In this document: positions 1 to 64,000 of the stretch, piece after piece
How the letters are laid out: every line of letters begins with the position of its first letter
Position numbering within the stretch: the first letter of the stretch is position 1
From: Bdellovibrionales bacterium
GTDB lineage: Bacteria > Bdellovibrionota > Bdellovibrionia > Bdellovibrionales > CAYMLA01
Length of the DNA stretch: 64,000 nt
Reading direction: 5' to 3'
NCBI GenBank assembly: GCA_965217115.1
Contig: OZ244239.1
Span: 64,001 to 128,000, forward strand
Translations under genes and position numbers: made by a program
Notes under the pieces: model-generated
Databases searched by the model: none
Seen by the model: only the letters and a program-made list of their open reading frames with translations
What the model was told of the DNA's origin: nothing

Positions 1-261
1 CTTATAGTCTTTCTCTGGCAAGTTAGAAACGTAACCAACAGGTTTGTAAAGAGCGATACTCACTTTCTGACTGAGTTCTTTTTCAGCTAAAGGAAGAAGT
101 TCTATAGCAGAATCAACAGGAATTTTAACGCCTAGAGTGGACTCTATAACACCATTGACCTTAACAAGTCCTCTAGAGATAAGCTCGTCAGCCTCACGGC
201 GGGAGCAAAGTCCCTTTTGTGCCATGAGCTTAGAGAGCCTAAGAAGTTCCACAGTGGTCAC
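1..261 (-). CDS. rRNA pseudouridine synthase (RsuA/RluB/RluF family), N-terminal part; runs off the window start
   Basis: Manual translation from GTG at 261, overlapping the upstream TGA: MTTVELLRLSKLMAQKGLCSRREADELISRGLVKVNG...ALYKPVGYVSN. This is an S4 domain plus the KPxGY motif. Confidence 0.85.
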   Translation of the reverse strand, partial: MTTVELLRLSKLMAQKGLCSRREADELISRGLVKVNGVIESTLGVKIPVDSAIELLPLAEKELSQKVSIALYKPVGYVSNLPEKDYK

Positions 262-1502
262 TTTGAGCAGAATGGAAGGAGAATTTCTTGAATATGGGAA
301 AGTCTCTCGTTAAGATAATTTCTTTCTATATTCGAGACATCTGGTTGCAAGGGGAAATCAGTAGAGAATTCTTCCTTAGGAGAGAGTGATTGACAAATAT
401 CTGGGGGGACATCGGTTAGAAATCCAATAACAGATTCGATGAGCATCTGGTTCATCTCAGAAATATTCTCTTCCAAAGAGTCATGAAAAAACTCTAGATA
501 ACTTTGGCTATACTGGTGCTTGAGATACACTAGATAAGCAATCAAAGATTGGATTTCAGAAATTAAAGGCTTTTCAAAAATGTGATAGTCAAATTCCAAT
601 GCATCCATTTCATTTAAATAAAGTTGGAAAGATGATTTTTCGTTGGTCAACGAGCTATGAAGAGAAGAGTTGAATTTAGAAAAAGAGGATTGGCTCTGGT
701 TAATGATCTCTTCTAACGAGGTTGTTTTTATTTTCTCAATCTTGGTTTGGAAATTAATTTTTTGAGTAATAGGCTCTTTGGTTGTCTCCTTAGAAAAGCC
801 CGTATTTGGAGATGACTTGGGAATCGAGAAAGATTTAACTGATTGGAGGCATTTTCTCGCATAGAGTTTTTGTAGATGGCCTGGATATTGAGATAAAAGG
901 CTTGTCTCTTTAAATGAAGAAATCATTTCTTGTCTAGCTTCAAACATAAGCGTGATTGTAGATTGTTGCAGATTAAGCTGTTTGTTTATTGGCTGAGAAC
1001 CCCTGCTCTGATTCTTTATTGGAAACCCAACACCTGTGGTACAATAGGATATCCATGTGCCTAAGAAGGAAGATTGTCTTTGATGCAAAGACTCTCGTTC
1101 TTGTTGAGACACAGAGAGTTTCCCTTGAATTTCTAGAATTTGTTCCCTCTTTTTCTGTTCGTAAATGCTTAAAGCTTCTGCAAACCCATTTAAACTGGAA
1201 AAAGTTGAGCTAATAGGAGAAAAATCGGTTTTAAGCTCTTGTTGCAATTTAACACGCTGTTTTGTAAGGCGATTTTGATAGAAAAGAGACTGCAGGTTGA
1301 GAGCGTGAATTTCTGCTTTTAAGAGCAGTTCGGCGTAGGGCTTAAGCACCTCTTTGTTTTGTAAAAATTTCCTATGACTCTCTGATGGGGAGTTTTGACC
1401 CAGTGGACTTTCTACGGGCTGCTGACAGCTCAGGAGAAAGGCATGGGAAAAAACTACTAAAGACCATGTTAAAATGTGATGGTGAGCACGCTTGAGAAGC
1501 AC
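258..1502 (-). CDS. Hypothetical protein, probable lipoprotein
   Basis: 414-aa ORF with a hydrophobic N-terminus ending in LLSC; no recognisable domain. Confidence 0.6.
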   Translation of the reverse strand: MLLKRAHHHILTWSLVVFSHAFLLSCQQPVESPLGQNSPSESHRKFLQNKEVLKPYAELLLKAEIHALNLQSLFYQNRLTKQRVKLQQELKTDFSPISSTFSSLNGFAEALSIYEQKKREQILEIQGKLSVSQQERESLHQRQSSFLGTWISYCTTGVGFPIKNQSRGSQPINKQLNLQQSTITLMFEARQEMISSFKETSLLSQYPGHLQKLYARKCLQSVKSFSIPKSSPNTGFSKETTKEPITQKINFQTKIEKIKTTSLEEIINQSQSSFSKFNSSLHSSLTNEKSSFQLYLNEMDALEFDYHIFEKPLISEIQSLIAYLVYLKHQYSQSYLEFFHDSLEENISEMNQMLIESVIGFLTDVPPDICQSLSPKEEFSTDFPLQPDVSNIERNYLNERLSHIQEILLPFCSK

Positions 1503-1645
1503 CTAGTCTCCTTAGACGAAGGTTTTATGTATCTAGCAGGAATAAGAGCAAATAAGATGCCATATTACAGCCGCTCTCTTCTTGAAAGAGGGCTCTTTGT
1601 GATAAATAGTGGAACTGTTCCCAAGAGACCCATTGATTGAATACG

Positions 1646-1805
1646 GCCTTTTTTTCTAGAGTCTCTCCCAAAAGAGTCCAGTTCTTTTCGGCGAGTTTGG
1701 CTTGGCGACTTCCATTGCATTTCCCTGCAATGGAAGGTGACAAACGAATGTTTGAGCAAGAAAAGGGCTGGACTCTTTTGGGAGAGACCCTAGAAAAAAA
1801 ACGGC
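1646..1805. repeat. Long imperfect palindromic element, family 1, copy 1
   Basis: ~40-bp terminal inverted arms (TTTTTTCTAGAGTCTCTCCCAAAAGAGTCCAGTTCTTTTC / GAAAAGGGCTGGACTCTTTTGGGAGAGACCCTAGAAAAAA) and a central hairpin TTCCATTGCA-tttccc-TGCAATGGAA. Confidence 0.9.
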
Positions 1806-1876
1806 TCCACTATTGTTTGTCATATGTTTGTCATAAAGAATCCAGATAGTTCAAGAAAACTGTAAGAGCCTTCTCC

Positions 1877-2026
1877 CTAGAATCTCTCCCAAAAGAGTCC
1901 AGTTCTTTTCGGCGAGTTTGGCTTGGCGACTTCCATTGCATTTCCCTGCAATGGGAGGTGACAAACGGATGTTTGAGCAAGAAAAGGGCTGGATTCTTTT
2001 GGGAGAGACCCTAGAAAAAAAACGGC
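1877..2026. repeat. Long imperfect palindromic element, family 1, copy 2
   Basis: Near-identical direct copy of 1646-1805; also shares the downstream flank GGCTCCACTATTGTTTGTCATA. Confidence 0.9.
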
Positions 2027-2410
2027 TCATCAGAAAAAAACTGGCTCCACTATTGTTTGTCATATGTTGTTTGTCATATGTTTGTCATAAAGAATCTGAA
2101 AGAGGCGTTTTAATTATTCAAAGGAAAGACCGATAGGAGTGCATGAAGTTATTAGAATTTGGTGTTAAAGTGTTTTTCTTAGCCTTAGTCTTCGGTGTGA
2201 TTTTTCATTTTTAAGTGGTCTCTTTCAAGTGGTTTGCCAGATGAATTTAAGGCGGTGGTAGAGTAATATTTACATCTGACCCCGTTAAAATAACCTAGAG
2301 GTACGTCTTAAAATGAGACATAATTTAGTGTAGGCACTAGAATAATAGGAAAACACTGGAAATTCTCTTATAATGAACAATAGAAGTCATGGGTGGGGGG
2401 ATTTAGCTGT

Positions 2411-3274
2411 ATGAGAAGAATAGGTTTCGTTCTATTTATTTCTTTTTCATTATTGATGATTATGACTCAATTTAATAATTGTGACACTTATACAAATGCG
2501 GCGTTGTCTTATGGTGATCTATCATCTCTAGAGGATGATGAGTTTAATGACTCATACAGTATCGAATTAGAAATTTATAACTTCTCTCCTGTGGAGTTAA
2601 ATTCAGATTCCAATTTCGATATTTCAGGGGGTTGTTATGTAGGAGATTTTGATGGTAATCTTATAGAGTGGAAGCTTCTAGACCCTCAAGGAGCTGTTGT
2701 TAGTCAGAACCAATCAGGCGACGAAGCGCCCCATTGTATAGATGGTAGATTTATCCTGTCTATAGGAGTTCCAGAGAGTTTTGATCCTTCAGAACGGTAT
2801 AATTTAGAAGTGGAACTTGTCTCTCTCGACTCTTCGGGAAAGGAATATCGTAATCCGTCAATAGCTAGGAAATTAATAGAGGTAAAGGCGAGTGAGCTGT
2901 ACTTTAAACTAAATTTACAAGATTTAGGGGGGACTGCCTCTCAGCAGACAACCGTTGGAAGTGCAACCACCTTTAATGCATCGGGTACTTGCTATGAGGG
3001 AAACTCAGGAGGCCATCGCATAAGATGGGAAGTCGTAGGATTCTCTTCTGGAGGAATAGTATCGATGTCAATCAATGACGATGATACCACTGACAATGGA
3101 GTGTGTGTAAATGGAGAATTCACATCGGTCATCACATTACCCGCAGGTTTACCTACAGGGGTCTATACTTTACTTGTAGAACTAATATCGATCTCTTCTT
3201 CAGGGGTAGAGTTCAGAAACCCCTCAGATATGGCGGTAGACTCGGTCGCATTAAATGTGATTTTATCACCTTAG
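2411..3274 (+). CDS. Lipoprotein-like secreted protein with two tandem Cys-containing beta-sandwich-like repeats
   Basis: Signal ends in FNNC. Internal repeat SGxCY...I.W......C.xG.F......P......Y.L.VEL.S..SSG.E.RNPS occurs twice. ORF track start is 2393; ATG 2411 is more likely. Confidence 0.7.
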   Translation: MRRIGFVLFISFSLLMIMTQFNNCDTYTNAALSYGDLSSLEDDEFNDSYSIELEIYNFSPVELNSDSNFDISGGCYVGDFDGNLIEWKLLDPQGAVVSQNQSGDEAPHCIDGRFILSIGVPESFDPSERYNLEVELVSLDSSGKEYRNPSIARKLIEVKASELYFKLNLQDLGGTASQQTTVGSATTFNASGTCYEGNSGGHRIRWEVVGFSSGGIVSMSINDDDTTDNGVCVNGEFTSVITLPAGLPTGVYTLLVELISISSSGVEFRNPSDMAVDSVALNVILSP

Positions 3275-3379
3275 CTCCATCTCTCCCATAAAATAAAACC
3301 GGCCTTAAAAAGGGTTCTTTGTGATAAATAGTGGAACTGTTCCCAAGAGACCCATTGACTCAATTGATTGAATACGTCC

Positions 3380-3536
3380 TTTTTTTCTAGAGTCTCTTCC
3401 AAAAGAATCCAGTTCTTTTCGGCGAGTTTGGCTTGGCGACTTCCATTGCATTTCTCTGCAATGGGAGGTGACAAACGGATGTTTGAGCAAGAAAAGGGCT
3501 AGAGTCTTTTGGAAGAGACTCTAGAAAAAAAACGGC
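3380..3536. repeat. Long imperfect palindromic element, family 1, copy 3
   Basis: Same element. Shares the ~50-bp upstream flank (3311-3358) with copy 1 (1589-1637) and has a compensatory arm change. Confidence 0.9.
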
Positions 3537-3580
3537 TCATCAGAAAAAACTTGCTCCACCAATATTTATCACAAAGAACC

Positions 3581-4579
3581 TTAAAAAGACTCATCAAAGC
3601 TGACTTCCCCTGTGACTCCTACTTGATAAGCAGAAACCCGTCTCTCAAAGAAGTTGGCTAATTCTTGCATATCTTGTAATTCCATAAATGGGAAAGGGTT
3701 CTTTACATTGTACTGAGGCTTAATATTGAGTGTTGCCAGCCGTTGATCGGCTACAAACTGCAAGTACTGGAGCATATCTTTAGGACAGAGTCCAGCAACA
3801 CCTTCAGAGAGAAGATCTTCAGCAAAAGTCATTTCACAGTCGATAGCTTCATTTATCATGGAGACAATCATATCCTCCAATTGTTCATTAAATAATTCCG
3901 GCTCTTCGGCACGGGCAGTTCTGATGGCTTCAAAGGCGAATTCCATATGCATACTCTCATCACGGAAAACCCAATTGGTTCCAGAGGCTAGACCGTTTAG
4001 GAGTCCTTTAGAACGCAAAAAATACACATAGGCAAAAGCTCCAAAGAAGAAGATACCCTCGATACAACAGGCAAAACAAATAAGATTGAGTAAAAAACGG
4101 CGACGATCCTCTATAGTTTTCAAGGAGTCTAGTTCATTGATTGAATCGATCCACTTAAGAGCAAAATCCCCTTTCTTTTTAATAGAGGGAATCTTTTCAA
4201 TAGCAGCAAAAGCTTCAATTCGTTCGTTTTGATCAGGCATATAGGTGTCTAATAGAGTGAGGTAAAATTGCACATGGAGTGCTTCTTCGTAGAGTTGACG
4301 GGAGAGATATAAACGAGCCTCAGGCGCATTTAAATGTTTATAAAGATTCAAAACCAAATTGTTAGAAACAATGGAGTCTCCAGTTGCAAAGAAGGCAACT
4401 AAGCGTTTGATAAGGTGGCTTTCCGCCGGTTTAATTTTGCTATGCAAATCTTTGGTGTCATTACTGAAATCAACTTCTTCGACAGTCCAAGTGTTCTTGA
4501 TAGCATCTTTGTACATTTCGTAGAATTCAGGATATTTCATTGGTCGTAAAGTGAGATTAAAACCAGGATCAAGTAACAT
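3581..4579 (-). CDS. nrdB: Ribonucleotide reductase class Ia beta subunit
   Basis: FFATGD, EEALHVQFY (radical Tyr), IEGIFF, RDESMH and NFFERRV motifs. Confidence 0.95.
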   Translation of the reverse strand: MLLDPGFNLTLRPMKYPEFYEMYKDAIKNTWTVEEVDFSNDTKDLHSKIKPAESHLIKRLVAFFATGDSIVSNNLVLNLYKHLNAPEARLYLSRQLYEEALHVQFYLTLLDTYMPDQNERIEAFAAIEKIPSIKKKGDFALKWIDSINELDSLKTIEDRRRFLLNLICFACCIEGIFFFGAFAYVYFLRSKGLLNGLASGTNWVFRDESMHMEFAFEAIRTARAEEPELFNEQLEDMIVSMINEAIDCEMTFAEDLLSEGVAGLCPKDMLQYLQFVADQRLATLNIKPQYNVKNPFPFMELQDMQELANFFERRVSAYQVGVTGEVSFDESF

Positions 4580-4628
4580 AAGAGCCCCCCTTGGCTAAAG
4601 TTAATTTTCTAGACAAACAATTTTCTAT

Positions 4629-7088
4629 CTACTGACAAGTCTCACAAGTCTCTGGATTCTCCAGAGAACAGGCAAGAGCTTCTGCTTCAGTGTATGTCTT
4701 CTTAGCATCTGTTGTTGCAGTGCCATTGTTTTCAATGACGGTGGTTTTACGAATACGAGTCGCAGGGCGACTGCGTAAATAGTAGGTTGTTTTTATTCCT
4801 TTCTTCCAAGCGTACATATACATGGAAGAGAGTTTGCCAATATCGGGACTTTCCATAAATAGATTAAGCGACTGGCTTTGATCAATATAGGCACCACGAT
4901 CAGCGGCCATGTTGATAAGCTCCTTCATAGGCAGTTCCCAAACTGTACGATAGATGCGCCGAATATCTTCAGGAATGGCTTGAATATTAGCAATGGACCC
5001 CTCGGCCAATTTGATTTGATTACGAATGTCATCAGTCCATAGCCCGTGCTCTTTGAGATCATTGACAAGATACTTATTAATTTGAACAAACTCTCCAGAG
5101 AGAGTTTCTCGCTTAAACAGATTTGAAATTTGGGGTTCGATCGCTTCATAGCTGCCCATGACAGAAGCAATGGTTGCCGTCGGAGCAATAGCAATCACTA
5201 GAGAGTTCCTAACACCGTGTTCTTTTATATCTTCTCTTAGAGTCTTCCAACGTTGAAGATTTTGCTTAGAACTTGATGGTTCTATGCCCCATAAATCAAA
5301 TTGCAAATGACCTTGGGCTAAACGAGTGTCTGCAAAATTACTGTGTGCTCCATGTTGTTGAGCTAACTTGCAAGAGGAATTAAGGGCATTGTAGTAAATC
5401 TCCTCAGCGATTCTCTTGGAGAGCATCTGCGCCTCTTCTGAATCAAAGGGTAGAGCAAGTTTAAAGAAGGTGTCTTGTAAACCTAAATATCCCAGTCCTA
5501 CGGGCCGCCATTTGTGATTTGAGTCGGCTGCGGTCTGAATAGGGTAGAAGTTAATATCAACGACACGATCTAGATACTTCATGGCAATGCTCACTGTACG
5601 AGCTAATTTTTCAAAATTAAATTGTCCATTCTCCACATGGCGAGATAAATTGACAGAGCCTAAATTACAAACAGCTGTCTCTTTGTCATTTGTAACTTCG
5701 AGAATCTCGGTGCAAAGATTAGATAGATGGATGACGTTTTCAGGTTTAACCGTTTGATTGGATTTTTTATTAGAATGATCCTTAAAGTTTATCCAGCCAT
5801 TTCCAGTTTGGGCTAGAGTCTTCATCATTCTTCCATAGAGATCGCGGGCGGGAATTTGTTTAACATAGAGTTCTTGTTTCTCTGCTTCTAAATATGCAGT
5901 TTCAAATTCTTTACCAAAAAGGTCAGGAAAATGTGGAACGACTTTTGGATCAAATAAAGACCACATATCTCCAGATTCGACACGCGTCATAAAGAGATCA
6001 GAGATCCAATTGGCAATATTTAAATTATGGGCACGAGCTGCTTCGTCTCCAGTGTTGTCACGCAGTTCAAGAAACTCTTCAATATCAGCATGCCAGGATT
6101 CGATGTAGACACAACAAGCTCCCTTTCTCTTTCCCCCTTGATTAACTGCTGCTACTGATGAGTCTAAGGTTTTCAGCCAAGGGACAACCCCATTGGAGTG
6201 TCCGTTGGTTCCTTTGATCAGCGACCCTCTGGCACGAACACGGGAAAAGGAGACTCCAATACCACCAGCAAATTTTGATAACATAGCAATGTCTGTGTAC
6301 TTACCATAGATAGAGCCCAGGTCATCCTGAGGAGAGTCTAAGAGATAACAAGAAGACATCTGAGGGCGCAAGGTGCCTGAATTAAAAAGAGTGGGAGTGC
6401 TTGGCATGTAATCATGTCCCGAGATTAAACGATAAAATTCAATGGCATCTTCGGCATTCTCCGAGAGTCCACAGGCGACACGCATAAAGAAATATTGAGG
6501 ATTTTCGATAACCGTTCGACTCTTAGGGTCTTTAAGAAGGTAACGATCAAAAATCGTTTTGAGACCAAAGTATTCAAAGAGATCAGATCTGTAACTTTCA
6601 ACCGAAGCAGAGAGAAGTTCTTTATTTTCTTCGACAAATTGATAGGTGCTGTCACTGATCAGTCCAGCACGGTAGCCATAACGTATGGAATCCACAAATG
6701 AGTTAAGTCCTATATTACGAACTTCTTCGTCGATGTATATATTAAGGAGGCGTGAAGCTAGGCGAGAGTATTCAGGCTCTTCACTTATGAGTAGGGAGGC
6801 GGTTGATATGGCCAACTCATCAAGCTCTTTTGTTGTCGCTCCATCGTATAAGCCACTGATAGCTTTCGTGGCGACACGTAGAGGGTCCACTTCAGTTAAG
6901 GTCTGACAACAACTTGAAACCCTCTCGATGATCTTCATAACATCGACGGGAGCCAGAGAACCATTGCGTTTTTTGACTCTCATTTTATGGGGGCTAGAAT
7001 TTGGTGATAGAGATGCTGCTACAGCCGAATTAGATTCGTTTAAAGTTGGATTGCCGTGGGCTTCTTCTATAGGGTTGTTGTGTAACAT
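4629..7088 (-). CDS. nrdA: Ribonucleotide reductase class Ia alpha subunit with ATP cone
   Basis: VKKRNG ATP cone, STPTLFNSG, SSCYL, SNLCTEI, APTATI, KTTYY and a C-terminal CETCQ. Confidence 0.95.
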   Translation of the reverse strand: MLHNNPIEEAHGNPTLNESNSAVAASLSPNSSPHKMRVKKRNGSLAPVDVMKIIERVSSCCQTLTEVDPLRVATKAISGLYDGATTKELDELAISTASLLISEEPEYSRLASRLLNIYIDEEVRNIGLNSFVDSIRYGYRAGLISDSTYQFVEENKELLSASVESYRSDLFEYFGLKTIFDRYLLKDPKSRTVIENPQYFFMRVACGLSENAEDAIEFYRLISGHDYMPSTPTLFNSGTLRPQMSSCYLLDSPQDDLGSIYGKYTDIAMLSKFAGGIGVSFSRVRARGSLIKGTNGHSNGVVPWLKTLDSSVAAVNQGGKRKGACCVYIESWHADIEEFLELRDNTGDEAARAHNLNIANWISDLFMTRVESGDMWSLFDPKVVPHFPDLFGKEFETAYLEAEKQELYVKQIPARDLYGRMMKTLAQTGNGWINFKDHSNKKSNQTVKPENVIHLSNLCTEILEVTNDKETAVCNLGSVNLSRHVENGQFNFEKLARTVSIAMKYLDRVVDINFYPIQTAADSNHKWRPVGLGYLGLQDTFFKLALPFDSEEAQMLSKRIAEEIYYNALNSSCKLAQQHGAHSNFADTRLAQGHLQFDLWGIEPSSSKQNLQRWKTLREDIKEHGVRNSLVIAIAPTATIASVMGSYEAIEPQISNLFKRETLSGEFVQINKYLVNDLKEHGLWTDDIRNQIKLAEGSIANIQAIPEDIRRIYRTVWELPMKELINMAADRGAYIDQSQSLNLFMESPDIGKLSSMYMYAWKKGIKTTYYLRSRPATRIRKTTVIENNGTATTDAKKTYTEAEALACSLENPETCETCQ

Positions 7089-7115
7089 TGTTGAGTCCTC
7101 CTCTTGCAGTTTTTT

Positions 7116-7160
7116 AAAAAAAATTCGTCTCTTGCCAATAATTAAGATGACAAAGAGACG
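7116..7160 (-). terminator. Intrinsic terminator-like hairpin inside the nrdA 5' leader
   Basis: Minus strand CGTCTCTTTGTCA...TGGCAAGAGACG followed by AA-T8, about 15 nt before the GAGGAGG RBS. Confidence 0.55.
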
Positions 7161-7361
7161 CCCGTCACATTTTCCTCAAAAGTGACTTAGAATAATTTTT
7201 TTTAGATGAACCCATCCATGGTTTATTTTGAGCTAGCGCCCCAGAAATAAGACTTTGAGATCAAACTTCAGTGGACCTAATCAGTTGCTGTAGCTGGGCA
7301 TAAGCCCAGTTACTTCAGGTGTTTTTAGAAGCCCTGTCAGAACCTGACAATGACCTCTAAC

Positions 7362-7418
7362 CCATACAACTAGTGTTTTTTATCTTTAATTCTCTTCCTG
7401 AGAACTACATCTAGTGGT
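7362..7418 (-). promoter_or_regulatory. Tandem NrdR-like boxes
   Basis: Minus strand ACCACTAGATGTAGT (7404-7418) and ACACTAGTTGTATG (~7363-7376), 41 bp apart; both resemble acaCwAtATaTwGtg and lie upstream of nrdA. Confidence 0.65.
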
Positions 7419-7421
7419 GAC

Positions 7422-7451
7422 AGAATAGAGTGATAGCTGTGAGTGAGTCAA
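7422..7451 (-). promoter_or_regulatory. Candidate sigma70 promoter of nrdAB
   Basis: TTGACT-N18-TATTCT, immediately upstream of the NrdR-like box at 7404-7418. Confidence 0.45.
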
Positions 7452-7734
7452 AAAGAAATTATAAATAGGTACAGAGCGTAGGAATCGATATCTTAAAAGG
7501 ATAGTAATATCATGCTATTACGTTAAATATAAAAAATATAAGAAATAAAGCTTGAAATAAGGAACACTGTCATATTCAAAGGCAATAAATTTTGATGATA
7601 GTTCGAGCTCTTTTTAAAAAACAGATTTTCTTTTAAGAAAATAACAGTTTGATACTTTTCATAAAAATAAATGAATAAAAATCCATGTATCTTAACAAAA
7701 GTGGCAAGACAAGGTGGTTAAATTATTGTCATCG

Positions 7735-8517
7735 TCAAGCTGCTCTCAAATTCAAATGGGAAGAGTCATGGGTTTTTTTCATCACGTATTCAATGATGCT
7801 GGCTAAGTGTGCTTGATCTATTTGTATGAATCGAAGATTGCAATGGGATTGGTTGCTGTTCTTGTCGCACTTCTCTAGATGAACAACCTCTACCATGGCT
7901 CGAATAGGGGAGGGGATATCAGGACTGCCATTATAGGTAAGCTGATATACCTGCCTGATATTAATAATCCCATTGGGGACAAGGAGTCCCATGCCACCTT
8001 CACTAATTGTCTTTGCTTGTGCCGTATAGGTTATGTTTTGATTTAGGTCTGAGAGAGAGAGTTGGCCAAAAATATTTGCTCTGGAATATCGACGTCTAGG
8101 GATACCTAGGTCATCGGTGATCTTGTGAAAAGAGTGGACTCCTCTCCACTCTTTCATGCCTTCAGTCCAAAGTATGGTTTCAGAAAAATCTTCAATAGTT
8201 TTTAAATAACCCATCATTTGTGATTGATTTAGGGGGGTGCTTTGTTCTGCGTTGGGATGGCTAACGACATACCAGATTTTTTCTTGCTCCTCTTTTTCTT
8301 CTTGGGCCTGTCTCTCTGAAAGCCGTCGCCACTGTTCAGAGCTGAGCCACTGGGTCTGCCCCCTTGCCCATAAATGAACTTCTCTCCTATGGTTCTTCTG
8401 TGAGAGATAGTTTCTTGTTTGTGCCATTGAAAAAGGGCCAACTATTTCGTCATTAGTATTAATAAACCAATCTCTTCCATCCATGGTGACCTCTTCGACA
8501 TGATTTTGAATAAACAT
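7735..8517 (-). CDS. GYF_2 (DUF4339) x2 + PilZ domain protein
   Basis: W...GPFS...LWARGQTQW and WY...LWTEGMKEW repeats; RRYSR and TISEGG PilZ-type motifs. Confidence 0.8.
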   Translation of the reverse strand: MFIQNHVEEVTMDGRDWFINTNDEIVGPFSMAQTRNYLSQKNHRREVHLWARGQTQWLSSEQWRRLSERQAQEEKEEQEKIWYVVSHPNAEQSTPLNQSQMMGYLKTIEDFSETILWTEGMKEWRGVHSFHKITDDLGIPRRRYSRANIFGQLSLSDLNQNITYTAQAKTISEGGMGLLVPNGIINIRQVYQLTYNGSPDIPSPIRAMVEVVHLEKCDKNSNQSHCNLRFIQIDQAHLASIIEYVMKKTHDSSHLNLRAA

Positions 8518-8749
8518 AAAGAATTAAAGGAAATAGTAGAGAACTAGCAGATGACTTCAAGCATCGAATTGCCTAGCTGGGCCGAATTCGCCTTCGTCCT
8601 TCTTCAGAGGGGTAATGACAAAGGACTAGCCAAAAGGCTGAGTTAAATGATAGAATTTGAAAAGAATGCCCTAAAAGAAAACACACTGAATTCTTACTAA
8701 AATGTTAGCATTCTTTAATACAGGTTATGATAAATCACTGGAGTCTAAA

Positions 8750-9322
8750 ATGAAAAAACACGTTATAGCTGGGACGAACCGCCCTGGTTCTCGAAGTCTA
8801 GAACTCTCTTCTCTTATTCAAAGTCTCTACCTAGAACAGGGAGAGGATGTTGATGTTATCAGTTTGGAGAAGGTCGGTCTTGAGGAGATGAATGGAAGTC
8901 ATTACGGCAGTGATAGCATGCCTTCCAAAATTCGGGACTATGTGAATAGGATTTCAGAGTCTGATGGGCTTATTATGGTGGTTCCTGAGTACAATGGCTC
9001 CATGCCTGGAGCTTTAAAATACTTTATTGATTTTTGGAAATATCCGGGGTCCTTTGAATACCGTCCTGTGTGTTTTGTAGGTTTAGGTGGTCTTTTTGGT
9101 GGTCTGAGGCCAGTGGAACACTTGCAACATGTTTTTAATTACCGGAATTCCTTTGTTTATCCTGAAAGGGTCTTTATTAGAAATGTTTGGGAAGTATTGA
9201 GAGAGGGAAAGGTAGAGGATGAAATTATTCTGCAATTATTGAAATCGCAAGTTTCGGGGTTTCAGAAGTTTTGTGCAGCATTGAACGATTCTAACCTGCA
9301 TGTAAATAAGAGGGATTCATAG
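8750..9322 (+). CDS. NADPH-dependent FMN reductase
   Basis: GTNRPGS and PEYNGSMPGALKYFID motifs. ORF track start is 8702. Confidence 0.9.
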   Translation: MKKHVIAGTNRPGSRSLELSSLIQSLYLEQGEDVDVISLEKVGLEEMNGSHYGSDSMPSKIRDYVNRISESDGLIMVVPEYNGSMPGALKYFIDFWKYPGSFEYRPVCFVGLGGLFGGLRPVEHLQHVFNYRNSFVYPERVFIRNVWEVLREGKVEDEIILQLLKSQVSGFQKFCAALNDSNLHVNKRDS

Positions 9323-9324
9323 AA

Positions 9325-10290
9325 ATGAGTAATGAAGGTAAACGACAAAAATATGAACAACTCAGTGGTCGGGATTTTCCTCGTTTTTCTGGGATTAAAA
9401 CTTTCTTCCGTCTGCCTTATGTATCAGTTGATAGTGATTATGATGTGGGTCTGGTAGGAGTTCCCTATGATGGAGGGGTGAGCTATCGCCCGGGGGCGCG
9501 TTTTGCGCCAAGTAAAATTCGTGGGATATCATCACTTGGCAGGGGCTTTCATTGGTCCCGAGGTTGCAACTTCATGGATAAAATGAAAGTGGCTGATATT
9601 GGTGACTGCCCGACAGTGCCAGTGGATCAAGTTCAGACTTATGAGAGGATTGAAAATTATTTTGACGAGCTCTTATCTTTGAATAAACAGTTTATTGCTG
9701 TGGGTGGAGACCATTCAACGACTTTACCTCTATTGAGATCAGTTTATCGGTCACTGGGAAAAAAAATAACACTCATTCATTTTGATGCTCATTTGGATAC
9801 CTATCCAGCGGCTTGGAATTGCGAATATCATCATGGTACTTTTGTTCGTCATGCGGTGGAAGAGGGGTTGATCGATCCTAAAAAATCTTGGCAATTTGGT
9901 ATTCGTGGGCCGTTGACTGGGATGGATGATCTCGATTTTGTGAAAAAGCATGGAATTAATGTGACGACGGTAGACGATATTCGCAAGAGAGGTTTAGAAG
10001 ATTTTCTCGCAACTCTGCCTGAATTTGAGGGGCCTGTTTATATTAGTTTTGATATTGATTGTTTAGACCCTGCCTATGCGCCAGGAACAGGAACACCTGT
10101 TGTTGGAGGTTTAACAACCTATGAGACGCAGAGAATTCTACGGGCCTTGAAAATAAAAAACCTCGTGGCTGCAGATATCATGGAGGTCTCCCCACCTTTT
10201 GATCACGCTGACATTACATCATTGGCTGCGGTGGACGCCATGTTTGAGCTTTTATGCATCATGGCTGGTGACGAAAAAAAAATCAGTTAA
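9325..10290 (+). CDS. speB: Agmatinase (ureohydrolase family)
   Basis: GGDHS, HFDAHLD and SFDIDCLDPAYAPGTGTP motifs. Confidence 0.88.
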   Translation: MSNEGKRQKYEQLSGRDFPRFSGIKTFFRLPYVSVDSDYDVGLVGVPYDGGVSYRPGARFAPSKIRGISSLGRGFHWSRGCNFMDKMKVADIGDCPTVPVDQVQTYERIENYFDELLSLNKQFIAVGGDHSTTLPLLRSVYRSLGKKITLIHFDAHLDTYPAAWNCEYHHGTFVRHAVEEGLIDPKKSWQFGIRGPLTGMDDLDFVKKHGINVTTVDDIRKRGLEDFLATLPEFEGPVYISFDIDCLDPAYAPGTGTPVVGGLTTYETQRILRALKIKNLVAADIMEVSPPFDHADITSLAAVDAMFELLCIMAGDEKKIS

Positions 10291-10308
10291 TTAAATTCTG
10301 ATCTTGAT

Positions 10309-11607
10309 TTATGTTTTAAAATATCGAACAAGGGATTTATAGAGATAGTAGGGGTCTTTACTTCCTGCCAACTCACGAACGGAGTGCATGGCAAATGTTG
10401 GAACTCCCACATCCACAGTTTTAACACCTATGTTACTAGCTGTGATGGGACCAATGGTGGAGCCACAACCCATATCAGAACGAATGACGAATTTTTGATA
10501 GGGGACATTCTCTGTCTTGCATAAAAGAATATATGCCCCCGCTGTTTCACTATTGGTTGCGTAACGTTGATTGGAGTTGATTTTAATTACGGGACCTTGA
10601 TTGATAATAGGGCCATGGTGAGCATCGTGTTTTTCAATGTAATTAGGATGAAGAGCGTGGGCATTATCACAGGAAATCATCATAGAATTATTTACGCAAC
10701 GGGCATAGTTTTCAGGCGTTTGTGTGAGACGTTTTAATAATGATTTGAGCATGGGGCCTGCGGCTCCTGCGTGGGAACATGAACCAACTTCTTCGTGGTC
10801 GTTGCACACAAGCAACGTATTACGGCTGCTGGGACTCTTTAAATAACTCTCAAGTCCGACATAGCAACTCAGAAGGTTGTCCAGTCTTGCGCTACTAATA
10901 AATTCATTTTCTAAACCGATCAAAGAGGGTGGTTGAGTGTCGTAGAAGGACATCTCATGGCTGAGAACTCGAATGATATCACTAGAGAGTTTTTGGGACT
11001 TGATCTCTTTAATCAGAATAGAGTCAAAAGTGAGCTTCTTATTTCCCTCGATCATTTGCACTAATGGTGGCATTTCTTTCTGTTTGTTGATGGTGCGATT
11101 TTCATTGGCATTACGATTGAGATGAATAGCTAAATTGGGGATAACGGCGATGGGTCTGGAAAAATCTAGGAGTAGATGTTGTACTTGCCCTTTCTTATTT
11201 TCGTAGGTGACTCTGCCAGCCAAGGAGAGGTCCCGATCAAACCATGGATTGAGAAGCACACCACCATAAATTTCCACTCCCAATTGGTGGTGGTTTTGGG
11301 TAAAAATATCAGGTTGAGGTTTAACTTTAAGACAAGGACTATCTGTATGGGCTCCAACCATGTGAAAGCCATCGGTGAGAGAGGATGTTTTACTGATTTG
11401 GAAAGCTATTATAGAGGAGTCGTTGCATTTGATGTAATACTTGCCCCCAGGTTTAATTGACCAAGAGGCATTTTCTAGGAGTTCTTCATGATTGGATTTT
11501 AAAAGACGGTCTTCCATATTCCCCACTCCATGGAAAGGTGTGGGAGATTTCTCTAAATACTCAAGTAGGCCGTCATTAAAGTGATCCTTAAGCTTTTTTC
11601 CAGTCAC
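10309..11607 (-). CDS. apeB: M18 family (aspartyl) aminopeptidase
   Basis: SPTPFH, GAHTDSP, RLDNL, DHEEVGS, GSTIGP and MHSVRE motifs. Confidence 0.92.
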   Translation of the reverse strand: MTGKKLKDHFNDGLLEYLEKSPTPFHGVGNMEDRLLKSNHEELLENASWSIKPGGKYYIKCNDSSIIAFQISKTSSLTDGFHMVGAHTDSPCLKVKPQPDIFTQNHHQLGVEIYGGVLLNPWFDRDLSLAGRVTYENKKGQVQHLLLDFSRPIAVIPNLAIHLNRNANENRTINKQKEMPPLVQMIEGNKKLTFDSILIKEIKSQKLSSDIIRVLSHEMSFYDTQPPSLIGLENEFISSARLDNLLSCYVGLESYLKSPSSRNTLLVCNDHEEVGSCSHAGAAGPMLKSLLKRLTQTPENYARCVNNSMMISCDNAHALHPNYIEKHDAHHGPIINQGPVIKINSNQRYATNSETAGAYILLCKTENVPYQKFVIRSDMGCGSTIGPITASNIGVKTVDVGVPTFAMHSVRELAGSKDPYYLYKSLVRYFKT

Positions 11608-11628
11608 AGAGTACCTCTCTCATTTAGT

Positions 11629-11666
11629 AAAAAAAAGCCCCCAGGTCAGATTTAACCAGGGGGCTT
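11629..11666 (-). terminator. Rho-independent terminator
   Basis: AAGCCCCCTGGTTAAATCTGACCTGGGGGCTTTTTTTT on the minus strand. Confidence 0.7.
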
Positions 11667-11730
11667 AAATTCTTAGTCAAAACCGAGGGGGGCCTTGATT
11701 TAAGAAAACATAACTTCCTCATATCATGAA
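11629..11730 (-). ncRNA. Candidate ~100-nt sRNA or attenuated leader upstream of apeB
   Basis: Promoter TTGACG-N17-TATAAC (11735-11763), a hairpin with a CCCCUC loop (11670-11706), and a GC-rich terminator hairpin plus T8 (11629-11666). Confidence 0.45.
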
Positions 11731-11855
11731 GAGGGTTATAATAGAAAAAATGCAAAGCGTCAATTATTTTCAAACATTATGCTGCAAAATAATTTTTAAC
11801 TCTGAGTCATGTAATTTTTACCAAAAGAGGGGGGTTGTGTTAGACTCCTAGTATT

Positions 11856-13214
11856 ATGAAGTTTGAAAACATCACTCTTAAAAGCTCCAAAGAGCTCTCT
11901 GAGCATATTAAAAATCATCAACCGACTTTATTCTTAGGATCACAGACTTCGACGGTGATTCCCTATGGGTTTTTAGAGGGTCAACTTAAGGATAAGGATT
12001 TAAGCAATGGGTGTGAGACATTTTACTTAGCTGATTTAAGTCAGATGGCCAGTGGAATGGAGGTGATTGAAGGTGATAAGCTATTTCTAAAGGGAGCTGT
12101 CTCTTGGCAAATGGCTTCGGAGTTTCTTCAAAATCACCAGCGTGTGGTGAAGACTTATCCAACAGAAAATTTGGCCCAGATTTGTGCCGGTGTAGCAACC
12201 TCCTGTACAGGAGAACGCTCCTTTGGTTTTGGAACCCTGCGCAGTCAAATCATAAATATTAAGTACATAGACTGGCAAGGGGAGGAGGTTCTGCTTTCTC
12301 GCGACAAGAGTTTTTCCCTAGAAGAAAATCAAGATTGCTTGATCTCGTATCAAGAGGACTTTGTTAAATATAAAAATCTTAAAAATGCCCCCTTTCCTCG
12401 TTTTGAAAAAGAAACGGATTTAATGGTTGGAACGGAGGGGCAGTTAGGTGTTGTGACCGAGGTAACTCTAGAGACAGGAAGCTATGAACAAATTCAATAT
12501 TTATTTGTAAAATTACCTCGGTGGGAAAAAGACTTTGCTCCTCATTTGGAAATTTTCTCAAGTGTGCAGGGGCGCAGTCAATCTATTTACTCCTGTGAAT
12601 TGACTGATTATAATTCTATGAAAGACTTAAATACTGATGATCGTATTCATAGTAAGAGTGATACTGACGAATTTGACGTGATCTTTTTAGAAATACCAGC
12701 AAGTAAATTTGAAGAAATCTATGAAGAAGTTATTTGTAAATGGTCGCTCGTTGATATGAAAGATGTTTTTGAAATTTCAGGAGAGAAATTTCAAAACCTA
12801 AGATCTGCTATTCCCAGAACTCTCTTTGAGCGAAATTCCCAGAGAGGAATTCTAAAGAAAGGCACAGATGTTCAGGTAAACCCTAAAAAATTCTGTGAGC
12901 TACTTGAATTTTACAGGTGCTTCTCTCAAGAGGGGATCGAATATAATCTCTTTGGTCATTTTGGTGATGCCCACTTGCATTTTAATTTTCTCCCAACGCA
13001 GGAGCAACAATCTGTTTGTGATGAGCTTCTACTAGACCTTTATGCTGAGGTAGAGAGGTGGGAAGGCTCCCCCTTTGCTGAACATGGAATTGGTTTACTG
13101 AAGCAACCTTTTATTAAAAACTTTTATGGGCAGAATCAGTACGATTTATTTGCTTCTTTAAAGAAATCTCATGACCCCTATAATCAATTTTTTCCCCAAG
13201 GATTTATGACATGA
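11856..13214 (+). CDS. FAD-binding oxidoreductase (GlcD/D-lactate dehydrogenase-like)
   Basis: DLMVGTEGQLGVVTEVTL, FGHFGDAHLH and AEHGIG motifs. Confidence 0.85.
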   Translation: MKFENITLKSSKELSEHIKNHQPTLFLGSQTSTVIPYGFLEGQLKDKDLSNGCETFYLADLSQMASGMEVIEGDKLFLKGAVSWQMASEFLQNHQRVVKTYPTENLAQICAGVATSCTGERSFGFGTLRSQIINIKYIDWQGEEVLLSRDKSFSLEENQDCLISYQEDFVKYKNLKNAPFPRFEKETDLMVGTEGQLGVVTEVTLETGSYEQIQYLFVKLPRWEKDFAPHLEIFSSVQGRSQSIYSCELTDYNSMKDLNTDDRIHSKSDTDEFDVIFLEIPASKFEEIYEEVICKWSLVDMKDVFEISGEKFQNLRSAIPRTLFERNSQRGILKKGTDVQVNPKKFCELLEFYRCFSQEGIEYNLFGHFGDAHLHFNFLPTQEQQSVCDELLLDLYAEVERWEGSPFAEHGIGLLKQPFIKNFYGQNQYDLFASLKKSHDPYNQFFPQGFMT

Positions 13215-13828
13215 AAATCATTGATATCTCTCCGGTAATTTCTAAGGACATGGCTGTGTTCCCTGATGAACCTCCGTTCTCACGAAGTATAGGGTCAGAC
13301 TTTTCTAAGGGTGATAATCTTGTTCTTTCATCTATTACAACGACGCTTCATATTGGAGCGCATACAGATGCACCGAACCATTACTCTAAAGAGGGGAAGG
13401 GGATTGATGAGTGTTCTTTACAGACTTACATAGGGCCGTGTCAGGTCATTGAGGTTCAAATTCCCCGTGGTGAGAGAATAAAGATTGATGATGTCGACAT
13501 GAGTAGAGTTTCCCAATCTCGGGTCCTTTTTAAGACTAGCTCCTTTCCTAATTTCAATGAGTGGAATGAAGATTTTAATTCTCTCTCTCCTGAACTTGTC
13601 GCTGCGTTGGGAGATAAGGGGGTGACTCTTGTAGGAATTGATACGCCTTCTATAGATCCTTGGGACTCTAAAGCATTGGAAAGTCACAAGATGGTAGCTG
13701 AGAAAGAAATGTTTATATTGGAGGGTGTTGTCTTGGATGGTGTTGATCCCGGAGATTACACATTAGTTGCATTGCCTTTAAAAATAAAGGACGCAGATGC
13801 GAGCCCTGTTCGTGCGATACTCTATTAG
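13211..13828 (+). CDS. kynB: Kynurenine formamidase (cyclase family)
   Basis: HIGAHTDAP, GIDTPSID and DASPVRA motifs; kynA is nearby. Confidence 0.85.
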   Translation: MKIIDISPVISKDMAVFPDEPPFSRSIGSDFSKGDNLVLSSITTTLHIGAHTDAPNHYSKEGKGIDECSLQTYIGPCQVIEVQIPRGERIKIDDVDMSRVSQSRVLFKTSSFPNFNEWNEDFNSLSPELVAALGDKGVTLVGIDTPSIDPWDSKALESHKMVAEKEMFILEGVVLDGVDPGDYTLVALPLKIKDADASPVRAILY

Positions 13829-13855
13829 ACCCACGCTTAAGTGGCTATCTTAGGG

Positions 13856-14809
13856 TTAAGACGTATAACGCAGACGTAGGAAAGTCATAACTAAGACAGA
13901 CCAGATAATATTTGCCCAGAGGAGATGGACCATTTGTGCCCAAATGGGTGCTAATAATAATAAATTAACAAGACCGAAGGCAAGGCCCCCAAAACAGAGA
14001 AATATAAGGGAATTGGGTAAAAGGGATGAATGCAATTTAACTTTAATGTATGTCCCATAAGCCTTGGAAAATATAAAAATAGCAGCGACAAAGGCAACGG
14101 CAATGAATGGATGGAAGACTCGTAATTGCACAAAGAGATGGCTGTCGTAGGAGAGGTCATTTTTTAAACCCTCAACTAAGGAATCTACAGGAAAGAGAGT
14201 GTCACCCAGAGCTGTGATGGCTCCACTGATACCGACTAATAGAAAGAGCGAGGAGCATATTAGAAAGCCTTTTAAAAAATTTTTAGGGAGAAATCGTTTA
14301 TGATAGGATTTATAGAAAGAGCTGTGAATCCAGAAAACAATGGAAGCAATAAGGAAAGTCGTGTTGAGAAGATGAAAAGTGATGACAATAGCACGATCTA
14401 TAGATGAGTTTTCCGCAACAAGCCCTAGCAGAACAAGGCGGGCGCCAATAAGAGCTTCTGTAATAGTAAAGAAAAGTGAGGCTATGGAGGCCTTTCGACA
14501 CAGGTGTCCTTTCGGGAGATATTTGAAACTTAGAAGCACTAATATAAGAACATAAATTCCATAAAGGCCTGAGGTTGCACGATGGGTGAATTCGATAAGA
14601 GTTTGTGTGGAGGGATTAAAGGGAATGAACTCACCGTTACATAGGGGCCAATGGTTGCCACAACCTGCACCTGAGCCAGAAGCTCTAACAAATGCTCCCC
14701 AGAGGATAACAAAAAATGTGTAGAGGAGGAGGAGCCACAACCATTTTGTAAATCTCTTAGATGATTGAGACAAAGCTTCAAAAGATAAGTTGTGATCTAC
14801 TTCAGACAT
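13856..14809 (-). CDS. ctaA: COX15/CtaA family heme A synthase
   Basis: GAFVRASGSGAGCGNHWPLCNG...IEFTHR; multiple TM helices with conserved His. Confidence 0.75.
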   Translation of the reverse strand: MSEVDHNLSFEALSQSSKRFTKWLWLLLLYTFFVILWGAFVRASGSGAGCGNHWPLCNGEFIPFNPSTQTLIEFTHRATSGLYGIYVLILVLLSFKYLPKGHLCRKASIASLFFTITEALIGARLVLLGLVAENSSIDRAIVITFHLLNTTFLIASIVFWIHSSFYKSYHKRFLPKNFLKGFLICSSLFLLVGISGAITALGDTLFPVDSLVEGLKNDLSYDSHLFVQLRVFHPFIAVAFVAAIFIFSKAYGTYIKVKLHSSLLPNSLIFLCFGGLAFGLVNLLLLAPIWAQMVHLLWANIIWSVLVMTFLRLRYTS

Positions 14810-14826
14810 CGATAAGAAAATCTCCT

Positions 14827-15924
14827 TTAATCTTTTTGAGCATTGAAATAATACCCTAAAGTCTTTTTTAGATCGCTTGGTAGCTCAGGCCTTTGACTTC
14901 GAGGTATGAAAAATGTGGTTAGATGAAAAAGATCAGTGAAAACTTTGTGCTTATCAGTGGACATACGCAGATACTCATGCCCTGAAGAGCCTCCAGTGCC
15001 AATCTTTTGTCCCAGCATACGCAGGGCCATGAGTGCATGACGATAACGCCAACTCGTGAAGTTTTCATCGATATCTAGTAGGGATTGTAGGAGTTTGAAT
15101 GGCTGGTCTAAAATAGGTTCATCGCGGTATATTTGAATGAACAAGGCAGCATGGAGAGCTTTATGGGAAAGACGCCAATGCCCTTTCTCTTTCAAAGCGT
15201 TATATTTTTCACTGTCAAAGAGAGCAGTGAATGATTCTTGAGCAGCGGAGATCTTCTTTAAATTTTGTTTTTTCTCCTCTTCACTGAGAAGAGAGCTGGA
15301 TTTTATGACCTCCATATCAGAGTTGAGCATATTTTGAACAGAGATACGGTAGCTCTTCCAGAAATCAAAACCTTGGACACTGAGAAATGGTGTACGTTCA
15401 AGCCATTTCTCGATGAGATCAAATAGAGAATCCTGTGATTCTAGTTGCTCTTGCATTTTCTTATGATCATCGCGCAAGCTATTTTTGTAGGGGCTCTGAT
15501 TATAGGATAAGCGATCGGTTTTTCTTAGCCCCATTTTTGCTTCGACCTGCCTAAACTGTATACTTTGAAACCCAGATGCTGGATAGAGGAGCTCACGGAA
15601 CTCAAGAAAATCTAAGGGAGTCATTGTCTCCAGAATATCAATTTGTTCCATAAGAATCTTTTGAATCTTCGTGATACGCAGGAGCCTAGAGACGGCCAGT
15701 GAAATATGTTTTTCAATCACGGTGTCTTCTGAAATAAGTTCTAATACTGAATCAAGCTCAGTAAGGATCTGCTTAAACCATAATTCATAGACTTGATGAA
15801 CAATAATGAAAAGCATTTCGTCGTGGGCAGGTCTCTTGTATTCTTCTCCTTTGGGTTTTTGTGCACCCAATAGAGAGTCTAGGTGGAGGTAGTCATGGTA
15901 TTGAACGGGCGGGTACTTTGACAT
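14827..15924 (-). CDS. kynA: Tryptophan 2,3-dioxygenase (long form)
   Basis: HDEMLFIIVHQVYELWFKQ, PASGFQS and KIGTGGSSG motifs. Confidence 0.95.
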   Translation of the reverse strand: MSKYPPVQYHDYLHLDSLLGAQKPKGEEYKRPAHDEMLFIIVHQVYELWFKQILTELDSVLELISEDTVIEKHISLAVSRLLRITKIQKILMEQIDILETMTPLDFLEFRELLYPASGFQSIQFRQVEAKMGLRKTDRLSYNQSPYKNSLRDDHKKMQEQLESQDSLFDLIEKWLERTPFLSVQGFDFWKSYRISVQNMLNSDMEVIKSSSLLSEEEKKQNLKKISAAQESFTALFDSEKYNALKEKGHWRLSHKALHAALFIQIYRDEPILDQPFKLLQSLLDIDENFTSWRYRHALMALRMLGQKIGTGGSSGHEYLRMSTDKHKVFTDLFHLTTFFIPRSQRPELPSDLKKTLGYYFNAQKD

Positions 15925-15929
15925 CCATT

Positions 15930-16976
15930 TTATCCTTTCATGCTACTGGCGACGAGTTCTTTTACATGTTTAATAAAATTATCAATATCTTCTCTACTGG
16001 TATCATAGGTCGTCATTAATCGCACTTGAAAACTTTTTTGATTCCACACATAAAAAAAATAGTGTTTACGCAGGGGCTTGATCCATTTTTTGGGAATTTC
16101 AACAAAGAGACTGTTGGCCTGAACAGGGTAGCAGATTGTGATACCAGGGATTTCAGAGATTTTTTTTTCAAAGTAAAGAGCCATTTTTTGACAATGGGTG
16201 GCAATTTCTTTCCATAGCTGCCCTTCAAGGAAAGCAATGAATTGAATAGCAAAAAACTTAGTTTTAGAAGGGAGCTGCATACTTTGTTTACGCATGTACT
16301 TGAAGTCTCTTCCTAGATCAGGGTTGAGAAAAATAACAGCTTCTCCCATGAGTAGGCCATTTTTTGTTCCACCAAAAGAGAGGACATCCACTCCTGTAGT
16401 GGAAATCAGATCTTTAAAGGAGCACTCTAAGAATTCAATAGCTTGAATTAACCGGGCTCCATCGACATGGAGATAGAGACCGTGTTGCTTTGCGACGTCT
16501 TTAATTTTCTTGATTTCTTCTATGGAATAAACAGTTCCTAATTCAGTGGGTTGAGTGATGGAAATAGCCTTTGGTTGGCTGTAATGCTGATCACCGAGGC
16601 GTTGTATAGAATTTTCTATTTGCTCTGCGGTTAATTTACCATCCTGACTTTTAATCGGGATCAGCTTACAGCCAGTGATGAATTCAGGGGCTCCACACTC
16701 ATCGGTGTTTAAGTGGGAGACGTCAGTGCAAAAAACTGATTGAAAACTCTGGCACATAGATCTTACGGCTAAGACATTGGCGGCAGTGCCGTTAAATACA
16801 AAATACGTAGAGACGGGTTGATCAAAAATTTTTGAGAAAAGTTCTCGGCATTTCTCGGTCCAAATGTCACCTTCGTAACTGTGATGGTGTCCGTTATTGA
16901 TTTTCTCTATGGATTTTAGGATGCTTGGATGAACACCAGAGTGATTGTCGCTGCCGAAGCCTCTATTTGAAGGCAT
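15930..16976 (-). CDS. ltaE: Low-specificity L-threonine aldolase (PLP)
   Basis: FGSDN, FNGTAAN, HVDGAR and SFGGTKNG motifs. Confidence 0.88.
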   Translation of the reverse strand: MPSNRGFGSDNHSGVHPSILKSIEKINNGHHHSYEGDIWTEKCRELFSKIFDQPVSTYFVFNGTAANVLAVRSMCQSFQSVFCTDVSHLNTDECGAPEFITGCKLIPIKSQDGKLTAEQIENSIQRLGDQHYSQPKAISITQPTELGTVYSIEEIKKIKDVAKQHGLYLHVDGARLIQAIEFLECSFKDLISTTGVDVLSFGGTKNGLLMGEAVIFLNPDLGRDFKYMRKQSMQLPSKTKFFAIQFIAFLEGQLWKEIATHCQKMALYFEKKISEIPGITICYPVQANSLFVEIPKKWIKPLRKHYFFYVWNQKSFQVRLMTTYDTSREDIDNFIKHVKELVASSMKG

Positions 16977-17544
16977 GGGATGGAATGGGAGTTAATTTCA
17001 GTCTTCTTCCCACTTCGCCCGTTTTTTGATTTAAGAGATTAATTTCAATCTGATCATGGACAAATCTTAAAGTTCCCACTGTGACCTTTTTACGATCAAT
17101 AACAAATAGTGACCAGGTTTCTCCCTTTGAGGGGACCATACTGTATTTATAATTGTGAATAGGAGTTTTATTAGAGACGAGTGCCCGTGCTATTTTTTGT
17201 GTGTAGAGTTCTAATTCAGAGTAGTTGATAAAGTTAAAAATATCTTGATTTTCAGTATACCAGGAACCCAGTAATCGACGTAGACCAACAAAATTTATCT
17301 GTGTGATTCTGATAGAATCCGAAGATTTATCAATCTTTCCTTGGGCTGAAATGAGATCTCCTGTGTCTAGTTTCTTTAAAATCTGATCGATAGGGTGAGA
17401 TGAATGAATATTATATCGCTGTCTCTTGATTTTTATAAGAACTCCAGATGGGTCTCTCTCTATAGTCCCTTGAACAGACTCTCCTAAAGAGTGGAGAGAG
17501 AAGAGGAGGATAAGAATGAAGAATTGTGTTTTAGCAAGTTTCAT
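16963..17544 (-). CDS. Hypothetical secreted protein
   Basis: 193-aa ORF with a signal peptide, overlapping the ltaE start. Confidence 0.65.
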   Translation of the reverse strand: MKLAKTQFFILILLFSLHSLGESVQGTIERDPSGVLIKIKRQRYNIHSSHPIDQILKKLDTGDLISAQGKIDKSSDSIRITQINFVGLRRLLGSWYTENQDIFNFINYSELELYTQKIARALVSNKTPIHNYKYSMVPSKGETWSLFVIDRKKVTVGTLRFVHDQIEINLLNQKTGEVGRRLKLTPIPSHAFK

Positions 17545-17630
17545 TATCAGCTCTTATGGGGGAACTTTGGGGAAAGGTCAAAATAATACTCTCAAGAGAG
17601 GCTGTACGGGGAGTGTAGAAGATGTAGGCT

Positions 17631-18674
17631 CTAATTAACGCGTGAAGCTATTTTTTTAAGGCCCCATCGAGCAAGTTCTCCCAGGTATTGATGATCTTGA
17701 TACCGTGTAATATGGGGGAGAAGTTCCCTTAATTGTAAATTGCTTGAGACGATTATCGCATTGCGTTTGAGCTTGTTTCCAGCAGCTCTGGCTAGGGGGG
17801 TGCCTTTAAATGACTTTATAAGCCCCTTATTGGAACTGCTGAGAATAAAGCTGAGTTCATTTATGAGTTCTTTATTTGCTGGTTTCTGTGTGGTGAGTTC
17901 CTCCATGGTTTTTTTGCCAAAGACTTTCTCGTTCCATGGGCAGACTGTTTGACAGATATCGCAACCAAAGAGCCAATCACCTATTTGAGAGCGTAGTTCT
18001 ATTGAGGGGATGTCTCTGTTTTCAATGGTGAGGTAGGAGATACAACGGGTGGCATCCATTTTTTGTGGAGAGATTAATGCTCCCGTGGGGCAAGCATCTA
18101 GACAACGTTGGCAGCTACCACAATGGTTAGGTGTCATCTCCACTTCCGTTTGGTTATCTAGAGTGCTGTAAATTTCTCCTAGAAAAAACAAGCTGCCTTT
18201 TTCTCGGTCAATAAGGCAGGTGTTTTTACCGAGCCATCCGAGCCCTGCACGTTGGGCGAGCTCTCTCTCCAAAACAGGGGCTGAATCTACAAATGTTGCA
18301 AAATTCTCCCCTGGAAAAGCTTTTTGAAGCTTTTCACAAATATTCTGTAACTTATCTTTAAACCAATGGTGATAATCCTCTCCTAAGGCATAGGTGGCTA
18401 TACGGCAGGATTTAAGTGAAAAATCTGTCTGCCTACTCTCTGTAGGTGGGTAGTAGTCATGGGTAAAAACGAAGGCACTCTTTGCCATAGGAAGAAGTTT
18501 CCCTGGATTTTCTTTCTCAGGGATATGATTTTTCAAATAGGTCATATTGCCGTGATAGTTGTCTTGGATCCATTGTTTGTAGAAGTCTATGGATAACGGC
18601 CGAGAGAGGGGCACCCATTCCCATCTTATGTCGCTATCTATTGATCCAATAATTTCACTAAACCGCTGTTTCAT
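17631..18674 (-). CDS. queG: tRNA epoxyqueuosine reductase
   Basis: DYH, VDSAPVLER, CGSCQRCLDACP and GCDICQTVCPWN motifs. Confidence 0.95.
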   Translation of the reverse strand: MKQRFSEIIGSIDSDIRWEWVPLSRPLSIDFYKQWIQDNYHGNMTYLKNHIPEKENPGKLLPMAKSAFVFTHDYYPPTESRQTDFSLKSCRIATYALGEDYHHWFKDKLQNICEKLQKAFPGENFATFVDSAPVLERELAQRAGLGWLGKNTCLIDREKGSLFFLGEIYSTLDNQTEVEMTPNHCGSCQRCLDACPTGALISPQKMDATRCISYLTIENRDIPSIELRSQIGDWLFGCDICQTVCPWNEKVFGKKTMEELTTQKPANKELINELSFILSSSNKGLIKSFKGTPLARAAGNKLKRNAIIVSSNLQLRELLPHITRYQDHQYLGELARWGLKKIASRVN

Positions 18675-18704
18675 TTTCCATAGAAATAGGAAAGATTAAT
18701 ATCT

Positions 18705-20105
18705 GTGGCAATAATATTTTTTGTGCAGCCATTTAAACGTGTTTTAAATGGCTACTTTTCTGTTATAATGACAGCTATGGAGATTTTTGTAAAACATCCC
18801 CACTGGCTAGGGGCTGTAGAGGTTTGTGAGACATTGCAAAAGGCAGGGTTTGTAGCCTGGCTCGCAGGTGGATGTGTTAGGGATGGATTGATGAATCGTA
18901 CCCCTAGGGATTTTGATGTGGCTACGGATGCCCTGCCAGAGCAGGTGGAAACTCTCTTTGATAGATCAATTCCTGTGGGTAAAGAATTTGGTGTGATCGT
19001 TATTCCTTTTAAAAATCAATTGGAAAATTATCAAATTGAAGTGGCCACATTTCGCAGAGATGGAGCTTATGGGGATGGGAGAAGGCCAGAGACAGTGGAA
19101 TACTCTTCCTCTCAGGAGGATGCCTGTCGCAGGGACTTTACGATCAATGGAATGTTCTATGACATGATCTCTCGTAAAGTAGTCGATTATGTTGAAGGTA
19201 GAGAAGATATTGAGGGGAGACAACTAAGAGCTATTGGAGACCCACGTAAGAGGTTCTCTGAAGATAAATTGCGTATGTTACGAGCTGTACGTTTTATTGG
19301 TGAGCTTGGTTTTAACCTCTGTGAGGAGACTAAATTGGCACTCAAAGAGTGTGCAGCAGATTTAAAAGAAGTGTCTGATGAAAGAAAGAGAGATGAACTC
19401 CTTAAACTACTCAAGAGTCCTGAGCGTCAGACCGCACTGGATCTACTTTTTGAGACGGGTCTCTTAAAGGTTCTCTTTAAAGAGTACATTAATGATAAAA
19501 TTGGCTGGAGTGATCTAAAGAGGTTCTTTGCTTATTATGAGGGAGGAGAATCAGAGGACCTGCTTTGGGTTTTGTGGCTCTTTCCTTGGAGTAGAACCTT
19601 AGGTGTGATGGGTGAATTGAGAGATAGAAAATGGGTGGTTTCGGATAAGGTAAGAAAGAAAATTGAAAAGCGTGTAGAGGTGCTAAAACTTTCCCGTCAA
19701 CAGAGCCAAAGAGTTGTTTATGTGATTACCCATTTTGACACATGGTTTTTGAGGGATGAGTTACGAAAGGGCTGGAAAGTTAGAATTTTTGCTAATGGAG
19801 AAAAAGGAGCGCTTTTACGAGAATTAATAAGACGCTTTGAGTTGGCTGAAGGGTGTTTGGATATAGAGCTTTGTGAATTAGAAGAGAACTTAGTTCGTGC
19901 AGGGGCTAACTTAGATAAGGGAACGCTGCCAGAATCAATGGTTGATGGTCAATGGTTGAAAGAAAAAGGAATTAAGTCAGGAAAAAAAATGGGCGAGTAT
20001 TTAGAAGAACTGTATTTACTACAGTTAGAAGAGCTGATTTATTCTCAAAGTGATGCCGAGAAGTGGTTAGACAGGGAGCTTAGCAAACTAGAGCCAAAAA
20101 TTTAG
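18705..20105 (+). CDS. cca: CCA-adding enzyme / poly(A) polymerase family nucleotidyltransferase
   Basis: GGCVRD, DFDVAT, RRDFTIN and EDKLRMLRAVRF motifs; true start may be ~18768-18777. Confidence 0.85.
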   Translation: MAIIFFVQPFKRVLNGYFSVIMTAMEIFVKHPHWLGAVEVCETLQKAGFVAWLAGGCVRDGLMNRTPRDFDVATDALPEQVETLFDRSIPVGKEFGVIVIPFKNQLENYQIEVATFRRDGAYGDGRRPETVEYSSSQEDACRRDFTINGMFYDMISRKVVDYVEGREDIEGRQLRAIGDPRKRFSEDKLRMLRAVRFIGELGFNLCEETKLALKECAADLKEVSDERKRDELLKLLKSPERQTALDLLFETGLLKVLFKEYINDKIGWSDLKRFFAYYEGGESEDLLWVLWLFPWSRTLGVMGELRDRKWVVSDKVRKKIEKRVEVLKLSRQQSQRVVYVITHFDTWFLRDELRKGWKVRIFANGEKGALLRELIRRFELAEGCLDIELCELEENLVRAGANLDKGTLPESMVDGQWLKEKGIKSGKKMGEYLEELYLLQLEELIYSQSDAEKWLDRELSKLEPKI

Positions 20106-20296
20106 TTACGGATGTTTTTTTTATCAGCAACGCGCCCGTTGTGATTGCGCCAATTGTATTCAGGGTTACTTTTTCGTTCTTGATTCCAATCGGACCACTT
20201 TTTAGGCGGAAGATTGTGTGAGATTTTTCCGTCGGCATCAAAAATATCAGCCTGCTTACCGAAAGCAAATTCTCGAATTTTCTTTAAAACACCCAT
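20102..20296 (-). CDS. Small hypothetical protein (64 aa)
   Basis: MGVLKKIREFAFGKQADIF...YNWRNH, with an ATG downstream of GGAG. The ORF track extends to 20383. Confidence 0.55.
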   Translation of the reverse strand: MGVLKKIREFAFGKQADIFDADGKISHNLPPKKWSDWNQERKSNPEYNWRNHNGRVADKKNIRN

Positions 20297-20473
20297 TATA
20301 AAAAGCTCCAGTTCGTCGTGAGAATAGATTGTAAAATAAAAACACCTCTCTTGTCCATGGTTAAATCGCTTGATGACGGGCAAAAGGAGTGTTTATGAAC
20401 ATTAGAATGGCCATGTTGCAGTTTTTACGTTTCCAGCTAATTAGATTTTGCTCTTAGGTTGAGATTATGATTA

Positions 20474-20929
20474 ATGAGTGTTTTAGAGGTGGAGATTAAT
20501 ATGTTATTTTCTCAGAGACAGTCCGAATTAGTGAAAGAGTTTTCTAAGTTTTCTGATTGGGAAGCTCGTTATAAACATATTATTCAATTAGGGAGGTCTT
20601 TACCAGTTATGGATGAGGATTTAAAGATAGAAGATATAAAGGTCAAGGGCTGTCAATCACAGGTCTGGCTACATGCGAGTCTTGGTGAAGATCGGAAAAT
20701 TGTTTTTTCTGCCGACAGTGATGCCATGATTGTTAAAGGATTAGTTGCGATATTGATACGTATGTACTCGGGGTTGTCACCTAGAGAAGTGATTGAGAGT
20801 CAGCCTGATTTTCTTAAAGAGATAGGTTTACAAAAACACCTATCCCCCAGTCGAGCAAATGGTCTCTATGCTATGATTAATCAAATCAAATATTACGCCA
20901 CAGCATTTGATTTGATTTTAGCGAAGTGA
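20474..20929 (+). CDS. sufE: Fe-S metabolism protein SufE
   Basis: VKGCQSQVWL, DSDAMIVKGL and LSPSRANGL motifs. Confidence 0.93.
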   Translation: MSVLEVEINMLFSQRQSELVKEFSKFSDWEARYKHIIQLGRSLPVMDEDLKIEDIKVKGCQSQVWLHASLGEDRKIVFSADSDAMIVKGLVAILIRMYSGLSPREVIESQPDFLKEIGLQKHLSPSRANGLYAMINQIKYYATAFDLILAK

Positions 20930-20970
20930 CCCGTGTTCTTGGTAGGATAAAAATCTATTTAAATCCCAGC

Positions 20971-21615
20971 TCATTTGCAGGAGAGAGAAATTTTTAGGGG
21001 AGCCTCTGTGAATTTCACGACTTCTTCAGGGGTGATGTCAGGTGCATGCTCGATAAGAACAAAGCCTTCCTTGGTCACTTCGATAACACCAAGATCAGTG
21101 ACGATAAGATCAATACAGTTAAGGCCAGTTAAGGGGAGCGTGCATTTTTTAAGAAGTTTAGGGCGACCTTTTTTATCGGTGTGTTGCATGGCCACGATAA
21201 CACGTTTAGCTCCAGCAACAAGGTCCATAGCCCCTCCCATGCCCTTGACTATTTTCCCAGGAACCATCCAGTTGGCAATATCTCCGTTTTCACTGACCTC
21301 CATGGCTCCAAGAATAGTCAAATCAACATGACCACCACGAATCATAGCAAAGCTGTCTGCCGAAGAGAAGAAAGAAGCGCCAGTGACGGTAGTGACTGTC
21401 TGCTTACCTGCATTGATAAGATCAGCATCAACGTCGTTTTCCTTTGGAAAGGCCCCCATACCCAAGAGACCATTCTCACTCTGTAGCATAACGTCTATGT
21501 CTTTAGGAATGTAATTAGCCACGAGGGTAGGGATGCCTATTCCCAGATTGACGATAAAGCCGTTCTTAATTTCTTTGGCGATTCGCTGTGCAATTTGATC
21601 CCTGGAAAAAGGCAT
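20971..21615 (-). CDS. scoB: 3-oxoacid CoA-transferase subunit B
   Basis: [13 protein letters not shown] and GMGGAMDLV motifs. Confidence 0.93.
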
Positions 21616-21634
21616 GGGTGATCTCCTAATAGAA

Positions 21635-22330
21635 TTACTGTGTGACCGTTCTTTGCTCAATACGTTTTTCTAAATTTTTTGATAGAATAACTCTCTGTGT
21701 GAAAATACCTGGAGTGTGAATCTGATCAGGATCAAGCTCTCCAACTTCAACGATTTCTTCAACCTCAGCGATGGTGATTTTCCCAGCCATAGCTATCATG
21801 GGGTTGAAATTTCGAGCTGTCTTGCGATAAACAAGGTTGCCAAAACGATCAGCCTTCCAAGCCTTAACTAAGGCGAAGTCTCCGGTGAGGCCTGTTTCAA
21901 GAACATAACTTCTGCCATTAAACTCCCGTACTTCTTTGCCTTCGGCCACTTTAGTTCCAACACCAGTTGGTGTGAAGAAGGCGGGGATGCCGGAGCCTCC
22001 CGCTCGAATTCTTTCAGCTAATGTCCCCTGGGGATTAAACTCGACCTCAAGTTCACCATCTAAAAAGAGCTGTGCAAAAAAAGAGTTTTCTCCAACATAA
22101 GAAGAGATCATCTTTTTAATTTGCCTTGTGTGAAGCAATAGCCCCAAGCCAAAGTCATCCACGCCAGCATTGTTAGAAATACAGGTGAGATCCTTAACAC
22201 CAGATTTTTTTAAGGCTGAAATGCAATTTTCAGGAATTCCACATAATCCAAAACCCCCGACTAAAATAGTCATGTTACTCTGAACTCCTTTAAGGGCCAA
22301 TTCTGCGTTTGTATAAACTTTATCAATCAT
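21635..22330 (-). CDS. scoA: 3-oxoacid CoA-transferase subunit A
   Basis: [23 protein letters not shown] and TARNFNP motifs. Confidence 0.93.
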
Positions 22331-22332
22331 AA

Positions 22333-23511
22333 TTAAACCTTCTCGACAATGACGGCGACGGCCTCACCGCCACCAATACACAGTGTTGCCAGACCGTAGT
22401 TCTTTTTTTGGGTATGTAAGGCGTGAATCAATGTGGTCAAAATACGTGCGCCACTTCCACCAATGGGGTGTCCTATGGCTACAGCTCCCCCGTGAACATT
22501 TACTTTTCCCCTGGGGATATTGAGTTTTTTCATTGCGGCGAGGGTGACAACACTAAAGGCTTCGTTGATCTCCCACAGATCGATATCGTCTACTTGCAGA
22601 TCAGCTTTGGTAAGAACTTTTTTGATAGCGCCGATAGGCGCTGTGGTGAACCACTCGGGAGCTTGGGCAAATGTGGCTTGGGCGATGATCTTAGCTATTG
22701 GTTTTAGATCGAGCTCTTTGACCTTATTCTCACTAGCGATGACAAGGGCGGCAGCACCGTCATTGATTTTACTAGCGTTGGCAGCCGTAACAGTTCCTTC
22801 TTTATCAAATGCTGGTCTAAGACTGGGGATTTTATCAAGCTTGGCGCGATCAGGTTCTTCGTCCTTGTCGACGATGATAGTTCCCTTTCTCTGTACAATC
22901 TCAACGGGAGCAATTTCGTTTTTAAAAAAACCATCGGCGTCTGCTCTCTGCGCCATTTGATAACTTTCAATGGCGAACTGGTCTTGTTCCTCACGGGTGA
23001 AGCCGTGCTTCTCAACACATTTTTCTGCGGCAACACCCATGTGAAAATTATTATAGGGATCCCAGAGTCCGTCTTTGATCATAGAATCGCTGGATTGAAC
23101 ATGTCCCATGCGATAGCCACTGCGTGAGTTTTCTAAGAGGTGGGGGGAGAGAGTCATATTTTCCTGTCCACCGGCAATGACGATTTCTGAGTGACCAGCA
23201 CTGATAGAGTCCGAAGCCAACATGACAGATTTAAGCCCAGAGCCACAAACCTTGTTAATGGTCATGCAGGGAGTTGAGTGTGAAAGCCCTGCATAAATAG
23301 CAGCTTGCCTGGCAGGCGCCTGACCGACACCTGCGGTGAGGACCTGTCCCATGATGACTTCATCGACTTGTTCAGAGGAAATTCCAGCGGTTAAAACAGC
23401 TTTTTTGATAGCTACCGCCCCGAGGTTGGGTGCTGGTAGAGAGCTAAGACTTCCCTGGAAGGAGCCAACAGGCGTGCGTGCGGCACTGATGATGTAGACT
23501 GTCTGTGACAT
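22333..23511 (-). CDS. atoB: Acetyl-CoA C-acetyltransferase (thiolase)
   Basis: NKVCGSG, NEAF, GHPIG and LCIGGG motifs. Confidence 0.93.
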
Positions 23512-23682
23512 ATAATTCTCCAAAGTGACGTGATTATATTTTGCCCATAAATTGTCTTAAAAGGGGGGCTCTTGGCAACCCATGGATTAAACAACTCATT
23601 GCGACAAAGAGATGGGGTTCTACGATGATGTTCTCTGTTAAAGGATGTATTTAGTAGGACTCTTGTTTGGCTTTGCTCCTCT

Positions 23683-24762
23683 TTGTCTGTAAGCTGTGAG
23701 AGTATGGGGATGGATTATCAAAGGCGAAAAGGGGCGACTGGAATGAAAAAGGTTTTTATTTTGATGATTCTTATATTTTTCGCCCTTCCCAGTTGGGGTT
23801 GGGTTCAGTCTATTGATGCTAGCAAGGTAAAAGCTATAAGTCTAAAGGGCTTTTATGGTGACGTCTCTATAAATGGAGTTCCTGAAGCAAAGGAGTTTCG
23901 TTTACAGATCACAGGAATGGGGGGGGGTGCCAGTGTATTTAATAGGGCTGGAAGGAACTCCCCGTGGAAATTAGCCATTAAAGAAGAGAAGGGACACTTA
24001 GAGTTATCCGTGCAAGGCCCTGAAATTAAAGGAATTTGGTGGGATATTATTCAGAGTAGAAGATCAAAATCTCCTGTGCGTATTATTATTCATGGGCCTG
24101 CTAGGAAGTTGAAATTATCTTGGTTTGAAGGGAAGGTGGAGTTGAAGGATTGGAGGGCTGAGAGTTATTTGAGTTTAAAATCAGGGAAATTATCAGTGGA
24201 GAATTCCAGTGCTTTTTTACAGGCAAGTTTGATGAAGGGGCAACTATTAGTGAAAAATCATGGGGGAGATATTCTTCTAGATACATATAGAGCAAATATA
24301 AATTTGTCTGATGTGTTAGGAGAAATTAAGATGAAGAATTTCTCTGGGAAATCTCTGTTAAAAAACAATAATGGTCGAGTTCATTTTTCTGGTCATTCAG
24401 GAGTTTTTTCTGTTCGAGGGGGAGAGGGAGAGGTTCATTTTGAAAGTCAGTCGGGAGAAATTGCTCTGGATCGATTTAAAGGTCTTCTGACGGGGAAGAG
24501 CGAAGAGGGCAGGGTGACTGTAAATGCCGTGGAAAAACCAAATATTCGTATTAGGTCAAATAGTGGAATGGTTAAGGTTGTTTTGTCCCGATCTTCTGGC
24601 TCTTGGGTGAATGTAGGAACTGCAAAGGGGGACCTGTATGTTCCCTCATCCATAAAAACAAAAAGATTTCCGAACCTTAAACTGGCACGGGGACGCTTAC
24701 CTGGCCTTGATAAGGGAACAGTGTATGTAAGAACTCAGAGCGGGAAGATTATTATTCGTTAA
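23683..24762 (+). CDS. Secreted beta-strand repeat protein (DUF4097/adhesin-like)
   Basis: Signal peptide from about MKKVFIL; repeated SG.I.L...G beta motifs. Confidence 0.65.
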   Translation: MSVSCESMGMDYQRRKGATGMKKVFILMILIFFALPSWGWVQSIDASKVKAISLKGFYGDVSINGVPEAKEFRLQITGMGGGASVFNRAGRNSPWKLAIKEEKGHLELSVQGPEIKGIWWDIIQSRRSKSPVRIIIHGPARKLKLSWFEGKVELKDWRAESYLSLKSGKLSVENSSAFLQASLMKGQLLVKNHGGDILLDTYRANINLSDVLGEIKMKNFSGKSLLKNNNGRVHFSGHSGVFSVRGGEGEVHFESQSGEIALDRFKGLLTGKSEEGRVTVNAVEKPNIRIRSNSGMVKVVLSRSSGSWVNVGTAKGDLYVPSSIKTKRFPNLKLARGRLPGLDKGTVYVRTQSGKIIIR

Positions 24763-24802
24763 GTTATTGACAATAAGAAGGGTTTCCACGACCATAGCGA
24801 CC

Positions 24803-25732
24803 ATGGCAAAAGCAAAGAAGAAAACTAAAAAAACGGCGACGAAGAAAGCTGCAACTAAAAAAGTCGCAAAGAAAGTCACAAAGAAAATCGCAAAGAAAAC
24901 GGCGTCTAAAAAGAAGGCCGTCAAAAAAAAGATAGCAAAGAAAGCCGTTAAGAAATCAGCGAAGAAGACAACAAAGAGAGCTGTTGCTAAAAAAACCACG
25001 GGAAAAGGGAAAAAGAAGGTTGCAGCTAAGAGAGCTACGAAAAAAACTCTCAAGAGGGCATCTGTAAAAAAAGGTGCAACTAATAAAAAGAGCTCTAAGA
25101 AAAAAATCTCTAAGAAGAAAACAGTTAAAAAAACAGCGACTAAAAAAACAGCGACTAAAAAAGCTATAAAGAAAACTGCCACCAAAAAGGCAGTGACGAA
25201 AAAGACAGCTAAGAAATTTAAAGGAAGAAACACGAAAAAGACATCTACTCAGAGCTCCCTTTTTGCAGAAAAGGTGGCTTCGGCGTTAAAGACTTCACCT
25301 ATCGAAAAAAAGGAGTCTATTGATGAGCTGAGTAGTGTCACAGAATTTGAAGAAGAAGTGGTCCTTACAGATTCAGAGGGAAGACGTTATTGTCGGGCCA
25401 AAGAGTGTGATCAAATATCTATGGTTGAAGGGTACTGTCGTTACCACTACCTCTCTCTTTGGAAGATGATTCAAACACGGCGCAAGATACTCTCTGATGA
25501 TAAGTTAGAGGAGTATATTGTAAAATTAACGATGAGATACTCAGATAAAATATTTGGAATGATTTGGAATGATATGTGTTCAGAGAAGAATTTCTGGATG
25601 GCTGTCCAAGACATGTCTATTGATTCTGGAGCTAATAGAGATGAAGAAAACTTTGAGAGTGAAGCTAAATCCTTTATTAACGAAGTTCACGGAGTTGATT
25701 CAAAGGGTGATGACGAAGAGAATAGCTTCTAG
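24803..25732 (+). CDS. Histone-H1-like Lys/Ala/Thr-rich protein with a C-terminal Cys/His domain
   Basis: ~145 aa of KKTA/KKA/KKV repeats, followed by YCRAKEC...GYCRYH and an acidic tail. Confidence 0.75.
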   Translation: MAKAKKKTKKTATKKAATKKVAKKVTKKIAKKTASKKKAVKKKIAKKAVKKSAKKTTKRAVAKKTTGKGKKKVAAKRATKKTLKRASVKKGATNKKSSKKKISKKKTVKKTATKKTATKKAIKKTATKKAVTKKTAKKFKGRNTKKTSTQSSLFAEKVASALKTSPIEKKESIDELSSVTEFEEEVVLTDSEGRRYCRAKECDQISMVEGYCRYHYLSLWKMIQTRRKILSDDKLEEYIVKLTMRYSDKIFGMIWNDMCSEKNFWMAVQDMSIDSGANRDEENFESEAKSFINEVHGVDSKGDDEENSF

Positions 25733-25838
25733 TACAAAGTTGAGATCCGCATTATAAGCCAAAAAATAAAGATATCCTAGAAAAACCATTATCGTCTCCT
25801 TGATTATAACCGATACCTAATTCGAGGTTGTCACCAAT

Positions 25839-26216
25839 GTGATGATCAAAAACCGTTGGTGTATCAGGAGGGGAGATTCTATGGGTGTGGAGTGTCATTT
25901 TAGGGATGGAAGTCAATCAGAGGAGTTAGTGGAATATATTAATGGGAAGGCTTCTGAATTGAAGAAAAGGGCCCAGTTTAAGCGTGTAAGATGTACTTTC
26001 GACCATGAAAAAGGCGAGGGCTCCTGCCTAGTTGAAGTTTATTTTGACGACGATAAGGTCTCGTTCAAATCCCACATTCTAGGGGATGATTACCATAAGA
26101 TTTTTGACAAAGCCTGGAAGAAGATGGCCCATCAGGTGAATTCCTGGCAGGGCAAGGAACCTAAGAAGTCCCATGTGCCCTGTATGCGTATTAACAAAAT
26201 ATGGAAAGCTGGTTAG
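25839..26216 (+). CDS. HPF/RaiA-like ribosome-associated protein (divergent)
   Basis: SEELVEYINGK...DDYHKIFDKAWKKMAHQ resembles the HPF fold. Confidence 0.5.
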   Translation: MMIKNRWCIRRGDSMGVECHFRDGSQSEELVEYINGKASELKKRAQFKRVRCTFDHEKGEGSCLVEVYFDDDKVSFKSHILGDDYHKIFDKAWKKMAHQVNSWQGKEPKKSHVPCMRINKIWKAG

Positions 26217-26342
26217 GCTAGTCAATGGTTCATATGAAACGATCTGATGGATTTTTGAAAAAGGGATTTTTGGAGCGGGCAGTCGTTGAAATTTAAGGTT
26301 TTTCTAAGATAGAATAGAGTTGTTTATCTTAGGAGATCTCTT

Positions 26343-27521
26343 GTGCGACGCCAGCGTTTAAAGTTAATATTTTTTACGATGCTTTTTTCCCTATCCCTTA
26401 AAGCATCGGAATTGGTGGAGAGGGTCTTTGAAGGGGAGAGTCAAAACCCAAACTTGATTGAAGCCAAGAAAGAAATCTTGAAAAAAGCCGTAGAAGATAC
26501 CTCAGTGACGCTTATTAAGGAGATTGTGGGGGAGGAAAAATTCTCTCGTAATCGTAAGAAGGTGTATCACCGTGTGATTAAGAACTCAGGTAAATATATG
26601 TCTTATATAAAGTCAGGGAAACCTAGACAGACGGCTGAGGGGTCTATCTCCATGGCTGTGACGATGAAATTCTCCCTAGAGAGTCTTCAAGCATTACTTT
26701 TAGAAAACGGTCTTATGTATGATAATGATGGAGCTCCCATTGTTTTACCCTTAATTGTGTATGCGGATCGAGTTCATTTGGAGTCCTATCGCTGGTGGAA
26801 GAGCAAAAAAAAGAGTTCCCATTTCTTAGCTCAGCAGCAGAAGTTATTTACTGCCTCTCTGAGAGAAGAGTTTTCTAAAAAAGGATTCTTCACGTTGACT
26901 CCAAAAAGCTATCAGTTGAAGGCACTTATTCCTGAACAGTTTAAAGTGGATCAACTCAAGAAAAAAGATTACCTATTTTTGGGTGAGTTTCTAGACACTC
27001 AACTGATTATCTACGGTGAGTATAAGGTCTCCCGTAGCCGGGAGATATCTGATAGTTATAGGATAGAGTTAAAACTCTATGGACTCCACTCTGGAAATGG
27101 CCGAGTGGTGGCAGAAATCCACAGAACCTTAAATACGGAGCCTGGTCTTTTTCGCACGGTCGTAGAGAGTCAGTTACGCAAAGAAGTAAAGAAGGTGTCT
27201 CAGGATATAGTCGTCCAAGTTTTAGAGACCTGGGAGAAAGGGACATTTGGTTCTTCTCTTTTACAGGTGTCTTTGAGCGGGGCGATTTCCTATTCTATGC
27301 AGGAGCAATTTAAGAAAGCGATAAAAAAGCAACTCCACTCTGTGAAGAATGTGCGTGAGCGGTTTTTTTCATCGAAGAGAATAGCTTTTGAAATGGATGT
27401 GTTTAAAGGTATGGACGATATGAAAAAAGCCTTTGCTAAGTTAAGATTTGGGCGGTGGCGATTGAGTTTGATTCGCTCTGAAAAAGGTCGATTATTCTAT
27501 AGACCAGTCTTGGTAAAGTAG
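26343..27521 (+). CDS. Hypothetical secreted protein
   Basis: 392-aa ORF with a signal peptide and RBS AGGAG. Confidence 0.7.
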   Translation: MRRQRLKLIFFTMLFSLSLKASELVERVFEGESQNPNLIEAKKEILKKAVEDTSVTLIKEIVGEEKFSRNRKKVYHRVIKNSGKYMSYIKSGKPRQTAEGSISMAVTMKFSLESLQALLLENGLMYDNDGAPIVLPLIVYADRVHLESYRWWKSKKKSSHFLAQQQKLFTASLREEFSKKGFFTLTPKSYQLKALIPEQFKVDQLKKKDYLFLGEFLDTQLIIYGEYKVSRSREISDSYRIELKLYGLHSGNGRVVAEIHRTLNTEPGLFRTVVESQLRKEVKKVSQDIVVQVLETWEKGTFGSSLLQVSLSGAISYSMQEQFKKAIKKQLHSVKNVRERFFSSKRIAFEMDVFKGMDDMKKAFAKLRFGRWRLSLIRSEKGRLFYRPVLVK

Positions 27522-27668
27522 TCCATTAGTGTTTATAATCCCTAGGGGGAGTTATTTTAGAGGCCTTTTATCTCAGAATAATACAGAAATTTAAGACAAA
27601 CTTATTTTATTCCATAATATTCTGTTAAGATGAAACATCTTTACAACTGAATCAACCAATTTCAAGGG

Positions 27669-27905
27669 GTGTTTGAGATGGGAAAACAGAGGAAGAACCC
27701 AGTATACGTTAAATCCGGTGAATTCTTGAGAGAGAGACGCTTACTAGCAGGTTTGTCCCAGGATGAAGTGGCTGAGTCTTTGGGGTATTCTTCTTCACGC
27801 TTTGTGGCCAGTTGGGAGGATGGTATAGCTGCACCTCCTATGGGTGTTCTGACAAAAATTATGGACATATATGATGGGAAGTCCCAGCTCAAGAAAGTTC
27901 ACTAA
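27669..27905 (+). CDS. XRE-family helix-turn-helix protein
   Basis: GEFLRERRLLAGLSQDEVAESLGYSSSRFVASWEDG. Confidence 0.8.
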   Translation: MFEMGKQRKNPVYVKSGEFLRERRLLAGLSQDEVAESLGYSSSRFVASWEDGIAAPPMGVLTKIMDIYDGKSQLKKVH

Positions 27906-28027
27906 GGAGAGTCGTTAGTCGCCGGAGTTTAAGGGGAAAGCATAGGCCTTTTTTTATTTGCAACGACTTTAGTGTGTTCTATAAAGTTACGATTTGACAT
28001 GATATTAAAAACAGCTTAAAAATCCGA

Positions 28028-29236
28028 ATGAGTTTCTCTGTAGTGCAAGATAAGAATGACAGAATATACCTTGATCACAATGCGACAACCCCTGTGGCTA
28101 TGGATGTGATTGAGAGCCTTGAAGAGATAGCTGTCCAGTGGGGAAATCCGAGTTCTATTCATTGGTCGGGGCGCGAACCTAAGGCGTTTATTCGTGATGC
28201 CCGCAAGCGTATTGCTAAGATGATTGGTTGTCAGCCATTGGAGTTTATTTTTACCAGTGGGGGAAGTGAGGCTAATAATACGGCTGTCAAAGGTGTCTAT
28301 TTTCAAAATATTAAAAATAAAAAAGAAGAGTTACATTTTCGTAATAAATATATTTTTAGTGTGGTTGAGCATCCAAGTTTAATAGAGTCCATGGCATTTC
28401 TTGAACGACAGGGTATGGAAGTGGTGCGTATTCCTGTGAGTCGTGATGGTTTGATTGATCTTAAAACCTACGAAGAGGCATTGGATAAAAACACGGCATT
28501 GGTCTCTGTGATGTGGGTTAATAATGAGACAGGAACTATTTTTCCTATAAAAAAGATGACGGAAATGGCTCACAAAGTAGGAGCACTGTTTCACACGGAC
28601 AGCGTGCAGGCGTTGGGCAAAATTCCTATTGATGTGTATGATCTCAATGTAGATTTTGCGAGTTTTTCGGCTCATAAATTTTATTCTCTAAAAGGAACAG
28701 GGGTGCTTTATTGTAAGAGCAATGTGAGTTTTGAGAGTCTCATCCATGGAGGGGGACAGGAGAGAGGTCGCAGGGCAGGGACTGAGAACACACTTGGAGT
28801 TGCTGCTTTTTCTAAGATGGCAGAGAAGGCACAGTATGTGGTTAATTATGGAGAGAAGATCTTAAAGCTGCGTAAGCACATGGAGAGGCGTATTCTCGAT
28901 GAGATTAGCAATGTCACTGTGACCTGTGTTCAATCAGAGAGAGTTGCCCATTGCAGCAGTCTTGTTATTGGTGGCGTCGATGGTGAAACTTTACTTATGA
29001 GTTTAGATATGATGGGCTACTCCGTCAGCACGGGGGCTGCATGTAGTTCAGGAAACCCTGAACCGAGTCCGACTTTGATTGCCATGGGCTTGTCCCGTGA
29101 AGAAGCACAGAACTCCTTGCGTTTGAGTTTAGGATGGGAGAACACATTAGAGGAGATCAATAGCTTTGTGGATGTCTTGAAAACAGAGGTGAAACGTCTA
29201 CGTCAGCTTCACCATGAATTGGGAAATATGAAATGA
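28028..29236 (+). CDS. iscS: Cysteine desulfurase (IscS/NifS group)
   Basis: YLDHNATT, SAHKF, RAGTEN and STGAACSS motifs. Confidence 0.92.
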   Translation: MSFSVVQDKNDRIYLDHNATTPVAMDVIESLEEIAVQWGNPSSIHWSGREPKAFIRDARKRIAKMIGCQPLEFIFTSGGSEANNTAVKGVYFQNIKNKKEELHFRNKYIFSVVEHPSLIESMAFLERQGMEVVRIPVSRDGLIDLKTYEEALDKNTALVSVMWVNNETGTIFPIKKMTEMAHKVGALFHTDSVQALGKIPIDVYDLNVDFASFSAHKFYSLKGTGVLYCKSNVSFESLIHGGGQERGRRAGTENTLGVAAFSKMAEKAQYVVNYGEKILKLRKHMERRILDEISNVTVTCVQSERVAHCSSLVIGGVDGETLLMSLDMMGYSVSTGAACSSGNPEPSPTLIAMGLSREEAQNSLRLSLGWENTLEEINSFVDVLKTEVKRLRQLHHELGNMK

Positions 29237-30312
29237 AAGGTCGTGTTCTAGTAGCAATGAGTGGGGGGGTAGATAGTTCTGTGGCGGCAGCTCTCTTGGT
29301 GGAACAGGGCTATGAGGTTATTGGTGCGACGATGCAGGTTTGGGATTACTCATCTTGCGAAATAAAAGAGGGCAGTGGAACCTGTTGTTCGAGTCTCGAT
29401 GTGGATGATGCTCGCTCTGTGGCTGACACCTTGGGTATCCCCTTTTATGTGATTAATTGCGAGTTGAGATTTCGAGAGAAAGTTATCGACCCCTTTATAG
29501 ATAACTACCTACAGGGAAAGACGCCTCTGCCTTGTGTGGATTGTAATACTTATTTAAAATTTGATTACCTATTAAAAAAAATGAAGGAGCTTAATTGTGA
29601 TTACTTGGCAACGGGTCACTACGCTCAGATTGAAAAGAGTGCAGAGGGTAGAAATCGACTTCTAACCAGTGCTGACAGTTGGAAGGATCAGACCTATTTC
29701 CTCTTCACTATGCAGCCTGAAATACTGGATTATATTATTTTCCCCGTTGGACAGATGACCAAGCCTGAATTGAGGGAGTATGCGGAGAAAAAAGGTCTGA
29801 CGGTGGCTCGTAAGAAAGATTCCATGGGGATCTGCTTTGTTGGTAATCAGGGTTATGGAAACTTTATTGAGTCACAGGTGGGCGAGGAAAAGTTAAAGGC
29901 AAAGTTAGGTTTAATAAGGTATTATCCCAGCGGAGAAGTCATGGGTGAGCATAAGGGGATTCATCACTTCACTTATGGTCAGAGACGGGGGATTGGTTTA
30001 GATCATCATGAAACTCTCTTTGTCTATAAAGTGGACCCTGAGGATAACACAGTGTGGGTCGCTTCTGATGAGAAGTATCTCTTGGGAGATCGTTTTACGA
30101 TGATTCGCTCTAATTGGTTGGATACATTTGATGGGGAAGAGGAGTTAAGAGTAAAAATTCGTTTCCACCATGAAGGAGCTACAGCGACTATCAAAAGAGA
30201 AGGCGAGCAGTACCAAGTTATTTTTAATGAACCCCAAAGGGCGATCACTCCAGGTCAAGCGGCAGTCGTTTATCGTGATAAGCAGTTGCTCGGCGGTGGT
30301 TGGATATTGTGA
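29233..30312 (+). CDS. mnmA: tRNA 2-thiouridylase
   Basis: AMSGGVDSS, ATGHYA, KDQTYFL and TPGQA motifs. Confidence 0.96.
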   Translation: MKGRVLVAMSGGVDSSVAAALLVEQGYEVIGATMQVWDYSSCEIKEGSGTCCSSLDVDDARSVADTLGIPFYVINCELRFREKVIDPFIDNYLQGKTPLPCVDCNTYLKFDYLLKKMKELNCDYLATGHYAQIEKSAEGRNRLLTSADSWKDQTYFLFTMQPEILDYIIFPVGQMTKPELREYAEKKGLTVARKKDSMGICFVGNQGYGNFIESQVGEEKLKAKLGLIRYYPSGEVMGEHKGIHHFTYGQRRGIGLDHHETLFVYKVDPEDNTVWVASDEKYLLGDRFTMIRSNWLDTFDGEEELRVKIRFHHEGATATIKREGEQYQVIFNEPQRAITPGQAAVVYRDKQLLGGGWIL

Positions 30313-31661
30313 GTTTAAGGCCATCAAAATTTAAAATCCAAACCTATGGCTGTAAGGTGAATACCTATGACACGGGTTTATTACAGTCTCGTTTAGAAAA
30401 AAGGGGTTACAAATCAACTGACGACCTTCCTGAAGTACACATTATTAATACCTGCGCTGTGACTGATGAGGCAACTCAATCAGCGGCTAAAGATATCCGC
30501 AAATTAAAGATCCAGAGTCCTAATAGCACAGTGGTGGTTACTGGCTGTGCGGCACAGGTAGATACAGATGTTTTCACTGATTTGCCCCAGGTGGACTTGA
30601 TTGTGGCCAACTCCCATAAAGATCAATTGGAAAAAATCTTAGACGATCATTTTAAAGGGGTGTTGAGTGGGCGTGTATTTAAGTCTAATATTTTCCGTCA
30701 TCAAAAATTGGGGACAGGTGGCGGTTTAGAAAAAGGGCATACACGGGCTTTCTTAAAGATACAGGATGGTTGTGATAGCTTCTGTACTTTTTGTGTAATT
30801 CCCTATGCCAGGGGAACGAGCCGCAGCTTACCTATGTTTGATTTAATTGATCGCATCAACGATCTTTATGATCAGGGTTATCGAGAAGTGGTTTTAACGG
30901 GAGTCCATATTGGGGATTATCTTGATGAAGTGAACGGTCGAAAACTGAAACTAGAGGACCTGGTGGAATCTATTTTGAAAAGCACTTCGATGCCCCGTAT
31001 TCGTCTTTCAAGTCTGGAGCCCCCTGAATTGAGTGAACGACTCTTGGAGTTGTACACTGACCCAAAAATGTGTGCACATTTTCACATGAGTATTCAATCG
31101 GCAACATCTCAGGTGTTGGGGGATATGAAGCGTCAGTATCTGGCTGAAGATGTTGAAAGATCTCTGTGGACGATTAATAAAAAAATACCCCACGCTTTTG
31201 TTGGCATGGATGTGATTGTGGGTTTCCCAACAGAGAGTCAGGAGGCTTTCACGGAGACCTACCATAGATTGAAGGATCTTCCCTGGAGTAAAATCCATGT
31301 TTTTCCCTATAGTCAAAGGCCGGGGACAAGGGCTTCTGTCTTTGAGGAATCAGTTTACCCACACATTCGCAAGGAGAGAAGTAAGAAGCTAAGAGAGTTA
31401 AGCTCTGATCGTTATGCTGCAGAAGCATTGAAGCAGGTGGGAGAGACGTGCTCAGTGATGGTTCTTAATACTCTCAATAGGAATCATATTCAGCATGGCG
31501 TGGCAGATAATTATTGGCCGGTGACTCTTGATGGTAAGAGCAAAGACCTTCGAGGACAGATCACTGACGTGAGGATTACGGGTTATAACCACTCATCCCA
31601 CACCCGTGGTGAGGGTGTTTTACTTGGACAGGTGATTGATGGGCGGTTATTGGATGGATAG
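30300..31661 (+). CDS. mtaB: tRNA t6A37 methylthiotransferase
   Basis: TYGCKVN, INTCAVT, KIQDGCDSFCTFC and HVFPYSQRPGT motifs. Confidence 0.92.
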   Translation: MDIVSLRPSKFKIQTYGCKVNTYDTGLLQSRLEKRGYKSTDDLPEVHIINTCAVTDEATQSAAKDIRKLKIQSPNSTVVVTGCAAQVDTDVFTDLPQVDLIVANSHKDQLEKILDDHFKGVLSGRVFKSNIFRHQKLGTGGGLEKGHTRAFLKIQDGCDSFCTFCVIPYARGTSRSLPMFDLIDRINDLYDQGYREVVLTGVHIGDYLDEVNGRKLKLEDLVESILKSTSMPRIRLSSLEPPELSERLLELYTDPKMCAHFHMSIQSATSQVLGDMKRQYLAEDVERSLWTINKKIPHAFVGMDVIVGFPTESQEAFTETYHRLKDLPWSKIHVFPYSQRPGTRASVFEESVYPHIRKERSKKLRELSSDRYAAEALKQVGETCSVMVLNTLNRNHIQHGVADNYWPVTLDGKSKDLRGQITDVRITGYNHSSHTRGEGVLLGQVIDGRLLDG

Positions 31662-31849
31662 GTCAAGTCAAAGAGTTCTCTCTTCGCCTTTAAATCTCCG
31701 AGGGGCTTTAGGCTAGTTTGCCTCTCTGTTTTCTGCCAGTCTCGCCGACTTTCTTTACTTATCTCTAGTAAGCCTCGATACTATAATAACTGGTGGGTGT
31801 TATAACTCATCGTGCAGAAATTGAAGTCAAAACTTGAAGGAGTTTTAAG

Positions 31850-32884
31850 ATGTTAAAGCGGTCGTTTTTCGGGGTGTTTTTTCTAGGAGTGGCTCTCTTA
31901 TTTGGCTGTAGCACAATTGATAATAGGAAGCTGTCTAAGAACAACGATAGTCTCCAATCAGATCGTGGACTGGCAGGAGCAAAAGCTGCCAGCCTGATTC
32001 GCCCCCATGCCGATTTTGTTCTAGTCAAAGCGGGAAAATTTAAAATGGGGAGTCCGAAAGATGAATACGGTCGTTATGATGATGAGCTTTTACATGGAGT
32101 GATTCTCACGAAAGATTTTGAGATACAGACAACTGAGGTGACGCAGAGGCAATGGTTTCATGTAATGGGTGACAACCCTTCCTATTTTAAACCGTCTGTA
32201 GCTAAGAGTTCTCTTGTGGGTATTGATTACAGCGTTAGAATAGATGATGCCTATTGTCCGGAGACTGCTATTATTAAAAGACGTTATACTCTGTGTCCAG
32301 AGCACCCAGTGGAGAATGTTTCTTGGCAGGATGTGCAGAGATTTATTAAGAGACTAAACAAATCTAGTCAGGCTTATGTTTACAGATTACCCACAGAAGC
32401 GGAGTGGGAATACGCCGCCCGTGAAGAGGGGAGCTCAACGACTCCCTTTAACTTAGGGGATAATATTTCTTCAGATAGGGTGAACTATTATACCCTCAGA
32501 AATGCTAACTATGGAAGTTCCGCTAAGGGTCTCTTCTATAGAGAGCAAACAGTTGCTGTGGGTAGTCTTGATAATGCTAATAGTTTAGGAATTTTTGACA
32601 TGCATGGAAATGTAAGGGAGCGGGTGCAGGATTTTCATGGAGAGTACCCTAATTCTGGTTTTAGTAGTTCTACTTCTGTTAAGGATCCCAAAGGGCCTTC
32701 GAGTGGCTGGCATATTGCGCGTGGCGGTAGCTGGGCCGTGAGGGCTCAGAACGCGCGCTCGGCATATCGTAGCCGGACGTCTCAGTCTGGGTTTTCGTCT
32801 GTTGTCGACTCCGATCTGGGCTTCCGCCTTGTGAGGACTGCCAAAAGAAACTCGACGACACCACCCTTTTACAACTTCAGATAA
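31850..32884 (+). CDS. FGE-sulfatase (SUMF1/CLec-fold) domain lipoprotein, copy 1 (lacks the N-terminal domain)
   Basis: LFGC lipobox; FKMGS, TEVT, HPVENVSW, RLPTEAEWEYAAR, DMHGNV, RGGSW and GFRLVR motifs. Confidence 0.9.
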   Translation: MLKRSFFGVFFLGVALLFGCSTIDNRKLSKNNDSLQSDRGLAGAKAASLIRPHADFVLVKAGKFKMGSPKDEYGRYDDELLHGVILTKDFEIQTTEVTQRQWFHVMGDNPSYFKPSVAKSSLVGIDYSVRIDDAYCPETAIIKRRYTLCPEHPVENVSWQDVQRFIKRLNKSSQAYVYRLPTEAEWEYAAREEGSSTTPFNLGDNISSDRVNYYTLRNANYGSSAKGLFYREQTVAVGSLDNANSLGIFDMHGNVRERVQDFHGEYPNSGFSSSTSVKDPKGPSSGWHIARGGSWAVRAQNARSAYRSRTSQSGFSSVVDSDLGFRLVRTAKRNSTTPPFYNFR

Positions 32885-33184
32885 ACTTAAGCTTTTACCC
32901 TTTCCCAGAACGACAGTCCCCTTGGAAAAGGGGCGTAGCTGAGTTTCTAATGTTGAGTTTAAAACCCGTGGATAAGTGTTCACCGGACCTATAAGAGTTC
33001 TCTCTTCGCCTTCAAATCTCCGAGGGCCTTTAGGCTAGTTTGCCTTTATGTTTTCTGCCAGTCTCGGCGACTTTCTTTACTTATCTCTAATAAGCCTTGA
33101 TACTATAATAACTGGTGAGTGTTATAAACCATCGTGTAGAAAATTGAAGTAGAAATTGAAGTCAAAACTTGAAGGAGTTTAAGA

Positions 33185-34711
33185 ATGTTAAAGCGATCGT
33201 TTTTCGGGGTGTTTTTTCTAGGGGTGGTTCTCTTATTTGGCTGTAGCACAATTGATAATAGGAAGCTGTCTAAGAAGAATGATAGTCTTCAACCAGTTCG
33301 TGAACTGGCAGGGGGAAAAGCTGCCAGCGTGATTGGGCCTAATGGTCAGGTGATTCTTTTCTACAGGGACGGTGGTAAGATCGTTGTTAAAGAGTGCATG
33401 GAAGAGACTATTTTAAAAGATAGCTCTTATAAGAGAGATTGTCTTCAAGGGGAGGGAGCAAAGACGAGAGAGATTCCAGTGGAGGAGTTTAAAGAAGATT
33501 TGAAAAGGGCTTTACAAATTCCCCACAGTGTCTCTAAGGCTAATTATGACGGGAAAACAAAGGCGAGGATTGAATTGTACAAGAAGGGGATGTCGAAGGA
33601 GATTACCGATCTAAAGCATCAGAAAAATATGATAAGAGAGGCTGTGGGGACAACAACGACGTTTAATGGGCTCTATGGTGCTGGAAATAATTTGAGGAAT
33701 ACAGGGAAACAAGGGGCGCGTAATGCTCGTTTGGCGGAGATTGAAGCCCGCTTAAATACCAAGAACATAGAAAGCGCTATAGCTGAAATAAATGGTTTAA
33801 TAGACACTATTGTCGACGAGGTCATGTCCCAGGGTGAGTTGAGACATTTTGTTTTTTCTGAAAACCAGACAGGTTTTGAATTTAATCTTTTAAGAAGTTA
33901 TTTTCGAACGTCAGATGATTTACAAGCCTATTTTGTTCCGATCAAAGCGGGACTATTTCTAATGGGGAGCCCGAAAGATGAATACGCTCGTTATGATGAT
34001 GAGATTTTACATGGAGTGATTCTCACGAAAGGTTTTGAAATGCAGACAACTGAGGTGACGCAGAGGCAATGGTTTCATGTAATGGGTGACAACCCTTCCT
34101 ATTTTAAACCGTCACAATCTAGAAGGTATTGTCGAGAGACTGCTATTATTAAAGAGACTTATACCATGTGTCCAGATCACCCAGTGGAGAATGTTTCTTG
34201 GCAGGATGTGCAGAGATTTATTAAGAAACTAAACAGATCTAGTCAGGTTTATGTTTACAGATTACCCACAGAAGCGGAGTGGGAATACGCCGCCCGTGAA
34301 GGGGGGAAATCAACCACTCCTTTTAATCTGGGGGAGAATATTTCTACAGATAAGGTGAACTACGATGGTGACGAACCCTATGGAAGAAGTGCCGCTAAGG
34401 GTATCTATAGAGCGCAAACAGTCGCTGTGGGTAGTCTTGATAATGCGAATGCTCTAGGGATTTCTGACATGCATGGAAATGTATGGGAGTGGGTGCAGGA
34501 TTTGCGTGGAGATTACCCTGGATCTGATTCTATTGATCCTAGGAGTTTTATTAGGGATCCAAAAGGGCCTTCAAGTGGCAGGGATGCTATTATACGTGGC
34601 GGTAGCTGGTACACCTATGCTCGGAGTGCGCGGTCGGCGTTTCGTGATACTCTTAGGAGAGCTGGCTCTTCCAACACTGTGGGCTTCCGCCTTGTGAGGA
34701 CTGCCAAATAA
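33185..34711 (+). CDS. FGE-sulfatase (CLec-fold) domain lipoprotein, copy 2
   Basis: Same motifs plus a ~190-aa helical N-terminal region. Confidence 0.9.
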   Translation: MLKRSFFGVFFLGVVLLFGCSTIDNRKLSKKNDSLQPVRELAGGKAASVIGPNGQVILFYRDGGKIVVKECMEETILKDSSYKRDCLQGEGAKTREIPVEEFKEDLKRALQIPHSVSKANYDGKTKARIELYKKGMSKEITDLKHQKNMIREAVGTTTTFNGLYGAGNNLRNTGKQGARNARLAEIEARLNTKNIESAIAEINGLIDTIVDEVMSQGELRHFVFSENQTGFEFNLLRSYFRTSDDLQAYFVPIKAGLFLMGSPKDEYARYDDEILHGVILTKGFEMQTTEVTQRQWFHVMGDNPSYFKPSQSRRYCRETAIIKETYTMCPDHPVENVSWQDVQRFIKKLNRSSQVYVYRLPTEAEWEYAAREGGKSTTPFNLGENISTDKVNYDGDEPYGRSAAKGIYRAQTVAVGSLDNANALGISDMHGNVWEWVQDLRGDYPGSDSIDPRSFIRDPKGPSSGRDAIIRGGSWYTYARSARSAFRDTLRRAGSSNTVGFRLVRTAK

Positions 34712-35008
34712 ATTAAAGAGTCACTTAAGTTTTTACCCTTGCTCCCTTGGAAAAAGGGCGTAGCCGAGTTTCTAATGTTGAATTTAAAACCCGTGGATAA
34801 GTGTTCAGTGGGTAAGTGTTCATTGGAGTTCGCCTTCAAATCTCCGAGGGGCTTTAGTCTAGAATCCCTCTATGTTTTCTGCCAGTCTCGGCGACTTTCT
34901 TTACTTATCTCTAATAAGCCTTGATACTATAATAACTGGTGAGTGTTATAAACCATCGTGTAGAAAATTGAAGTAGAAATTGAAGTCAAAACTTGAAGGA
35001 GTTTAAGG

Positions 35009-36722
35009 ATGTTAAAGCGATCGTTTTTCGGGGTGTTTTTTCTAGGGGTGGCTCTCTTATTTGGCTGTAGCACAATTGATAATAACAGTCGTGAACTGGC
35101 AGGGAAAAAAGCTGCCAGCGTGATTGGGCCTAATGCTCAGGTGCTTCTTTTCTACAGGTACAGTGATAATATCGTTGTTAAAGAGTGCATGGAAGAGACT
35201 ATTTTAAAAGATAGCTCTTATAGGAGCGATTGTCTTCAAGGGGTGGGAGCAAAGACGAGAGAGATTCCAGTGGAGGAGTTTAGAGAAGACTTGAGAAGTG
35301 CCCTACGAATTCCCCACGGTGTCTCTAGTGCTAATTATGACGGAAGAATAAAGAAGAGGATTGCATTGTATAGGAAGGGGATGCCGAAGGACATTGCCGA
35401 TCTAAAGCTTAAGAAAAGCGAGATAGAAGGGCTTGTGAATAAAACAAAGAATTTTAATAAAGCCTATGATTCTAAAAGTAATTTGAAGAATACAAGGAAA
35501 CAAGGGTCGCGTAATGCTCGTTTGACGGAGATTGAAGCCCTCTTAGAAAATACCAAGAACTTAGAAGGCGCTATAGACACTCTTGTCGACGAGATAATAG
35601 CCCAGAGTAAGTTGAGACAATTTGTTTTTTCTAAAACCCAGACAAGTTTTGTATTTAATCTTTTAAGAAGTTATTTTCGAACGTCAGATGATTTACAAGC
35701 CTATTTTGTTCCGGTCAAAGCGGGAAAATTTAAAATGGGGAGTCCGAAATATGAAAAGGGTCATTCGGATAATGAGATTTTACATGGAGTGCATCTCACG
35801 AAAGATTTTGAAATGCAGACAACTGAGGTGACGCAGAGGCAATGGTTTCATGTAATGGGTGCCAACCCTTCCTATTTTAAACCGTCAATAACGCATGAAT
35901 TTAAAAAATATTGTCCAGAGACTGCTATTATTAAAGAGAGTTATACCATGTGTCCAGATCACCCAGTGGAGCGGGTTTCTTGGCAGGATGTGCAGAGATT
36001 TATTAAGAAACTAAACAGATCTAGTCAGTTTTATATTTACAGATTACCCACAGAAGCGGAGTGGGAATACGCCGCCCGTGAAGAGGGGAGTTCAACCACT
36101 CCTTTTAATCTGGGGGAGAGTCTTTCAGATAAGGTGAACTATAATGGTGACTACCCCTATGGAAATGCCGCTAGGGATGTCTATAGAGAGCAAACAGTTG
36201 CTGTGGGCAGTCTTGATAATGCGAATGCTAAGTTTTTACCCTTTGCTACAGTTCCCTTGGAAAAGGGGCGTAGCTGAGTTTCTAGGGATTTCTGACATGC
36301 ATGGAAATGTAGGGGAGTGGGTGCAGGATTGGTATGGAGATTACCCTGAATCTAATCCTGGGAGTTTTATTAAGGATAATATCGTTGTTAAAGCTATTTT
36401 AAAAGATAGCTCTTATAGGGCGATTGTCTTCAAGGGGTGGGAGCAAAGACGAGAGAGATTCCAGTGGAGGAGTTTGGCAAGTCTGAGTATAGTATTATAC
36501 GTGGCGGTAACTTGTACAGCGGTGCTACGAACGCGCGGTCGGCGGCTCGTGCTCTTTCTAAGAAGTTGCCTTTTCGAACGTGTTCCGGTCAAAGCAGGGA
36601 AATTTCTAATGGGGAGCCCGAAAGATCAGGCGTTATTTTGGATAATGAGATTTTCAATGTGGGCTTCCGCCTTGTGAGGACTGCCAAAATAAACTCGGCG
36701 ACACCCTTTTCCAGTAATGAGT
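35009..36722 (+). pseudogene. FGE-sulfatase lipoprotein copy 3, interrupted/mosaic
   Basis: Intact to 36229. A 52-bp insertion (36230-36281) introduces a stop, and the remaining DMHGNV, RGG and GFRLVRT motifs lie in other frames separated by further inserted segments. Confidence 0.75.
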
Positions 36723-36901
36723 AGACTTAAGTTTTCACCCTTCCCCAGAGAACTACGATGTCGCTACCCTTGTGCCGCTATGAGAGCACACAGTTGCTGT
36801 GGGCAGTCTTGATAATGCGAATGCTCTTGGAGGGAAGTAGAAGAGTTCTCTGCCGTATTGTTTTTACTTTGCAAATGAAAATGGAAATGACGCTGTTGCA
36901 C

Positions 36902-36948
36902 AGGTTATTAACCAGTAGGTCATTAACCAGTAGGTTATTGATTAACCA
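36902..36948. repeat. 15-bp tandem repeat, ~3 copies (AGGTYATTAACCAGT)
   Basis: AGGTTATTAACCAGT AGGTCATTAACCAGT AGGTTATTGATTAACCA. Confidence 0.7.
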
Positions 36949-38628
36949 TCATACACTGTTTAAGCAAGATGCTCTCTCCGAGGCCACCTTAATAAGATCC
37001 ATTTGAATACACTGGCTCAGTATGTCTAAGTGGGGTTCTAATTCAGAGACTCTTCGGGGTGTTTGAACTTCCGTTAAGAGGGTGGATATTCCATCACTGA
37101 TAGGAATGATACTTACACTATGGATGTTTTTTATGAGGAGAAAAGATTTCTCCCCATCACTGGGTTGTAGGTCTAAAGATCCTGAATTTGAGTCTACCTG
37201 TGAATCGTGTAAGCTACATTGCCATAGATAATCTATTGGGTGTAAAGATTTTATGATTCTAATGTGTGAAACCCGTTGGAGAGTTGTCTGATTTCCTTGT
37301 TTTTTTAATATGGAAGTGAATACTTTGATTGAAGTGCTTTCATCAAGAGGGCTTAAGAGTAGAATCTTTAGTTCCCATTCAAGACAGGCCAGGTCGGAGA
37401 GGAAAGGGATCGCTTCCTGGGTGTTCATACTTTGTATGTGTTGGGAGAAAAAACTGCCATAATCAGAGAGCTGATAACTCCTATGGGTGTAGTTCTTAAT
37501 GTAGGAATGGGCGAGAGAGATAAAGACTTCTCTACCCAGATTTTTTTGACAGGCGGGAAAAGTATCTTCTAGTACTTGATAGAGATTTGCTTGATAGTTC
37601 TTGCGATAAATATCTAAGCACTCCTTGCCATTAAGTTTCGCTAGGGGAATTATTTTAGACTCTATATGATTATTCTGAGTTTCTATTGTTTGTCTAAATT
37701 CCTTCTGTACGTTCTGTAGAGTGTTCCCCATAGGACTATCGAAAATGTGATTTCCTTGTGTCAGTTGATGAGGTGTCTGGGACTCTATCCTCCTACGAAT
37801 TGAGTTAGCTTGTTGGGTTTGTTCAAGCATAACAGAATAGTCGGGGATATCACTGTCCCATTCTAGGCATGTGGGAATATCCCCTAAAATTCCTAGGGCC
37901 TTCCCGTAGAGTTGCCAAACGGGTTGTGCTACTTTTGTGGAATGGGTGTCTAAGAGGTGATTGCCCATACTGCTATGACCAGCCAGATGAATTTGTCTTA
38001 TCTGCGATGCAGGGAGCTGTTTTAAGAAGGCAGAGGCATCCAGGTTGTGATTGATGCTATTGACGTAGAGATTGTTGAGATCAAGGAGTAGATCGCACTG
38101 TGTCTCCTCTAGGATGGCACAGATAAACTCTGCTTCAGTCATAGTGGATGATTTGTACGAGAGGTAGTGGGAGACATTCTCTATAACTAGAGTTTGCTCA
38201 AAGAAGTCTTGCAGTTTATTGATTCGGCAAGCGATGTGCTTAATGACTTCGTCGGTGTATGGCAGAGGAATAAGATCGTTTAGGTATTTCCCATCCTGAG
38301 AGACCCAGCAAAGATGGTCGGAGACCCACTGTGGAGAGAATTTTTTTTGTAGAGATTTGATTTCTTTTAGATAATTCCAGTTAAGCTCGTCAGAGGAGCC
38401 TATGGACATATTCACGCAATGGAAGGTGAGAGGATAGAGTTCAGAGAGCTGTTCTAGTTTCTGATGTTGAAGGCTCCCCGAGTGGAGGTAATTGTCGGCG
38501 AGAATTTCTAGCCAGGGGAGATCGCCATCTCTTCTCATCAGAGGGGCAAAGTGCTGAGGTCGTGCGCTAAGTCCGACCCCAGTGATGGTAGAAGTATTGA
38601 CGGGCATTCTTTTAGATTTTTTTGCCAC
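36949..38628 (-). CDS. Fused multinuclear non-heme iron oxidase (DUF692/BufB-like) and DUF2063 (BufC-like) protein
   Basis: N-terminal half has WLEILADNY, HCVNMSIG, SDHLCW, IENVS, LLDLNNLYVN, QIHLAGH, LDTH and LEWD. C-terminal half has LDIYRKNY...LEDTFP...DYG..F...DLACLEW. Confidence 0.88.
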   Translation of the reverse strand: MAKKSKRMPVNTSTITGVGLSARPQHFAPLMRRDGDLPWLEILADNYLHSGSLQHQKLEQLSELYPLTFHCVNMSIGSSDELNWNYLKEIKSLQKKFSPQWVSDHLCWVSQDGKYLNDLIPLPYTDEVIKHIACRINKLQDFFEQTLVIENVSHYLSYKSSTMTEAEFICAILEETQCDLLLDLNNLYVNSINHNLDASAFLKQLPASQIRQIHLAGHSSMGNHLLDTHSTKVAQPVWQLYGKALGILGDIPTCLEWDSDIPDYSVMLEQTQQANSIRRRIESQTPHQLTQGNHIFDSPMGNTLQNVQKEFRQTIETQNNHIESKIIPLAKLNGKECLDIYRKNYQANLYQVLEDTFPACQKNLGREVFISLAHSYIKNYTHRSYQLSDYGSFFSQHIQSMNTQEAIPFLSDLACLEWELKILLLSPLDESTSIKVFTSILKKQGNQTTLQRVSHIRIIKSLHPIDYLWQCSLHDSQVDSNSGSLDLQPSDGEKSFLLIKNIHSVSIIPISDGISTLLTEVQTPRRVSELEPHLDILSQCIQMDLIKVASERASCLNSV

Positions 38629-38944
38629 TTTTTACTGCTGAAGCAGTGTTTTTTTGAATTTTTTTGATGTATGCCTTGATGGCGGGGTTTTTGATAGCTC
38701 TCTGGATTTTGTCACAATCAGCTTTGCTCATTCCAATCCATTCGTTTTTATTAAAATCAGTCTTGGCATGATAGTGACAACCGTGGCCATTGGCGCCACA
38801 ATCGTTAGTCCATTTAGTGGCAATGCCCTTACATTTTATATGACCAGGTTCTAGAGCTGAGGCTTCTTCCCCTATTAATTGCCCGCCAGCAGCAAGAAGT
38901 CCTATGAGCACTGTTGATAGGATTTTTTTATCTTGTTTTTTCAT
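38612..38944 (-). CDS. DUF2282/BufA1-like (bufferin-type) secreted RiPP precursor
   Basis: Signal peptide followed by the 4-Cys pattern KCxGI......NDC......C.............W......C, directly upstream of the MNIO gene. Confidence 0.8.
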   Translation of the reverse strand: MKKQDKKILSTVLIGLLAAGGQLIGEEASALEPGHIKCKGIATKWTNDCGANGHGCHYHAKTDFNKNEWIGMSKADCDKIQRAIKNPAIKAYIKKIQKNTASAVKSGKKI

Positions 38945-39181
38945 ATTATGATCTCCCGATTTTCTTAGGTTAAGAGTTAACTTACCCCTTTAGATATTAG
39001 AATAATAGGGAAAAACCTGTGGAAAGTGATAAGACGATGGATTTTTTACAAAAAGAGAGGTCATAAGCCAATAAAGACTTGTTGTGTTAGAGATAGACCT
39101 ATAGAAAAGGCACTGAACGGAGTTTTAGACGGAGTTTCTAGTTGGAAACCCTCTCTAAGCCTCCATAACTGAAGGCGTTGT

Positions 39182-39886
39182 ATGAGTTCTCAACTAGAAG
39201 CTATTGAACAGTTCATTCAATATAAGTTTAAAGATCAAAACTTGCTGCGTAGGGCCCTGACTCATAAGAGTTTTGAGTATGAAGAGAAGCAGGTGTCTAT
39301 TGGTAATAATGAGATTCTTGAATTTCTAGGAGATGCGGTTATTGATTTAGCGATGAGTGACCTGTTGATGGAGTACTTTCCTGACGATAATGAAGGACAG
39401 TTATCCAAACGTCGCGCAAGTTTTGTGAACGAAGAAGCCCTCGCGCAGAGAGCAAAAACCATTGGAATCAATGGTGCCCTGTTCTTAGGAAGAGGAGAGA
39501 GAGCAACAGGTGGTAATGAAAAGCCAAGACTTCTCTGCTCGGCATTAGAGGCTTTATTCGGTGCCGTGTATAAAGATGCTGGTTACGAAGAGACAAAAAA
39601 ATTATTAAGATTTTTCTTCTCTGATTTATTAAATGAGTCCAAAGACTTTATTGAATACGATAGGGATTACAAAACTCGCTATCAAGAATTTATTCAAAGG
39701 GAAGAGAAGAGCACTCCAACCTACACTCTATTAAGAATAGAAGGCCCGCCACATAACCGTGTGTTTCAAGTGGCCGTTTGTGTCGGTCAATCTTCAAGGG
39801 CTGAAGGGATGGGACGGAGTAAAAAACAAGCAGAGCAGGAAGCGGCTCGTTCAGCACTGGAGTTCAGCAATGACAAAACCCTTTAG
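39182..39886 (+). CDS. rnc: Ribonuclease III
   Basis: ALTHKS and NEILEFLGDAV motifs; dsRBD with DYKT...SKKQAEQ. Confidence 0.96.
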   Translation: MSSQLEAIEQFIQYKFKDQNLLRRALTHKSFEYEEKQVSIGNNEILEFLGDAVIDLAMSDLLMEYFPDDNEGQLSKRRASFVNEEALAQRAKTIGINGALFLGRGERATGGNEKPRLLCSALEALFGAVYKDAGYEETKKLLRFFFSDLLNESKDFIEYDRDYKTRYQEFIQREEKSTPTYTLLRIEGPPHNRVFQVAVCVGQSSRAEGMGRSKKQAEQEAARSALEFSNDKTL

Positions 39887-40787
39887 AGCTGGCTTTGTTG
39901 GAGTGGTTGGGTTACCCAACGCAGGTAAAAGCACTTTGGTAAATATTTTGACTCAAGAGAAAGTATCTATTGTGACAGACAAACCACAGACCACACGACG
40001 AAGGGTTCTGGGGATTGTTAACGGCGAGAATTCACAAATAGTTCTGGTAGACTCACCTGGGCTTATTAGATGCAAAGAGAATGATAGAGACATGCTTAAA
40101 TGCTTTATCGAGGAAGAGTCTGAAGATGTTATTAAAGATGTGGATGGAATCTTACTTCTTCTTAATATAGACGAGAAAGAAAAAAGTAATTTAGAGTTGA
40201 TGATTGATTTGGTTGTTAAGAGCGGAAAACCTTGGGCAGCTCTTATTTCTAAAGTAGACATTAAGGCAAAGGCACATAGAGTGATGATGTTGAGAGAGAA
40301 GTTAAGTTCTTATGGAGTTCCTGTATTGAGTGTATCTGGTAAAAAATCTTCTAATAATTTGGTGAGGGATATTCTTATTTTTTGTGAGGAGTTAATTCCA
40401 AAATCTCCTGGGCCTCTCTATGGTGAGGATATTTATACCTTGGATTCCGTGAGAAATATGGTCTCTGAGTTTATTCGCGAGCAGTGTTTTATGCATCTTT
40501 ACGATGAAGTGCCATTTGGCTTAGCAGTAACGGTGATAAAATTTGACGAATCGCGAGAGGATTTAATCAAAGTGCATGCACAGATATTGATTGAGAAAGA
40601 AAATCACCGTCCTATTATTGTTGGAAAAGGCGGGAGTACGATTAAGAAGATAGGGACCTATGCACGCTCAAATATTGAGAAGCTAGTGGGCAAGAAAGTA
40701 TTCCTTGATTTAAAGGTAAAGGTTCATCGTTGGAGTAAAAATAAGAATGTAATGAAGGAGCTGGGGTATGCCGTCACAAAGACTTAG
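39870..40787 (+). CDS. era: GTPase Era
   Basis: GLPNAGKSTL and QTTR motifs; KH domain IIVGKGG; ATG at 39870. Confidence 0.95.
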   Translation: MTKPFRAGFVGVVGLPNAGKSTLVNILTQEKVSIVTDKPQTTRRRVLGIVNGENSQIVLVDSPGLIRCKENDRDMLKCFIEEESEDVIKDVDGILLLLNIDEKEKSNLELMIDLVVKSGKPWAALISKVDIKAKAHRVMMLREKLSSYGVPVLSVSGKKSSNNLVRDILIFCEELIPKSPGPLYGEDIYTLDSVRNMVSEFIREQCFMHLYDEVPFGLAVTVIKFDESREDLIKVHAQILIEKENHRPIIVGKGGSTIKKIGTYARSNIEKLVGKKVFLDLKVKVHRWSKNKNVMKELGYAVTKT

Positions 40788-42096
40788 ACCCTATCAAGTG
40801 GCAATTGTGGGGCGGCCCAATGTGGGTAAATCGACACTGTTCAATATAATGACGGGAACCCGAAATGCCGTGGTGAAGAATCAACCAGGGGTGACAAGAG
40901 ACATTCAAATAGGCATGGCCGATGTGTGGGAAAAAAGGTTTGAAATTATTGATACAGGTGGATTAACGGAGGCGGCAGATACTTTTTCGTTATTGATTCG
41001 CGAACAGGTTTTAAGCTTGTTGCGAGATGTAGACTTACTCTTAGTCGTGATGGACGGGAGAGCAGGAGTCATCCCTGAGGATCGTGAACTGATGAGAATA
41101 GTGAGTGAATCAGATCGCCCGTACACAATTATTGCTAACAAAATAGATCGTATTGCGAATGAAGAATTGGCTAAATCTGAATTCTATGAGTTTGGTGCAG
41201 ATGTTATTGGAACCGCTTTTGAGACACGTCGAGGATTGGCTGATATTTTGGAGTGGTTAGAGAAAAACGTTGAAGATGTGAAGATTCCAGAAAAAGAGGG
41301 TCCTACAATTGCTATTGTTGGTAAACCCAATGTTGGAAAGAGTTCGATGGTGAATCATCTCTTAGGGATGTCACGCATGCTTGTTTCTGATATCGCAGGT
41401 ACGACAGTGGATGCTGTGGATTCACAGATGATGTATGAGGATAAGAAATATGTATTGGTGGACACAGCCGGATTGCGTAGGTCGGCTAAGCGCAAAGAAG
41501 ATATAGAGGTTCTGTCAGCGTTTAAATCGCGGGACGCCATTTCACGGGCGAATCTGGTATGGCTTTTTGTGGATGGTCGTGAAGGTCCAACTGATCAAGA
41601 CGCTCGTATTATTCAGGAAATTTTAGAAAAGCACAAAGGCGTTATATTAGTCGCCAATAAATCAGACCTGGGAGAAGATGAGATCCCTGCCTATCGTCAG
41701 ACCTTCCGTGAGAAACTGGCTGAAGAGTTGCACTTTTATGTAGATATTCCTTTGGTATTTGTAAGTGCTAAGACGGGGCAAGGAGTTAAGAAGTTATTTT
41801 CAACTGTGGACGATGTGTATAAGAAATTAACTTTTAAAGTTTCAACCAGTGAATTAAACGATTTCTTCTTTCAAGTGATCCGTCAAGCTCCGGCACCTGT
41901 TTATGGAGTCAAAGCGGTAAAATTTTATTATTTAACTCAAACCCATCAAGTGCCGCCAAGCTTTATTGCTTTTGCAAACCACCCTGATGGAGTTGATTCA
42001 TCTTATCGTCGTTTTCTTGCTAAAAGAATACGGCAGCGCTGGGGGCTTGAAGGAATTCCCATTCGTATTTTCGTGATGAAGAGCCGGAGTCGTTAG
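40768..42096 (+). CDS. der: Ribosome biogenesis GTPase Der (EngA)
   Basis: Two GxPNVGKS GTPase domains. Confidence 0.96.
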   Translation: MPSQRLRPYQVAIVGRPNVGKSTLFNIMTGTRNAVVKNQPGVTRDIQIGMADVWEKRFEIIDTGGLTEAADTFSLLIREQVLSLLRDVDLLLVVMDGRAGVIPEDRELMRIVSESDRPYTIIANKIDRIANEELAKSEFYEFGADVIGTAFETRRGLADILEWLEKNVEDVKIPEKEGPTIAIVGKPNVGKSSMVNHLLGMSRMLVSDIAGTTVDAVDSQMMYEDKKYVLVDTAGLRRSAKRKEDIEVLSAFKSRDAISRANLVWLFVDGREGPTDQDARIIQEILEKHKGVILVANKSDLGEDEIPAYRQTFREKLAEELHFYVDIPLVFVSAKTGQGVKKLFSTVDDVYKKLTFKVSTSELNDFFFQVIRQAPAPVYGVKAVKFYYLTQTHQVPPSFIAFANHPDGVDSSYRRFLAKRIRQRWGLEGIPIRIFVMKSRSR

Positions 42097-42098
42097 AT

Positions 42099-43460
42099 AT
42101 GGTTAAGAAGCGTAGTTATTGGAATTCTCGGTTAGGGCTGTACTTGGCTGCAGTAGGAACCTCTTTTGGCTTAGGGAATCTCTGGCGTTTCCCCTATGTT
42201 ATTAGTGAAAATGATGGTGGAGGTTTTCTCTTACTTTATATTTTTGTAATGGCGGTTGTAGGTTTACCGATACTTATTGCTGAATTTATTTTAGGGAAAT
42301 GGACTGAGAGGGGTTTAGTTGAGTCAGTTGGACTGATGACCTTGCATCGAGGGTTGAAAGCGTCCAATCGCTATTTGACTCTGAGTAAAATTCCAATAAT
42401 TGTTAATGTTATCCTGATGGCCTACTATGCAGTCATTAGTGGGTGGGTTTTGTATTTTGGAATGCAATTTCTCGTGCAAATCTTTGGAGTTGTTCATGGT
42501 GACTCGGTTTCTATTTCAAAGTTTTTAATGACTAACGGGATCTTACAGTTGGCCCTAGTTAGCGTACATCTTTTGCTAGCTTGTACAGTGGTGGCCAAAG
42601 GTCTTCAGGATGGTCTAGAAAAATGGGTTAGTTATTTGGTCCCATTTTTTGCCGTGTCGGTTCTCATACTTGTCACTCAATCATTGTCCTTGGAGTCAGC
42701 GCAGGAGTCGTTGAGGTTTTTGTTTTATCCTAATTTTTCTAAATTGACATCTTCATCACTGGGGGATGCGATAGGACATGCCCTTTTTACGATGAGTCTC
42801 GGGGTGGGGACAATGGTGACATTTGGTAGTTATATGCGTGAGGAGGATAAAATATCTTCTGTCAGCTTAAGGGTCGCAGCTGCAGATGTGGTGATGTCGA
42901 TTATGGCGGGTTTATTGATATTCCCTATTCTGTTTGCTGCCGGCAGAGAAGTGACTGGCCCAACGATGTTTTTTGAATCCATCCCCAATTATTTTCTTCA
43001 AATTAAATGGGGAGTCTATTTTGGTTTTTTCTTTTTTATTTGTCTTTATATGGCATCTTTAGGCTCTACCATTGCTCTGTTAGAGACAGTTGTTGCAAAT
43101 GTCACTGAGCATAAGCGCATTGGAAGGAACAAGGCTCTATGGTGGGTTGGGGGTGTGGTCTTTCTCCTATCCATAATACCAGCGTTGTCCAGCGCTCTAA
43201 CTCATTTATTGAGTTATGATGTGAATCTATTTGTTTGGATTGATAATGTTTTGATTAATTGGTTTTTACCGATTGGCGCATTGGGTGTTTTAGTTGTAGT
43301 GGCTTATAATATGAAAGATGAAGTAAGAAAACAACTCTTTGTGGATGAGAGGCAGGAAGCGACTTTCAATTTGTATAAAGACTGGCTCTTTGCTCTAAAG
43401 TGGATATGTCCTCTGGTGATTATTGCAGGGTTGTTGTTACAGATTTATAGCCTTTTTTAG
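42099..43460 (+). CDS. Sodium-dependent transporter (NSS/SNF family)
   Basis: GLGNLWRFPY and FTMSLG motifs; about 11 TM helices. Confidence 0.9.
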   Translation: MVKKRSYWNSRLGLYLAAVGTSFGLGNLWRFPYVISENDGGGFLLLYIFVMAVVGLPILIAEFILGKWTERGLVESVGLMTLHRGLKASNRYLTLSKIPIIVNVILMAYYAVISGWVLYFGMQFLVQIFGVVHGDSVSISKFLMTNGILQLALVSVHLLLACTVVAKGLQDGLEKWVSYLVPFFAVSVLILVTQSLSLESAQESLRFLFYPNFSKLTSSSLGDAIGHALFTMSLGVGTMVTFGSYMREEDKISSVSLRVAAADVVMSIMAGLLIFPILFAAGREVTGPTMFFESIPNYFLQIKWGVYFGFFFFICLYMASLGSTIALLETVVANVTEHKRIGRNKALWWVGGVVFLLSIIPALSSALTHLLSYDVNLFVWIDNVLINWFLPIGALGVLVVVAYNMKDEVRKQLFVDERQEATFNLYKDWLFALKWICPLVIIAGLLLQIYSLF

Positions 43461-43482
43461 AGATACGCCTAAATGCTTAGGG

Positions 43483-44271
43483 TTAAAAATTAACTCCCAG
43501 GAGTCCAAGAATAGAGAGAACATCCCCGTCAGGTTTAACGCCAGAACTGACAGTTTCTCCATCGCCGTTTTGAACTGGCAGGGCGCTACTTTCATCGGGG
43601 AAATTGACTAGGTGGAAAGCGGCTTCGATTCCAAAATACATTTTATTTCGTAGCATGGGAACTTCCAGACCTGCACCTATGTCGATGGAAGTACTCCCGT
43701 CCTCTGGTGTATAGTCTTGGCCGACAACAGAGAAGAGCCTTTTATATTGAGAGAAACCACCTATAACGTAGGGGTTGAGATCGGCGAGACCCCGGGTCAC
43801 ATTTTGCGTGTTAAAGTAGTACTTGAGGTTAAAGGCCGTGGTGGTGATGGAAGTGTTTCCGCTTAAGGACCCTCCATTGCCTGAAACTGAGAACGGGTGA
43901 CTTCCTGTCCGGTAGGAAGTCTGTAGGGCAAAGCGGAGATCAAAAAAGTAGCTGAGGAAAAGTCCGTAGGAGGAGCCTGTTTTGTAGATCTTTCCCATAT
44001 TGGAGGTGAATGTTCTTAGACCAGCCAAAAAGCCAACGTTCAGAAGCCGGCCATTGCGGAAGAAATTGACATCGGCCTCTTCTTGGGAAGCCTCGTCAAA
44101 TTCACTGTAATCGGCGAAAGGGTCGTAGGAATCGTCTTCACTTGCCTGGGCCACCTTGTAGAGGTTCTCCGTGAAGAAGAGAGGCCTCTGTGGCTCTTGC
44201 CCATGGAGAGAACTTGCAGAGAAGAAGAGAGATAGGAGGAAGGAAGTGAGTGTGATCCAAGAAAAATTCAT
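43483..44271 (-). CDS. Outer-membrane beta-barrel protein
   Basis: Signal peptide from ATG 44271, alternating beta strands, NPYVIGG and a terminal Phe. Confidence 0.75.
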   Translation of the reverse strand: MNFSWITLTSFLLSLFFSASSLHGQEPQRPLFFTENLYKVAQASEDDSYDPFADYSEFDEASQEEADVNFFRNGRLLNVGFLAGLRTFTSNMGKIYKTGSSYGLFLSYFFDLRFALQTSYRTGSHPFSVSGNGGSLSGNTSITTTAFNLKYYFNTQNVTRGLADLNPYVIGGFSQYKRLFSVVGQDYTPEDGSTSIDIGAGLEVPMLRNKMYFGIEAAFHLVNFPDESSALPVQNGDGETVSSGVKPDGDVLSILGLLGVNF

Positions 44272-44306
44272 TTTCGCCTCAAAGGAATAGTACAAATTAT
44301 AAAGGG

Positions 44307-44333
44307 TTATCGGCTTTATTGAGGGTCCCCTTA
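44307..44333 (-). promoter_or_regulatory. Sigma28 (FliA)-type promoter
   Basis: TAAG-N15-GCCGATAA, 35 bp upstream of the OMP gene ATG. Confidence 0.65.
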
Positions 44334-44395
44334 AATATCTAAATTTTATGTGCAATTTTGAGTTTTGATTGGTATAAAACAGTGACACAATAGGA

Positions 44396-45418
44396 GTGAG
44401 AATGTCCTCGGTCTATAAAAAGTCAGGTGTTGATGTTGAGGCTGGTGATGCCCTTGTGGATTGGCTTAAAGAGACCTCTCCTAAGAAATTCCCCCACCAA
44501 GATCGAGTTTGTGCTGGAATTGGAGGTTTTGCCTCCCTTTTTCGCATTGATTTCCCGGAGATGGAAGAGCCTTGCCTGGTGAGTTCCACCGATGGTGTGG
44601 GGACAAAGTTGAAATTGGCAGTGCATTACCAGAAATTCGAGACCATTGGTCAGGATTTAGTGGCTATGTGTGTGAATGATTTGATTTGCTGTGGAGCTAT
44701 GCCGCTCTTCTTTCTTGATTATTATGCCACAGGAAAATTACAGTTAGAAGAGGCTAAGTCTTTTTTGGGTGGATTGCGGCGGGCCTGCTCGGAAGCACAG
44801 GTTGCCCTTATTGGTGGAGAGACTGCGGAGATGCCAGGGGTTTATAGTGACGGAGATTTTGACTGTGCAGGTTTTTCGGTGGGCGTCGTCGATCGTCAGA
44901 ATGTTCTTGGTCCAGAGAAAGTCAGGGCTGGAGATGTCTTGTTGGCAGTGGCCAGTTCTGGTTTTCATAGCAACGGTTACTCTCTACTTAGAAAAATATT
45001 CTCTGAAGATTTAAATCTTTATGAGCATGAACTGATGACGCCTACGACATTGTATGTAGATTTAGCTTTAAAAGTAAAAAAGAGAGTTCATGCTCTTGCT
45101 AATATTACAGGTGGCGGTGTTGATAATATTCTGCGTGTCATTCCTAAAGGAATGGAGGTGGAGCTGAATTCTTGGGTGTGGCCTGAAATCTATTCAGAAG
45201 TTCTAGAGAGAACCAAAGCACCTAAGAGTGATATTTTGAAAACCTTAAATTGTGGTGTAGGTCTTGTGATGATTCTTCCTGAAGATAAGGTGTCTGATGT
45301 TATGAGAGATGGAGAGGAATTAGGTCATAAAATTTTCCCTATAGGTTGTGTTAAAGATGGGCTTGGTGGAGATGGCAAAGAGCCTTGTTTTTTAAATTGG
45401 AACTCGTTTAGTCAGTAA
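44396..45418 (+). CDS. purM: AIR synthetase
   Basis: TDGVGTK, GGETAEMPG and HSNGYSL motifs. Confidence 0.96.
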   Translation: MRMSSVYKKSGVDVEAGDALVDWLKETSPKKFPHQDRVCAGIGGFASLFRIDFPEMEEPCLVSSTDGVGTKLKLAVHYQKFETIGQDLVAMCVNDLICCGAMPLFFLDYYATGKLQLEEAKSFLGGLRRACSEAQVALIGGETAEMPGVYSDGDFDCAGFSVGVVDRQNVLGPEKVRAGDVLLAVASSGFHSNGYSLLRKIFSEDLNLYEHELMTPTTLYVDLALKVKKRVHALANITGGGVDNILRVIPKGMEVELNSWVWPEIYSEVLERTKAPKSDILKTLNCGVGLVMILPEDKVSDVMRDGEELGHKIFPIGCVKDGLGGDGKEPCFLNWNSFSQ

Positions 45419-45427
45419 GGTCATTTT

Positions 45428-45973
45428 ATGAGAAAAAATTGGGCAGTATTTATCTCTGGTCGTGGTTCAAACATGGCAGCCTTGTTTGAGTTGGGTTCGG
45501 CATTATCTATTTCTCTAGTGGTGAGTTCAAAGAGAGATTGTCCCGGAGTGAGGAGAGCGCGAAGATTTGGAGTGCCAGTGAAGTTCTTCTCTAAAGATGA
45601 TGACTGGACTGAGTTGACGGCAGAATTGCAAGGCATGGGTGTGAATCATTTATTTCTAGCGGGGTTTATGAGGATCTTGCCAAAAGGTTTTGTTGAGCAA
45701 TGGCAAGGGAGAATATGGAATGTGCATCCAAGTCTGTTGCCAAAGTACCCTGGATTGAATTCCATGGAGAGAGCTTTTTCTGATAAATCAGACATGGGGA
45801 TATCTCTCCATCAAGTTGACTCAGGGGTGGACACGGGTTTGCTTGTAAAGCAGAAAATAGTTTTTTCCAGTGAAGATATGAAGAGACGAGGTGAAGGTGA
45901 GTTCTCTGAGACAGAATTTCTGATGCACAGGATGGAGCATCGTTTGGTACAGGAGGTATTGCCATGTCTATGA
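45428..45973 (+). CDS. purN: GAR transformylase
   Basis: ISGRGSNM, LAGFMRIL and NVHPSLLP motifs. Confidence 0.88.
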   Translation: MRKNWAVFISGRGSNMAALFELGSALSISLVVSSKRDCPGVRRARRFGVPVKFFSKDDDWTELTAELQGMGVNHLFLAGFMRILPKGFVEQWQGRIWNVHPSLLPKYPGLNSMERAFSDKSDMGISLHQVDSGVDTGLLVKQKIVFSSEDMKRRGEGEFSETEFLMHRMEHRLVQEVLPCL

Positions 45974-47250
45974 GTTCTGAATTTGTGCTGATCTCTGCCT
46001 TTGGGCGTGGAAATTGGTTGGCCGTGGAATTAGTTGAGCAGGGTCACAAAGTCTCATTGGTTGATGTCACGGAAAAGATGGGTCATTGGTCCCCTGAAGA
46101 CTGGGAGGGGCCATTCGGTGTTCTCACTTCTAAGCGATTAAGCTTTTTACAAAAAGAGAGGCTTGTTAGTGATGAGATAATAATTCAACAGCCAGGAGGG
46201 ATAACTTTCTGGTTGAAAGATCGTCCTCTGGAATTAATGGGGCCCATCACAAAATATCAGTTAGATAAACAGAGAGTGAGCTTAAACTCCCATGATTATA
46301 TTTCCAGTTATGATTCTTTAAATCAGAAGCAACGGGAGAATAGACAGAAGGAATTAGAGGAAGATGATTTTTCCCATAGTTGGATGGCCTATTTCGCTCA
46401 TCAATGGAGTGCGGCGAGTATGGGAGAGTTTAATTTAGGTTTTATCTCAGAGAAACCATTGCCTCTTTTTTCAAAATTTAATATACGCCAAGCAACTAGA
46501 GGAGGCATGCAACAGTCTCTTGATTGGTGTGAGTCTAAAGGTGTGAAAGTTCATCGTCATGCCAGTATTGAAGATATTGTCAGTGAAAGAAAAACAGTGG
46601 AAGGGTTTGAGATATCTGGTGAGAAGAGTGGGTTTCTTAAGGGAGATGAATTTATCTGGTGTTTATCCAGTGAAGAAGCTATGCGTTTTAAAGAGAGAAT
46701 TTGGAAGCCATTATTTCCCCAGGGTCATGTAAAGCCAGAATGGGTTTGGATGCGTTATCGAATTAGATTTATTCAAGGGGAGGAACACCTAGTGCTGCCG
46801 AACCACACCGTGATGATTAATAATCTTTTTCTACCATGGACCCATGAAAACCTGTGTGTCCTGCAAAAAACAGTGTTGGATAATGAAATAGATATCTGGC
46901 TACGTGTGCCTAACACTCAAAGAGCCAATAGTTTTTATATTAAACAACTCGGACAGAAAATATTGCTTCAGTTTCGGCAACGAATGCAAGATGCTGATGT
47001 TGAAATATCTGATTATCCCCATGAGATAAAATACAACTATGATGAGTTAGGGCCTAGCCGTTTTCCTGTCTATGACTTGAAGAGTTTGTTGGCACTGAAG
47101 AGAGTTCGTTTTATGAACCTTCATTACGATGGCCCTGAGTGTTGGGAACGCTTGGATTGGGAGGGAATGTTTGAATATCAGGAATTAATATTGAATGACA
47201 TTAAAGAGAATTATCAGTCTGAAGAGATGAATGAGGAGCTATTGACGTGA
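45964..47250 (+). CDS. Hypothetical protein with a degenerate FAD-Rossmann N-terminus
   Basis: 428-aa ORF, LISAFGRGNWLAVELVEQGHKVSLVD; overlaps purN and purB. Confidence 0.65.
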   Translation: MSMSSEFVLISAFGRGNWLAVELVEQGHKVSLVDVTEKMGHWSPEDWEGPFGVLTSKRLSFLQKERLVSDEIIIQQPGGITFWLKDRPLELMGPITKYQLDKQRVSLNSHDYISSYDSLNQKQRENRQKELEEDDFSHSWMAYFAHQWSAASMGEFNLGFISEKPLPLFSKFNIRQATRGGMQQSLDWCESKGVKVHRHASIEDIVSERKTVEGFEISGEKSGFLKGDEFIWCLSSEEAMRFKERIWKPLFPQGHVKPEWVWMRYRIRFIQGEEHLVLPNHTVMINNLFLPWTHENLCVLQKTVLDNEIDIWLRVPNTQRANSFYIKQLGQKILLQFRQRMQDADVEISDYPHEIKYNYDELGPSRFPVYDLKSLLALKRVRFMNLHYDGPECWERLDWEGMFEYQELILNDIKENYQSEEMNEELLT

Positions 47251-48539
47251 TTGAACGATACACTCGACCTGTTATGGGAGAAATTTGGCAATTAGAAAAT
47301 CGCTTTATGAAAATGTTAGAGGTTGAGAAAGCCGTAGCTACTGTTCAGGCTGAAATGGGAATGATACCGAAGGTAGCGGCAAGTGCTATTAATAAAAAAA
47401 GCTGTTTTGATGTTAAGAGGATTTTACAAATAGAGAAAACAACCCGTCATGATGTGATTGCCTTTGTTAGTTGTGTCGCAGAGAGCGTGGGAAAACATGG
47501 GCGCTATATTCATTATGGTATGACCAGTTCGGATATTTTGGACTCAGCATTAAGTTTACAGATCAGGGATGCCTTTAAGGAGCTAGAAAAGGGTTTTGCC
47601 CGTTTAGATGAAGCCTTAAGAAAACAGATTAAGAATCATGGAGAGACTCTTTGTGTTGGCCGTACTCACGGGATACATGCTGAACCGACCACCTTTGGTT
47701 TGAAACTCTGCGGCTTCCTTGAAGAGCTGAAGAGAAATTTTAAGCGGGTAAAATTGGCAACAGAGCAAATGCAAATTGTAAAATTGAGTGGAGCTGTAGG
47801 AACGTACTCCTCTCAGCCAGATACAGTTGAAAAAGGTGTTGGAAAAAAACTGGGATTAAATCCCGAGATGGTTGCCACTCAGGTGATCCCCAGGGATCGT
47901 CATGCAGAGTTAATGAATAGTTTGGCTGTTTTGGGTGCAGGGCTTGAGAGATTGGCTGTTGAACTTCGTCATTTACAGAGGACAGAAGTCAATGAGGCGA
48001 TTGAGGGTTTTCGTCCAGGGCAAAAAGGCTCTAGTGCGATGCCTCATAAGAAAAACCCAATTAGCTCAGAGAATATCACAGGGGTGGCGCGTTTGCTGAG
48101 AGGCTATGCTATAACAGCACTAGAGAATGTGGCACTTTGGCATGAGAGAGACATCAGCCATTCTTCAGCCGAGAGAGTGATTTTTCCAGATGGGTTTATT
48201 TTGGCAGACTACGCTCTTCACCGCATGGCTGAAGTGATGGAGAACTTGCAGGTCAATAAAGAGAGAATGTTAGAAAATATGAACTTATCTCAGGGACAGG
48301 TTTTTAGCTCCCATGTTTTGTTGTCTTTAGTTGAGAAAGGACTGTCCCGTGAAGATGCCTATGCCCATGTGCAGAGAGTGAGTCATAGCCTTGGAGTCGG
48401 AGAGCATTTAAAAACAAAACTTTTACAAGACAAAGCCATAGGGAAAATTTTATCGAAAAAAGACTTAGAGATTATTTTTTCTGGTAAGAGACATACTCAA
48501 GCTATTAGTAAGATTATACGGCGAGCTTTAAAAAAATAG
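47247..48539 (+). CDS. purB: Adenylosuccinate lyase
   Basis: GRTHGIHAEP and GSSAMPHKKNP motifs. Confidence 0.96.
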   Translation: MIERYTRPVMGEIWQLENRFMKMLEVEKAVATVQAEMGMIPKVAASAINKKSCFDVKRILQIEKTTRHDVIAFVSCVAESVGKHGRYIHYGMTSSDILDSALSLQIRDAFKELEKGFARLDEALRKQIKNHGETLCVGRTHGIHAEPTTFGLKLCGFLEELKRNFKRVKLATEQMQIVKLSGAVGTYSSQPDTVEKGVGKKLGLNPEMVATQVIPRDRHAELMNSLAVLGAGLERLAVELRHLQRTEVNEAIEGFRPGQKGSSAMPHKKNPISSENITGVARLLRGYAITALENVALWHERDISHSSAERVIFPDGFILADYALHRMAEVMENLQVNKERMLENMNLSQGQVFSSHVLLSLVEKGLSREDAYAHVQRVSHSLGVGEHLKTKLLQDKAIGKILSKKDLEIIFSGKRHTQAISKIIRRALKK

Positions 48540-48548
48540 GAGATATCA

Positions 48549-49316
48549 TTGATGACTTGGGAAAAAGATAAACTCTTATATGATGGCAAGGCCAAGAAAG
48601 TTTACACCGTCAAAGGTTATGACGACTTGGTATTAATGGAGTACAAAGACAACCTAACGGCTTTTAATGGAGAGAAGAAATCTAGTCTTGAGGATAAAGG
48701 GCAGGTGAATCGTAAGATTGCCTCTTTTATCTTTAAATACTTGAGGAAGAAAAAAATTGAAAGTCATTACGTGGGTGACATCGCTGAAACTAGCATGGTG
48801 GCCAAGAAGGTTGGAATCATACCTTTAGAGGTTGTGGTGAGAAACTATCTAGCAGGTTCGACGGCAAAGAAATTTGCCTTAGACGAAGGGACTGTCATTG
48901 AAAAACCTTTGGTGGAGTTCTTCTATAAGAGAGATGATCTAAATGATCCGTTTATTAGTGATGATCAAGCATTGATGTTAGAGATTGCTACTCAGAGTGA
49001 ATTGGATGATTTAAAAGTAAGAGCCTTAGCGGTAAATACTGTCCTAAGAGAGTTATTTGATCGGGCGGGAATAGAGTTGATTGATTTTAAATTAGAATTT
49101 GGCAGATTATCGTCGGGGGATTTAATTTTGGCAGATGAGATATCTCCCGATAGTTGTCGTCTATGGAATAAAGAAACTGGTGAAAAGATGGACAAGGATC
49201 GTTTTCGCCATGGTTTGGGTGATGTGATTGAAAACTATAAGGAAGTGTATAGACGAATTTTAGAGGTGGGAGGCATTGAAAATGCCGAAATTCAATCAGA
49301 GGAGGCATTTAGGTGA
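48549..49316 (+). CDS. purC: SAICAR synthetase
   Basis: GKAKK, DFKLEFG and ADEISPDSCR motifs. Confidence 0.96.
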   Translation: MMTWEKDKLLYDGKAKKVYTVKGYDDLVLMEYKDNLTAFNGEKKSSLEDKGQVNRKIASFIFKYLRKKKIESHYVGDIAETSMVAKKVGIIPLEVVVRNYLAGSTAKKFALDEGTVIEKPLVEFFYKRDDLNDPFISDDQALMLEIATQSELDDLKVRALAVNTVLRELFDRAGIELIDFKLEFGRLSSGDLILADEISPDSCRLWNKETGEKMDKDRFRHGLGDVIENYKEVYRRILEVGGIENAEIQSEEAFR

Positions 49317-49555
49317 AAGTGGGTGTAAAGATTATGCCAAGAAAAGAAGTATTGGACTCTCAAGGTAGAGCGGTGGAGGACACTTTAAAAAACCATGGTC
49401 ATCAGTTGCACAGTTGTCGTGTGGGCAAGTTTATTGAGTTAGATTTAGGTGATTGTAGTGAAGAAGATGCCCTAGATAAGGCTGGGGAAATTGCTAAGTT
49501 TGTTCTACACAATGAGTTGATTGAGAATTACGAGCTTTTAATTTTAGGAAATTAG
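49313..49555 (+). CDS. purS: FGAM synthase subunit PurS
   Basis: VLDSQGRAV, RVGK and NELIENY motifs. Confidence 0.92.
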   Translation: MKVGVKIMPRKEVLDSQGRAVEDTLKNHGHQLHSCRVGKFIELDLGDCSEEDALDKAGEIAKFVLHNELIENYELLILGN

Positions 49556-49610
49556 TTTGGAAGTTTTTTGATTGATTTGAGTTATTATTTAGCCCGTGTG
49601 AGGAGAGTTT

Positions 49611-50333
49611 GTGAAAAAGATAGGTGTGGTTCGGTTCCCTGGAACTAACTGTGATAGAGATATTTGGCAAGCCATAGAGGAGGCGGGTAACACACCTTCT
49701 TGGATGTGGCATAAGGACTGCTATGATTGGCAGGAGTTTGATTCAATTATCATTCCAGGTGGATTTAGTTATGGAGATTATTTATATGCAGGGGCGTTGG
49801 CAGCAAAGAGTTTTGTGATGAAAACGGTGATTGAAGCAGCGGGGAAGGGCGTTCCTATTTTGGGTATCTGTAATGGTTTTCAGATACTATGTAATTGTGG
49901 ATTGCTACCAGGGGTGTTGGTTCGCAATAAGAGTGTGCGTTTTATTGACGAGTGGGTCGAGTTAGAAATGAAGACCTCTTGTGCTGAATGGACCTGTGGT
50001 TATGACACTGGGGAGACATTGCGTCTTCCCATTGCCCATGGAGAGGGTTGCTATTATTTAGAAGAGAAGAAGCTTCAGAGCTTATACAGTAATGATCAAG
50101 TGTGGCTAAAATACAAGAATAACCCTAATGGTTCTGTAGATGATATTGCAGGGGTCTTAAATAAAGAGGGAAATGTGGCGGGTCTAATGCCCCACCCAGA
50201 GAGAGCGATGTTTCCATGGATGGGTGGAGAAGATGGTGTCTCATTTTTTAATAGGGACTTATTAAAAAACAACGATGGTCTCAAGCAGAAACCGTTAGAG
50301 AATAATAATAGTATTAGTAGAGGTTCGAGATGA
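49611..50333 (+). CDS. purQ: FGAM synthase glutaminase subunit
   Basis: FPGTNC, GGFSYGDY, GICNGFQ and MPHPER motifs. Confidence 0.95.
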   Translation: MKKIGVVRFPGTNCDRDIWQAIEEAGNTPSWMWHKDCYDWQEFDSIIIPGGFSYGDYLYAGALAAKSFVMKTVIEAAGKGVPILGICNGFQILCNCGLLPGVLVRNKSVRFIDEWVELEMKTSCAEWTCGYDTGETLRLPIAHGEGCYYLEEKKLQSLYSNDQVWLKYKNNPNGSVDDIAGVLNKEGNVAGLMPHPERAMFPWMGGEDGVSFFNRDLLKNNDGLKQKPLENNNSISRGSR

Positions 50334-52537
50334 CTCTGGACGGAAAAACATTGGATGGAAAACTAGCCCATTATCGTCTTTCAAGGGAAGAGTTGGAGCT
50401 TATTAAAGCTCAATTAGGTCGTGAGCCTGAAGGAGTGGAGTGGGCTATTTATTCGGCTATGTGGAGTGAACATTGTAGTTATAAGAGTTCACGGGTTCAT
50501 TTAGGAAAATTTTATAATCAATCAGAGAGAGTTCTTCAGTCCTTTGGTGAAAATGCAGGAGTTATTGATCTTGGTGAAGGTGAGAAGGTGGCCTTTAAAA
50601 TGGAGAGCCATAATCACCCCAGTTATATATCTCCCCATCAAGGTGCGGCGACGGGTGTGGGTGGAATACTACGGGATATATTTACTATGGGAGCTAGACC
50701 TGTGGCTTTAGCCAATTATCTCTGCTTTGGAGAGCCATCGGCCGAGAGAATGCCTGTCATCGTCGATGGTGTGGTGCGAGGTATTGGTGATTACGGTAAT
50801 TGTGTAGGGGTTCCAAATATCACGGGACAAACTGAGTTCGATAACTCCTACAATGGGAATGTTTTAGTCAACGCTCTAGCGGTGGGGCTCTATCGTCCAG
50901 GGGAGGAAGTTTATCTTTCAAAGGCTCGGGGGAGTGGGAATTGGGTTGTTTATGTCGGGGCTAAAACTGGGCGAGATGGTGTTCATGGGGCGAGCATGGC
51001 CAGTGAGTCCTTTGATAATGCATCGTTATCAAATAAAACAACTATACAGATTGGTGACCCTTTCTATGAAAAATTGTTAATTGAGTCCTGCTTGGAAGTG
51101 ATGAAGGAAGATCTTGTTGTGGCTATTCAAGATATGGGTGCAGCGGGATTGACCAGTTCTAGTTTTGAAATGGCGGCCAGTGGTGGAGTAGGATTAAAAC
51201 TTTATTTAGATCAGGTCCCACTGCGTGATTCTTCGGTGACCCCAGAGGAGATTTTACTCTCTGAGAGTCAGGAGAGAATGTTACTTGTTTGTGAACCAGA
51301 TAAATTTGATCGAATCCAAAGTATCTTTCAACGTTGGGGTCTGGATGCGGTTAAAGTGGGAGAAGTTCAAGAAAAAAAAGAAGTGGAAATTTATTGGCAT
51401 AAAGAAAAAATATGTGGCATTGACCCTGAGATGATTGTTGAAAAGGCTCCCCGCTATGAGCGTCCCTATGATATTTGGAAATCAACCAATAGAGTAAAGA
51501 GAGTTGAAGATATACCAGGTTTTTCTAAGAGAATTGATAGAGAATCAATTGAGAGATCAGTGGGCTCTCTACACGGGATGGGCCGAAGCTGGGTTTATAA
51601 TCAATATGATCAGCGCGTGGGTGCTAATACGGTGAGGGATTGTTCCCATTGCCTGGGAGTGATCCGCCTGCCTGATTCGAAACGAACGTTAGGACTTGTA
51701 TTGGGTTGTCGTCCCCATATTATGCGCTGGGATGCTAAAGAAGGTGGTCGAGACGCGGTTGCCTACCCAGCCTTGCAACTTGCAATTAAGGGGTTTGAAC
51801 CGTTGGCGGTGACGGATTGTTTGAACTTTGGCAATCCAGAAAAAACAGAGACGATGAGTGAGTTCGTGGCAGCGGTTGAGGGGATTAGCGAAATTTGTGA
51901 AAAATTAGATGCTCCTGTTATTAGTGGTAATGTGAGTTTTTATAATGAGACTTTGGGTAAAAACATTACATCAACTCCCTCGACGGGGCTTGTTGGTTTA
52001 GGTCCAAATGTGGATAGGGTTCTGCCTTTTGATTGTTTTCAAAGTGAGGGGGAGCTTGTTTATTTAATGAGTTCTGATCAGTTTGTGATAGGTGGTCGCA
52101 GGCAAGAAGAGGAGGAAGAGTGTATTACAGGAGTTGGTCAGATAAGGGCTGAGCTTGTAGAGAAGATGTGTAAGTTAAGTCAAACGATGGCTCTATCGGA
52201 TTGTGTAAGCGCTTCTAGAGTTGTGGGAAAGTATGGTTTGAGTTATGCACTGGTGCGCATGGCGAGCGAGGGCTTGGGTGTTCAATTAGAGCTCTCTTCT
52301 GAGCTAGAGAAGAAATGGCATTTAGAGAGTTATTATCAGATTCTGTGGTCTGTTAAGAGAGATAAAAGAGAGAATTTCGAGTCTTTATTTAGTAGAGACA
52401 GAGATGCTCCAATAACATTACAGTGCTTAGGTTCGGTTAGTGGAAAAAGTCTCATTGTAAATGGTGAGAATATATTAGACTTTAAAGAAGTTATAAATGA
52501 ATATAATTCCTCTTGGGAGAAAAATATTGGAAATTAA
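50330..52537 (+). CDS. purL: FGAM synthase synthetase subunit
   Basis: WSEHCSYK, ESHNHP and SESQERM motifs. Confidence 0.96.
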   Translation: MTLDGKTLDGKLAHYRLSREELELIKAQLGREPEGVEWAIYSAMWSEHCSYKSSRVHLGKFYNQSERVLQSFGENAGVIDLGEGEKVAFKMESHNHPSYISPHQGAATGVGGILRDIFTMGARPVALANYLCFGEPSAERMPVIVDGVVRGIGDYGNCVGVPNITGQTEFDNSYNGNVLVNALAVGLYRPGEEVYLSKARGSGNWVVYVGAKTGRDGVHGASMASESFDNASLSNKTTIQIGDPFYEKLLIESCLEVMKEDLVVAIQDMGAAGLTSSSFEMAASGGVGLKLYLDQVPLRDSSVTPEEILLSESQERMLLVCEPDKFDRIQSIFQRWGLDAVKVGEVQEKKEVEIYWHKEKICGIDPEMIVEKAPRYERPYDIWKSTNRVKRVEDIPGFSKRIDRESIERSVGSLHGMGRSWVYNQYDQRVGANTVRDCSHCLGVIRLPDSKRTLGLVLGCRPHIMRWDAKEGGRDAVAYPALQLAIKGFEPLAVTDCLNFGNPEKTETMSEFVAAVEGISEICEKLDAPVISGNVSFYNETLGKNITSTPSTGLVGLGPNVDRVLPFDCFQSEGELVYLMSSDQFVIGGRRQEEEEECITGVGQIRAELVEKMCKLSQTMALSDCVSASRVVGKYGLSYALVRMASEGLGVQLELSSELEKKWHLESYYQILWSVKRDKRENFESLFSRDRDAPITLQCLGSVSGKSLIVNGENILDFKEVINEYNSSWEKNIGN

Positions 52538-53927
52538 TAGAGCATGGCGTGAGGAGTGTGGGGTCTTCGGTGTTTGGAATCACGAGGAAGCCAGTCACCT
52601 GACTTATCTAGGGTTATATGCAATTCAACATCGGGGACAAGAGGCCACGGGTATTGTGTCCTTAAATGGAAAAGAACATCGGCATTTTAGAGGTCTTGGT
52701 TTAGTGGCCGATGTTTTTATGCCAGGTGTTTTAGAGAAACTTCCCGGTCGAGCAGCGATAGGTCATGTCCGTTACTCAACCTCTGGCGGGAATAAGTTAT
52801 CCAATGCGCAACCTTTAACGGCACAGTTGATCAGTGGCCCAGTGGCTTTAGCCCATAATGGTAATATTGTGAATAACCAAGAAATAAGAACATCTTTAAA
52901 GCGCAAGGGAGTCATTTTCCATGGAAGCAATGACACTGAGGCCTTGTTGCACATGCTTGCAAGAGATCCGAGCGATGGGATCATTGAGTCATTAAAAGAT
53001 AATTTAAAGAAGCTAGTCGGCGCTTTTAGTATGGTTGTTTTAACGGACGATAAACTAGTGGCTATCCGTGACAGGCATGGATTTCGTCCTCTATCTATTG
53101 GTAAAATAAAAAATAAAGAGGGCGTAGAGAGCTACGTTGTATCATCTGAAACCTGTTCTTTTGATTTGATTGGAGCGAAGCACTATCGAGATGTGAAAGC
53201 GGGTGAGATTTTCTGGGTGGATGAGAGCGGTGAACATTCAGTCATGTTTGGAGAAGAGAAAAAACGATTGGCTCAGTGTGTTTTTGAGCATGTGTATTTT
53301 TCCCGTCCTGATTCTCAAGTTTTTGGGAGGAGTGTCTATGAGACTCGTAAAAATTTTGGTCGAGAATTGGCGAAGGAATCCCCTGTAGAGGCGGATGTTG
53401 TTATTCCCGTTCCTGACAGTGGAGTGCCTGCGGCTATTGGCTACGCAAATGAGATAAATCTACCTTTTGAGTTGGGAATTATTCGTAATCACTATGTTGG
53501 GAGAACTTTTATTCAACCGCATCAGTCTATCCGTAGTTTTGGGGTTAAAGTGAAACTCAATCCACAGAGGGCAGTGTTAGAGGGGAAAAGAGTTATTGTT
53601 ATCGATGACTCTGTGATTAGAGGAACGACGAGTAAAAAAATTGTGGATTTAATTCGTCAAGCGGGGGCAAGAGAAGTACATCTGAGAATTGCAGCGCCTT
53701 CGACCAGAGGTTCTTGTTATTATGGGGTGGATACACCAAGTCAAGAGGAGTTAATAGCTTCTAAGATGAATTTAGAGGAGATTTGTAATTTTATCGGAGC
53801 TGATTCTATGAATTACCTATCTATGGAAGCTCTGTGGAAATCGATGGATGGAGATAAAACACAGTTTTGCGCAGCTTGCTTTGACCGCGATTATCCGACA
53901 GAGCTATTTAAAGTGGACCCGTCTTAG
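52497..53927 (+). CDS. purF: Amidophosphoribosyltransferase
   Basis: EECGVFG, QHRGQE, HNGN and DDSVIRGTT motifs. Confidence 0.96.
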   Translation: MNIIPLGRKILEINRAWREECGVFGVWNHEEASHLTYLGLYAIQHRGQEATGIVSLNGKEHRHFRGLGLVADVFMPGVLEKLPGRAAIGHVRYSTSGGNKLSNAQPLTAQLISGPVALAHNGNIVNNQEIRTSLKRKGVIFHGSNDTEALLHMLARDPSDGIIESLKDNLKKLVGAFSMVVLTDDKLVAIRDRHGFRPLSIGKIKNKEGVESYVVSSETCSFDLIGAKHYRDVKAGEIFWVDESGEHSVMFGEEKKRLAQCVFEHVYFSRPDSQVFGRSVYETRKNFGRELAKESPVEADVVIPVPDSGVPAAIGYANEINLPFELGIIRNHYVGRTFIQPHQSIRSFGVKVKLNPQRAVLEGKRVIVIDDSVIRGTTSKKIVDLIRQAGAREVHLRIAAPSTRGSCYYGVDTPSQEELIASKMNLEEICNFIGADSMNYLSMEALWKSMDGDKTQFCAACFDRDYPTELFKVDPS

Positions 53928-53956
53928 ACCTCGTAGATAGATGTTCAAAAGGGAGG

Positions 53957-54505
53957 TTTTTTAAATGGGTCTTTATTATTTAGCTCAGACATTCGTTTGG
54001 CTGCGGCGCTCGCTTTAGCGAGCATCGCACCAATCCGAACTCGCTAAAGAACAAAGACCTATTTAAAAAATAAACTTTGAAATTTGGGGTTGACTGGGGG
54101 CAGTGGGGTTGGAGGTAGGGAAAGTTCACCTTCAGAGGCTGTTTTTTTTAAATGGGTCTTTATTATTTAGCTCAGACATTCGTTTGGCTGCGGCGCTCGC
54201 TTCAGCGAGCATCGCACCAATCCGAACTCGCTAAAGAACAAAGACCCATTTAAAAAATAAACTTTGAAATTTGGGGTTGACTGGGAACAGTGGGGCTGGA
54301 GGTAGGGAAGGCTTGCTTTCAGAGGCTGTTTTTTTAAATGGGTCTTTATTATTTAGCTCAGACATTCGTTTGGCTGCGGCGCTCGCTTTAGCGAGCATCG
54401 CACCAATCCGAACTCGCTAAAGAACAAAGACCCATTTAAAAAATAAACTTTGAAATTTGGGGTTGACTGGGGACAGTGGGGTTGGAGGTAGGGAAAGTTC
54501 ACCTT
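53957..54505. repeat. Three tandem ~187-bp units, each a ~114-bp long hairpin (family 2) plus a G-rich spacer
   Basis: The AAATGGGTC arm starts at 53963, 54150 and 54336. Arms TTTTTTAAATGGGTCTTT / AAAGACCCATTTAAAAAA; apical GCTCGC-ttta-GCGAGC. Confidence 0.93.
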
Positions 54506-54542
54506 TAGGGTCTTGCAAGTGAGGGGAGCTGCTCAAATAACA

Positions 54543-54564
54543 AAGGCCACTTTGGAGTGGCCTT
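54543..54564. terminator. Hairpin between convergent genes
   Basis: AAGGCCACT-ttgg-AGTGGCCTT. Confidence 0.6.
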
Positions 54565-54618
54565 GTCATTTAAATATTTAGAAAACTGTTGATCTAGGGA
54601 GTCTGTCTAGATAAAAAA

Positions 54619-55119
54619 TTACTCATCATCAGAGTAAAGTCCCTCGCCAATGTTCAGGCCAGTCAACATAGCTAGAGAAAGAGTCTTCTTAATTATTAAT
54701 TCGCTTACATATTTTTGTTCCTTCGCGAGGCGAATTTTCGTGTTACATTTCTTGATTGGAGACTCATCTGAAGTATCATCAGATAGAAGTCGATCAAAAA
54801 ATTTAGGGTCCTCTTCTTCCATTAGATCAAATACAAATTTGGCGATGCTAGAAGAATTTTTGACATTCTTTAAAATATTTTTCATCATACCATTCAAATT
54901 ATTCAGCACGACATTAGTAAAAGCATTGGTATAAACACAAAGATAAGCATCAAACAAGGGGCCATCTGCTAGCTTCCCTTTTTCTCCAGGCTCTACAGTC
55001 TGGATGAATTCGAGAGATGTTCCTAACAGATCAATTCCCTTATCAAACTGATCATCTTTAGCATATAGATTAAAAGGTATAGACATACTTAGAGTTAAGG
55101 CCAATAATAATTTTTTCAT
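54619..55119 (-). CDS. Hypothetical secreted protein
   Basis: MKKLLLAL signal peptide; RBS AGGAG. Confidence 0.7.
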   Translation of the reverse strand: MKKLLLALTLSMSIPFNLYAKDDQFDKGIDLLGTSLEFIQTVEPGEKGKLADGPLFDAYLCVYTNAFTNVVLNNLNGMMKNILKNVKNSSSIAKFVFDLMEEEDPKFFDRLLSDDTSDESPIKKCNTKIRLAKEQKYVSELIIKKTLSLAMLTGLNIGEGLYSDDE

Positions 55120-55376
55120 TCTTTCTTTCTCCTAGTCGTTTAAGTAATGGGTTGTTCACATTATTGTAGATTTGGGTAGTTATAACAGGGGTCAACGCAT
55201 CTGAGAAGAAAATTATTTAGGGCTGTAAATTTTGCAAAATGGAATAAAGCTTAGTTTTTGTGCAAGTTATTTCTTGTTCATTTTCTGAAATAGAGATAAG
55301 AATTTGTTTAAATAAACTCTGGAAAGACTCACAATAAAACCGTTACTCAGGTGAGTAATATAAATTGGAGGAAGAA

Positions 55377-55766
55377 ATGAAAAAAATTATCATAGCTTTA
55401 ACTTTACTAGCGTCAATATTTTCATTCGGCAGGACCACTTTAGCTGAAATGCTATCGAATGAAAATATGGAAGAACTGATAATATTGGATGAAAGTATCG
55501 AAGAATTAATCAGAAATACAGAAACAATGATGGCTGGCCTTGAAACAGCTGAACAACGTTCTGGAGATACTTTCGAGGTAATTAGAGAACGAGTGTGTAA
55601 TGCCACAGAAGTAGTTTCTGGTTACCTTAGAAATATTAGAGGCTGGGTAAGAGAGCTAAAAAATAAAGGAATAAAAAATACAGAACTAAAAAATAAAAAA
55701 CTTGATAGTCTCGATAAAAGACTTTACGTTGTGGTGAAAAAATACTGTTCTGACATAAGCGAATAA
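55377..55766 (+). CDS. Hypothetical secreted helical protein
   Basis: MKKIIIAL signal peptide after GGAGG; two Cys. Confidence 0.7.
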   Translation: MKKIIIALTLLASIFSFGRTTLAEMLSNENMEELIILDESIEELIRNTETMMAGLETAEQRSGDTFEVIRERVCNATEVVSGYLRNIRGWVRELKNKGIKNTELKNKKLDSLDKRLYVVVKKYCSDISE

Positions 55767-55892
55767 ACCCTTACATGTGTATTGTTTTTTATAAGGCCCG
55801 CGCCTTCTGGGGTTGTGTTTAAAATAACTCATTATTAAATATTTAGATGACCTAAAGTTTGCAGTAGAATTTTTCTAAAATAGGAGAAGGTA

Positions 55893-56891
55893 ATGCGTGT
55901 ATTGTTGGCAATTAGTTTACTTATCGGAGTGAGCAGTGCAGGTGCAAAAACTTTAGATAATATAAAGAAGAATGGAGTTATTAAATGTGGAGTGAGTACA
56001 GGGGCATCAGGCTTTTCAGCCCCAAATAGTAAGGGTCAGTGGTTTGGCTTAGATGTGGATTTTTGTAGATCTCTATCGGCAGCGGTTTTTGGTGATCCTA
56101 ATAAGGTAAAGTTTGTTCCCCTAAGCGCTCAACAGAGATTCACAGCTCTGCAATCTGGAGAAGTGGATATCTTATCAAGAAATACAACTCGAAATTTAAC
56201 TCGTGATACAAAACTCGGCTTGAATTTTGCCCCTGTGATGTATTATGATGGGCAAGCATTTATTGTAAAAAGCTCTCTAAAAGCTAAATCAGTGAAGGAT
56301 CTCGATGGTGCCACGGTCTGCACGCAACAGGGAACGACGACAGAACAAAACCTAGCTTCTTATTTTAGACAGCATAAGCTAAAGCTAAGAGTAAAAGTTT
56401 TTGAATCGAATGAAGAGTCTGTAAAAACCTTTGTTGACGGTGCTTGTGATGCCTACACAACGGATAAATCTGGTTTGGCTATTCTCAAGATTAAGTATAA
56501 AAATATTAATCATAGAATTTTACCAGAAATTATATCTAAAGAGCCTTTAGCGCCCGTTGTTCGTCATGGTGATGATCAGTGGTTTGACATTGTAACATGG
56601 ACTGTTTACGCCCTTATAGGTGCTGAAGAGATGGGACTAACCTCTAAAAATATTCAGAAACATATTAAATCACATGACTTAAATATTAGGAAATTTGTTG
56701 GTACAACAAAAGGCAACGGTAAGGCGTTGGGATTGAGCAGTAAATGGGCTTATAATATAGTAAAGCATGTGGGTAACTATGGAGAGCTTTTTAAGAGAAA
56801 CCTTGGTAAAGATTCTCCAATGAAGATTGAGAGGGGTCTAAATAAACTTTGGACTCAAGGGGGATTGATGTACGCCCCACCATTGAAGTAG
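55893..56891 (+). CDS. aapJ: General L-amino acid ABC transporter substrate-binding protein
   Basis: RFTALQSGEVD, ISKEPL and GNYGE...RGLN motifs. Confidence 0.92.
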   Translation: MRVLLAISLLIGVSSAGAKTLDNIKKNGVIKCGVSTGASGFSAPNSKGQWFGLDVDFCRSLSAAVFGDPNKVKFVPLSAQQRFTALQSGEVDILSRNTTRNLTRDTKLGLNFAPVMYYDGQAFIVKSSLKAKSVKDLDGATVCTQQGTTTEQNLASYFRQHKLKLRVKVFESNEESVKTFVDGACDAYTTDKSGLAILKIKYKNINHRILPEIISKEPLAPVVRHGDDQWFDIVTWTVYALIGAEEMGLTSKNIQKHIKSHDLNIRKFVGTTKGNGKALGLSSKWAYNIVKHVGNYGELFKRNLGKDSPMKIERGLNKLWTQGGLMYAPPLK

Positions 56892-56913
56892 CTAAAGGAT
56901 ATTTGTACTGAAG

Positions 56914-57873
56914 ATGAAGTCTTTATTAAAGAAACAGAATATCGTTCAGATATTCACCTTCTTGTGTCTGCTATTGGGCTTTTCTCTTTTTATTTACAAC
57001 GGACAGGAGAAAATTGCTAGACAAGAGATATCCTTGGGGTTTGATTTTTTAGAAGAGGAGGCCGCCTTTGAGATCAGTGAGAGCATCGTTGAGTACTCAT
57101 CTTTTGATACCTATGGGAGAGCACTTTTAGTAGGACTGCTAAATACTCTCAAGGTCTCTGTCTTAGGAAATATCTTAGCTCTATTATTGGGGTTGTTCAT
57201 TGGAATTAGTTTATTAAGTTCTAATACACTTTTGCGAAACATATGTGCGACTTATGTTGATTTGATGAGAAATACACCGTTATTATTGCAGTTGTTCCTG
57301 TGGTATGCGTTGTTGAGTTCTTTACTGCCAGCCCCTGAAGAGGCGCTCTCCTTTATGGGAATATATTTTTCTAATAGAGGGATCGTGATCCCTTGGATAG
57401 ATTGGCAGAGTTTATCCTTGTCCTTACCAGTTTTTAAATCTTTTAATTTTGAGGGTGGTTATACTTTTTCTTTAGAATTTTCAGCCTTATTGTTTGGCTT
57501 AGTGACTTACACATCTGCTTTCATCGCTGAGATTGTGCGCGCTGGCTTGTTGAGCGTTGATCGTGGACAGTGGGAGGCAGCGAGCACTCTGGGATTAAAC
57601 TGGATACAGTCGGTGAGATACGTGATTTTGCCCCAGGCTTCGAGAATGGCTATTCCCCCATTAACGAGCCAAGTATTAAACCTGACAAAAAATAGTTCTT
57701 TAGCGGTGGCCATTGCCTATCCTGATTTTGTGTCAGTGGCAAATACAACGATGAATCAAACAGGGCAGGCTTTAGAATTAATCCTATTCATTATGCTGGT
57801 GTATTTGAGTTTTTCTCTATCAACGGCAGCATTTATGAATTGGTACAATAAAAAGGTGGCACTGGTAGAGTAA
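56914..57873 (+). CDS. aapQ: Amino acid ABC transporter permease
   Basis: RNTPLLLQL, AEIVRAG and KNSSLA motifs. Confidence 0.9.
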   Translation: MKSLLKKQNIVQIFTFLCLLLGFSLFIYNGQEKIARQEISLGFDFLEEEAAFEISESIVEYSSFDTYGRALLVGLLNTLKVSVLGNILALLLGLFIGISLLSSNTLLRNICATYVDLMRNTPLLLQLFLWYALLSSLLPAPEEALSFMGIYFSNRGIVIPWIDWQSLSLSLPVFKSFNFEGGYTFSLEFSALLFGLVTYTSAFIAEIVRAGLLSVDRGQWEAASTLGLNWIQSVRYVILPQASRMAIPPLTSQVLNLTKNSSLAVAIAYPDFVSVANTTMNQTGQALELILFIMLVYLSFSLSTAAFMNWYNKKVALVE

Positions 57874-58907
57874 TGAAGATAATTGGAATCTTAAAGAAGA
57901 GCTTATTTGATGGGTATCTTAATACTGCGATCACCTGTATCCTATTGCCAACGATACTCTACATAGGTTATCAATTATTTACATGGCTTCTAATTGATGG
58001 GATATTTTCTGGTACTATAGATGTTTGTAGAGAGAGTTCGGGATTCTGTTGGCTCTTTCTTCAGGAGAAAGCAAAGTATATATTGATGGGCCTATATCCT
58101 AGTGATCAGTTATGGCGACCCTGTTTGGCCCTAGGACTTTTCTTTATGTTTACCGCCTTTGTTGCTCGCCCAAAGAACTGGTGTCAGAAAAATATTTTTT
58201 ACTTTCTTCTATTAATGATCATGTGTTCATGGTTGATTTATGGTGGCTTTGGTCTTCGAACCGTAAGTAGTGATAATTGGGGAGGACTTCTTTTAACTAT
58301 TATTGTCTCTGTTATAGGTATTACCGTGGCCTATCCTTTAGGGGTCGTATTAGCCTTAGCTAGACGCAGTTCATTGCCTTTGTTTAAATATCTGTCTATC
58401 GTGTACATTGAGTTCATCAGGGGCATTCCTTTAATTAGCTTATTATTTATGTCAGCGGTTGTATTACCGATATTCCTACCTGATGGCATGGAGTTGGGAA
58501 AACTATTTCGTGCTCAGATTGCAATGATTTTGTTTTTCTCAGCTTATATGGCGGAGATTGTGAGAGGTGGCTTACAGTCTATCCCCTCAGGGCAGTATGA
58601 GGGAGCGATGAGTTTAGGACTTAATTACTATCAGAGAATGGGGAAGGTTATTTTGCCTCAAGCACTTAAGGTTGTGATTCCTCCCACGGTGAATACGGTC
58701 ATGGGTTTTTTTAAGGACACTTCGTTATTAGTTATTATAGCTCTCTTTGACTTGATGTACACAGCAAAGGCCTCAGTCACTGATCCTGAATGGGCGGGGT
58801 TTATTGTGGAAGCCTATTTATTTATAGCAGTCATTTATTTTGTTATATGTTCTTTTATGGGCAAATACGCAAAGTTTTTAGAGCATCACCTTAGAAAGGA
58901 TGGGTAG
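57873..58907 (+). CDS. aapM: Amino acid ABC transporter permease
   Basis: WGGLLLT, RGIPLI and FKDTSL motifs. Confidence 0.9.
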   Translation: MKIIGILKKSLFDGYLNTAITCILLPTILYIGYQLFTWLLIDGIFSGTIDVCRESSGFCWLFLQEKAKYILMGLYPSDQLWRPCLALGLFFMFTAFVARPKNWCQKNIFYFLLLMIMCSWLIYGGFGLRTVSSDNWGGLLLTIIVSVIGITVAYPLGVVLALARRSSLPLFKYLSIVYIEFIRGIPLISLLFMSAVVLPIFLPDGMELGKLFRAQIAMILFFSAYMAEIVRGGLQSIPSGQYEGAMSLGLNYYQRMGKVILPQALKVVIPPTVNTVMGFFKDTSLLVIIALFDLMYTAKASVTDPEWAGFIVEAYLFIAVIYFVICSFMGKYAKFLEHHLRKDG

Positions 58908-58913
58908 GTAGGA

Positions 58914-59666
58914 ATGGACACTCAACAATTAGTAGAATCTAAGATTATTACCTTAAAGAAGGTTAATAAATGGTTTGGCGATTTCCATGTTTTAAAAGAT
59001 ATAGACCTATCTGTGGAAAAAGGTGAAATTTTAGTTGTTTGTGGACCCTCTGGTTCGGGTAAGTCAACTCTGGTTCGTTGCCTGAATCGACTAGAGGAGC
59101 ATCAATCCGGTGAGATATTTGTCACAGACATAGAGTTGACGGGCGATAAGAAGAGTATCAGTTCTATTCGTGAGGATGTCGGGATGGTTTTCCAGCATTT
59201 TAATTTATTTCCACATCTAACTGTTTTGGAAAATCTAACTTTAGGACAAATATATGTAAAGAAGATATCTAAGGAAGAAGCTCAAGACAGAGCCCTGTTT
59301 TTCTTAGAGAGAATAAAAATTAAGGACCATGCCTATAAGTATCCCGGCCAAATATCAGGAGGGCAGAAACAGAGGGTTGCTATTGCTCGATCGCTGTGTA
59401 TGAAGCCTAAAATTTTATTATTTGATGAGCCCACCTCTGCATTAGACCCGGAGATGGTTAAAGAAGTTCTTGATATTATAGTGGACTTAGCTAAAGAGAA
59501 TATCACTATGATTGTTGTCACCCATGAAATGGGTTTTGCAAAAGAAGTGGCAGATCGAGTGATTTTCATGGCCGATGGAATGATCTTAGAATCAAACACG
59601 CCTAGGGAGTTTTTTGGAAACCCCCAACACCCCCAGCTAAAAACATTCTTAGATCAAATTCTATGA
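58914..59666 (+). CDS. aapP: Amino acid ABC transporter ATP-binding protein
   Basis: GPSGSGKST, ISGGQKQR and DEPTSALD motifs. Confidence 0.93.
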   Translation: MDTQQLVESKIITLKKVNKWFGDFHVLKDIDLSVEKGEILVVCGPSGSGKSTLVRCLNRLEEHQSGEIFVTDIELTGDKKSISSIREDVGMVFQHFNLFPHLTVLENLTLGQIYVKKISKEEAQDRALFFLERIKIKDHAYKYPGQISGGQKQRVAIARSLCMKPKILLFDEPTSALDPEMVKEVLDIIVDLAKENITMIVVTHEMGFAKEVADRVIFMADGMILESNTPREFFGNPQHPQLKTFLDQIL

Positions 59667-59680
59667 AAGAATAAATCTAT

Positions 59681-59837
59681 GGTCACCGGAGCAGTATAAA
59701 CCCTACAAGGACTTTGTCCATTTCCAAACGAAATTCCTGACATTAATAGAATGATTTCAGAGATTGTAAATGACAAACTCTATGCAGTTTTTATCTACAG
59801 TAGAAACGACTAATAGGTGCGGAAGGAGATGAATCCA
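59681..59837. repeat. Mosaic remnant composed of pieces of three neighbouring genes
   Basis: 59681-59779 resembles 60269-60367; 59761-59814 resembles 60541-60594; 59811-59837 is identical to 61010-61036. Confidence 0.85.
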
Positions 59838-59863
59838 ACACCTACTAGAGCGGTCTTTAAAAA

Positions 59864-60373
59864 TTAATGACAGCGAGGGATCTCGTTATTAAGCCTTTTT
59901 ATGAGCTTGTCATAATACGCACTCATGATACTCTTGGCGCTATTAAAGAAAGTAGGTCTTTTAGAAAGTTCTTCATCAATAGAAGCTATTAAAAGAATGG
60001 GCTTAGTTCCTGCCCGCAGGTCTTTGGCTAATTCAAAACCGTAAGAGCAATAGACGTTTACATCTGGAGTATGCCAACATGTAACATTGCTCACATAGCT
60101 GAGTAGTCCACTGTATATGCCTATTAAGGCTTTACCCTCTTGTACTTCCTTAATTACAGTCTCTGGGAAACCGTCATCCAGAAGGCCGATGCCAACTTGT
60201 ATCACTTCATATCCTTTTTCTTTAAGAATATGCTCGGTGTATCGCCTGAAGCCGAGTGGTGCACCATCGGTTACTGGAGCAGTATAAACCTTACAAGTAC
60301 TCTGTTCATTTCCAAACGAAATTCCTGACATTAATAGAATGATTCCAGATATTGTTAATGACAAACTTTTCAT
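59864..60373 (-). CDS. Hypothetical secreted protein
   Basis: Signal peptide from ATG 60373 (MKSLSLTISG) after AGGGGG; four Cys. Confidence 0.7.
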   Translation of the reverse strand: MKSLSLTISGIILLMSGISFGNEQSTCKVYTAPVTDGAPLGFRRYTEHILKEKGYEVIQVGIGLLDDGFPETVIKEVQEGKALIGIYSGLLSYVSNVTCWHTPDVNVYCSYGFELAKDLRAGTKPILLIASIDEELSKRPTFFNSAKSIMSAYYDKLIKRLNNEIPRCH

Positions 60374-60530
60374 TTCATCCCCCCTTATAGAATTGCTTAA
60401 ATACCTACTCCACCCCCTACAAGTGGGCAAGGGGTAAGTGATCTAACGCTATATGACAGAAAATTTGCACGGAAGAGAGAGGTCACCGATGGGCAACCTC
60501 CTGATTTTTAGACAATAACTATTTGAAAGT

Positions 60531-60866
60531 TTACAGACTAAGATTATAAATGACAGACTTTATGCAGTTTTTATCTACAGTAGAAACGACTAATCTAATA
60601 CCAGTAACAGCGGGACTTACTGCAAATTTCTCAGTGATAATATTTGCCATGTAAGAGCAACCATCTGCTAATGGCGCCTCTTCATTTACAATAACCCTAA
60701 ATTCATAGGCAGTTCCAGTTACTTTAACGGAATTAACCAAATCCTCTCCTATGCTGTCAACAAAGGCACTGCTATTAAACGCAACTTGAAGAGCCTCTGC
60801 TTGAGTAAATGCAAAGCTAGTTGTCGAAAAAATTAAAATGACTGCCGTTAGTATGATCTTTTTCAT
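60531..60866 (-). CDS. Small hypothetical secreted protein
   Basis: MKKIILTAV...SFA signal peptide after GGAGG; two Cys. Confidence 0.7.
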   Translation of the reverse strand: MKKIILTAVILIFSTTSFAFTQAEALQVAFNSSAFVDSIGEDLVNSVKVTGTAYEFRVIVNEEAPLADGCSYMANIITEKFAVSPAVTGIRLVVSTVDKNCIKSVIYNLSL

Positions 60867-61008
60867 AAATTCCTCCAATTAAATTTTATCCATTAACATT
60901 AAATAGATGACCACTAACATTCCTTCCCGCAAGTGAGCAAGAAATAATCTACTCAATACTAATGACAGAGTAATTTTTACAAAGCTTAACCCGCTTTTGT
61001 GCATGGGA

Positions 61009-63825
61009 TTAATAGGTGCGGAAGGAGATGAATCCAGTGTACTCTGTCTCGTGACGGCCTGAACCAGTGGGGTCTACCCTGCGATCTAGGTTATAAGCCA
61101 GATCTAGGACGAGGGCTCCAACGGGAGTTTTATAGCGAAGACCTACCCCAGCGGCATGGCGATAACTATCAGGAAACTTAAAGCCGGCAACTTGGACTGA
61201 GCCGCCATCATAAAAGAGTGTTCCTTCAACATCATTCCACAAAGGGTATCTAAGTTCTGATTTTAATAAATAAAAAGTGCTATGGGTTGTTAGTTTAAGG
61301 GATTCTCCTTCCTCTAATCCAAATTCAAATTGATTGTTGGGAAAACGATTCTTCGGTTCCAACCCACGTATTGTACTGCTTCCACCTAAGGTAAATCCTT
61401 TTGTGACGTAGGGGACGTAGCTATTTACATTTAGATTTTTTAAATAACCTCCTTGTATGGAGTTACTCCAGACAAGTTGACTATTATAAAAATTAGAATA
61501 GTGGATGAAAGATGCTGTTGAACGAATGTATGTGATACCAGAGGAGCTTCCAAGTATAGGGGTCCCGTATTCTACATGAAGATGACTTAATGTTCCAGCA
61601 GTGGCATAAATAGGATGATTTCGATAATCAAGTTCTATAGAAGGCCCTGTAAAGGCGATACGATTGATGACAGTGGGGTTCTTTTTTCCATTACTAACAC
61701 TAGATTCTTTGTTTTCGGAGATATCAATAAGATTCCATGAGCCTTTGATTTTTGAAGAGAAATACTGACTTAGAGAGAAGTTAATAGAGAGCTTTTCAAG
61801 AATGGTGTCAGCCTGGTCTTCAGGTAAACTTTGGGAATGTAACAAATAAACATGACCTCTCGTTCTTGAATTTAGAATGTATGGCTCTGTATAGCTAAGT
61901 CGAACCTTGCTTTGGGTAAAACCACTTCGCGTGTCATTACTTTGGTGTGTATTAATGATGCGATTTCCTTCAACTTTGAGTGTTGTAGAGCGTCCACTGC
62001 CTCCAATATTAAAATAAGAAGCTGTCATGAAACCACGTCCTGTGATTTCTCTTTCATTTGTTAAGCCAACACCAACAGTGAAGAGCCCAGGTAGACGTTC
62101 ATTGAGTTTCACTATAATAGTGCGTTCAGAGATCGAAGTGTTTTTCTCTAGCATACTGATACTAATGTTACGAAATAGACTTGTGCGACGTAAACGATTA
62201 ATAGATTCCTTTATTAAGTGGGGGGTTAATGTGTCACCTACTTTAAATTCTAATTCATTAAGGACAACTGGGATTTTTGTTTTCTTATTTCCTTCGATGA
62301 CAATGCGCTTAACAACAACACGAGGACCTTCGTAAAGATCAAATATGATGACCGCCTGTGAGCCATCTTCATTAAACTGAATTAAATTATCATGCCTATT
62401 AAGCAAGGACATTTCTAAATAGCCATTTTTTTTATAAAATTCAGAAATTTTTTGTAACGACGCCTCTAAGGCTTCTTTCATTAGAGGAGTGCCTTCTTTT
62501 ACTGAGAGAAGCATTTTTAAGCGTTCAGCCGTGTAGTTAGCATTATTCTTAAAATCAATTTCATTGACGTGTGTGATCTTACCTTCATAAAATGAAATAA
62601 AAATATCTACGGAATTTTTCTTCTTATTATATTGGACTCTCGAAGAGGAAATTTTAGCCTGTAGATAACCTTCATTTTGTAATTCTAGAATAAGATTACC
62701 GATACCGATATCGATGCCCTTACGATTGTAATAACGATTTTGAATAAGAGGGGAGCTGTGTTTGAGAATCAATTTCCTATAATAGGCTTCTTTTCTAGAA
62801 AAAGTCCCTTGGAAATTAAGAGTTCTAATTCTGATTTTGTGACCTTCATCTACCCTTATAAGGATAGTTTTAGTAAAGGCAGAGTTATTTGTTTTAAGAA
62901 GGGAATTTACTTTTACACGAGAATAGCCCCTTTTTAGGTAATACTCCTTAACTCTTACTGTTAAATCAGAGATGGAATTTTTATCTGCACGGTAGAAATT
63001 TTTAAATTTTATATTTTGTCTAATTTGGGAAGCGCTCTCTCTTTTATATCCCCTTATTGAGAGGCTATATGAGAAGGGGTCTTGTATTTTGTAGGTGATA
63101 AATGCTCTAGTCTTATTACTGGAATAGACTACCTTGGGCCCTAGAAGAGATGAACTAATATAATTTTCTTTCATAAAAAGCGCAATGATCCTCTGTCTTA
63201 CTTGAGATAGCTCTTTCTTACTAAAAGAACTGCCCAAGAAGGGGCGGGTGTTTTTTTCTAATTTCTGTTTTAGAACTTTATTCTCCGTATTTATATGTAT
63301 GCCAGAAATTTCACAGGGGGAGCCCTCGGAAATAGAATATGTGATGCTGATTTTGTCAAAAAACCTTTTCCCATAAGAGATACGAATTTGAGCATTGAGA
63401 TAACCGTTGTCTCTATAAAGTTTCCTCAACACCCTAATTGATTGTTCGGTATTCTTTTGATCGAATGAAGTGTCCTCTTTTATATCCAATGCGTCTCTTA
63501 AATCAGAGTTAGAAAAGTACTGGTTTCCATGTATAGAAATTTTATCAATTACTCTGATAGGAAATGCAGTTATAGTATTCAGAGGAGAGCCATTTGTGTT
63601 TTCTTTGTAGACAAAGACATTCTCAAACTTATTAGTTTTCATTAAATATCGAATTACTCTATCTAGATAAGAAGGGGAGAGTTTCTTGTTTTTTAACCTA
63701 GGAAATTTGGAGAAGAGTTCCTTCTTTATCTCCGAAGGGATACCAGTCATTTTGAGTTTTCCATAGGATTGGGAATTCATTAACATAAATACGGTTATAA
63801 ATATTAAATACCTATAGAAACCCAT
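61009..63825 (-). CDS. Omp85 family (BamA/TamA-like) outer membrane protein with multiple POTRA domains
   Basis: Repeated I.I.GN...GY POTRA motifs, LGGSSTIRG and G.GLRYKTPVG. Confidence 0.88.
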   Translation of the reverse strand: MGFYRYLIFITVFMLMNSQSYGKLKMTGIPSEIKKELFSKFPRLKNKKLSPSYLDRVIRYLMKTNKFENVFVYKENTNGSPLNTITAFPIRVIDKISIHGNQYFSNSDLRDALDIKEDTSFDQKNTEQSIRVLRKLYRDNGYLNAQIRISYGKRFFDKISITYSISEGSPCEISGIHINTENKVLKQKLEKNTRPFLGSSFSKKELSQVRQRIIALFMKENYISSSLLGPKVVYSSNKTRAFITYKIQDPFSYSLSIRGYKRESASQIRQNIKFKNFYRADKNSISDLTVRVKEYYLKRGYSRVKVNSLLKTNNSAFTKTILIRVDEGHKIRIRTLNFQGTFSRKEAYYRKLILKHSSPLIQNRYYNRKGIDIGIGNLILELQNEGYLQAKISSSRVQYNKKKNSVDIFISFYEGKITHVNEIDFKNNANYTAERLKMLLSVKEGTPLMKEALEASLQKISEFYKKNGYLEMSLLNRHDNLIQFNEDGSQAVIIFDLYEGPRVVVKRIVIEGNKKTKIPVVLNELEFKVGDTLTPHLIKESINRLRRTSLFRNISISMLEKNTSISERTIIVKLNERLPGLFTVGVGLTNEREITGRGFMTASYFNIGGSGRSTTLKVEGNRIINTHQSNDTRSGFTQSKVRLSYTEPYILNSRTRGHVYLLHSQSLPEDQADTILEKLSINFSLSQYFSSKIKGSWNLIDISENKESSVSNGKKNPTVINRIAFTGPSIELDYRNHPIYATAGTLSHLHVEYGTPILGSSSGITYIRSTASFIHYSNFYNSQLVWSNSIQGGYLKNLNVNSYVPYVTKGFTLGGSSTIRGLEPKNRFPNNQFEFGLEEGESLKLTTHSTFYLLKSELRYPLWNDVEGTLFYDGGSVQVAGFKFPDSYRHAAGVGLRYKTPVGALVLDLAYNLDRRVDPTGSGRHETEYTGFISFRTY

Positions 63826-64000
63826 TACTCAAACTCTACTTTGTATTCAATATCAAAGCCAACAATATTCTTATCATCATCATCATTGTCATCAGTGATA
63901 GTATCATTGTTTTTGTTATCAATACTGCCTTTAAGGAAAAGGTTGCTGTTAATACGGTAGTTAGCATTAAAGTTAAAACCTCTTTTTTCATTGATAGAAA
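63825..64000 (-). CDS. C-terminus of a probable TamB-like protein (partial)
   Basis: Manual translation ends ...NIVGFDIEYKVEFE*; the stop overlaps the Omp85 ATG (TAATG). Confidence 0.55.
   Translation of the reverse strand, partial: SINEKRGFNFNANYRINSNLFLKGSIDNKNNDTITDDNDDDDKNIVGFDIEYKVEFE

Follow-up and report, generated by a model that had tools for sequence, protein, structure and literature searches.

Two groups of long hairpins lie some 52 kb apart in the window (here, the whole analysed stretch of 64,000 nucleotides), and an earlier note on this DNA held that they share a bipartite core set within otherwise different stems. The locus raises the question of whether this core marks a single class of element, how such elements spread, and what might recognise them.

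A shared core in two hairpin families

On the + strand, the core of family 1 reads GCGAGTTTGGCTTGG at 1691-1705 (half A) and CAAACGAATGTTTGAGC at 1741-1757 (half B), and that of family 2, taken as the reverse complement, reads GCGAGTTCGGATTGG at 54030-54044 and CAAACGAATGTCTGAGC at 53983-53999. The agreement claimed between the families was reproduced at these coordinates, with 13/15 and 16/17 identities. The long-hairpin folding was likewise found in all copies, with z values for the two strands of -11.3 and -12.6 in family 1 and of -8.5 and -9.4 in family 2, and with none of 200 shuffles equally stable in either family. A pattern search allowing up to three mismatches per half and 15-90 nt between halves found the paired core 98 times in the genome and not once in three shuffled genomes; its recurrence is beyond chance. 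With a covariance model built from 29 copies, this genome (G000, 2.17 Mb) yielded 104 full copies and 2 partial ones, the 141 model rows being counted by hand as 106 places. Nearly all of the 104 full copies lay outside predicted genes, and clustering gave about 24-25 versions of the stem.

What is conserved among these copies is a structure with a few fixed letters. The outer helix (∼28 bp) keeps its pairing, with its sequence free. It encloses an internal loop that is asymmetric and fixed: one arm reads 5'-GAGUU and the opposite arm 5'-(N)(A/C)UGUYYGA. Covarying pairs close this loop on both sides, and the two base pairs that touch it occur as GC/GC, GT/AC, AT/AT and TC/GA. Inside it lie two short helices and an apical hairpin, which also covary and tolerate large insertions. 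Across genera, GAGUU / UGUYYGA is retained while the adjoining helices are swapped (TTGG/CCAA for CAAG/CTTG, and TCG/CGA for TCC/GGA). Compensatory changes were found in 32 of 47 stem pairs, and 27 of the 28 outer pairs had changed on both sides; 96% of cells were paired (80.5% in shuffles), and a covariation score of 0.473 compares with 0.171 for shuffles and no more than 0.141 after sliding of the 3' partners. The invariant letters (GAGTT and TGTYYGA) are thus found centrally in the hairpin, with no conservation at its stem base.

The earlier note had proposed one structure-conserved class, an idea that depended on the core recurring with diverse stems and on those stems covarying. Both were observed: the core is present in about 100 further copies with some 24 differing, covarying stems, and in other genera. 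Judged from sequence, the two families are one superfamily of interspersed repeats, imperfect palindromes of ∼125-160 nt. The same note had both elements ending in T-runs and A-runs. The runs are indeed there, but whichever strand is read, the T-run comes first (5') and the A-run last (3'). Neither strand therefore has a hairpin followed by a U-tail, and an intrinsic terminator was rejected on account of this order.

The hairpin also appears to have a polarity. Conserved G·T wobbles fall on one strand, the one reading GCGAGTT...TGTYTGAGC, which folded more stably than its complement in 88 of the 97 distinct copies. In an alignment fitted to the model, which itself favours G·U, stems contained 171 G·T against 30 A·C combinations (G·T exceeding A·C in 16 of 17 genomes), and three G·T pairs in the inner part of the hairpin were near-fixed. 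Recent one-sided changes in family-1 stems gave about equal numbers of G·U (42) and A·C (38), and strand-specific selection is not visible at that time scale.

The distribution of the superfamily is patchy, from 0 to more than 100 copies per genome and from 1 to 104 among carriers. The model had matches in 7 of the 40 relatives searched and, with the number of candidates per genome capped, in 18 of 150 other genomes belonging to the order (132 had none), and the 127 genomes of phylum members outside the order contained no copies. An exact bipartite pattern searched over 185,579 species gave 17 matches, all of them in Bdellovibrio-type MAGs; it was used in place of a 17-letter degenerate core pattern, for which the matches listed from the species collection were only chance ones. 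Thus, among the genomes searched, the superfamily is restricted to the order titled Bdellovibrionales at NCBI. Comparison with Rfam 15 matched no described family: there were no matches in the window at gathering thresholds, and the only overlaps with seven representative loci were two plant miRNA models, which scored 31 and 26 bits where thresholds of 100 and 111 apply. Searches of the literature on Bdellovibrio repeats (palindromic, RAYT/REPIN or miniature inverted) turned up no account of elements like these. The family is a large and so far undescribed one of small repeated DNA elements of Bdellovibrio-type bacteria.

Carriers and turnover of positions

The three family-1 hairpins reported previously are present on the + strand; the first two, however, are not separate and belong to a single composite MITE-like unit at 1592..2096 (+), whose boundaries were drawn from a 40-copy alignment and from end motifs. 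Its left inverted repeat is GCTCTTTGTGATAAATAGTGGA at the 5' end and its right one ..CCACTATTGTTTGTCAT..AAAGAATC at the 3' end, and a 9-nt direct repeat, TGAAAGAGG, flanks it at 1583-1591 and 2097-2105. The unit holds hairpin copy 1 at 1659..1790 (+; model match G000:C1:65659-65790, E 3e-17), which contains the core halves given above, and copy 2 at 1880..2011 (+; G000:C1:65880-66011, E 3e-16). A second composite unit, at 3313..3578 (+), has inverted repeats GGTTCTTTGTGATAAATAGTGGA / TCCACCAATATTTATCACAAAGAA, a 10-nt direct repeat (CCTTAAAAAG at 3303-3312 and 3579-3588) and one hairpin, copy 3, at 3390..3521 (+; G000:C1:67390-67521, E 1e-14). The neighbouring ORF at 2393-3274 had no Pfam match.

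Family 1 has the features of a MITE, namely terminal inverted repeats (21-25 bp), target duplications (8-12 bp), small size (units of 208-518 bp) and the absence of a transposase gene. Direct repeats of at least 8 nt flanked 16 of 28 units, compared with 14 of 756 control pairs. The 41 end motifs of this family in the genome stood either beside hairpins or alone. Its hairpins were on average 95% identical, and the two parts of the core had diverged less (0.002 and 0.027) than the outer arms (0.053), which could mean that the core has a function at each locus and is not needed for movement only.

Family 2 has a different setting. Its copies in the window, all model matches on the - strand, lie at 53951..54076, 54138..54263 and 54324..54449, as copies 1 to 3 of a tandem unit of ∼187 bp. 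Copy 1 starts 24 nt past the stop codon of purF (52497-53927, +; named from its Pfam domains), and its better-folding strand is antisense to that gene. The spacer at 54069..54137 (-), repeated at 54256-54323 and 54443-54505, carries on the - strand a C-rich motif, ..CTGYCCCCAGTCAACCCCAAATTTCAAAG, which is the flank preceding the majority of family-2 hairpins throughout the genome. A terminator scan predicted a separate small terminator for a - strand ORF at 54564-54543, and the neighbouring ORF at 54619-55119 had no Pfam match. A small-peptide reading was rejected: a stop-free frame ran through the hairpin in only 20 and 21 of 64 family-2 copies on the two strands. Recurrent neighbours in this genome were only ORFs running through the repeats and a six-member family of ∼175-aa proteins with no Pfam match.

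At orthologous sites in different genomes, the positions of the elements were not retained. Neighbours in other genomes were unrelated housekeeping genes, and none of 90 flanking ORFs had a transposase domain. An element lies 3' of purF in the same relative orientation in this genome and in one relative (G089); a conserved purF site was nevertheless rejected, as none of 29 purF loci of other relatives carried an element. Local spread occurred by tandem duplication. The lack of conserved positions, together with the location of family 1 inside an element with terminal inverted repeats and target duplications, shows that we are dealing with non-autonomous mobile or amplifying DNA and not with host RNA genes at fixed loci. 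The same core was found in carriers whose ends are unrelated: the terminal repeats of family 1, the flanks of family 2, and the outer inverted repeats of two other genomes, G007 and G020. In G007, 10-nt repeats were seen by eye at two of four copies. The outer inverted-repeat motif of that genome (24 nt; 15 matches with up to three mismatches) was considered as the end of an autonomous element, which was rejected because no transposase was encoded between the pairs; several of its matches were solitary and lay just past gene ends.

Partner enzyme and comparison with known systems

The earlier suggestion that the elements are mobilised in trans fits the turnover of positions, the terminal repeats and target duplications of family 1, and a Y1/HUH gene beside the hairpin in one relative. 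In that genome (G020), a divergent, IS200-like Y1_Tnp protein of 181 aa scored 29.5 bits against a cut-off of 23, and five of its seven close paralogs had a hairpin within 300 nt. This Y1 transposase is the only gene that we found physically linked to the hairpin, and no other recurrent neighbour protein was found in other genomes. Neither the side of the gene on which the hairpin lies nor the orientation of the hairpin is constant, and the proximity of the two could equally mean that the site is an insertion target. A Y1 of this type was detected by tblastn in one of five copy-rich genomes, where it lay ∼45 kb from the nearest hairpin.

As a general partner, however, a RAYT was not borne out. 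Y1_Tnp gave no match in G000 (104 copies), G142 (at least 23) or G089 (at least 14), and the G020 protein had no tblastn match in G000. Genome-wide, G000 had no match to Y1_Tnp, DDE_Tnp_1, ISL3 or TnpB, and no multi-copy IS-like protein was found; the sole transposase-type relic was a truncated rve at 1.56 Mb, outside the window. An autonomous partner for the MITE was likewise not found in G000. To our knowledge, HUH/Y1 transposition makes no target duplications. At least the carriers with such duplications must then have been moved by another enzyme; family 1, and the G007 copies judged by eye, were probably moved by one of DDE type that recognises the ends and not the core.

Several described systems resemble the hairpin family in part. 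The palindromic MITEs comprise Correia/NEMIS in Neisseria, ERIC/IRU in enterobacteria and BOX/RUP in pneumococci. Like Correia, ERIC and BOX, the hairpin family consists of intergenic imperfect palindromes (100-270 bp) that are often at gene ends, modular or mosaic and without a transposase of their own, and family 1 adds terminal inverted repeats and a target duplication. It differs in that a single structured core is common to carriers with unrelated termini in different genera, in that its stems covary rather than being conserved, and in a target duplication of 8-12 bp, not TA. The subterminal hairpins of IS200/IS605 elements and of PATEs, which derive from these but lack the transposase, are strand-specific signals in folded single-stranded DNA. 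The likeness here is a strand-specific fold with fixed letters beside a hairpin, together with the Y1 linkage in G020, whereas our hairpin is several times longer, lies on either side and in either orientation of the Y1 gene, has no accompanying TnpB match and includes family-1 target duplications.

REPINs, which go with a RAYT (Y1) transposase, consist of two inverted REPs and form a long hairpin in single-stranded DNA or mRNA at extragenic sites (Bertels & Rainey, 2011, PMC3116915). The hairpin family is similar in having tens to hundreds of extragenic copies, imperfectly inverted arms, clustered or tandem forms and a non-autonomous character, and in the Y1 gene that adjoins it in one relative. 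Inverted units present as many extragenic hairpins were thus found in G000, but a cognate Y1_Tnp flanked by repeats in the same genome only in G020. REPINs conserve the REPs at their ends, whereas here conservation lies in a central, asymmetric loop of a 125-160-nt hairpin whose stem base varies freely. REPs (20-40 bp) have a conserved GTAG or CGTC tag at one end (PMC3733652), which the hairpin family does not have. Further differences are that three copy-rich genomes, G000 among them, have no Y1 gene match and that some carriers have target duplications.

The core had also been likened to a kink-turn. It does have GA dinucleotides that face each other beside a Watson-Crick stem, and the bulge is on the expected strand. 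In a kink-turn, a bulge of three nucleotides precedes tandem sheared G·A pairs, and there is an L7Ae-type or other partner. The likeness does not extend to the details: the bulge would have 4-8 nt rather than 3, the G·A pairs adjoin a Watson-Crick pair, the closing pair is U·G, and some natural variants (L221 and L223) have A for the G of the 5' GA. In all 41 genomes searched, no protein of the L7Ae family was found.

What may read the loop

Our overall reading, which we consider about evenly balanced between right and wrong, is that the hairpin is a loop-recognition module in mobile DNA, read in trans, with orphaned copies in this genome. The conserved loop would be a cis-acting recognition module that acts in a folded single strand of defined polarity (GCGAGTT...TGTYTGAGC) and is read by a trans-acting protein. 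The best guess is that it would be read as single-stranded DNA by an HUH/Y1-type or another structure-specific DNA enzyme, since the divergent Y1 transposase of one relative is the only physically linked gene. As no such enzyme was found in this genome, the copies here would be orphaned, passively moved by their carriers (MITE or segmental duplication) and slowly decaying. More broadly, and as a tentative proposal, the loop may be a portable module, recognised in one polarity of a folded single strand by a trans-acting factor common to Bdellovibrio-type bacteria, kept over order-level divergence and passed among at least three unrelated vehicles: the MITE with terminal repeats and target duplications, gene-end tandem units with C-rich 12-mer arrays, and units adjacent to Y1 transposases. 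The structure and not the termini would then be the selected unit, and the repeat would be of a type as yet undescribed in bacteria.

The hairpin might instead act as RNA, as a cis-acting module (for processing, stability or as a barrier to read-through) for a conserved host RNA-binding protein or RNase. Small mobile elements would carry it to make insertion next to genes harmless or useful, and their transposase would see the MITE ends and not the core. Such a role would suit the presence of one core in carriers with unrelated ends, and also the family-1 target duplications, which make the core unnecessary to explain family-1 movement. It would suit the better conservation of the core than of the arms in situ, and the conserved G·U pairs and potential tandem G·A pairs, which are typical of RNA motifs. 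The clustering at gene ends points the same way: among family-2 copies, 43 of 64 had a convergent gene on the 3' side and 52 of 64 a co-directional gene on the 5' side, and in other genomes the 3' gene was convergent for 28 of 41. A co-directional 5' gene was, however, seen for only 23 of 42 copies in other genomes and 17 of 40 in family 1. The abutting gene, whose stop codon is often 11-24 nt from the hairpin, would transcribe the worse-folding strand, neither strand has a U-tail, and no sigma-70-like promoter was tied to the units (one site in the F2 region against 1.6 expected, and outside the array). Neither an L7Ae-type protein nor an Rfam match was found in the searches described above. 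We regard a role in RNA as rather unlikely. Independently transcribed, multi-copy genes for structured small RNAs with a host function seem highly improbable. Strong covariation with a conserved loop over order-level distance, and tandem arrays resembling multi-copy small-RNA loci, would be expected of such genes, but the units have neither promoter nor terminator geometry, are not found in most genomes of the order, vary widely in copy number, have no conserved positions and, in family 1, are embedded in a mobile element.

We also considered folded recombination sites, attC-like or dif-like, at which a tyrosine recombinase (the host's XerC/XerD or a third integrase) would bring short gene modules in and take them out, building cassette-like islands of orphan genes. 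Within islands, family-2 copies do recur every 1-3.5 kb, all pointing the same way (as at 474.9-483.0, 913.6-920.0 and 1814.8-1821.8 kb). The stop codon of the gene next to them is often overlapped or provided by the conserved flank TTGATTTKGGCAAAG, a feature common at attC sites also, and XerC-like and XerD-like genes are retained in the genome together with one more integrase. An attC site has an inverse core RYYYAAC on its 5' side and a core GTTRRRY on its 3' side, paired at the base of the hairpin, and is found where IntI is present. The hairpins share with it a structure kept over sequence, one active folded strand, the overlap with stop codons and the punctuation of orphan-gene arrays. 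On the other hand, their words match the consensus at 6/7 positions, in the wrong order (GTT... and ...AAC) and internally, the R''/R' words are absent or misordered, ∼28 bp of stem lie outside the conserved part, and the pairing register favoured by covariation is a different one. Copies occur throughout the chromosome, and no integron integrase was found in the genome (best score 120.7 bits against a cut-off of 265). Every copy has complementary arms, which recombination at the core between different stems would mismatch. The copies of an island have stems in common, and paralogous genes occur in some islands, in agreement with tandem duplication. A search with a dif motif gave no site within seven mismatches and nothing convincing in the core. 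Recombination sites are thus, in our view, quite improbable.

Bacterial interspersed palindromes such as REP, REPIN, ERIC and Correia are usually defined by conserved ends or by their whole sequence. In the hairpin family only an internal lopsided loop is fixed, and some 45 surrounding base pairs have been rewritten by compensatory change. A loop of 5 + 9 nt with a defined strand and natural variants offers a testable handle on a new nucleic-acid-binding or -cutting activity in predatory bacteria. A single element class also explains several local repeats, cassette-like islands and gene-end duplications of this genome. The hairpins total ∼13 kb (104 copies of ∼125-160 nt), and composite units and arrays cover more. 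They supply stop codons to genes and mark most of the variable islands, and should be masked or modelled when these genomes are annotated or compared.

With regard to replication, no consistent strand bias was found between the two families (25 of 34 clusters in family 1 and 12 of 28 in family 2, compared with 59% of genes). Judged by GC skew, replication starts at about 1.26 Mb and ends at about 0.17 Mb.

Copies, distribution and novelty of the hairpins

It was proposed in the earlier note that two long-hairpin families in the window, family 1 (1646-3536, + strand) and family 2 (53957-54505, - strand), share a bipartite core and form a single class. This class is real and larger than first described: a covariance model (R1), built from an alignment of 29 representatives (A1) and its RNAalifold structure, found 106 places in the source genome (G000; one contig, C1, of 2,170,531 bp, G+C 39.6%, with the window at C1:64001-128000) as well as matches in other genomes of the order. 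The claimed letters of the core were borne out, with 13/15 and 16/17 identities between window 1691-1705/1741-1757 (+) and the reverse complements of 54030-54044/53983-53999. The description as long hairpins also held, every copy being a single long hairpin, with 0 of 200 shuffles equally stable (fold z-scores on the two strands, -11.3/-12.6 for family 1 and -8.5/-9.4 for family 2).

A pattern search of the source genome (up to three mismatches per core half, halves 15-90 nt apart on one strand) identified 98 bipartite-core copies, compared with none in three shuffled genomes. The apical insert was 35 nt, as in family 1, in 40 copies, 29-32 nt (family-2 type) in 55 and 62-63 nt with an additional nested palindrome in 3, and the outer 30 + 30 nt separated the copies into 25 clusters. 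R1 returned 141 rows, of which 35 were weaker opposite-strand echoes (manual count); the remaining places comprised 64 of family-2 type, 40 of family 1 and two partial ones. The nested palindrome, 33 nt long (AGAATACCGGTCGC..GCGACCGATATTCT), sits exactly in the apical loop of a family-2 subtype (three copies, G000:C1:427492-430382). Apical insertions of 40-50 nt were also present in two other genomes (locus L044 in G021 and L218 in G086); the apex tolerates cargo.

R1 matches were detected in 7 of 40 relatives (E ≤ 0.001) and in 18 of 150 sampled genomes of the order (E ≤ 1e-4), copy numbers in the latter sample being lower bounds with up to 23 candidates scored per genome. In a phylum-wide sample, R1 matched 4 of 23 genomes inside the order and none of 127 outside it. 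The exact bipartite pattern, searched over 185,579 species, gave 17 matches, all in MAGs titled Bdellovibrionales, Bdellovibrionaceae or Pseudobdellovibrionaceae. Outer stems in other genomes were unrelated to those of the source genome and the helices between loop and apex were rewritten pairwise (TTGG/CCAA to CAAG/CTTG; TCG/CGA to TCC/GGA), while GAGTT in the 5' arm and TGTYYGA in the 3' arm were kept. Natural variants included G-C-AGTT for G-AGTT (loci L033, L216, L220 and L227) and A-AGTT with GA-AG (L221 and L223).

The hairpins make up a superfamily of structured interspersed repeats that is restricted to the order and is defined not by its ends but by an asymmetric internal loop. The superfamily is alike in kind to REP/REPIN (PMC3116915) and to palindromic MITEs, but it passes the defining tests of none of the named families among them. 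It is previously undescribed, and literature searches turned up no account of such repeats in these bacteria. The proposed comparison with Rfam returned no known family at gathering thresholds, either within the window or at seven representative loci, the latter giving only sub-threshold plant miRNA hairpins.

Covariation, strand polarity and decay

A1 contains 47 predicted pairs, 32 of which showed compensatory changes, and its paired cells amounted to 96.0%, compared with 80.5 ± 0.6% in shuffles (0/500 as high). The covariation score was 0.473; shuffles gave 0.171, and sliding the 3' partners by 1-3 columns gave no more than 0.141. Because the copies are relatives, the shuffle control overstates significance, and the number of pair types, like the slide control, is a safer measure. 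In the outer helix, both-sided changes occurred at 27 of 28 pairs, and both pairs touching the loop covaried (GC/GC, GT/AC, AT/AT and TC/GA).

The strand on which core A precedes core B (GCGAGTT...TGTYTGAGC) was the more stable one in 88 of 97 distinct copies, and its minimum-energy folds contained 480 G·U pairs versus 263 on the opposite strand. G·T cells outnumbered A·C cells by 171 to 30 among 49 non-redundant copies from 17 genomes (in 16 genomes individually, with one tie), in an alignment fitted to the model, which itself favours G·U. Much of this excess came from three near-fixed inner wobble pairs (G·T in 46/49, T·G in 31/49 and T·G in 20/49), and the outer-helix ratio was 47:23. The strand assignment itself rests on the asymmetric loop and is independent of the wobbles. 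We conclude that the selected form is a single strand of defined polarity, whether RNA or ssDNA.

Two other readings were rejected: an intrinsic terminator, as either strand has a 5' T-run and a 3' A-run, and a peptide-coding element, as an open frame runs through the hairpin in only about one-third of family-2 copies. Promoter scans revealed no promoter tied to hairpin units.

Family-1 copies depart from their consensus least in core A (0.002) and most in the outer arms (0.053); core B (0.027, mostly owing to a single R position) and the apical insert (0.026) lie between. Stem changes confined to one side gave 42 G·U, 38 A·C and 31 other mismatches, and 19 pairs were compensated. Recent stem decay looks neutral and older divergence between lineages compensated, a combination that fits selection at propagation. 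The rival explanation, that the hairpin is a cis-acting RNA module carried by small mobile elements, keeps a modest probability, mainly because a near-invariant core in a family diverged by 5% could also mean function at each site.

Carriers and neighbourhoods

The family-1 hairpin is central in a larger unit with left end GGTTCTTTGTGATAAATAGTGGAAC and right end ..TCCACTATTGTTTGTCATAAAGAAYC, which are imperfect inverted repeats, and with optional internal modules (listed lengths 208-518 bp). Direct repeats of at least 8 nt, within 16 nt outside both ends, flanked 16 of 28 units, compared with 14 of 756 pairings of flanks from different copies. In the window, the unit at 1592-2096, which has two hairpins, is flanked by TGAAAGAGG and that at 3313-3578 by CCTTAAAAAG. 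Such ends and direct repeats are left by a DDE-type element, cut-and-paste or replicative, and not by a Y1 enzyme. A transposase partner for family 1 was not found in the source genome: DDE_Tnp_1, ISL3 and TnpB had no match there, a single truncated rve was present, and no IS-like protein occurred in multiple copies. Identity among family-1 hairpins averaged 95% (range 86-100%).

Family 2 occurs in tandem arrays (period 170-300 bp) and also as copies in one orientation, spaced by 1-3.5 kb within orphan-gene islands. On the core-A strand, its hairpin comes after ~12-nt C-rich repeats (CGYTGTYCCCY...) in varying number, a CTGTTCCCAGTC motif and, about 8 nt farther on, GATTTCAAAG; it is followed by CTTTGCCMAAATCAA. 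In many cases the reverse complement of CTTTGCCMAAATCAA, TTGATTTKGGCAAAG, either provides the stop codon of a convergent gene or is 0-24 nt away from it. The ~12-nt pyrimidine-rich arrays, of 2 to >10 units, stand upstream of most family-2 hairpins in the source genome (for example, G000:C1 1814.9-1815.1 kb, 1665.0-1665.2 kb and 527.4-527.5 kb, and window 54069-54137 on the - strand); the opposite strand carries G4-5 runs 7 nt apart, a G-quadruplex-type pattern. A small terminator-like hairpin with a T-rich tail (window 54543-54564, - strand) follows a Pfam-less 166-aa ORF (54619-55119) and sits between it and the family-2 array.

In two other genomes, G007 and G020, a further inverted repeat of ~26 nt brackets the hairpin, and 10-nt direct repeats were seen by eye in two of four G007 copies. 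The outer inverted-repeat motif (24 nt) of the G007 elements can also stand alone (C51:8673, C9:23354, C65:45390, C4:24480 and C21:8454), ~2-140 nt past the nearest upstream ORF end (≤30 nt in three of five), and may be an independent element or signal. Flip/flop isomers, with the asymmetric core inverted relative to its flanks, were found in three source-genome copies (G000:C1:529099-533943) and in G007 (two versus two copies, L041/L051 versus L047/L056), as recombination or hairpin-mediated copying inside the long stem would be expected to produce. At one G007 locus (L041:1723-2067), a bacterial RNase P RNA gene (RF00010, 199 bits) starts ~100 nt downstream of a hairpin copy.

The neighbours of 39 loci in other genomes were unrelated housekeeping genes whose source-genome orthologues are not beside a hairpin copy, and none of 90 flanking ORFs carried a transposase domain (G020 loci L034, L042 and L059, with a Y1 gene, left out). 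In counts that include non-independent tandem copies, the 3'-side gene on the core-A strand was convergent in 43/64 family-2, 26/40 family-1 and 28/41 other cases, and the 5'-side gene co-directional in 52/64, 17/40 and 23/42, respectively. The non-conserved neighbourhoods and these orientations indicate that the elements turn over, prefer gene ends and follow a weak orientation rule. A hairpin follows purF, antisense to it and in the same relative orientation, in both the source genome (window 52497-54076) and G089 (L222, G089:C1:909812-912937), which belong to two different families of the order, and is absent at the purF loci of all 29 other relatives; either the two insertions arose independently at the end of this gene, or the site is old and has been lost repeatedly.

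Candidate enzymes

The suggestion that a RAYT-like or other Y1 enzyme accompanies the hairpins found support in one genome and failed in three. Y1_Tnp occurs widely in the order, in 29 of 40 relatives. G020 encodes seven paralogs (80% identical) of a 181-aa protein that exceeds the Pfam Y1_Tnp cut-off (29.5 bits versus 23) and does not reach the IS200 and RAYT cut-offs of NCBIfam; an R1 hairpin lies within 300 nt of five of them, on the upstream or the downstream side and in both orientations. As this genome spans 2.4 Mb and has six strong hairpin matches, the linkage cannot be chance, but it says nothing on which of the two elements targets the other. Y1_Tnp had no match in the source genome, and the same lack in G142 (at least 23 hairpin copies) and G089 (at least 14) counts against a general RAYT-like partnership. 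One match was present in G148 and two in G121, and tblastn found the G020-type protein in one of five copy-rich genomes.

Proteins of the L7Ae family were found in none of 41 genomes, and no integron integrase in the source genome, which encodes XerC-like, XerD-like and third tyrosine recombinases and a retron-type reverse transcriptase. The last (315 aa, G000:C1:1868366-1869313) is near no hairpin copy, and its best NCBIfam match is the retron St85 family, at 130.6 bits under a cut-off of 235. A six-member family of ~175-aa proteins without Pfam match was also observed (G000:C1:1560497-1567371, 428145-428678 and 753490-754023), four of which lie around the truncated relic of an IS3-type integrase (200 aa; rve + HTH_21).

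What the first reader, a model, noticed from the sequence alone, without database searches (positions are those of the whole stretch)
31850..36722. Tandem CLec-fold lipoprotein genes with a DGR-like mutational signature but no RT or template in the window
Seen: over the 21 codons from CGT GGC GGT, copy 2 (from 34595) and copy 3 (from 36500) differ at 16 first/second codon positions and only 1 third position (ACC/AGC, TAT/GGT, CGG/ACG, TTT/GCT, GAT/GCT, ACT/CTT, CTT/TCT, AGG/AAG). Just before GFR the three copies read TCC GAT CTG / AAC ACT GTG / TTC AAT GTG, followed by an invariant TGGGCTTCCGCCTTGTGAGGACTGCCAAA. Established: FGE-type CLec domains are classic DGR targets (e.g. Treponema TvpA), varied at AAY-derived codons in this RGGSW..GFR segment and followed by an invariant IMH. 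Inference: these are remote or former targets of a DGR whose template would read roughly CGTGGCGGTAACTGGAACAACAATGCTAAGAACGCGCGGTCGGCGAATCGTAATAATAAT...AACAATNTGGGCTTCCGCC, diversifying surface lipoproteins in a probable predator. Caveats: copy 1 fits less well (indel and third-position changes), and TGG/TTG is not A-derived.
Basis: partly seen in the sequence, partly recalled or inferred. Interest (0 to 1): 0.78.

Follow-up and report, generated by a model that had tools for sequence, protein, structure and literature searches.

The report
Orphaned targets of a lost retroelement
Three tandem surface-lipoprotein genes carry the variable tail and docking sequence of a diversity-generating retroelement, but this genome has lost the retroelement itself and keeps only a 39-base scrap of it, so the tails appear to be frozen records of past targeted hypermutation.

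Summary
Copies 2 and 3 differ at 16 first/second and 1 third codon positions over 21 codons, and the 29-mer is invariant. The three genes belong to an 11-member family of FGE-sulfatase (CLec-fold) lipoproteins that all end GFRLVRTAK.

The complete 2.17-Mb genome has no DGR reverse transcriptase, Avd or template. Its only RT is a type VI retron.

A same-order relative (G011) has an intact DGR: target, HRDC, Avd, RT, TR. Its VR docking sequence (IMH) is letter-identical to the first 24 bases of this family's invariant 27-mer, GGC onward. Seventeen related templates were recovered. Variation among this genome's copies falls on their adenine positions. The closest template matches 87% at non-A sites and 38% at A sites.

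A 39-base relic of the HRDC accessory gene lies 76 bases after paralog C3.

Verdict: these are former DGR targets orphaned by loss of the cassette. This is a new member of a known kind.

Caveat: the scrambled tail of copy 3 is not supported by public contigs.

The parts
31850..32884 (+). W1: short-form lipoprotein gene (344 aa), signal peptide with a Cys lipobox, FGE-sulfatase/CLec domain
   Evidence: ORF. Pfam PF03781 E 1.4e-41. The lipobox (..LLFGC) is read directly from the translation and was not run through a predictor.
32720..32816 (+). W1 variable region (from the RGG codons to the 29-mer), four codons longer than the canonical 29
   Evidence: Codon listing. The family alignment shows the extra codons before GFR.
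32817..32845 (+). W1 invariant 29-mer, an IMH-type docking sequence encoding (L)GFRLVRTAK
   Evidence: Exact pattern match. From its third letter on, 24 letters are identical to the VR IMH of G011's intact DGR.
32909..32942 (+). Conserved non-coding element after W1, with a small 6-bp hairpin. The same kind of element follows DGR targets in relatives.
   Evidence: Downstream listing. Best local fold -6.6 kcal/mol. The whole-stretch fold is not better than shuffles.
33185..34711 (+). W2: long-form lipoprotein gene (508 aa), N-terminal extension with no Pfam match plus FGE-sulfatase/CLec domain
   Evidence: Pfam PF03781 E 3e-47. PDB matches PvdO 1.1e-18 and TvpA 5.4e-14.
34595..34679 (+). W2 variable region, canonical 29 codons from RGG to the GFR codons (overlaps the 29-mer by 2 bases)
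   Evidence: Against the L120 template: 3 of 39 mismatches at non-A sites and 7 of 12 at A sites in the first 51 bases. One contig covers it with 0 differences in three runs.
34680..34708 (+). W2 invariant 29-mer (IMH-type)
34734..34767 (+). Conserved downstream element after W2, with a small hairpin
   Evidence: Not significant against shuffles.
35009..36277 (+). W3: long-form gene. As assembled the frame ends early (422 aa) because a 52-base copy of the intergenic element is inserted at 36229-36280.
   Evidence: Pfam PF03781 covers only profile positions 5-173 of 255.
36281..36724 (+). Remainder of W3. FGE continuation at 36281-36377, a piece of the N-terminal region at 36378-36474, VR from 36500, a stretch at 36564-36659 holding a piece of the FGE start at 36581-36659, and the tail after the 29-mer.
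   Evidence: Repeat families D8, D9, D14 and D15. Alignment. Contigs join 36377 to 36475, and join 36563 to a W2-like VR end, skipping both inserted pieces.
36500..36659 (+). W3 variable region as assembled.
36660..36688 (+). W3 invariant 29-mer (IMH-type)
36758..36825 (+). Stray FGE-domain fragment after W3. Public contigs have 30 other letters here, resembling the HRDC relic seen after paralog C3.
   Evidence: Repeat family D5. Joint 36751 to 36825 on a 17-kb contig at depth 37.6. The resemblance to the relic was judged by eye.
36826..36870 (+). 45-base stretch shared (41 of 46 identical) with the sequence directly after the HRDC relic at paralog C3. It is the right flank of the deletion scar and marks the end of the W/C segmental duplication.
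   Evidence: blastn. A loose end at 36870 continues into the C3 locus.

Best explanation
The three genes are members of an 11-copy family of probable surface lipoproteins. Each has a C-terminal FGE-type C-type-lectin-fold domain that ends in a DGR variable region (VR) followed by the IMH docking sequence.

In relatives with the intact element (target, HRDC, Avd, RT, TR), the RT copies the template (TR) RNA into cDNA and misreads adenines. That cDNA overwrites the VR up to the IMH. This randomises about a dozen AAY-derived codons in the ligand-binding face.

In this genome the cassette has been deleted. Only 39 bases of the HRDC accessory gene remain, beside paralog C3. The VRs are therefore frozen products of past mutagenic homing and now change only by ordinary mutation and recombination between paralogs.

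Shown here: the domain, the IMH identity, the absence of RT/Avd/TR, the relic, and the concentration of variation at the template-adenine positions of relatives' templates.

Inferred: that this lineage's own lost template wrote these VRs, surface exposure of the proteins, and any role in binding.
For: Domain: PF03781 in all three genes. TvpA (2y3c) is the second-best solved match.

Family: 11 paralogs, all ending GFRLVRTAK. Ten of them match the 27-mer with at most 3 mismatches, against 0 for the reversed control.

Intact DGR in G011: the VR IMH is identical to the first 24 letters of the 27-mer. The TR carries the diverged IMH*. Every VR/TR difference in two VRs lies at a TR adenine. HRDC, bAvd and RVT_1 were confirmed by Pfam.

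Lineage: 17 TRs and 14 VRs of the same lineage were recovered from 19 further RT loci plus G011.

Template-adenine test: among 9 in-register copies, entropy is 1.52 at 11 TR-A sites and 0.45 at 40 other sites (P 1e-5). Restricted to codon positions 1/2 it is 1.52 vs 0.31 (P 6.5e-6). For W2 vs W3, 10 of 17 differences lie at TR-A sites against 6 of 46 unchanged sites (P 5e-4).

Closest template: L120 matches 87% at non-A sites and 38% at A sites.

Absence in this genome: the only RVT_1 hit is a type VI retron with its HTH partner. There is no PF05635 or PF22296 match. tblastn with G011's RT and Avd, and with 194 ORFs from 21 relatives' loci, found no RT or Avd. All VR-like and TR-like blastn hits are the 3' ends of the paralogs themselves.

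Relic: 12 of 13 residues match G011's HRDC protein, 76 bases after the end of C3. The same stretch matches the HRDC genes of six relatives at 78-88% over 34-41 bases.

Multi-target habit: DGR-bearing relatives have 8-13 IMH sites, counting VRs and the TR's IMH* where it matched: G232 13, G341 9, G281 8, G357 8.

No current variation seen: one contig spans the W2 VR with 0 differences at the depth of its neighbours in three runs.
Against: No template from this lineage exists to test directly. The adenine test uses relatives' templates. Template-A sites are also the ligand-binding positions, so diversifying selection would favour the same sites.

The 16:1 codon-position bias is not different from the gene-wide bias.

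In the second half of the VR the copies share little with each other or with relatives' templates. Four copies have indels.

Within this genome the 27-mer's synonymous conservation is only modestly above other invariant-residue columns (0.85 vs 0.69, 8 vs 72 columns).

There is a timeline tension. The scar's right flank follows both C3 and W3, so the deletion appears older than the W/C duplication. Yet W2 and W3 are more alike than W is to C and still have different VRs. This needs later homogenisation of the gene bodies, a second cassette that has since gone, or copying of the scar by gene conversion.

An element outside the single assembled contig cannot be excluded.
Confidence: 0.8

Rival explanations
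1. The targets are still diversified in trans by a DGR that is not in the assembled chromosome, such as a phage, a plasmid or a co-resident strain whose template matches these VRs.
For: The IMH is intact in 9 of 11 copies. It is conserved across families of the order, so a foreign cassette of this lineage could in principle recognise it. G011 already has a remote target on another contig. The runs holding this genome are complex (2-5.5 million contigs each) and show a second form of the W3 locus.
Against: The genome is a single contig, 99.4% complete, with no RT, Avd or TR. The W2 VR is one contig with 0 differences at full depth in three runs, though contigs drop rare variants. Third-position drift, indels and two damaged IMHs (B1, C3) indicate no recent overwriting. 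The GC-rich hairpin that follows most relatives' VRs is missing.
Confidence: 0.08
2. This is an ordinary paralog family under diversifying selection, with no DGR history. The pattern comes from selection on the lectin-fold binding face.
For: The whole genes evolve with as many or more changes at codon positions 1/2 as at position 3: W2/W3 45/58/31 and C2/C3 42/35/31. The VR's position bias is not above that background. RGGSW, RSA.R and GFR are general FGE-domain motifs (recalled).
Against: A 24-letter stretch is identical to the IMH of an intact DGR in another family of the order, and matches it at synonymous sites too. An HRDC relic lies beside a paralog. Identity to a relative's template is 87% at non-A and 38% at A sites. 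Five of 11 changed VR codons are changed at both positions 1 and 2 with no third-position change.
Confidence: 0.03
3. Since the DGR was lost, the family has diversified by recombination and templated insertion between tandem paralogs. The scrambled copy 3 would be an example. This is compatible with the best explanation as a later phase.
For: As assembled, copy 3 holds three pieces copied from elsewhere in the family, and a fourth lies just after it. The upstream and signal-peptide regions are 97% identical between W2 and W3, against about 90% for the gene bodies. The scar flank is shared between two clusters.
Against: Two of the inserted pieces, and the fragment after the gene, are bypassed by contigs of the four runs. 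The depth over them in run X1 equals what the bypassing contig alone would give (my arithmetic). The mosaic may therefore be a minority haplotype or an assembly or polishing artefact.
Confidence: 0.15

Closest known systems
Treponema denticola DGR and its target TvpA (HRDC-containing 'architecture C' of Wu et al. 2018, PMC5758913; passages read)
   Same: The target is an FGE-type CLec-fold protein with a C-terminal VR. 2y3c is the second-best solved match, E 5.4e-14. The relatives' cassettes carry an HRDC accessory gene as well as Avd. HRDC-containing DGRs were 14 of 372 in that survey. That TvpA is a lipoprotein is recalled.
   Different: Here the RT, Avd and TR are gone and only 39 bases of HRDC remain. 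There are 11 targets. The gene order in relatives is target, HRDC, Avd, RT, TR.
Intact DGRs of same-order relatives (G011/L102, G341/L120, and 15 more with templates)
   Same: The same IMH (24 letters identical to G011's), the same VR length of 29 codons in 6 of 11 copies, the same RGGSW..RSA.R..GFR frame, and a similar non-coding element after the stop codon. The multi-target habit is shared, with up to 13 sites.
   Different: There is no cassette in this genome. Proteins outside the VR are at most 48% identical to anything found outside the genome. The GC-rich hairpin after the VR is missing. The VRs carry drift at non-A sites.
Bordetella phage BPP-1 Mtd DGR (the prototype in which IMH/IMH* and a downstream hairpin were defined; recalled, not read here)
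   Same: The logic is the same. An invariant VR 3' end (IMH) differs from the template's IMH* by a few bases and fixes the direction of transfer. The same VR/TR contrast is seen in all 17 relatives' pairs.
   Different: The CLec subtype differs (Mtd-type, not FGE-type). BPP-1 is a phage tail-fibre system with a single target. No function has been tested here.

Membership tests
DGR variable (target) protein, FGE-type CLec | C-terminal CLec/FGE-sulfatase-fold domain that carries the VR | tested here: met
   PF03781 E 1e-41 to 3e-47 in W1 and W2, partial in W3. TvpA 2y3c E 5.4e-14.
DGR variable (target) protein, FGE-type CLec | IMH at the 3' end of the VR, matching the IMH* of a template apart from a few bases | tested here: met
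   24 letters are identical to the VR IMH of G011. The TR has the diverged form. The same contrast holds in 17 TR and 14 VR sequences.
DGR variable (target) protein, FGE-type CLec | A cognate template (TR) in the same genome that differs from the VR only at adenines | tested here: not met
   No TR-like copy exists. All blastn hits of the three VRs and of G011's TR are the paralogs' own 3' ends. All 10 matches to the 20-mer are VR-type.
DGR variable (target) protein, FGE-type CLec | VR variation confined to template-adenine positions (tested with relatives' templates as proxy) | tested here: inconclusive
   There is strong enrichment (entropy 1.52 vs 0.45, P 1e-5; L120 87% vs 38%) but it is not exclusive. 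There are 3-9 mismatches at 39 non-A sites per in-register copy, and four copies have indels.
Active diversity-generating retroelement (whole system) | DGR-class reverse transcriptase in the genome | tested here: not met
   The only RVT_1 hit is a type VI retron RT. There was no match to G011's RT, nor to 194 ORFs of 21 relatives' loci.
Active diversity-generating retroelement (whole system) | Accessory protein (Avd and/or HRDC) next to the RT | tested here: not met
   No PF05635 or PF22296 match. HRDC is present only as a 13-residue relic at G000:2160448-2160486.
Active diversity-generating retroelement (whole system) | Within-population variation restricted to the VR | tested here: inconclusive
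   The W2 VR is covered by a single contig with 0 differences in 3 of 4 runs. These are contigs, which drop rare variants, and no raw reads were available.

The most novel reading that the evidence does not exclude
The IMH-bearing orphan array may be a standing 'landing pad'. The docking sequence is conserved letter for letter across families of the order, so a DGR cassette of this lineage arriving by transfer, or supplied in trans by a phage or a co-resident strain, could restart hypermutation of all ~10 surface lipoproteins at once. Loss and regain of the cassette would then switch a whole receptor repertoire between frozen and evolving states. In support, 27 other genomes of the order have an IMH-like site but no close RT. 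At least three relatives carry broken RTs: G341, G378 and G281.
Probability: 0.1. Interest if true: 0.75.

Novelty: new member of a known kind. Interest (0 to 1): 0.45.

Why it matters
This is a clean natural example of what remains after a diversity-generating retroelement is lost. Eleven frozen variable regions are left, each still carrying its docking sequence, along with a short scar of the cassette.

It also uncovers a DGR lineage spread patchily through one bacterial order, with up to 13 IMH-type sites per genome. Two literature searches found no description of it. The order is possibly the one that contains Bdellovibrio, but that was not established here.

If the lipoproteins are surface receptors, the lineage would be a way for these bacteria to vary what they bind, and the orphan state shows that variation being switched off.

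It also shows that a template can be inferred from orphan VRs alone.

Tried and rejected
Hairpin after the IMH. Folding 72-100 bases after the stop of W1, W2, W3, C3 and both G011 targets gave z-scores from -0.58 to +1.26, none better than shuffles. A sliding 34-base fold shows GC-rich hairpins after most relatives' VRs and only small ones here (medians -8.9 vs -6.3 kcal/mol, P 0.01). This is suggestive only.

Nucleotide conservation of the 27-mer inside this genome. It is the top of 144 nine-codon windows for overall identity (0.927). Its third-position identity (0.825) is second, and only modestly above other conserved motifs. It is not decisive. The cross-genome identity is what counts.

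Close homologues elsewhere. The search for related loci gave 79 loci, all at most 48% identical in the FGE domain and from many phyla. None is a close relative of the family. I did not screen those 79 loci for DGRs.

G001, the only other genome of the same family. It has a 44%-identical RT on a 2.7-kb contig but no IMH match. It was fetched and not analysed further.

Earlier notes of this scan: nothing on this genome fitted.

Literature. 'diversity-generating retroelement' plus 'Bdellovibrio' gave 2 papers. In one the term occurs only in the reference list. The other was seen as a listing only. A four-term search on DGR loss gave 32 papers. In Schillinger and Zingler 2012 (PMC3575424) I read only the passages stating that DGRs may be lost in culture.

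Parts of the stretch without contig cover in run X4 or X3 are not used as evidence.

Full report
OBSERVATION

The window holds three tandem genes on the + strand: W1 at 31850-32884 (344 aa), W2 at 33185-34711 (508 aa), and W3 from 35009. All three start with a nearly identical signal peptide ending in a Cys lipobox, read directly from the translations. All three match Pfam FGE-sulfatase, PF03781, at E 1.4e-41, 3e-47 and 2.7e-25.

Over the 21 codons from 34595 and from 36500 the two copies differ at 17 bases, split 5/11/1 by codon position. The three triplets before GFR are as written. The 29-mer occurs exactly at 32817, 34680 and 36660.

The density of change is about three times the gene-wide rate for this pair. 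At that rate 5.4 position-1/2 differences are expected and 16 are seen (P 1.6e-4).

The 16:1 bias by itself is not special. The other 402 aligned codons differ 45/58/31, and other paralog pairs differ about equally at all three positions. The family as a whole evolves fast at the protein level.

THE FAMILY

tblastn with W2 finds 11 paralogs in the 2.17-Mb single-contig genome (99.4% complete):
- the three in the window;
- two near 1.29 Mb (A1, A2);
- one at 1.72 Mb (B1);
- five at 2.157-2.166 Mb (C1-C5).

All end in the residues GFRLVRTAK, with F for A in C3. Ten match the 27-mer with at most 3 mismatches, against 0 for the reversed control. B1 carries four synonymous changes. Six copies have the same 29-codon stretch from RGG to GFR. 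W1, A1, C1 and C5 have indels, and W3 as assembled is interrupted there by inserted sequence.

WHAT THE GENOME LACKS

The only RVT_1 match is a 315-aa RT beside an HTH gene at 1.868 Mb. PADLOC types them as RT_VI (1e-71) and HTH_VI (6.9e-28), a type VI retron.

There is no match to PF05635 or to bAvd PF22296. tblastn with the RT and Avd of a relative's DGR, and with 194 ORFs from 21 relatives' DGR loci, finds no RT or Avd. blastn with the three VRs and with a relative's template hits only the 3' ends of the paralogs themselves. All ten 20-mer matches are of the VR type. The genome therefore has no template.

RELATIVES SETTLE WHAT THE 29-MER IS

Among 40 relatives, only G011 has the 27-mer (1 and 2 mismatches). 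G011 is in the same order but another family. One of its two sites is the end of an FGE-domain gene followed by three ORFs:
- an HRDC-domain ORF (PF00570, 2.4e-22);
- a bAvd ORF (PF22296, 3.2e-21);
- a 338-aa RT (RVT_1, 4.1e-18).

Directly after the RT lies a 126-base repeat of the VR. Every difference between this template and the two VRs of G011 lies at a template adenine. One of those VRs is on another contig. The VRs end in the same 24 letters as this window's copies, while the template's end diverges after GTGAG. That is the IMH/IMH* contrast.

With G011's RT as query, 17 of 383 other genomes of the order have a match at E <= 1e-90, across six families. G000 has none. From these loci I recovered 17 templates and 14 VRs with the same frame and the same IMH/IMH* contrast.

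THE TEMPLATE-ADENINE TEST

I took as 'TR-A' the sites where at least 80% of the 17 templates have A. The comparison used the nine G000 copies that are in register over the first 51 bases.
- Entropy is 1.52 at 11 TR-A sites and 0.45 at 40 other sites (Mann-Whitney P 1e-5).
- Within codon positions 1/2 only, it is 1.52 vs 0.31 (P 6.5e-6).
- For W2 against W3, 10 of 17 differences lie at TR-A sites, against 6 of 46 unchanged sites (Fisher P 5e-4).

The closest template, L120 from G341, matches the nine copies at 87% of its non-A sites and 38% of its A sites. W2 has 3 of 39 mismatches at non-A sites and 7 of 12 at A sites.

Two caveats apply. These are relatives' templates, not this lineage's own. 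And template-A codons are also the binding-face residues, so selection would favour the same sites. In the second half of the VR the copies share little with any template.

A SCAR OF THE CASSETTE

The one DGR-protein match in G000 outside ordinary genes is a 13-residue stretch, 12 of 13 identical to residues 88-100 of G011's HRDC protein. It lies at 2160448-2160486, 76 bases after the end of paralog C3 (sequence). The same bases match the HRDC genes of six relatives at 78-88% over 34-41 bases. The genome-wide E-value of 0.021 is weak alone. The position beside a target and the repeated nucleotide matches make chance unlikely.

The 45 bases that follow the relic recur after W3 at 36826-36870 (41 of 46 identical), and the stretch just after the stop also matches. 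So the W and C1-C3 clusters are segmental duplicates that include the scar's flank.

This raises a timeline problem that I could not resolve. The deletion appears older than the W/C duplication, yet W2 and W3 are more alike than W is to C and still have different VRs. Three explanations would reconcile this: gene conversion of the gene bodies, a second cassette lost without trace, or copying of the scar by gene conversion.

READS

Four runs from one sample and one study hold the stretch, as contigs only. The W2 VR is covered by one contig spanning 34454-34707 with 0 differences, at depths 30, 12 and 5.8 in X1-X3. These are similar to its neighbours. No VR heterogeneity is seen, though contigs drop rare variants.

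The same call shows a second form of W3:
- a joint from 36377 to 36475, with 20 other letters between (X1, depth 19.7);
- a joint from 36563 to a W2-like VR end, with 7 letters between (X1-X3);
- a joint from 36751 to 36825, with 30 other letters between, on a 17-kb contig (X1 depth 37.6; also X2).

In X1 the bin depths of 11.1 and 8.64 over 36436-36613 equal what the 19.7-deep bypassing contig alone would contribute (my arithmetic). The window-specific pieces therefore have no contig support there.

The scrambled copy 3 is thus a minority haplotype, another strain's form, or an assembly or polishing artefact. In the bypassing form the VR would have the canonical 29 codons by my count.

HOW IT MOST LIKELY WORKS

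In the ancestor, and still in relatives, template RNA is reverse-transcribed with misincorporation at adenines. The cDNA replaces the VR up to the IMH and randomises AAY-derived codons of the lectin-fold binding face. One cassette serves many targets: relatives have 8-13 IMH sites per genome.

In this genome the cassette was deleted and the 11 VRs were left as they stood. Since then they have drifted, with third-position changes, indels and two damaged IMHs (B1 and C3). They have also lost, or never had, the GC-rich hairpin that follows most relatives' VRs.

I put the fossil reading at about 0.8, diversification in trans by an unassembled element at about 0.08, and no DGR history at about 0.03.

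COMPARISON AND NOVELTY

DGRs with FGE-type CLec targets, with HRDC accessory genes ('architecture C', 14 of 372 in Wu et al. 2018; passages read) and with several targets are all known. What is new here is a member and a state:
- a DGR lineage spread patchily through one order;
- a genome with the largest orphan set seen in that order.

G000 has 10 IMH sites and no RT. Of the 45 other genomes with a 20-mer match:
- 15 have a close RT;
- 3 have a weaker or partial one;
- 27 have none or only distant RT matches.

Those 27 have at most 4 sites each (cross-tabulated by hand). Many are incomplete assemblies, and the reversed control gave 3 hits in 384 genomes.

Broken RTs in G341, G378 and G281 show that decay recurs.

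Two literature searches found no description of DGRs in this group. Supplements of the DGR surveys were not opened and may list them.

The organism was not identified. The best outside matches to the FGE domain include assemblies labelled Bacteriovoracaceae and Bdellovibrionales, among many other phyla.

Noticed in passing
window 36949-38944 (- strand): A 559-aa fusion of an MbnB/TglH/ChrH-type RiPP-modifying enzyme (PF05114, 5.3e-96) with DUF2063. It lies directly downstream of a 110-aa secreted Cys-rich DUF2282 protein (PF10048, 6.2e-09). The layout resembles a bufferin-type peptide cluster (name recalled).
   Followed up: partly
L001 = G000:C1:1867139-1870675: The genome's only reverse transcriptase is a type VI retron: a 315-aa RT (PADLOC RT_VI 1e-71) with an HTH_VI partner (6.9e-28), next to a 193-aa ORF of no known family.
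   Followed up: partly
window 36229-36280, 36378-36474, 36564-36659, 36758-36825: As assembled, copy 3 holds short pieces copied from other parts of the family: the intergenic element, the N-terminal region and the FGE start. Contigs of four public runs bypass three of the four places. This may be a templated-insertion haplotype or a polishing artefact.
   Followed up: partly
relatives' loci L102, L103, L105-L116 (36-70 bases after the IMH): Most VRs of the intact DGRs are followed by a GC-rich hairpin with a short purine-rich loop, sometimes nested in a longer inverted repeat. This includes the remote target of G011. It may be the target-recognition structure known from BPP-1 (recalled). This genome's copies lack it.
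   Followed up: partly
order-wide: 27 other genomes of the order have 1-4 IMH-like sites but no close DGR RT. Several are 99-100% complete (G100, G101, G105, G007, G119, G156). Orphan targets may be common in this order.
   Followed up: no
G341:C5:708849-709448, G378:C25:3200-4054, G281:C4:356-913: RTs of this DGR lineage are interrupted by stop codons in three relatives. G341 has the template closest to this genome's VRs, and its RT has 2 TAG stops.
   Followed up: no
all 11 paralogs: Outside the VR the paralog pairs differ as much or more at codon positions 1 and 2 as at position 3 (W2/W3 45/58/31; C2/C3 42/35/31). The whole proteins are under relaxed or diversifying selection.
   Followed up: partly
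L124 120-1964 (G000:C1:2155119-2156963): Three tandem paralogous genes for small secreted proteins (168-183 aa, near-identical signal peptides) lie just upstream of the C1-C3 cluster.
   Followed up: no
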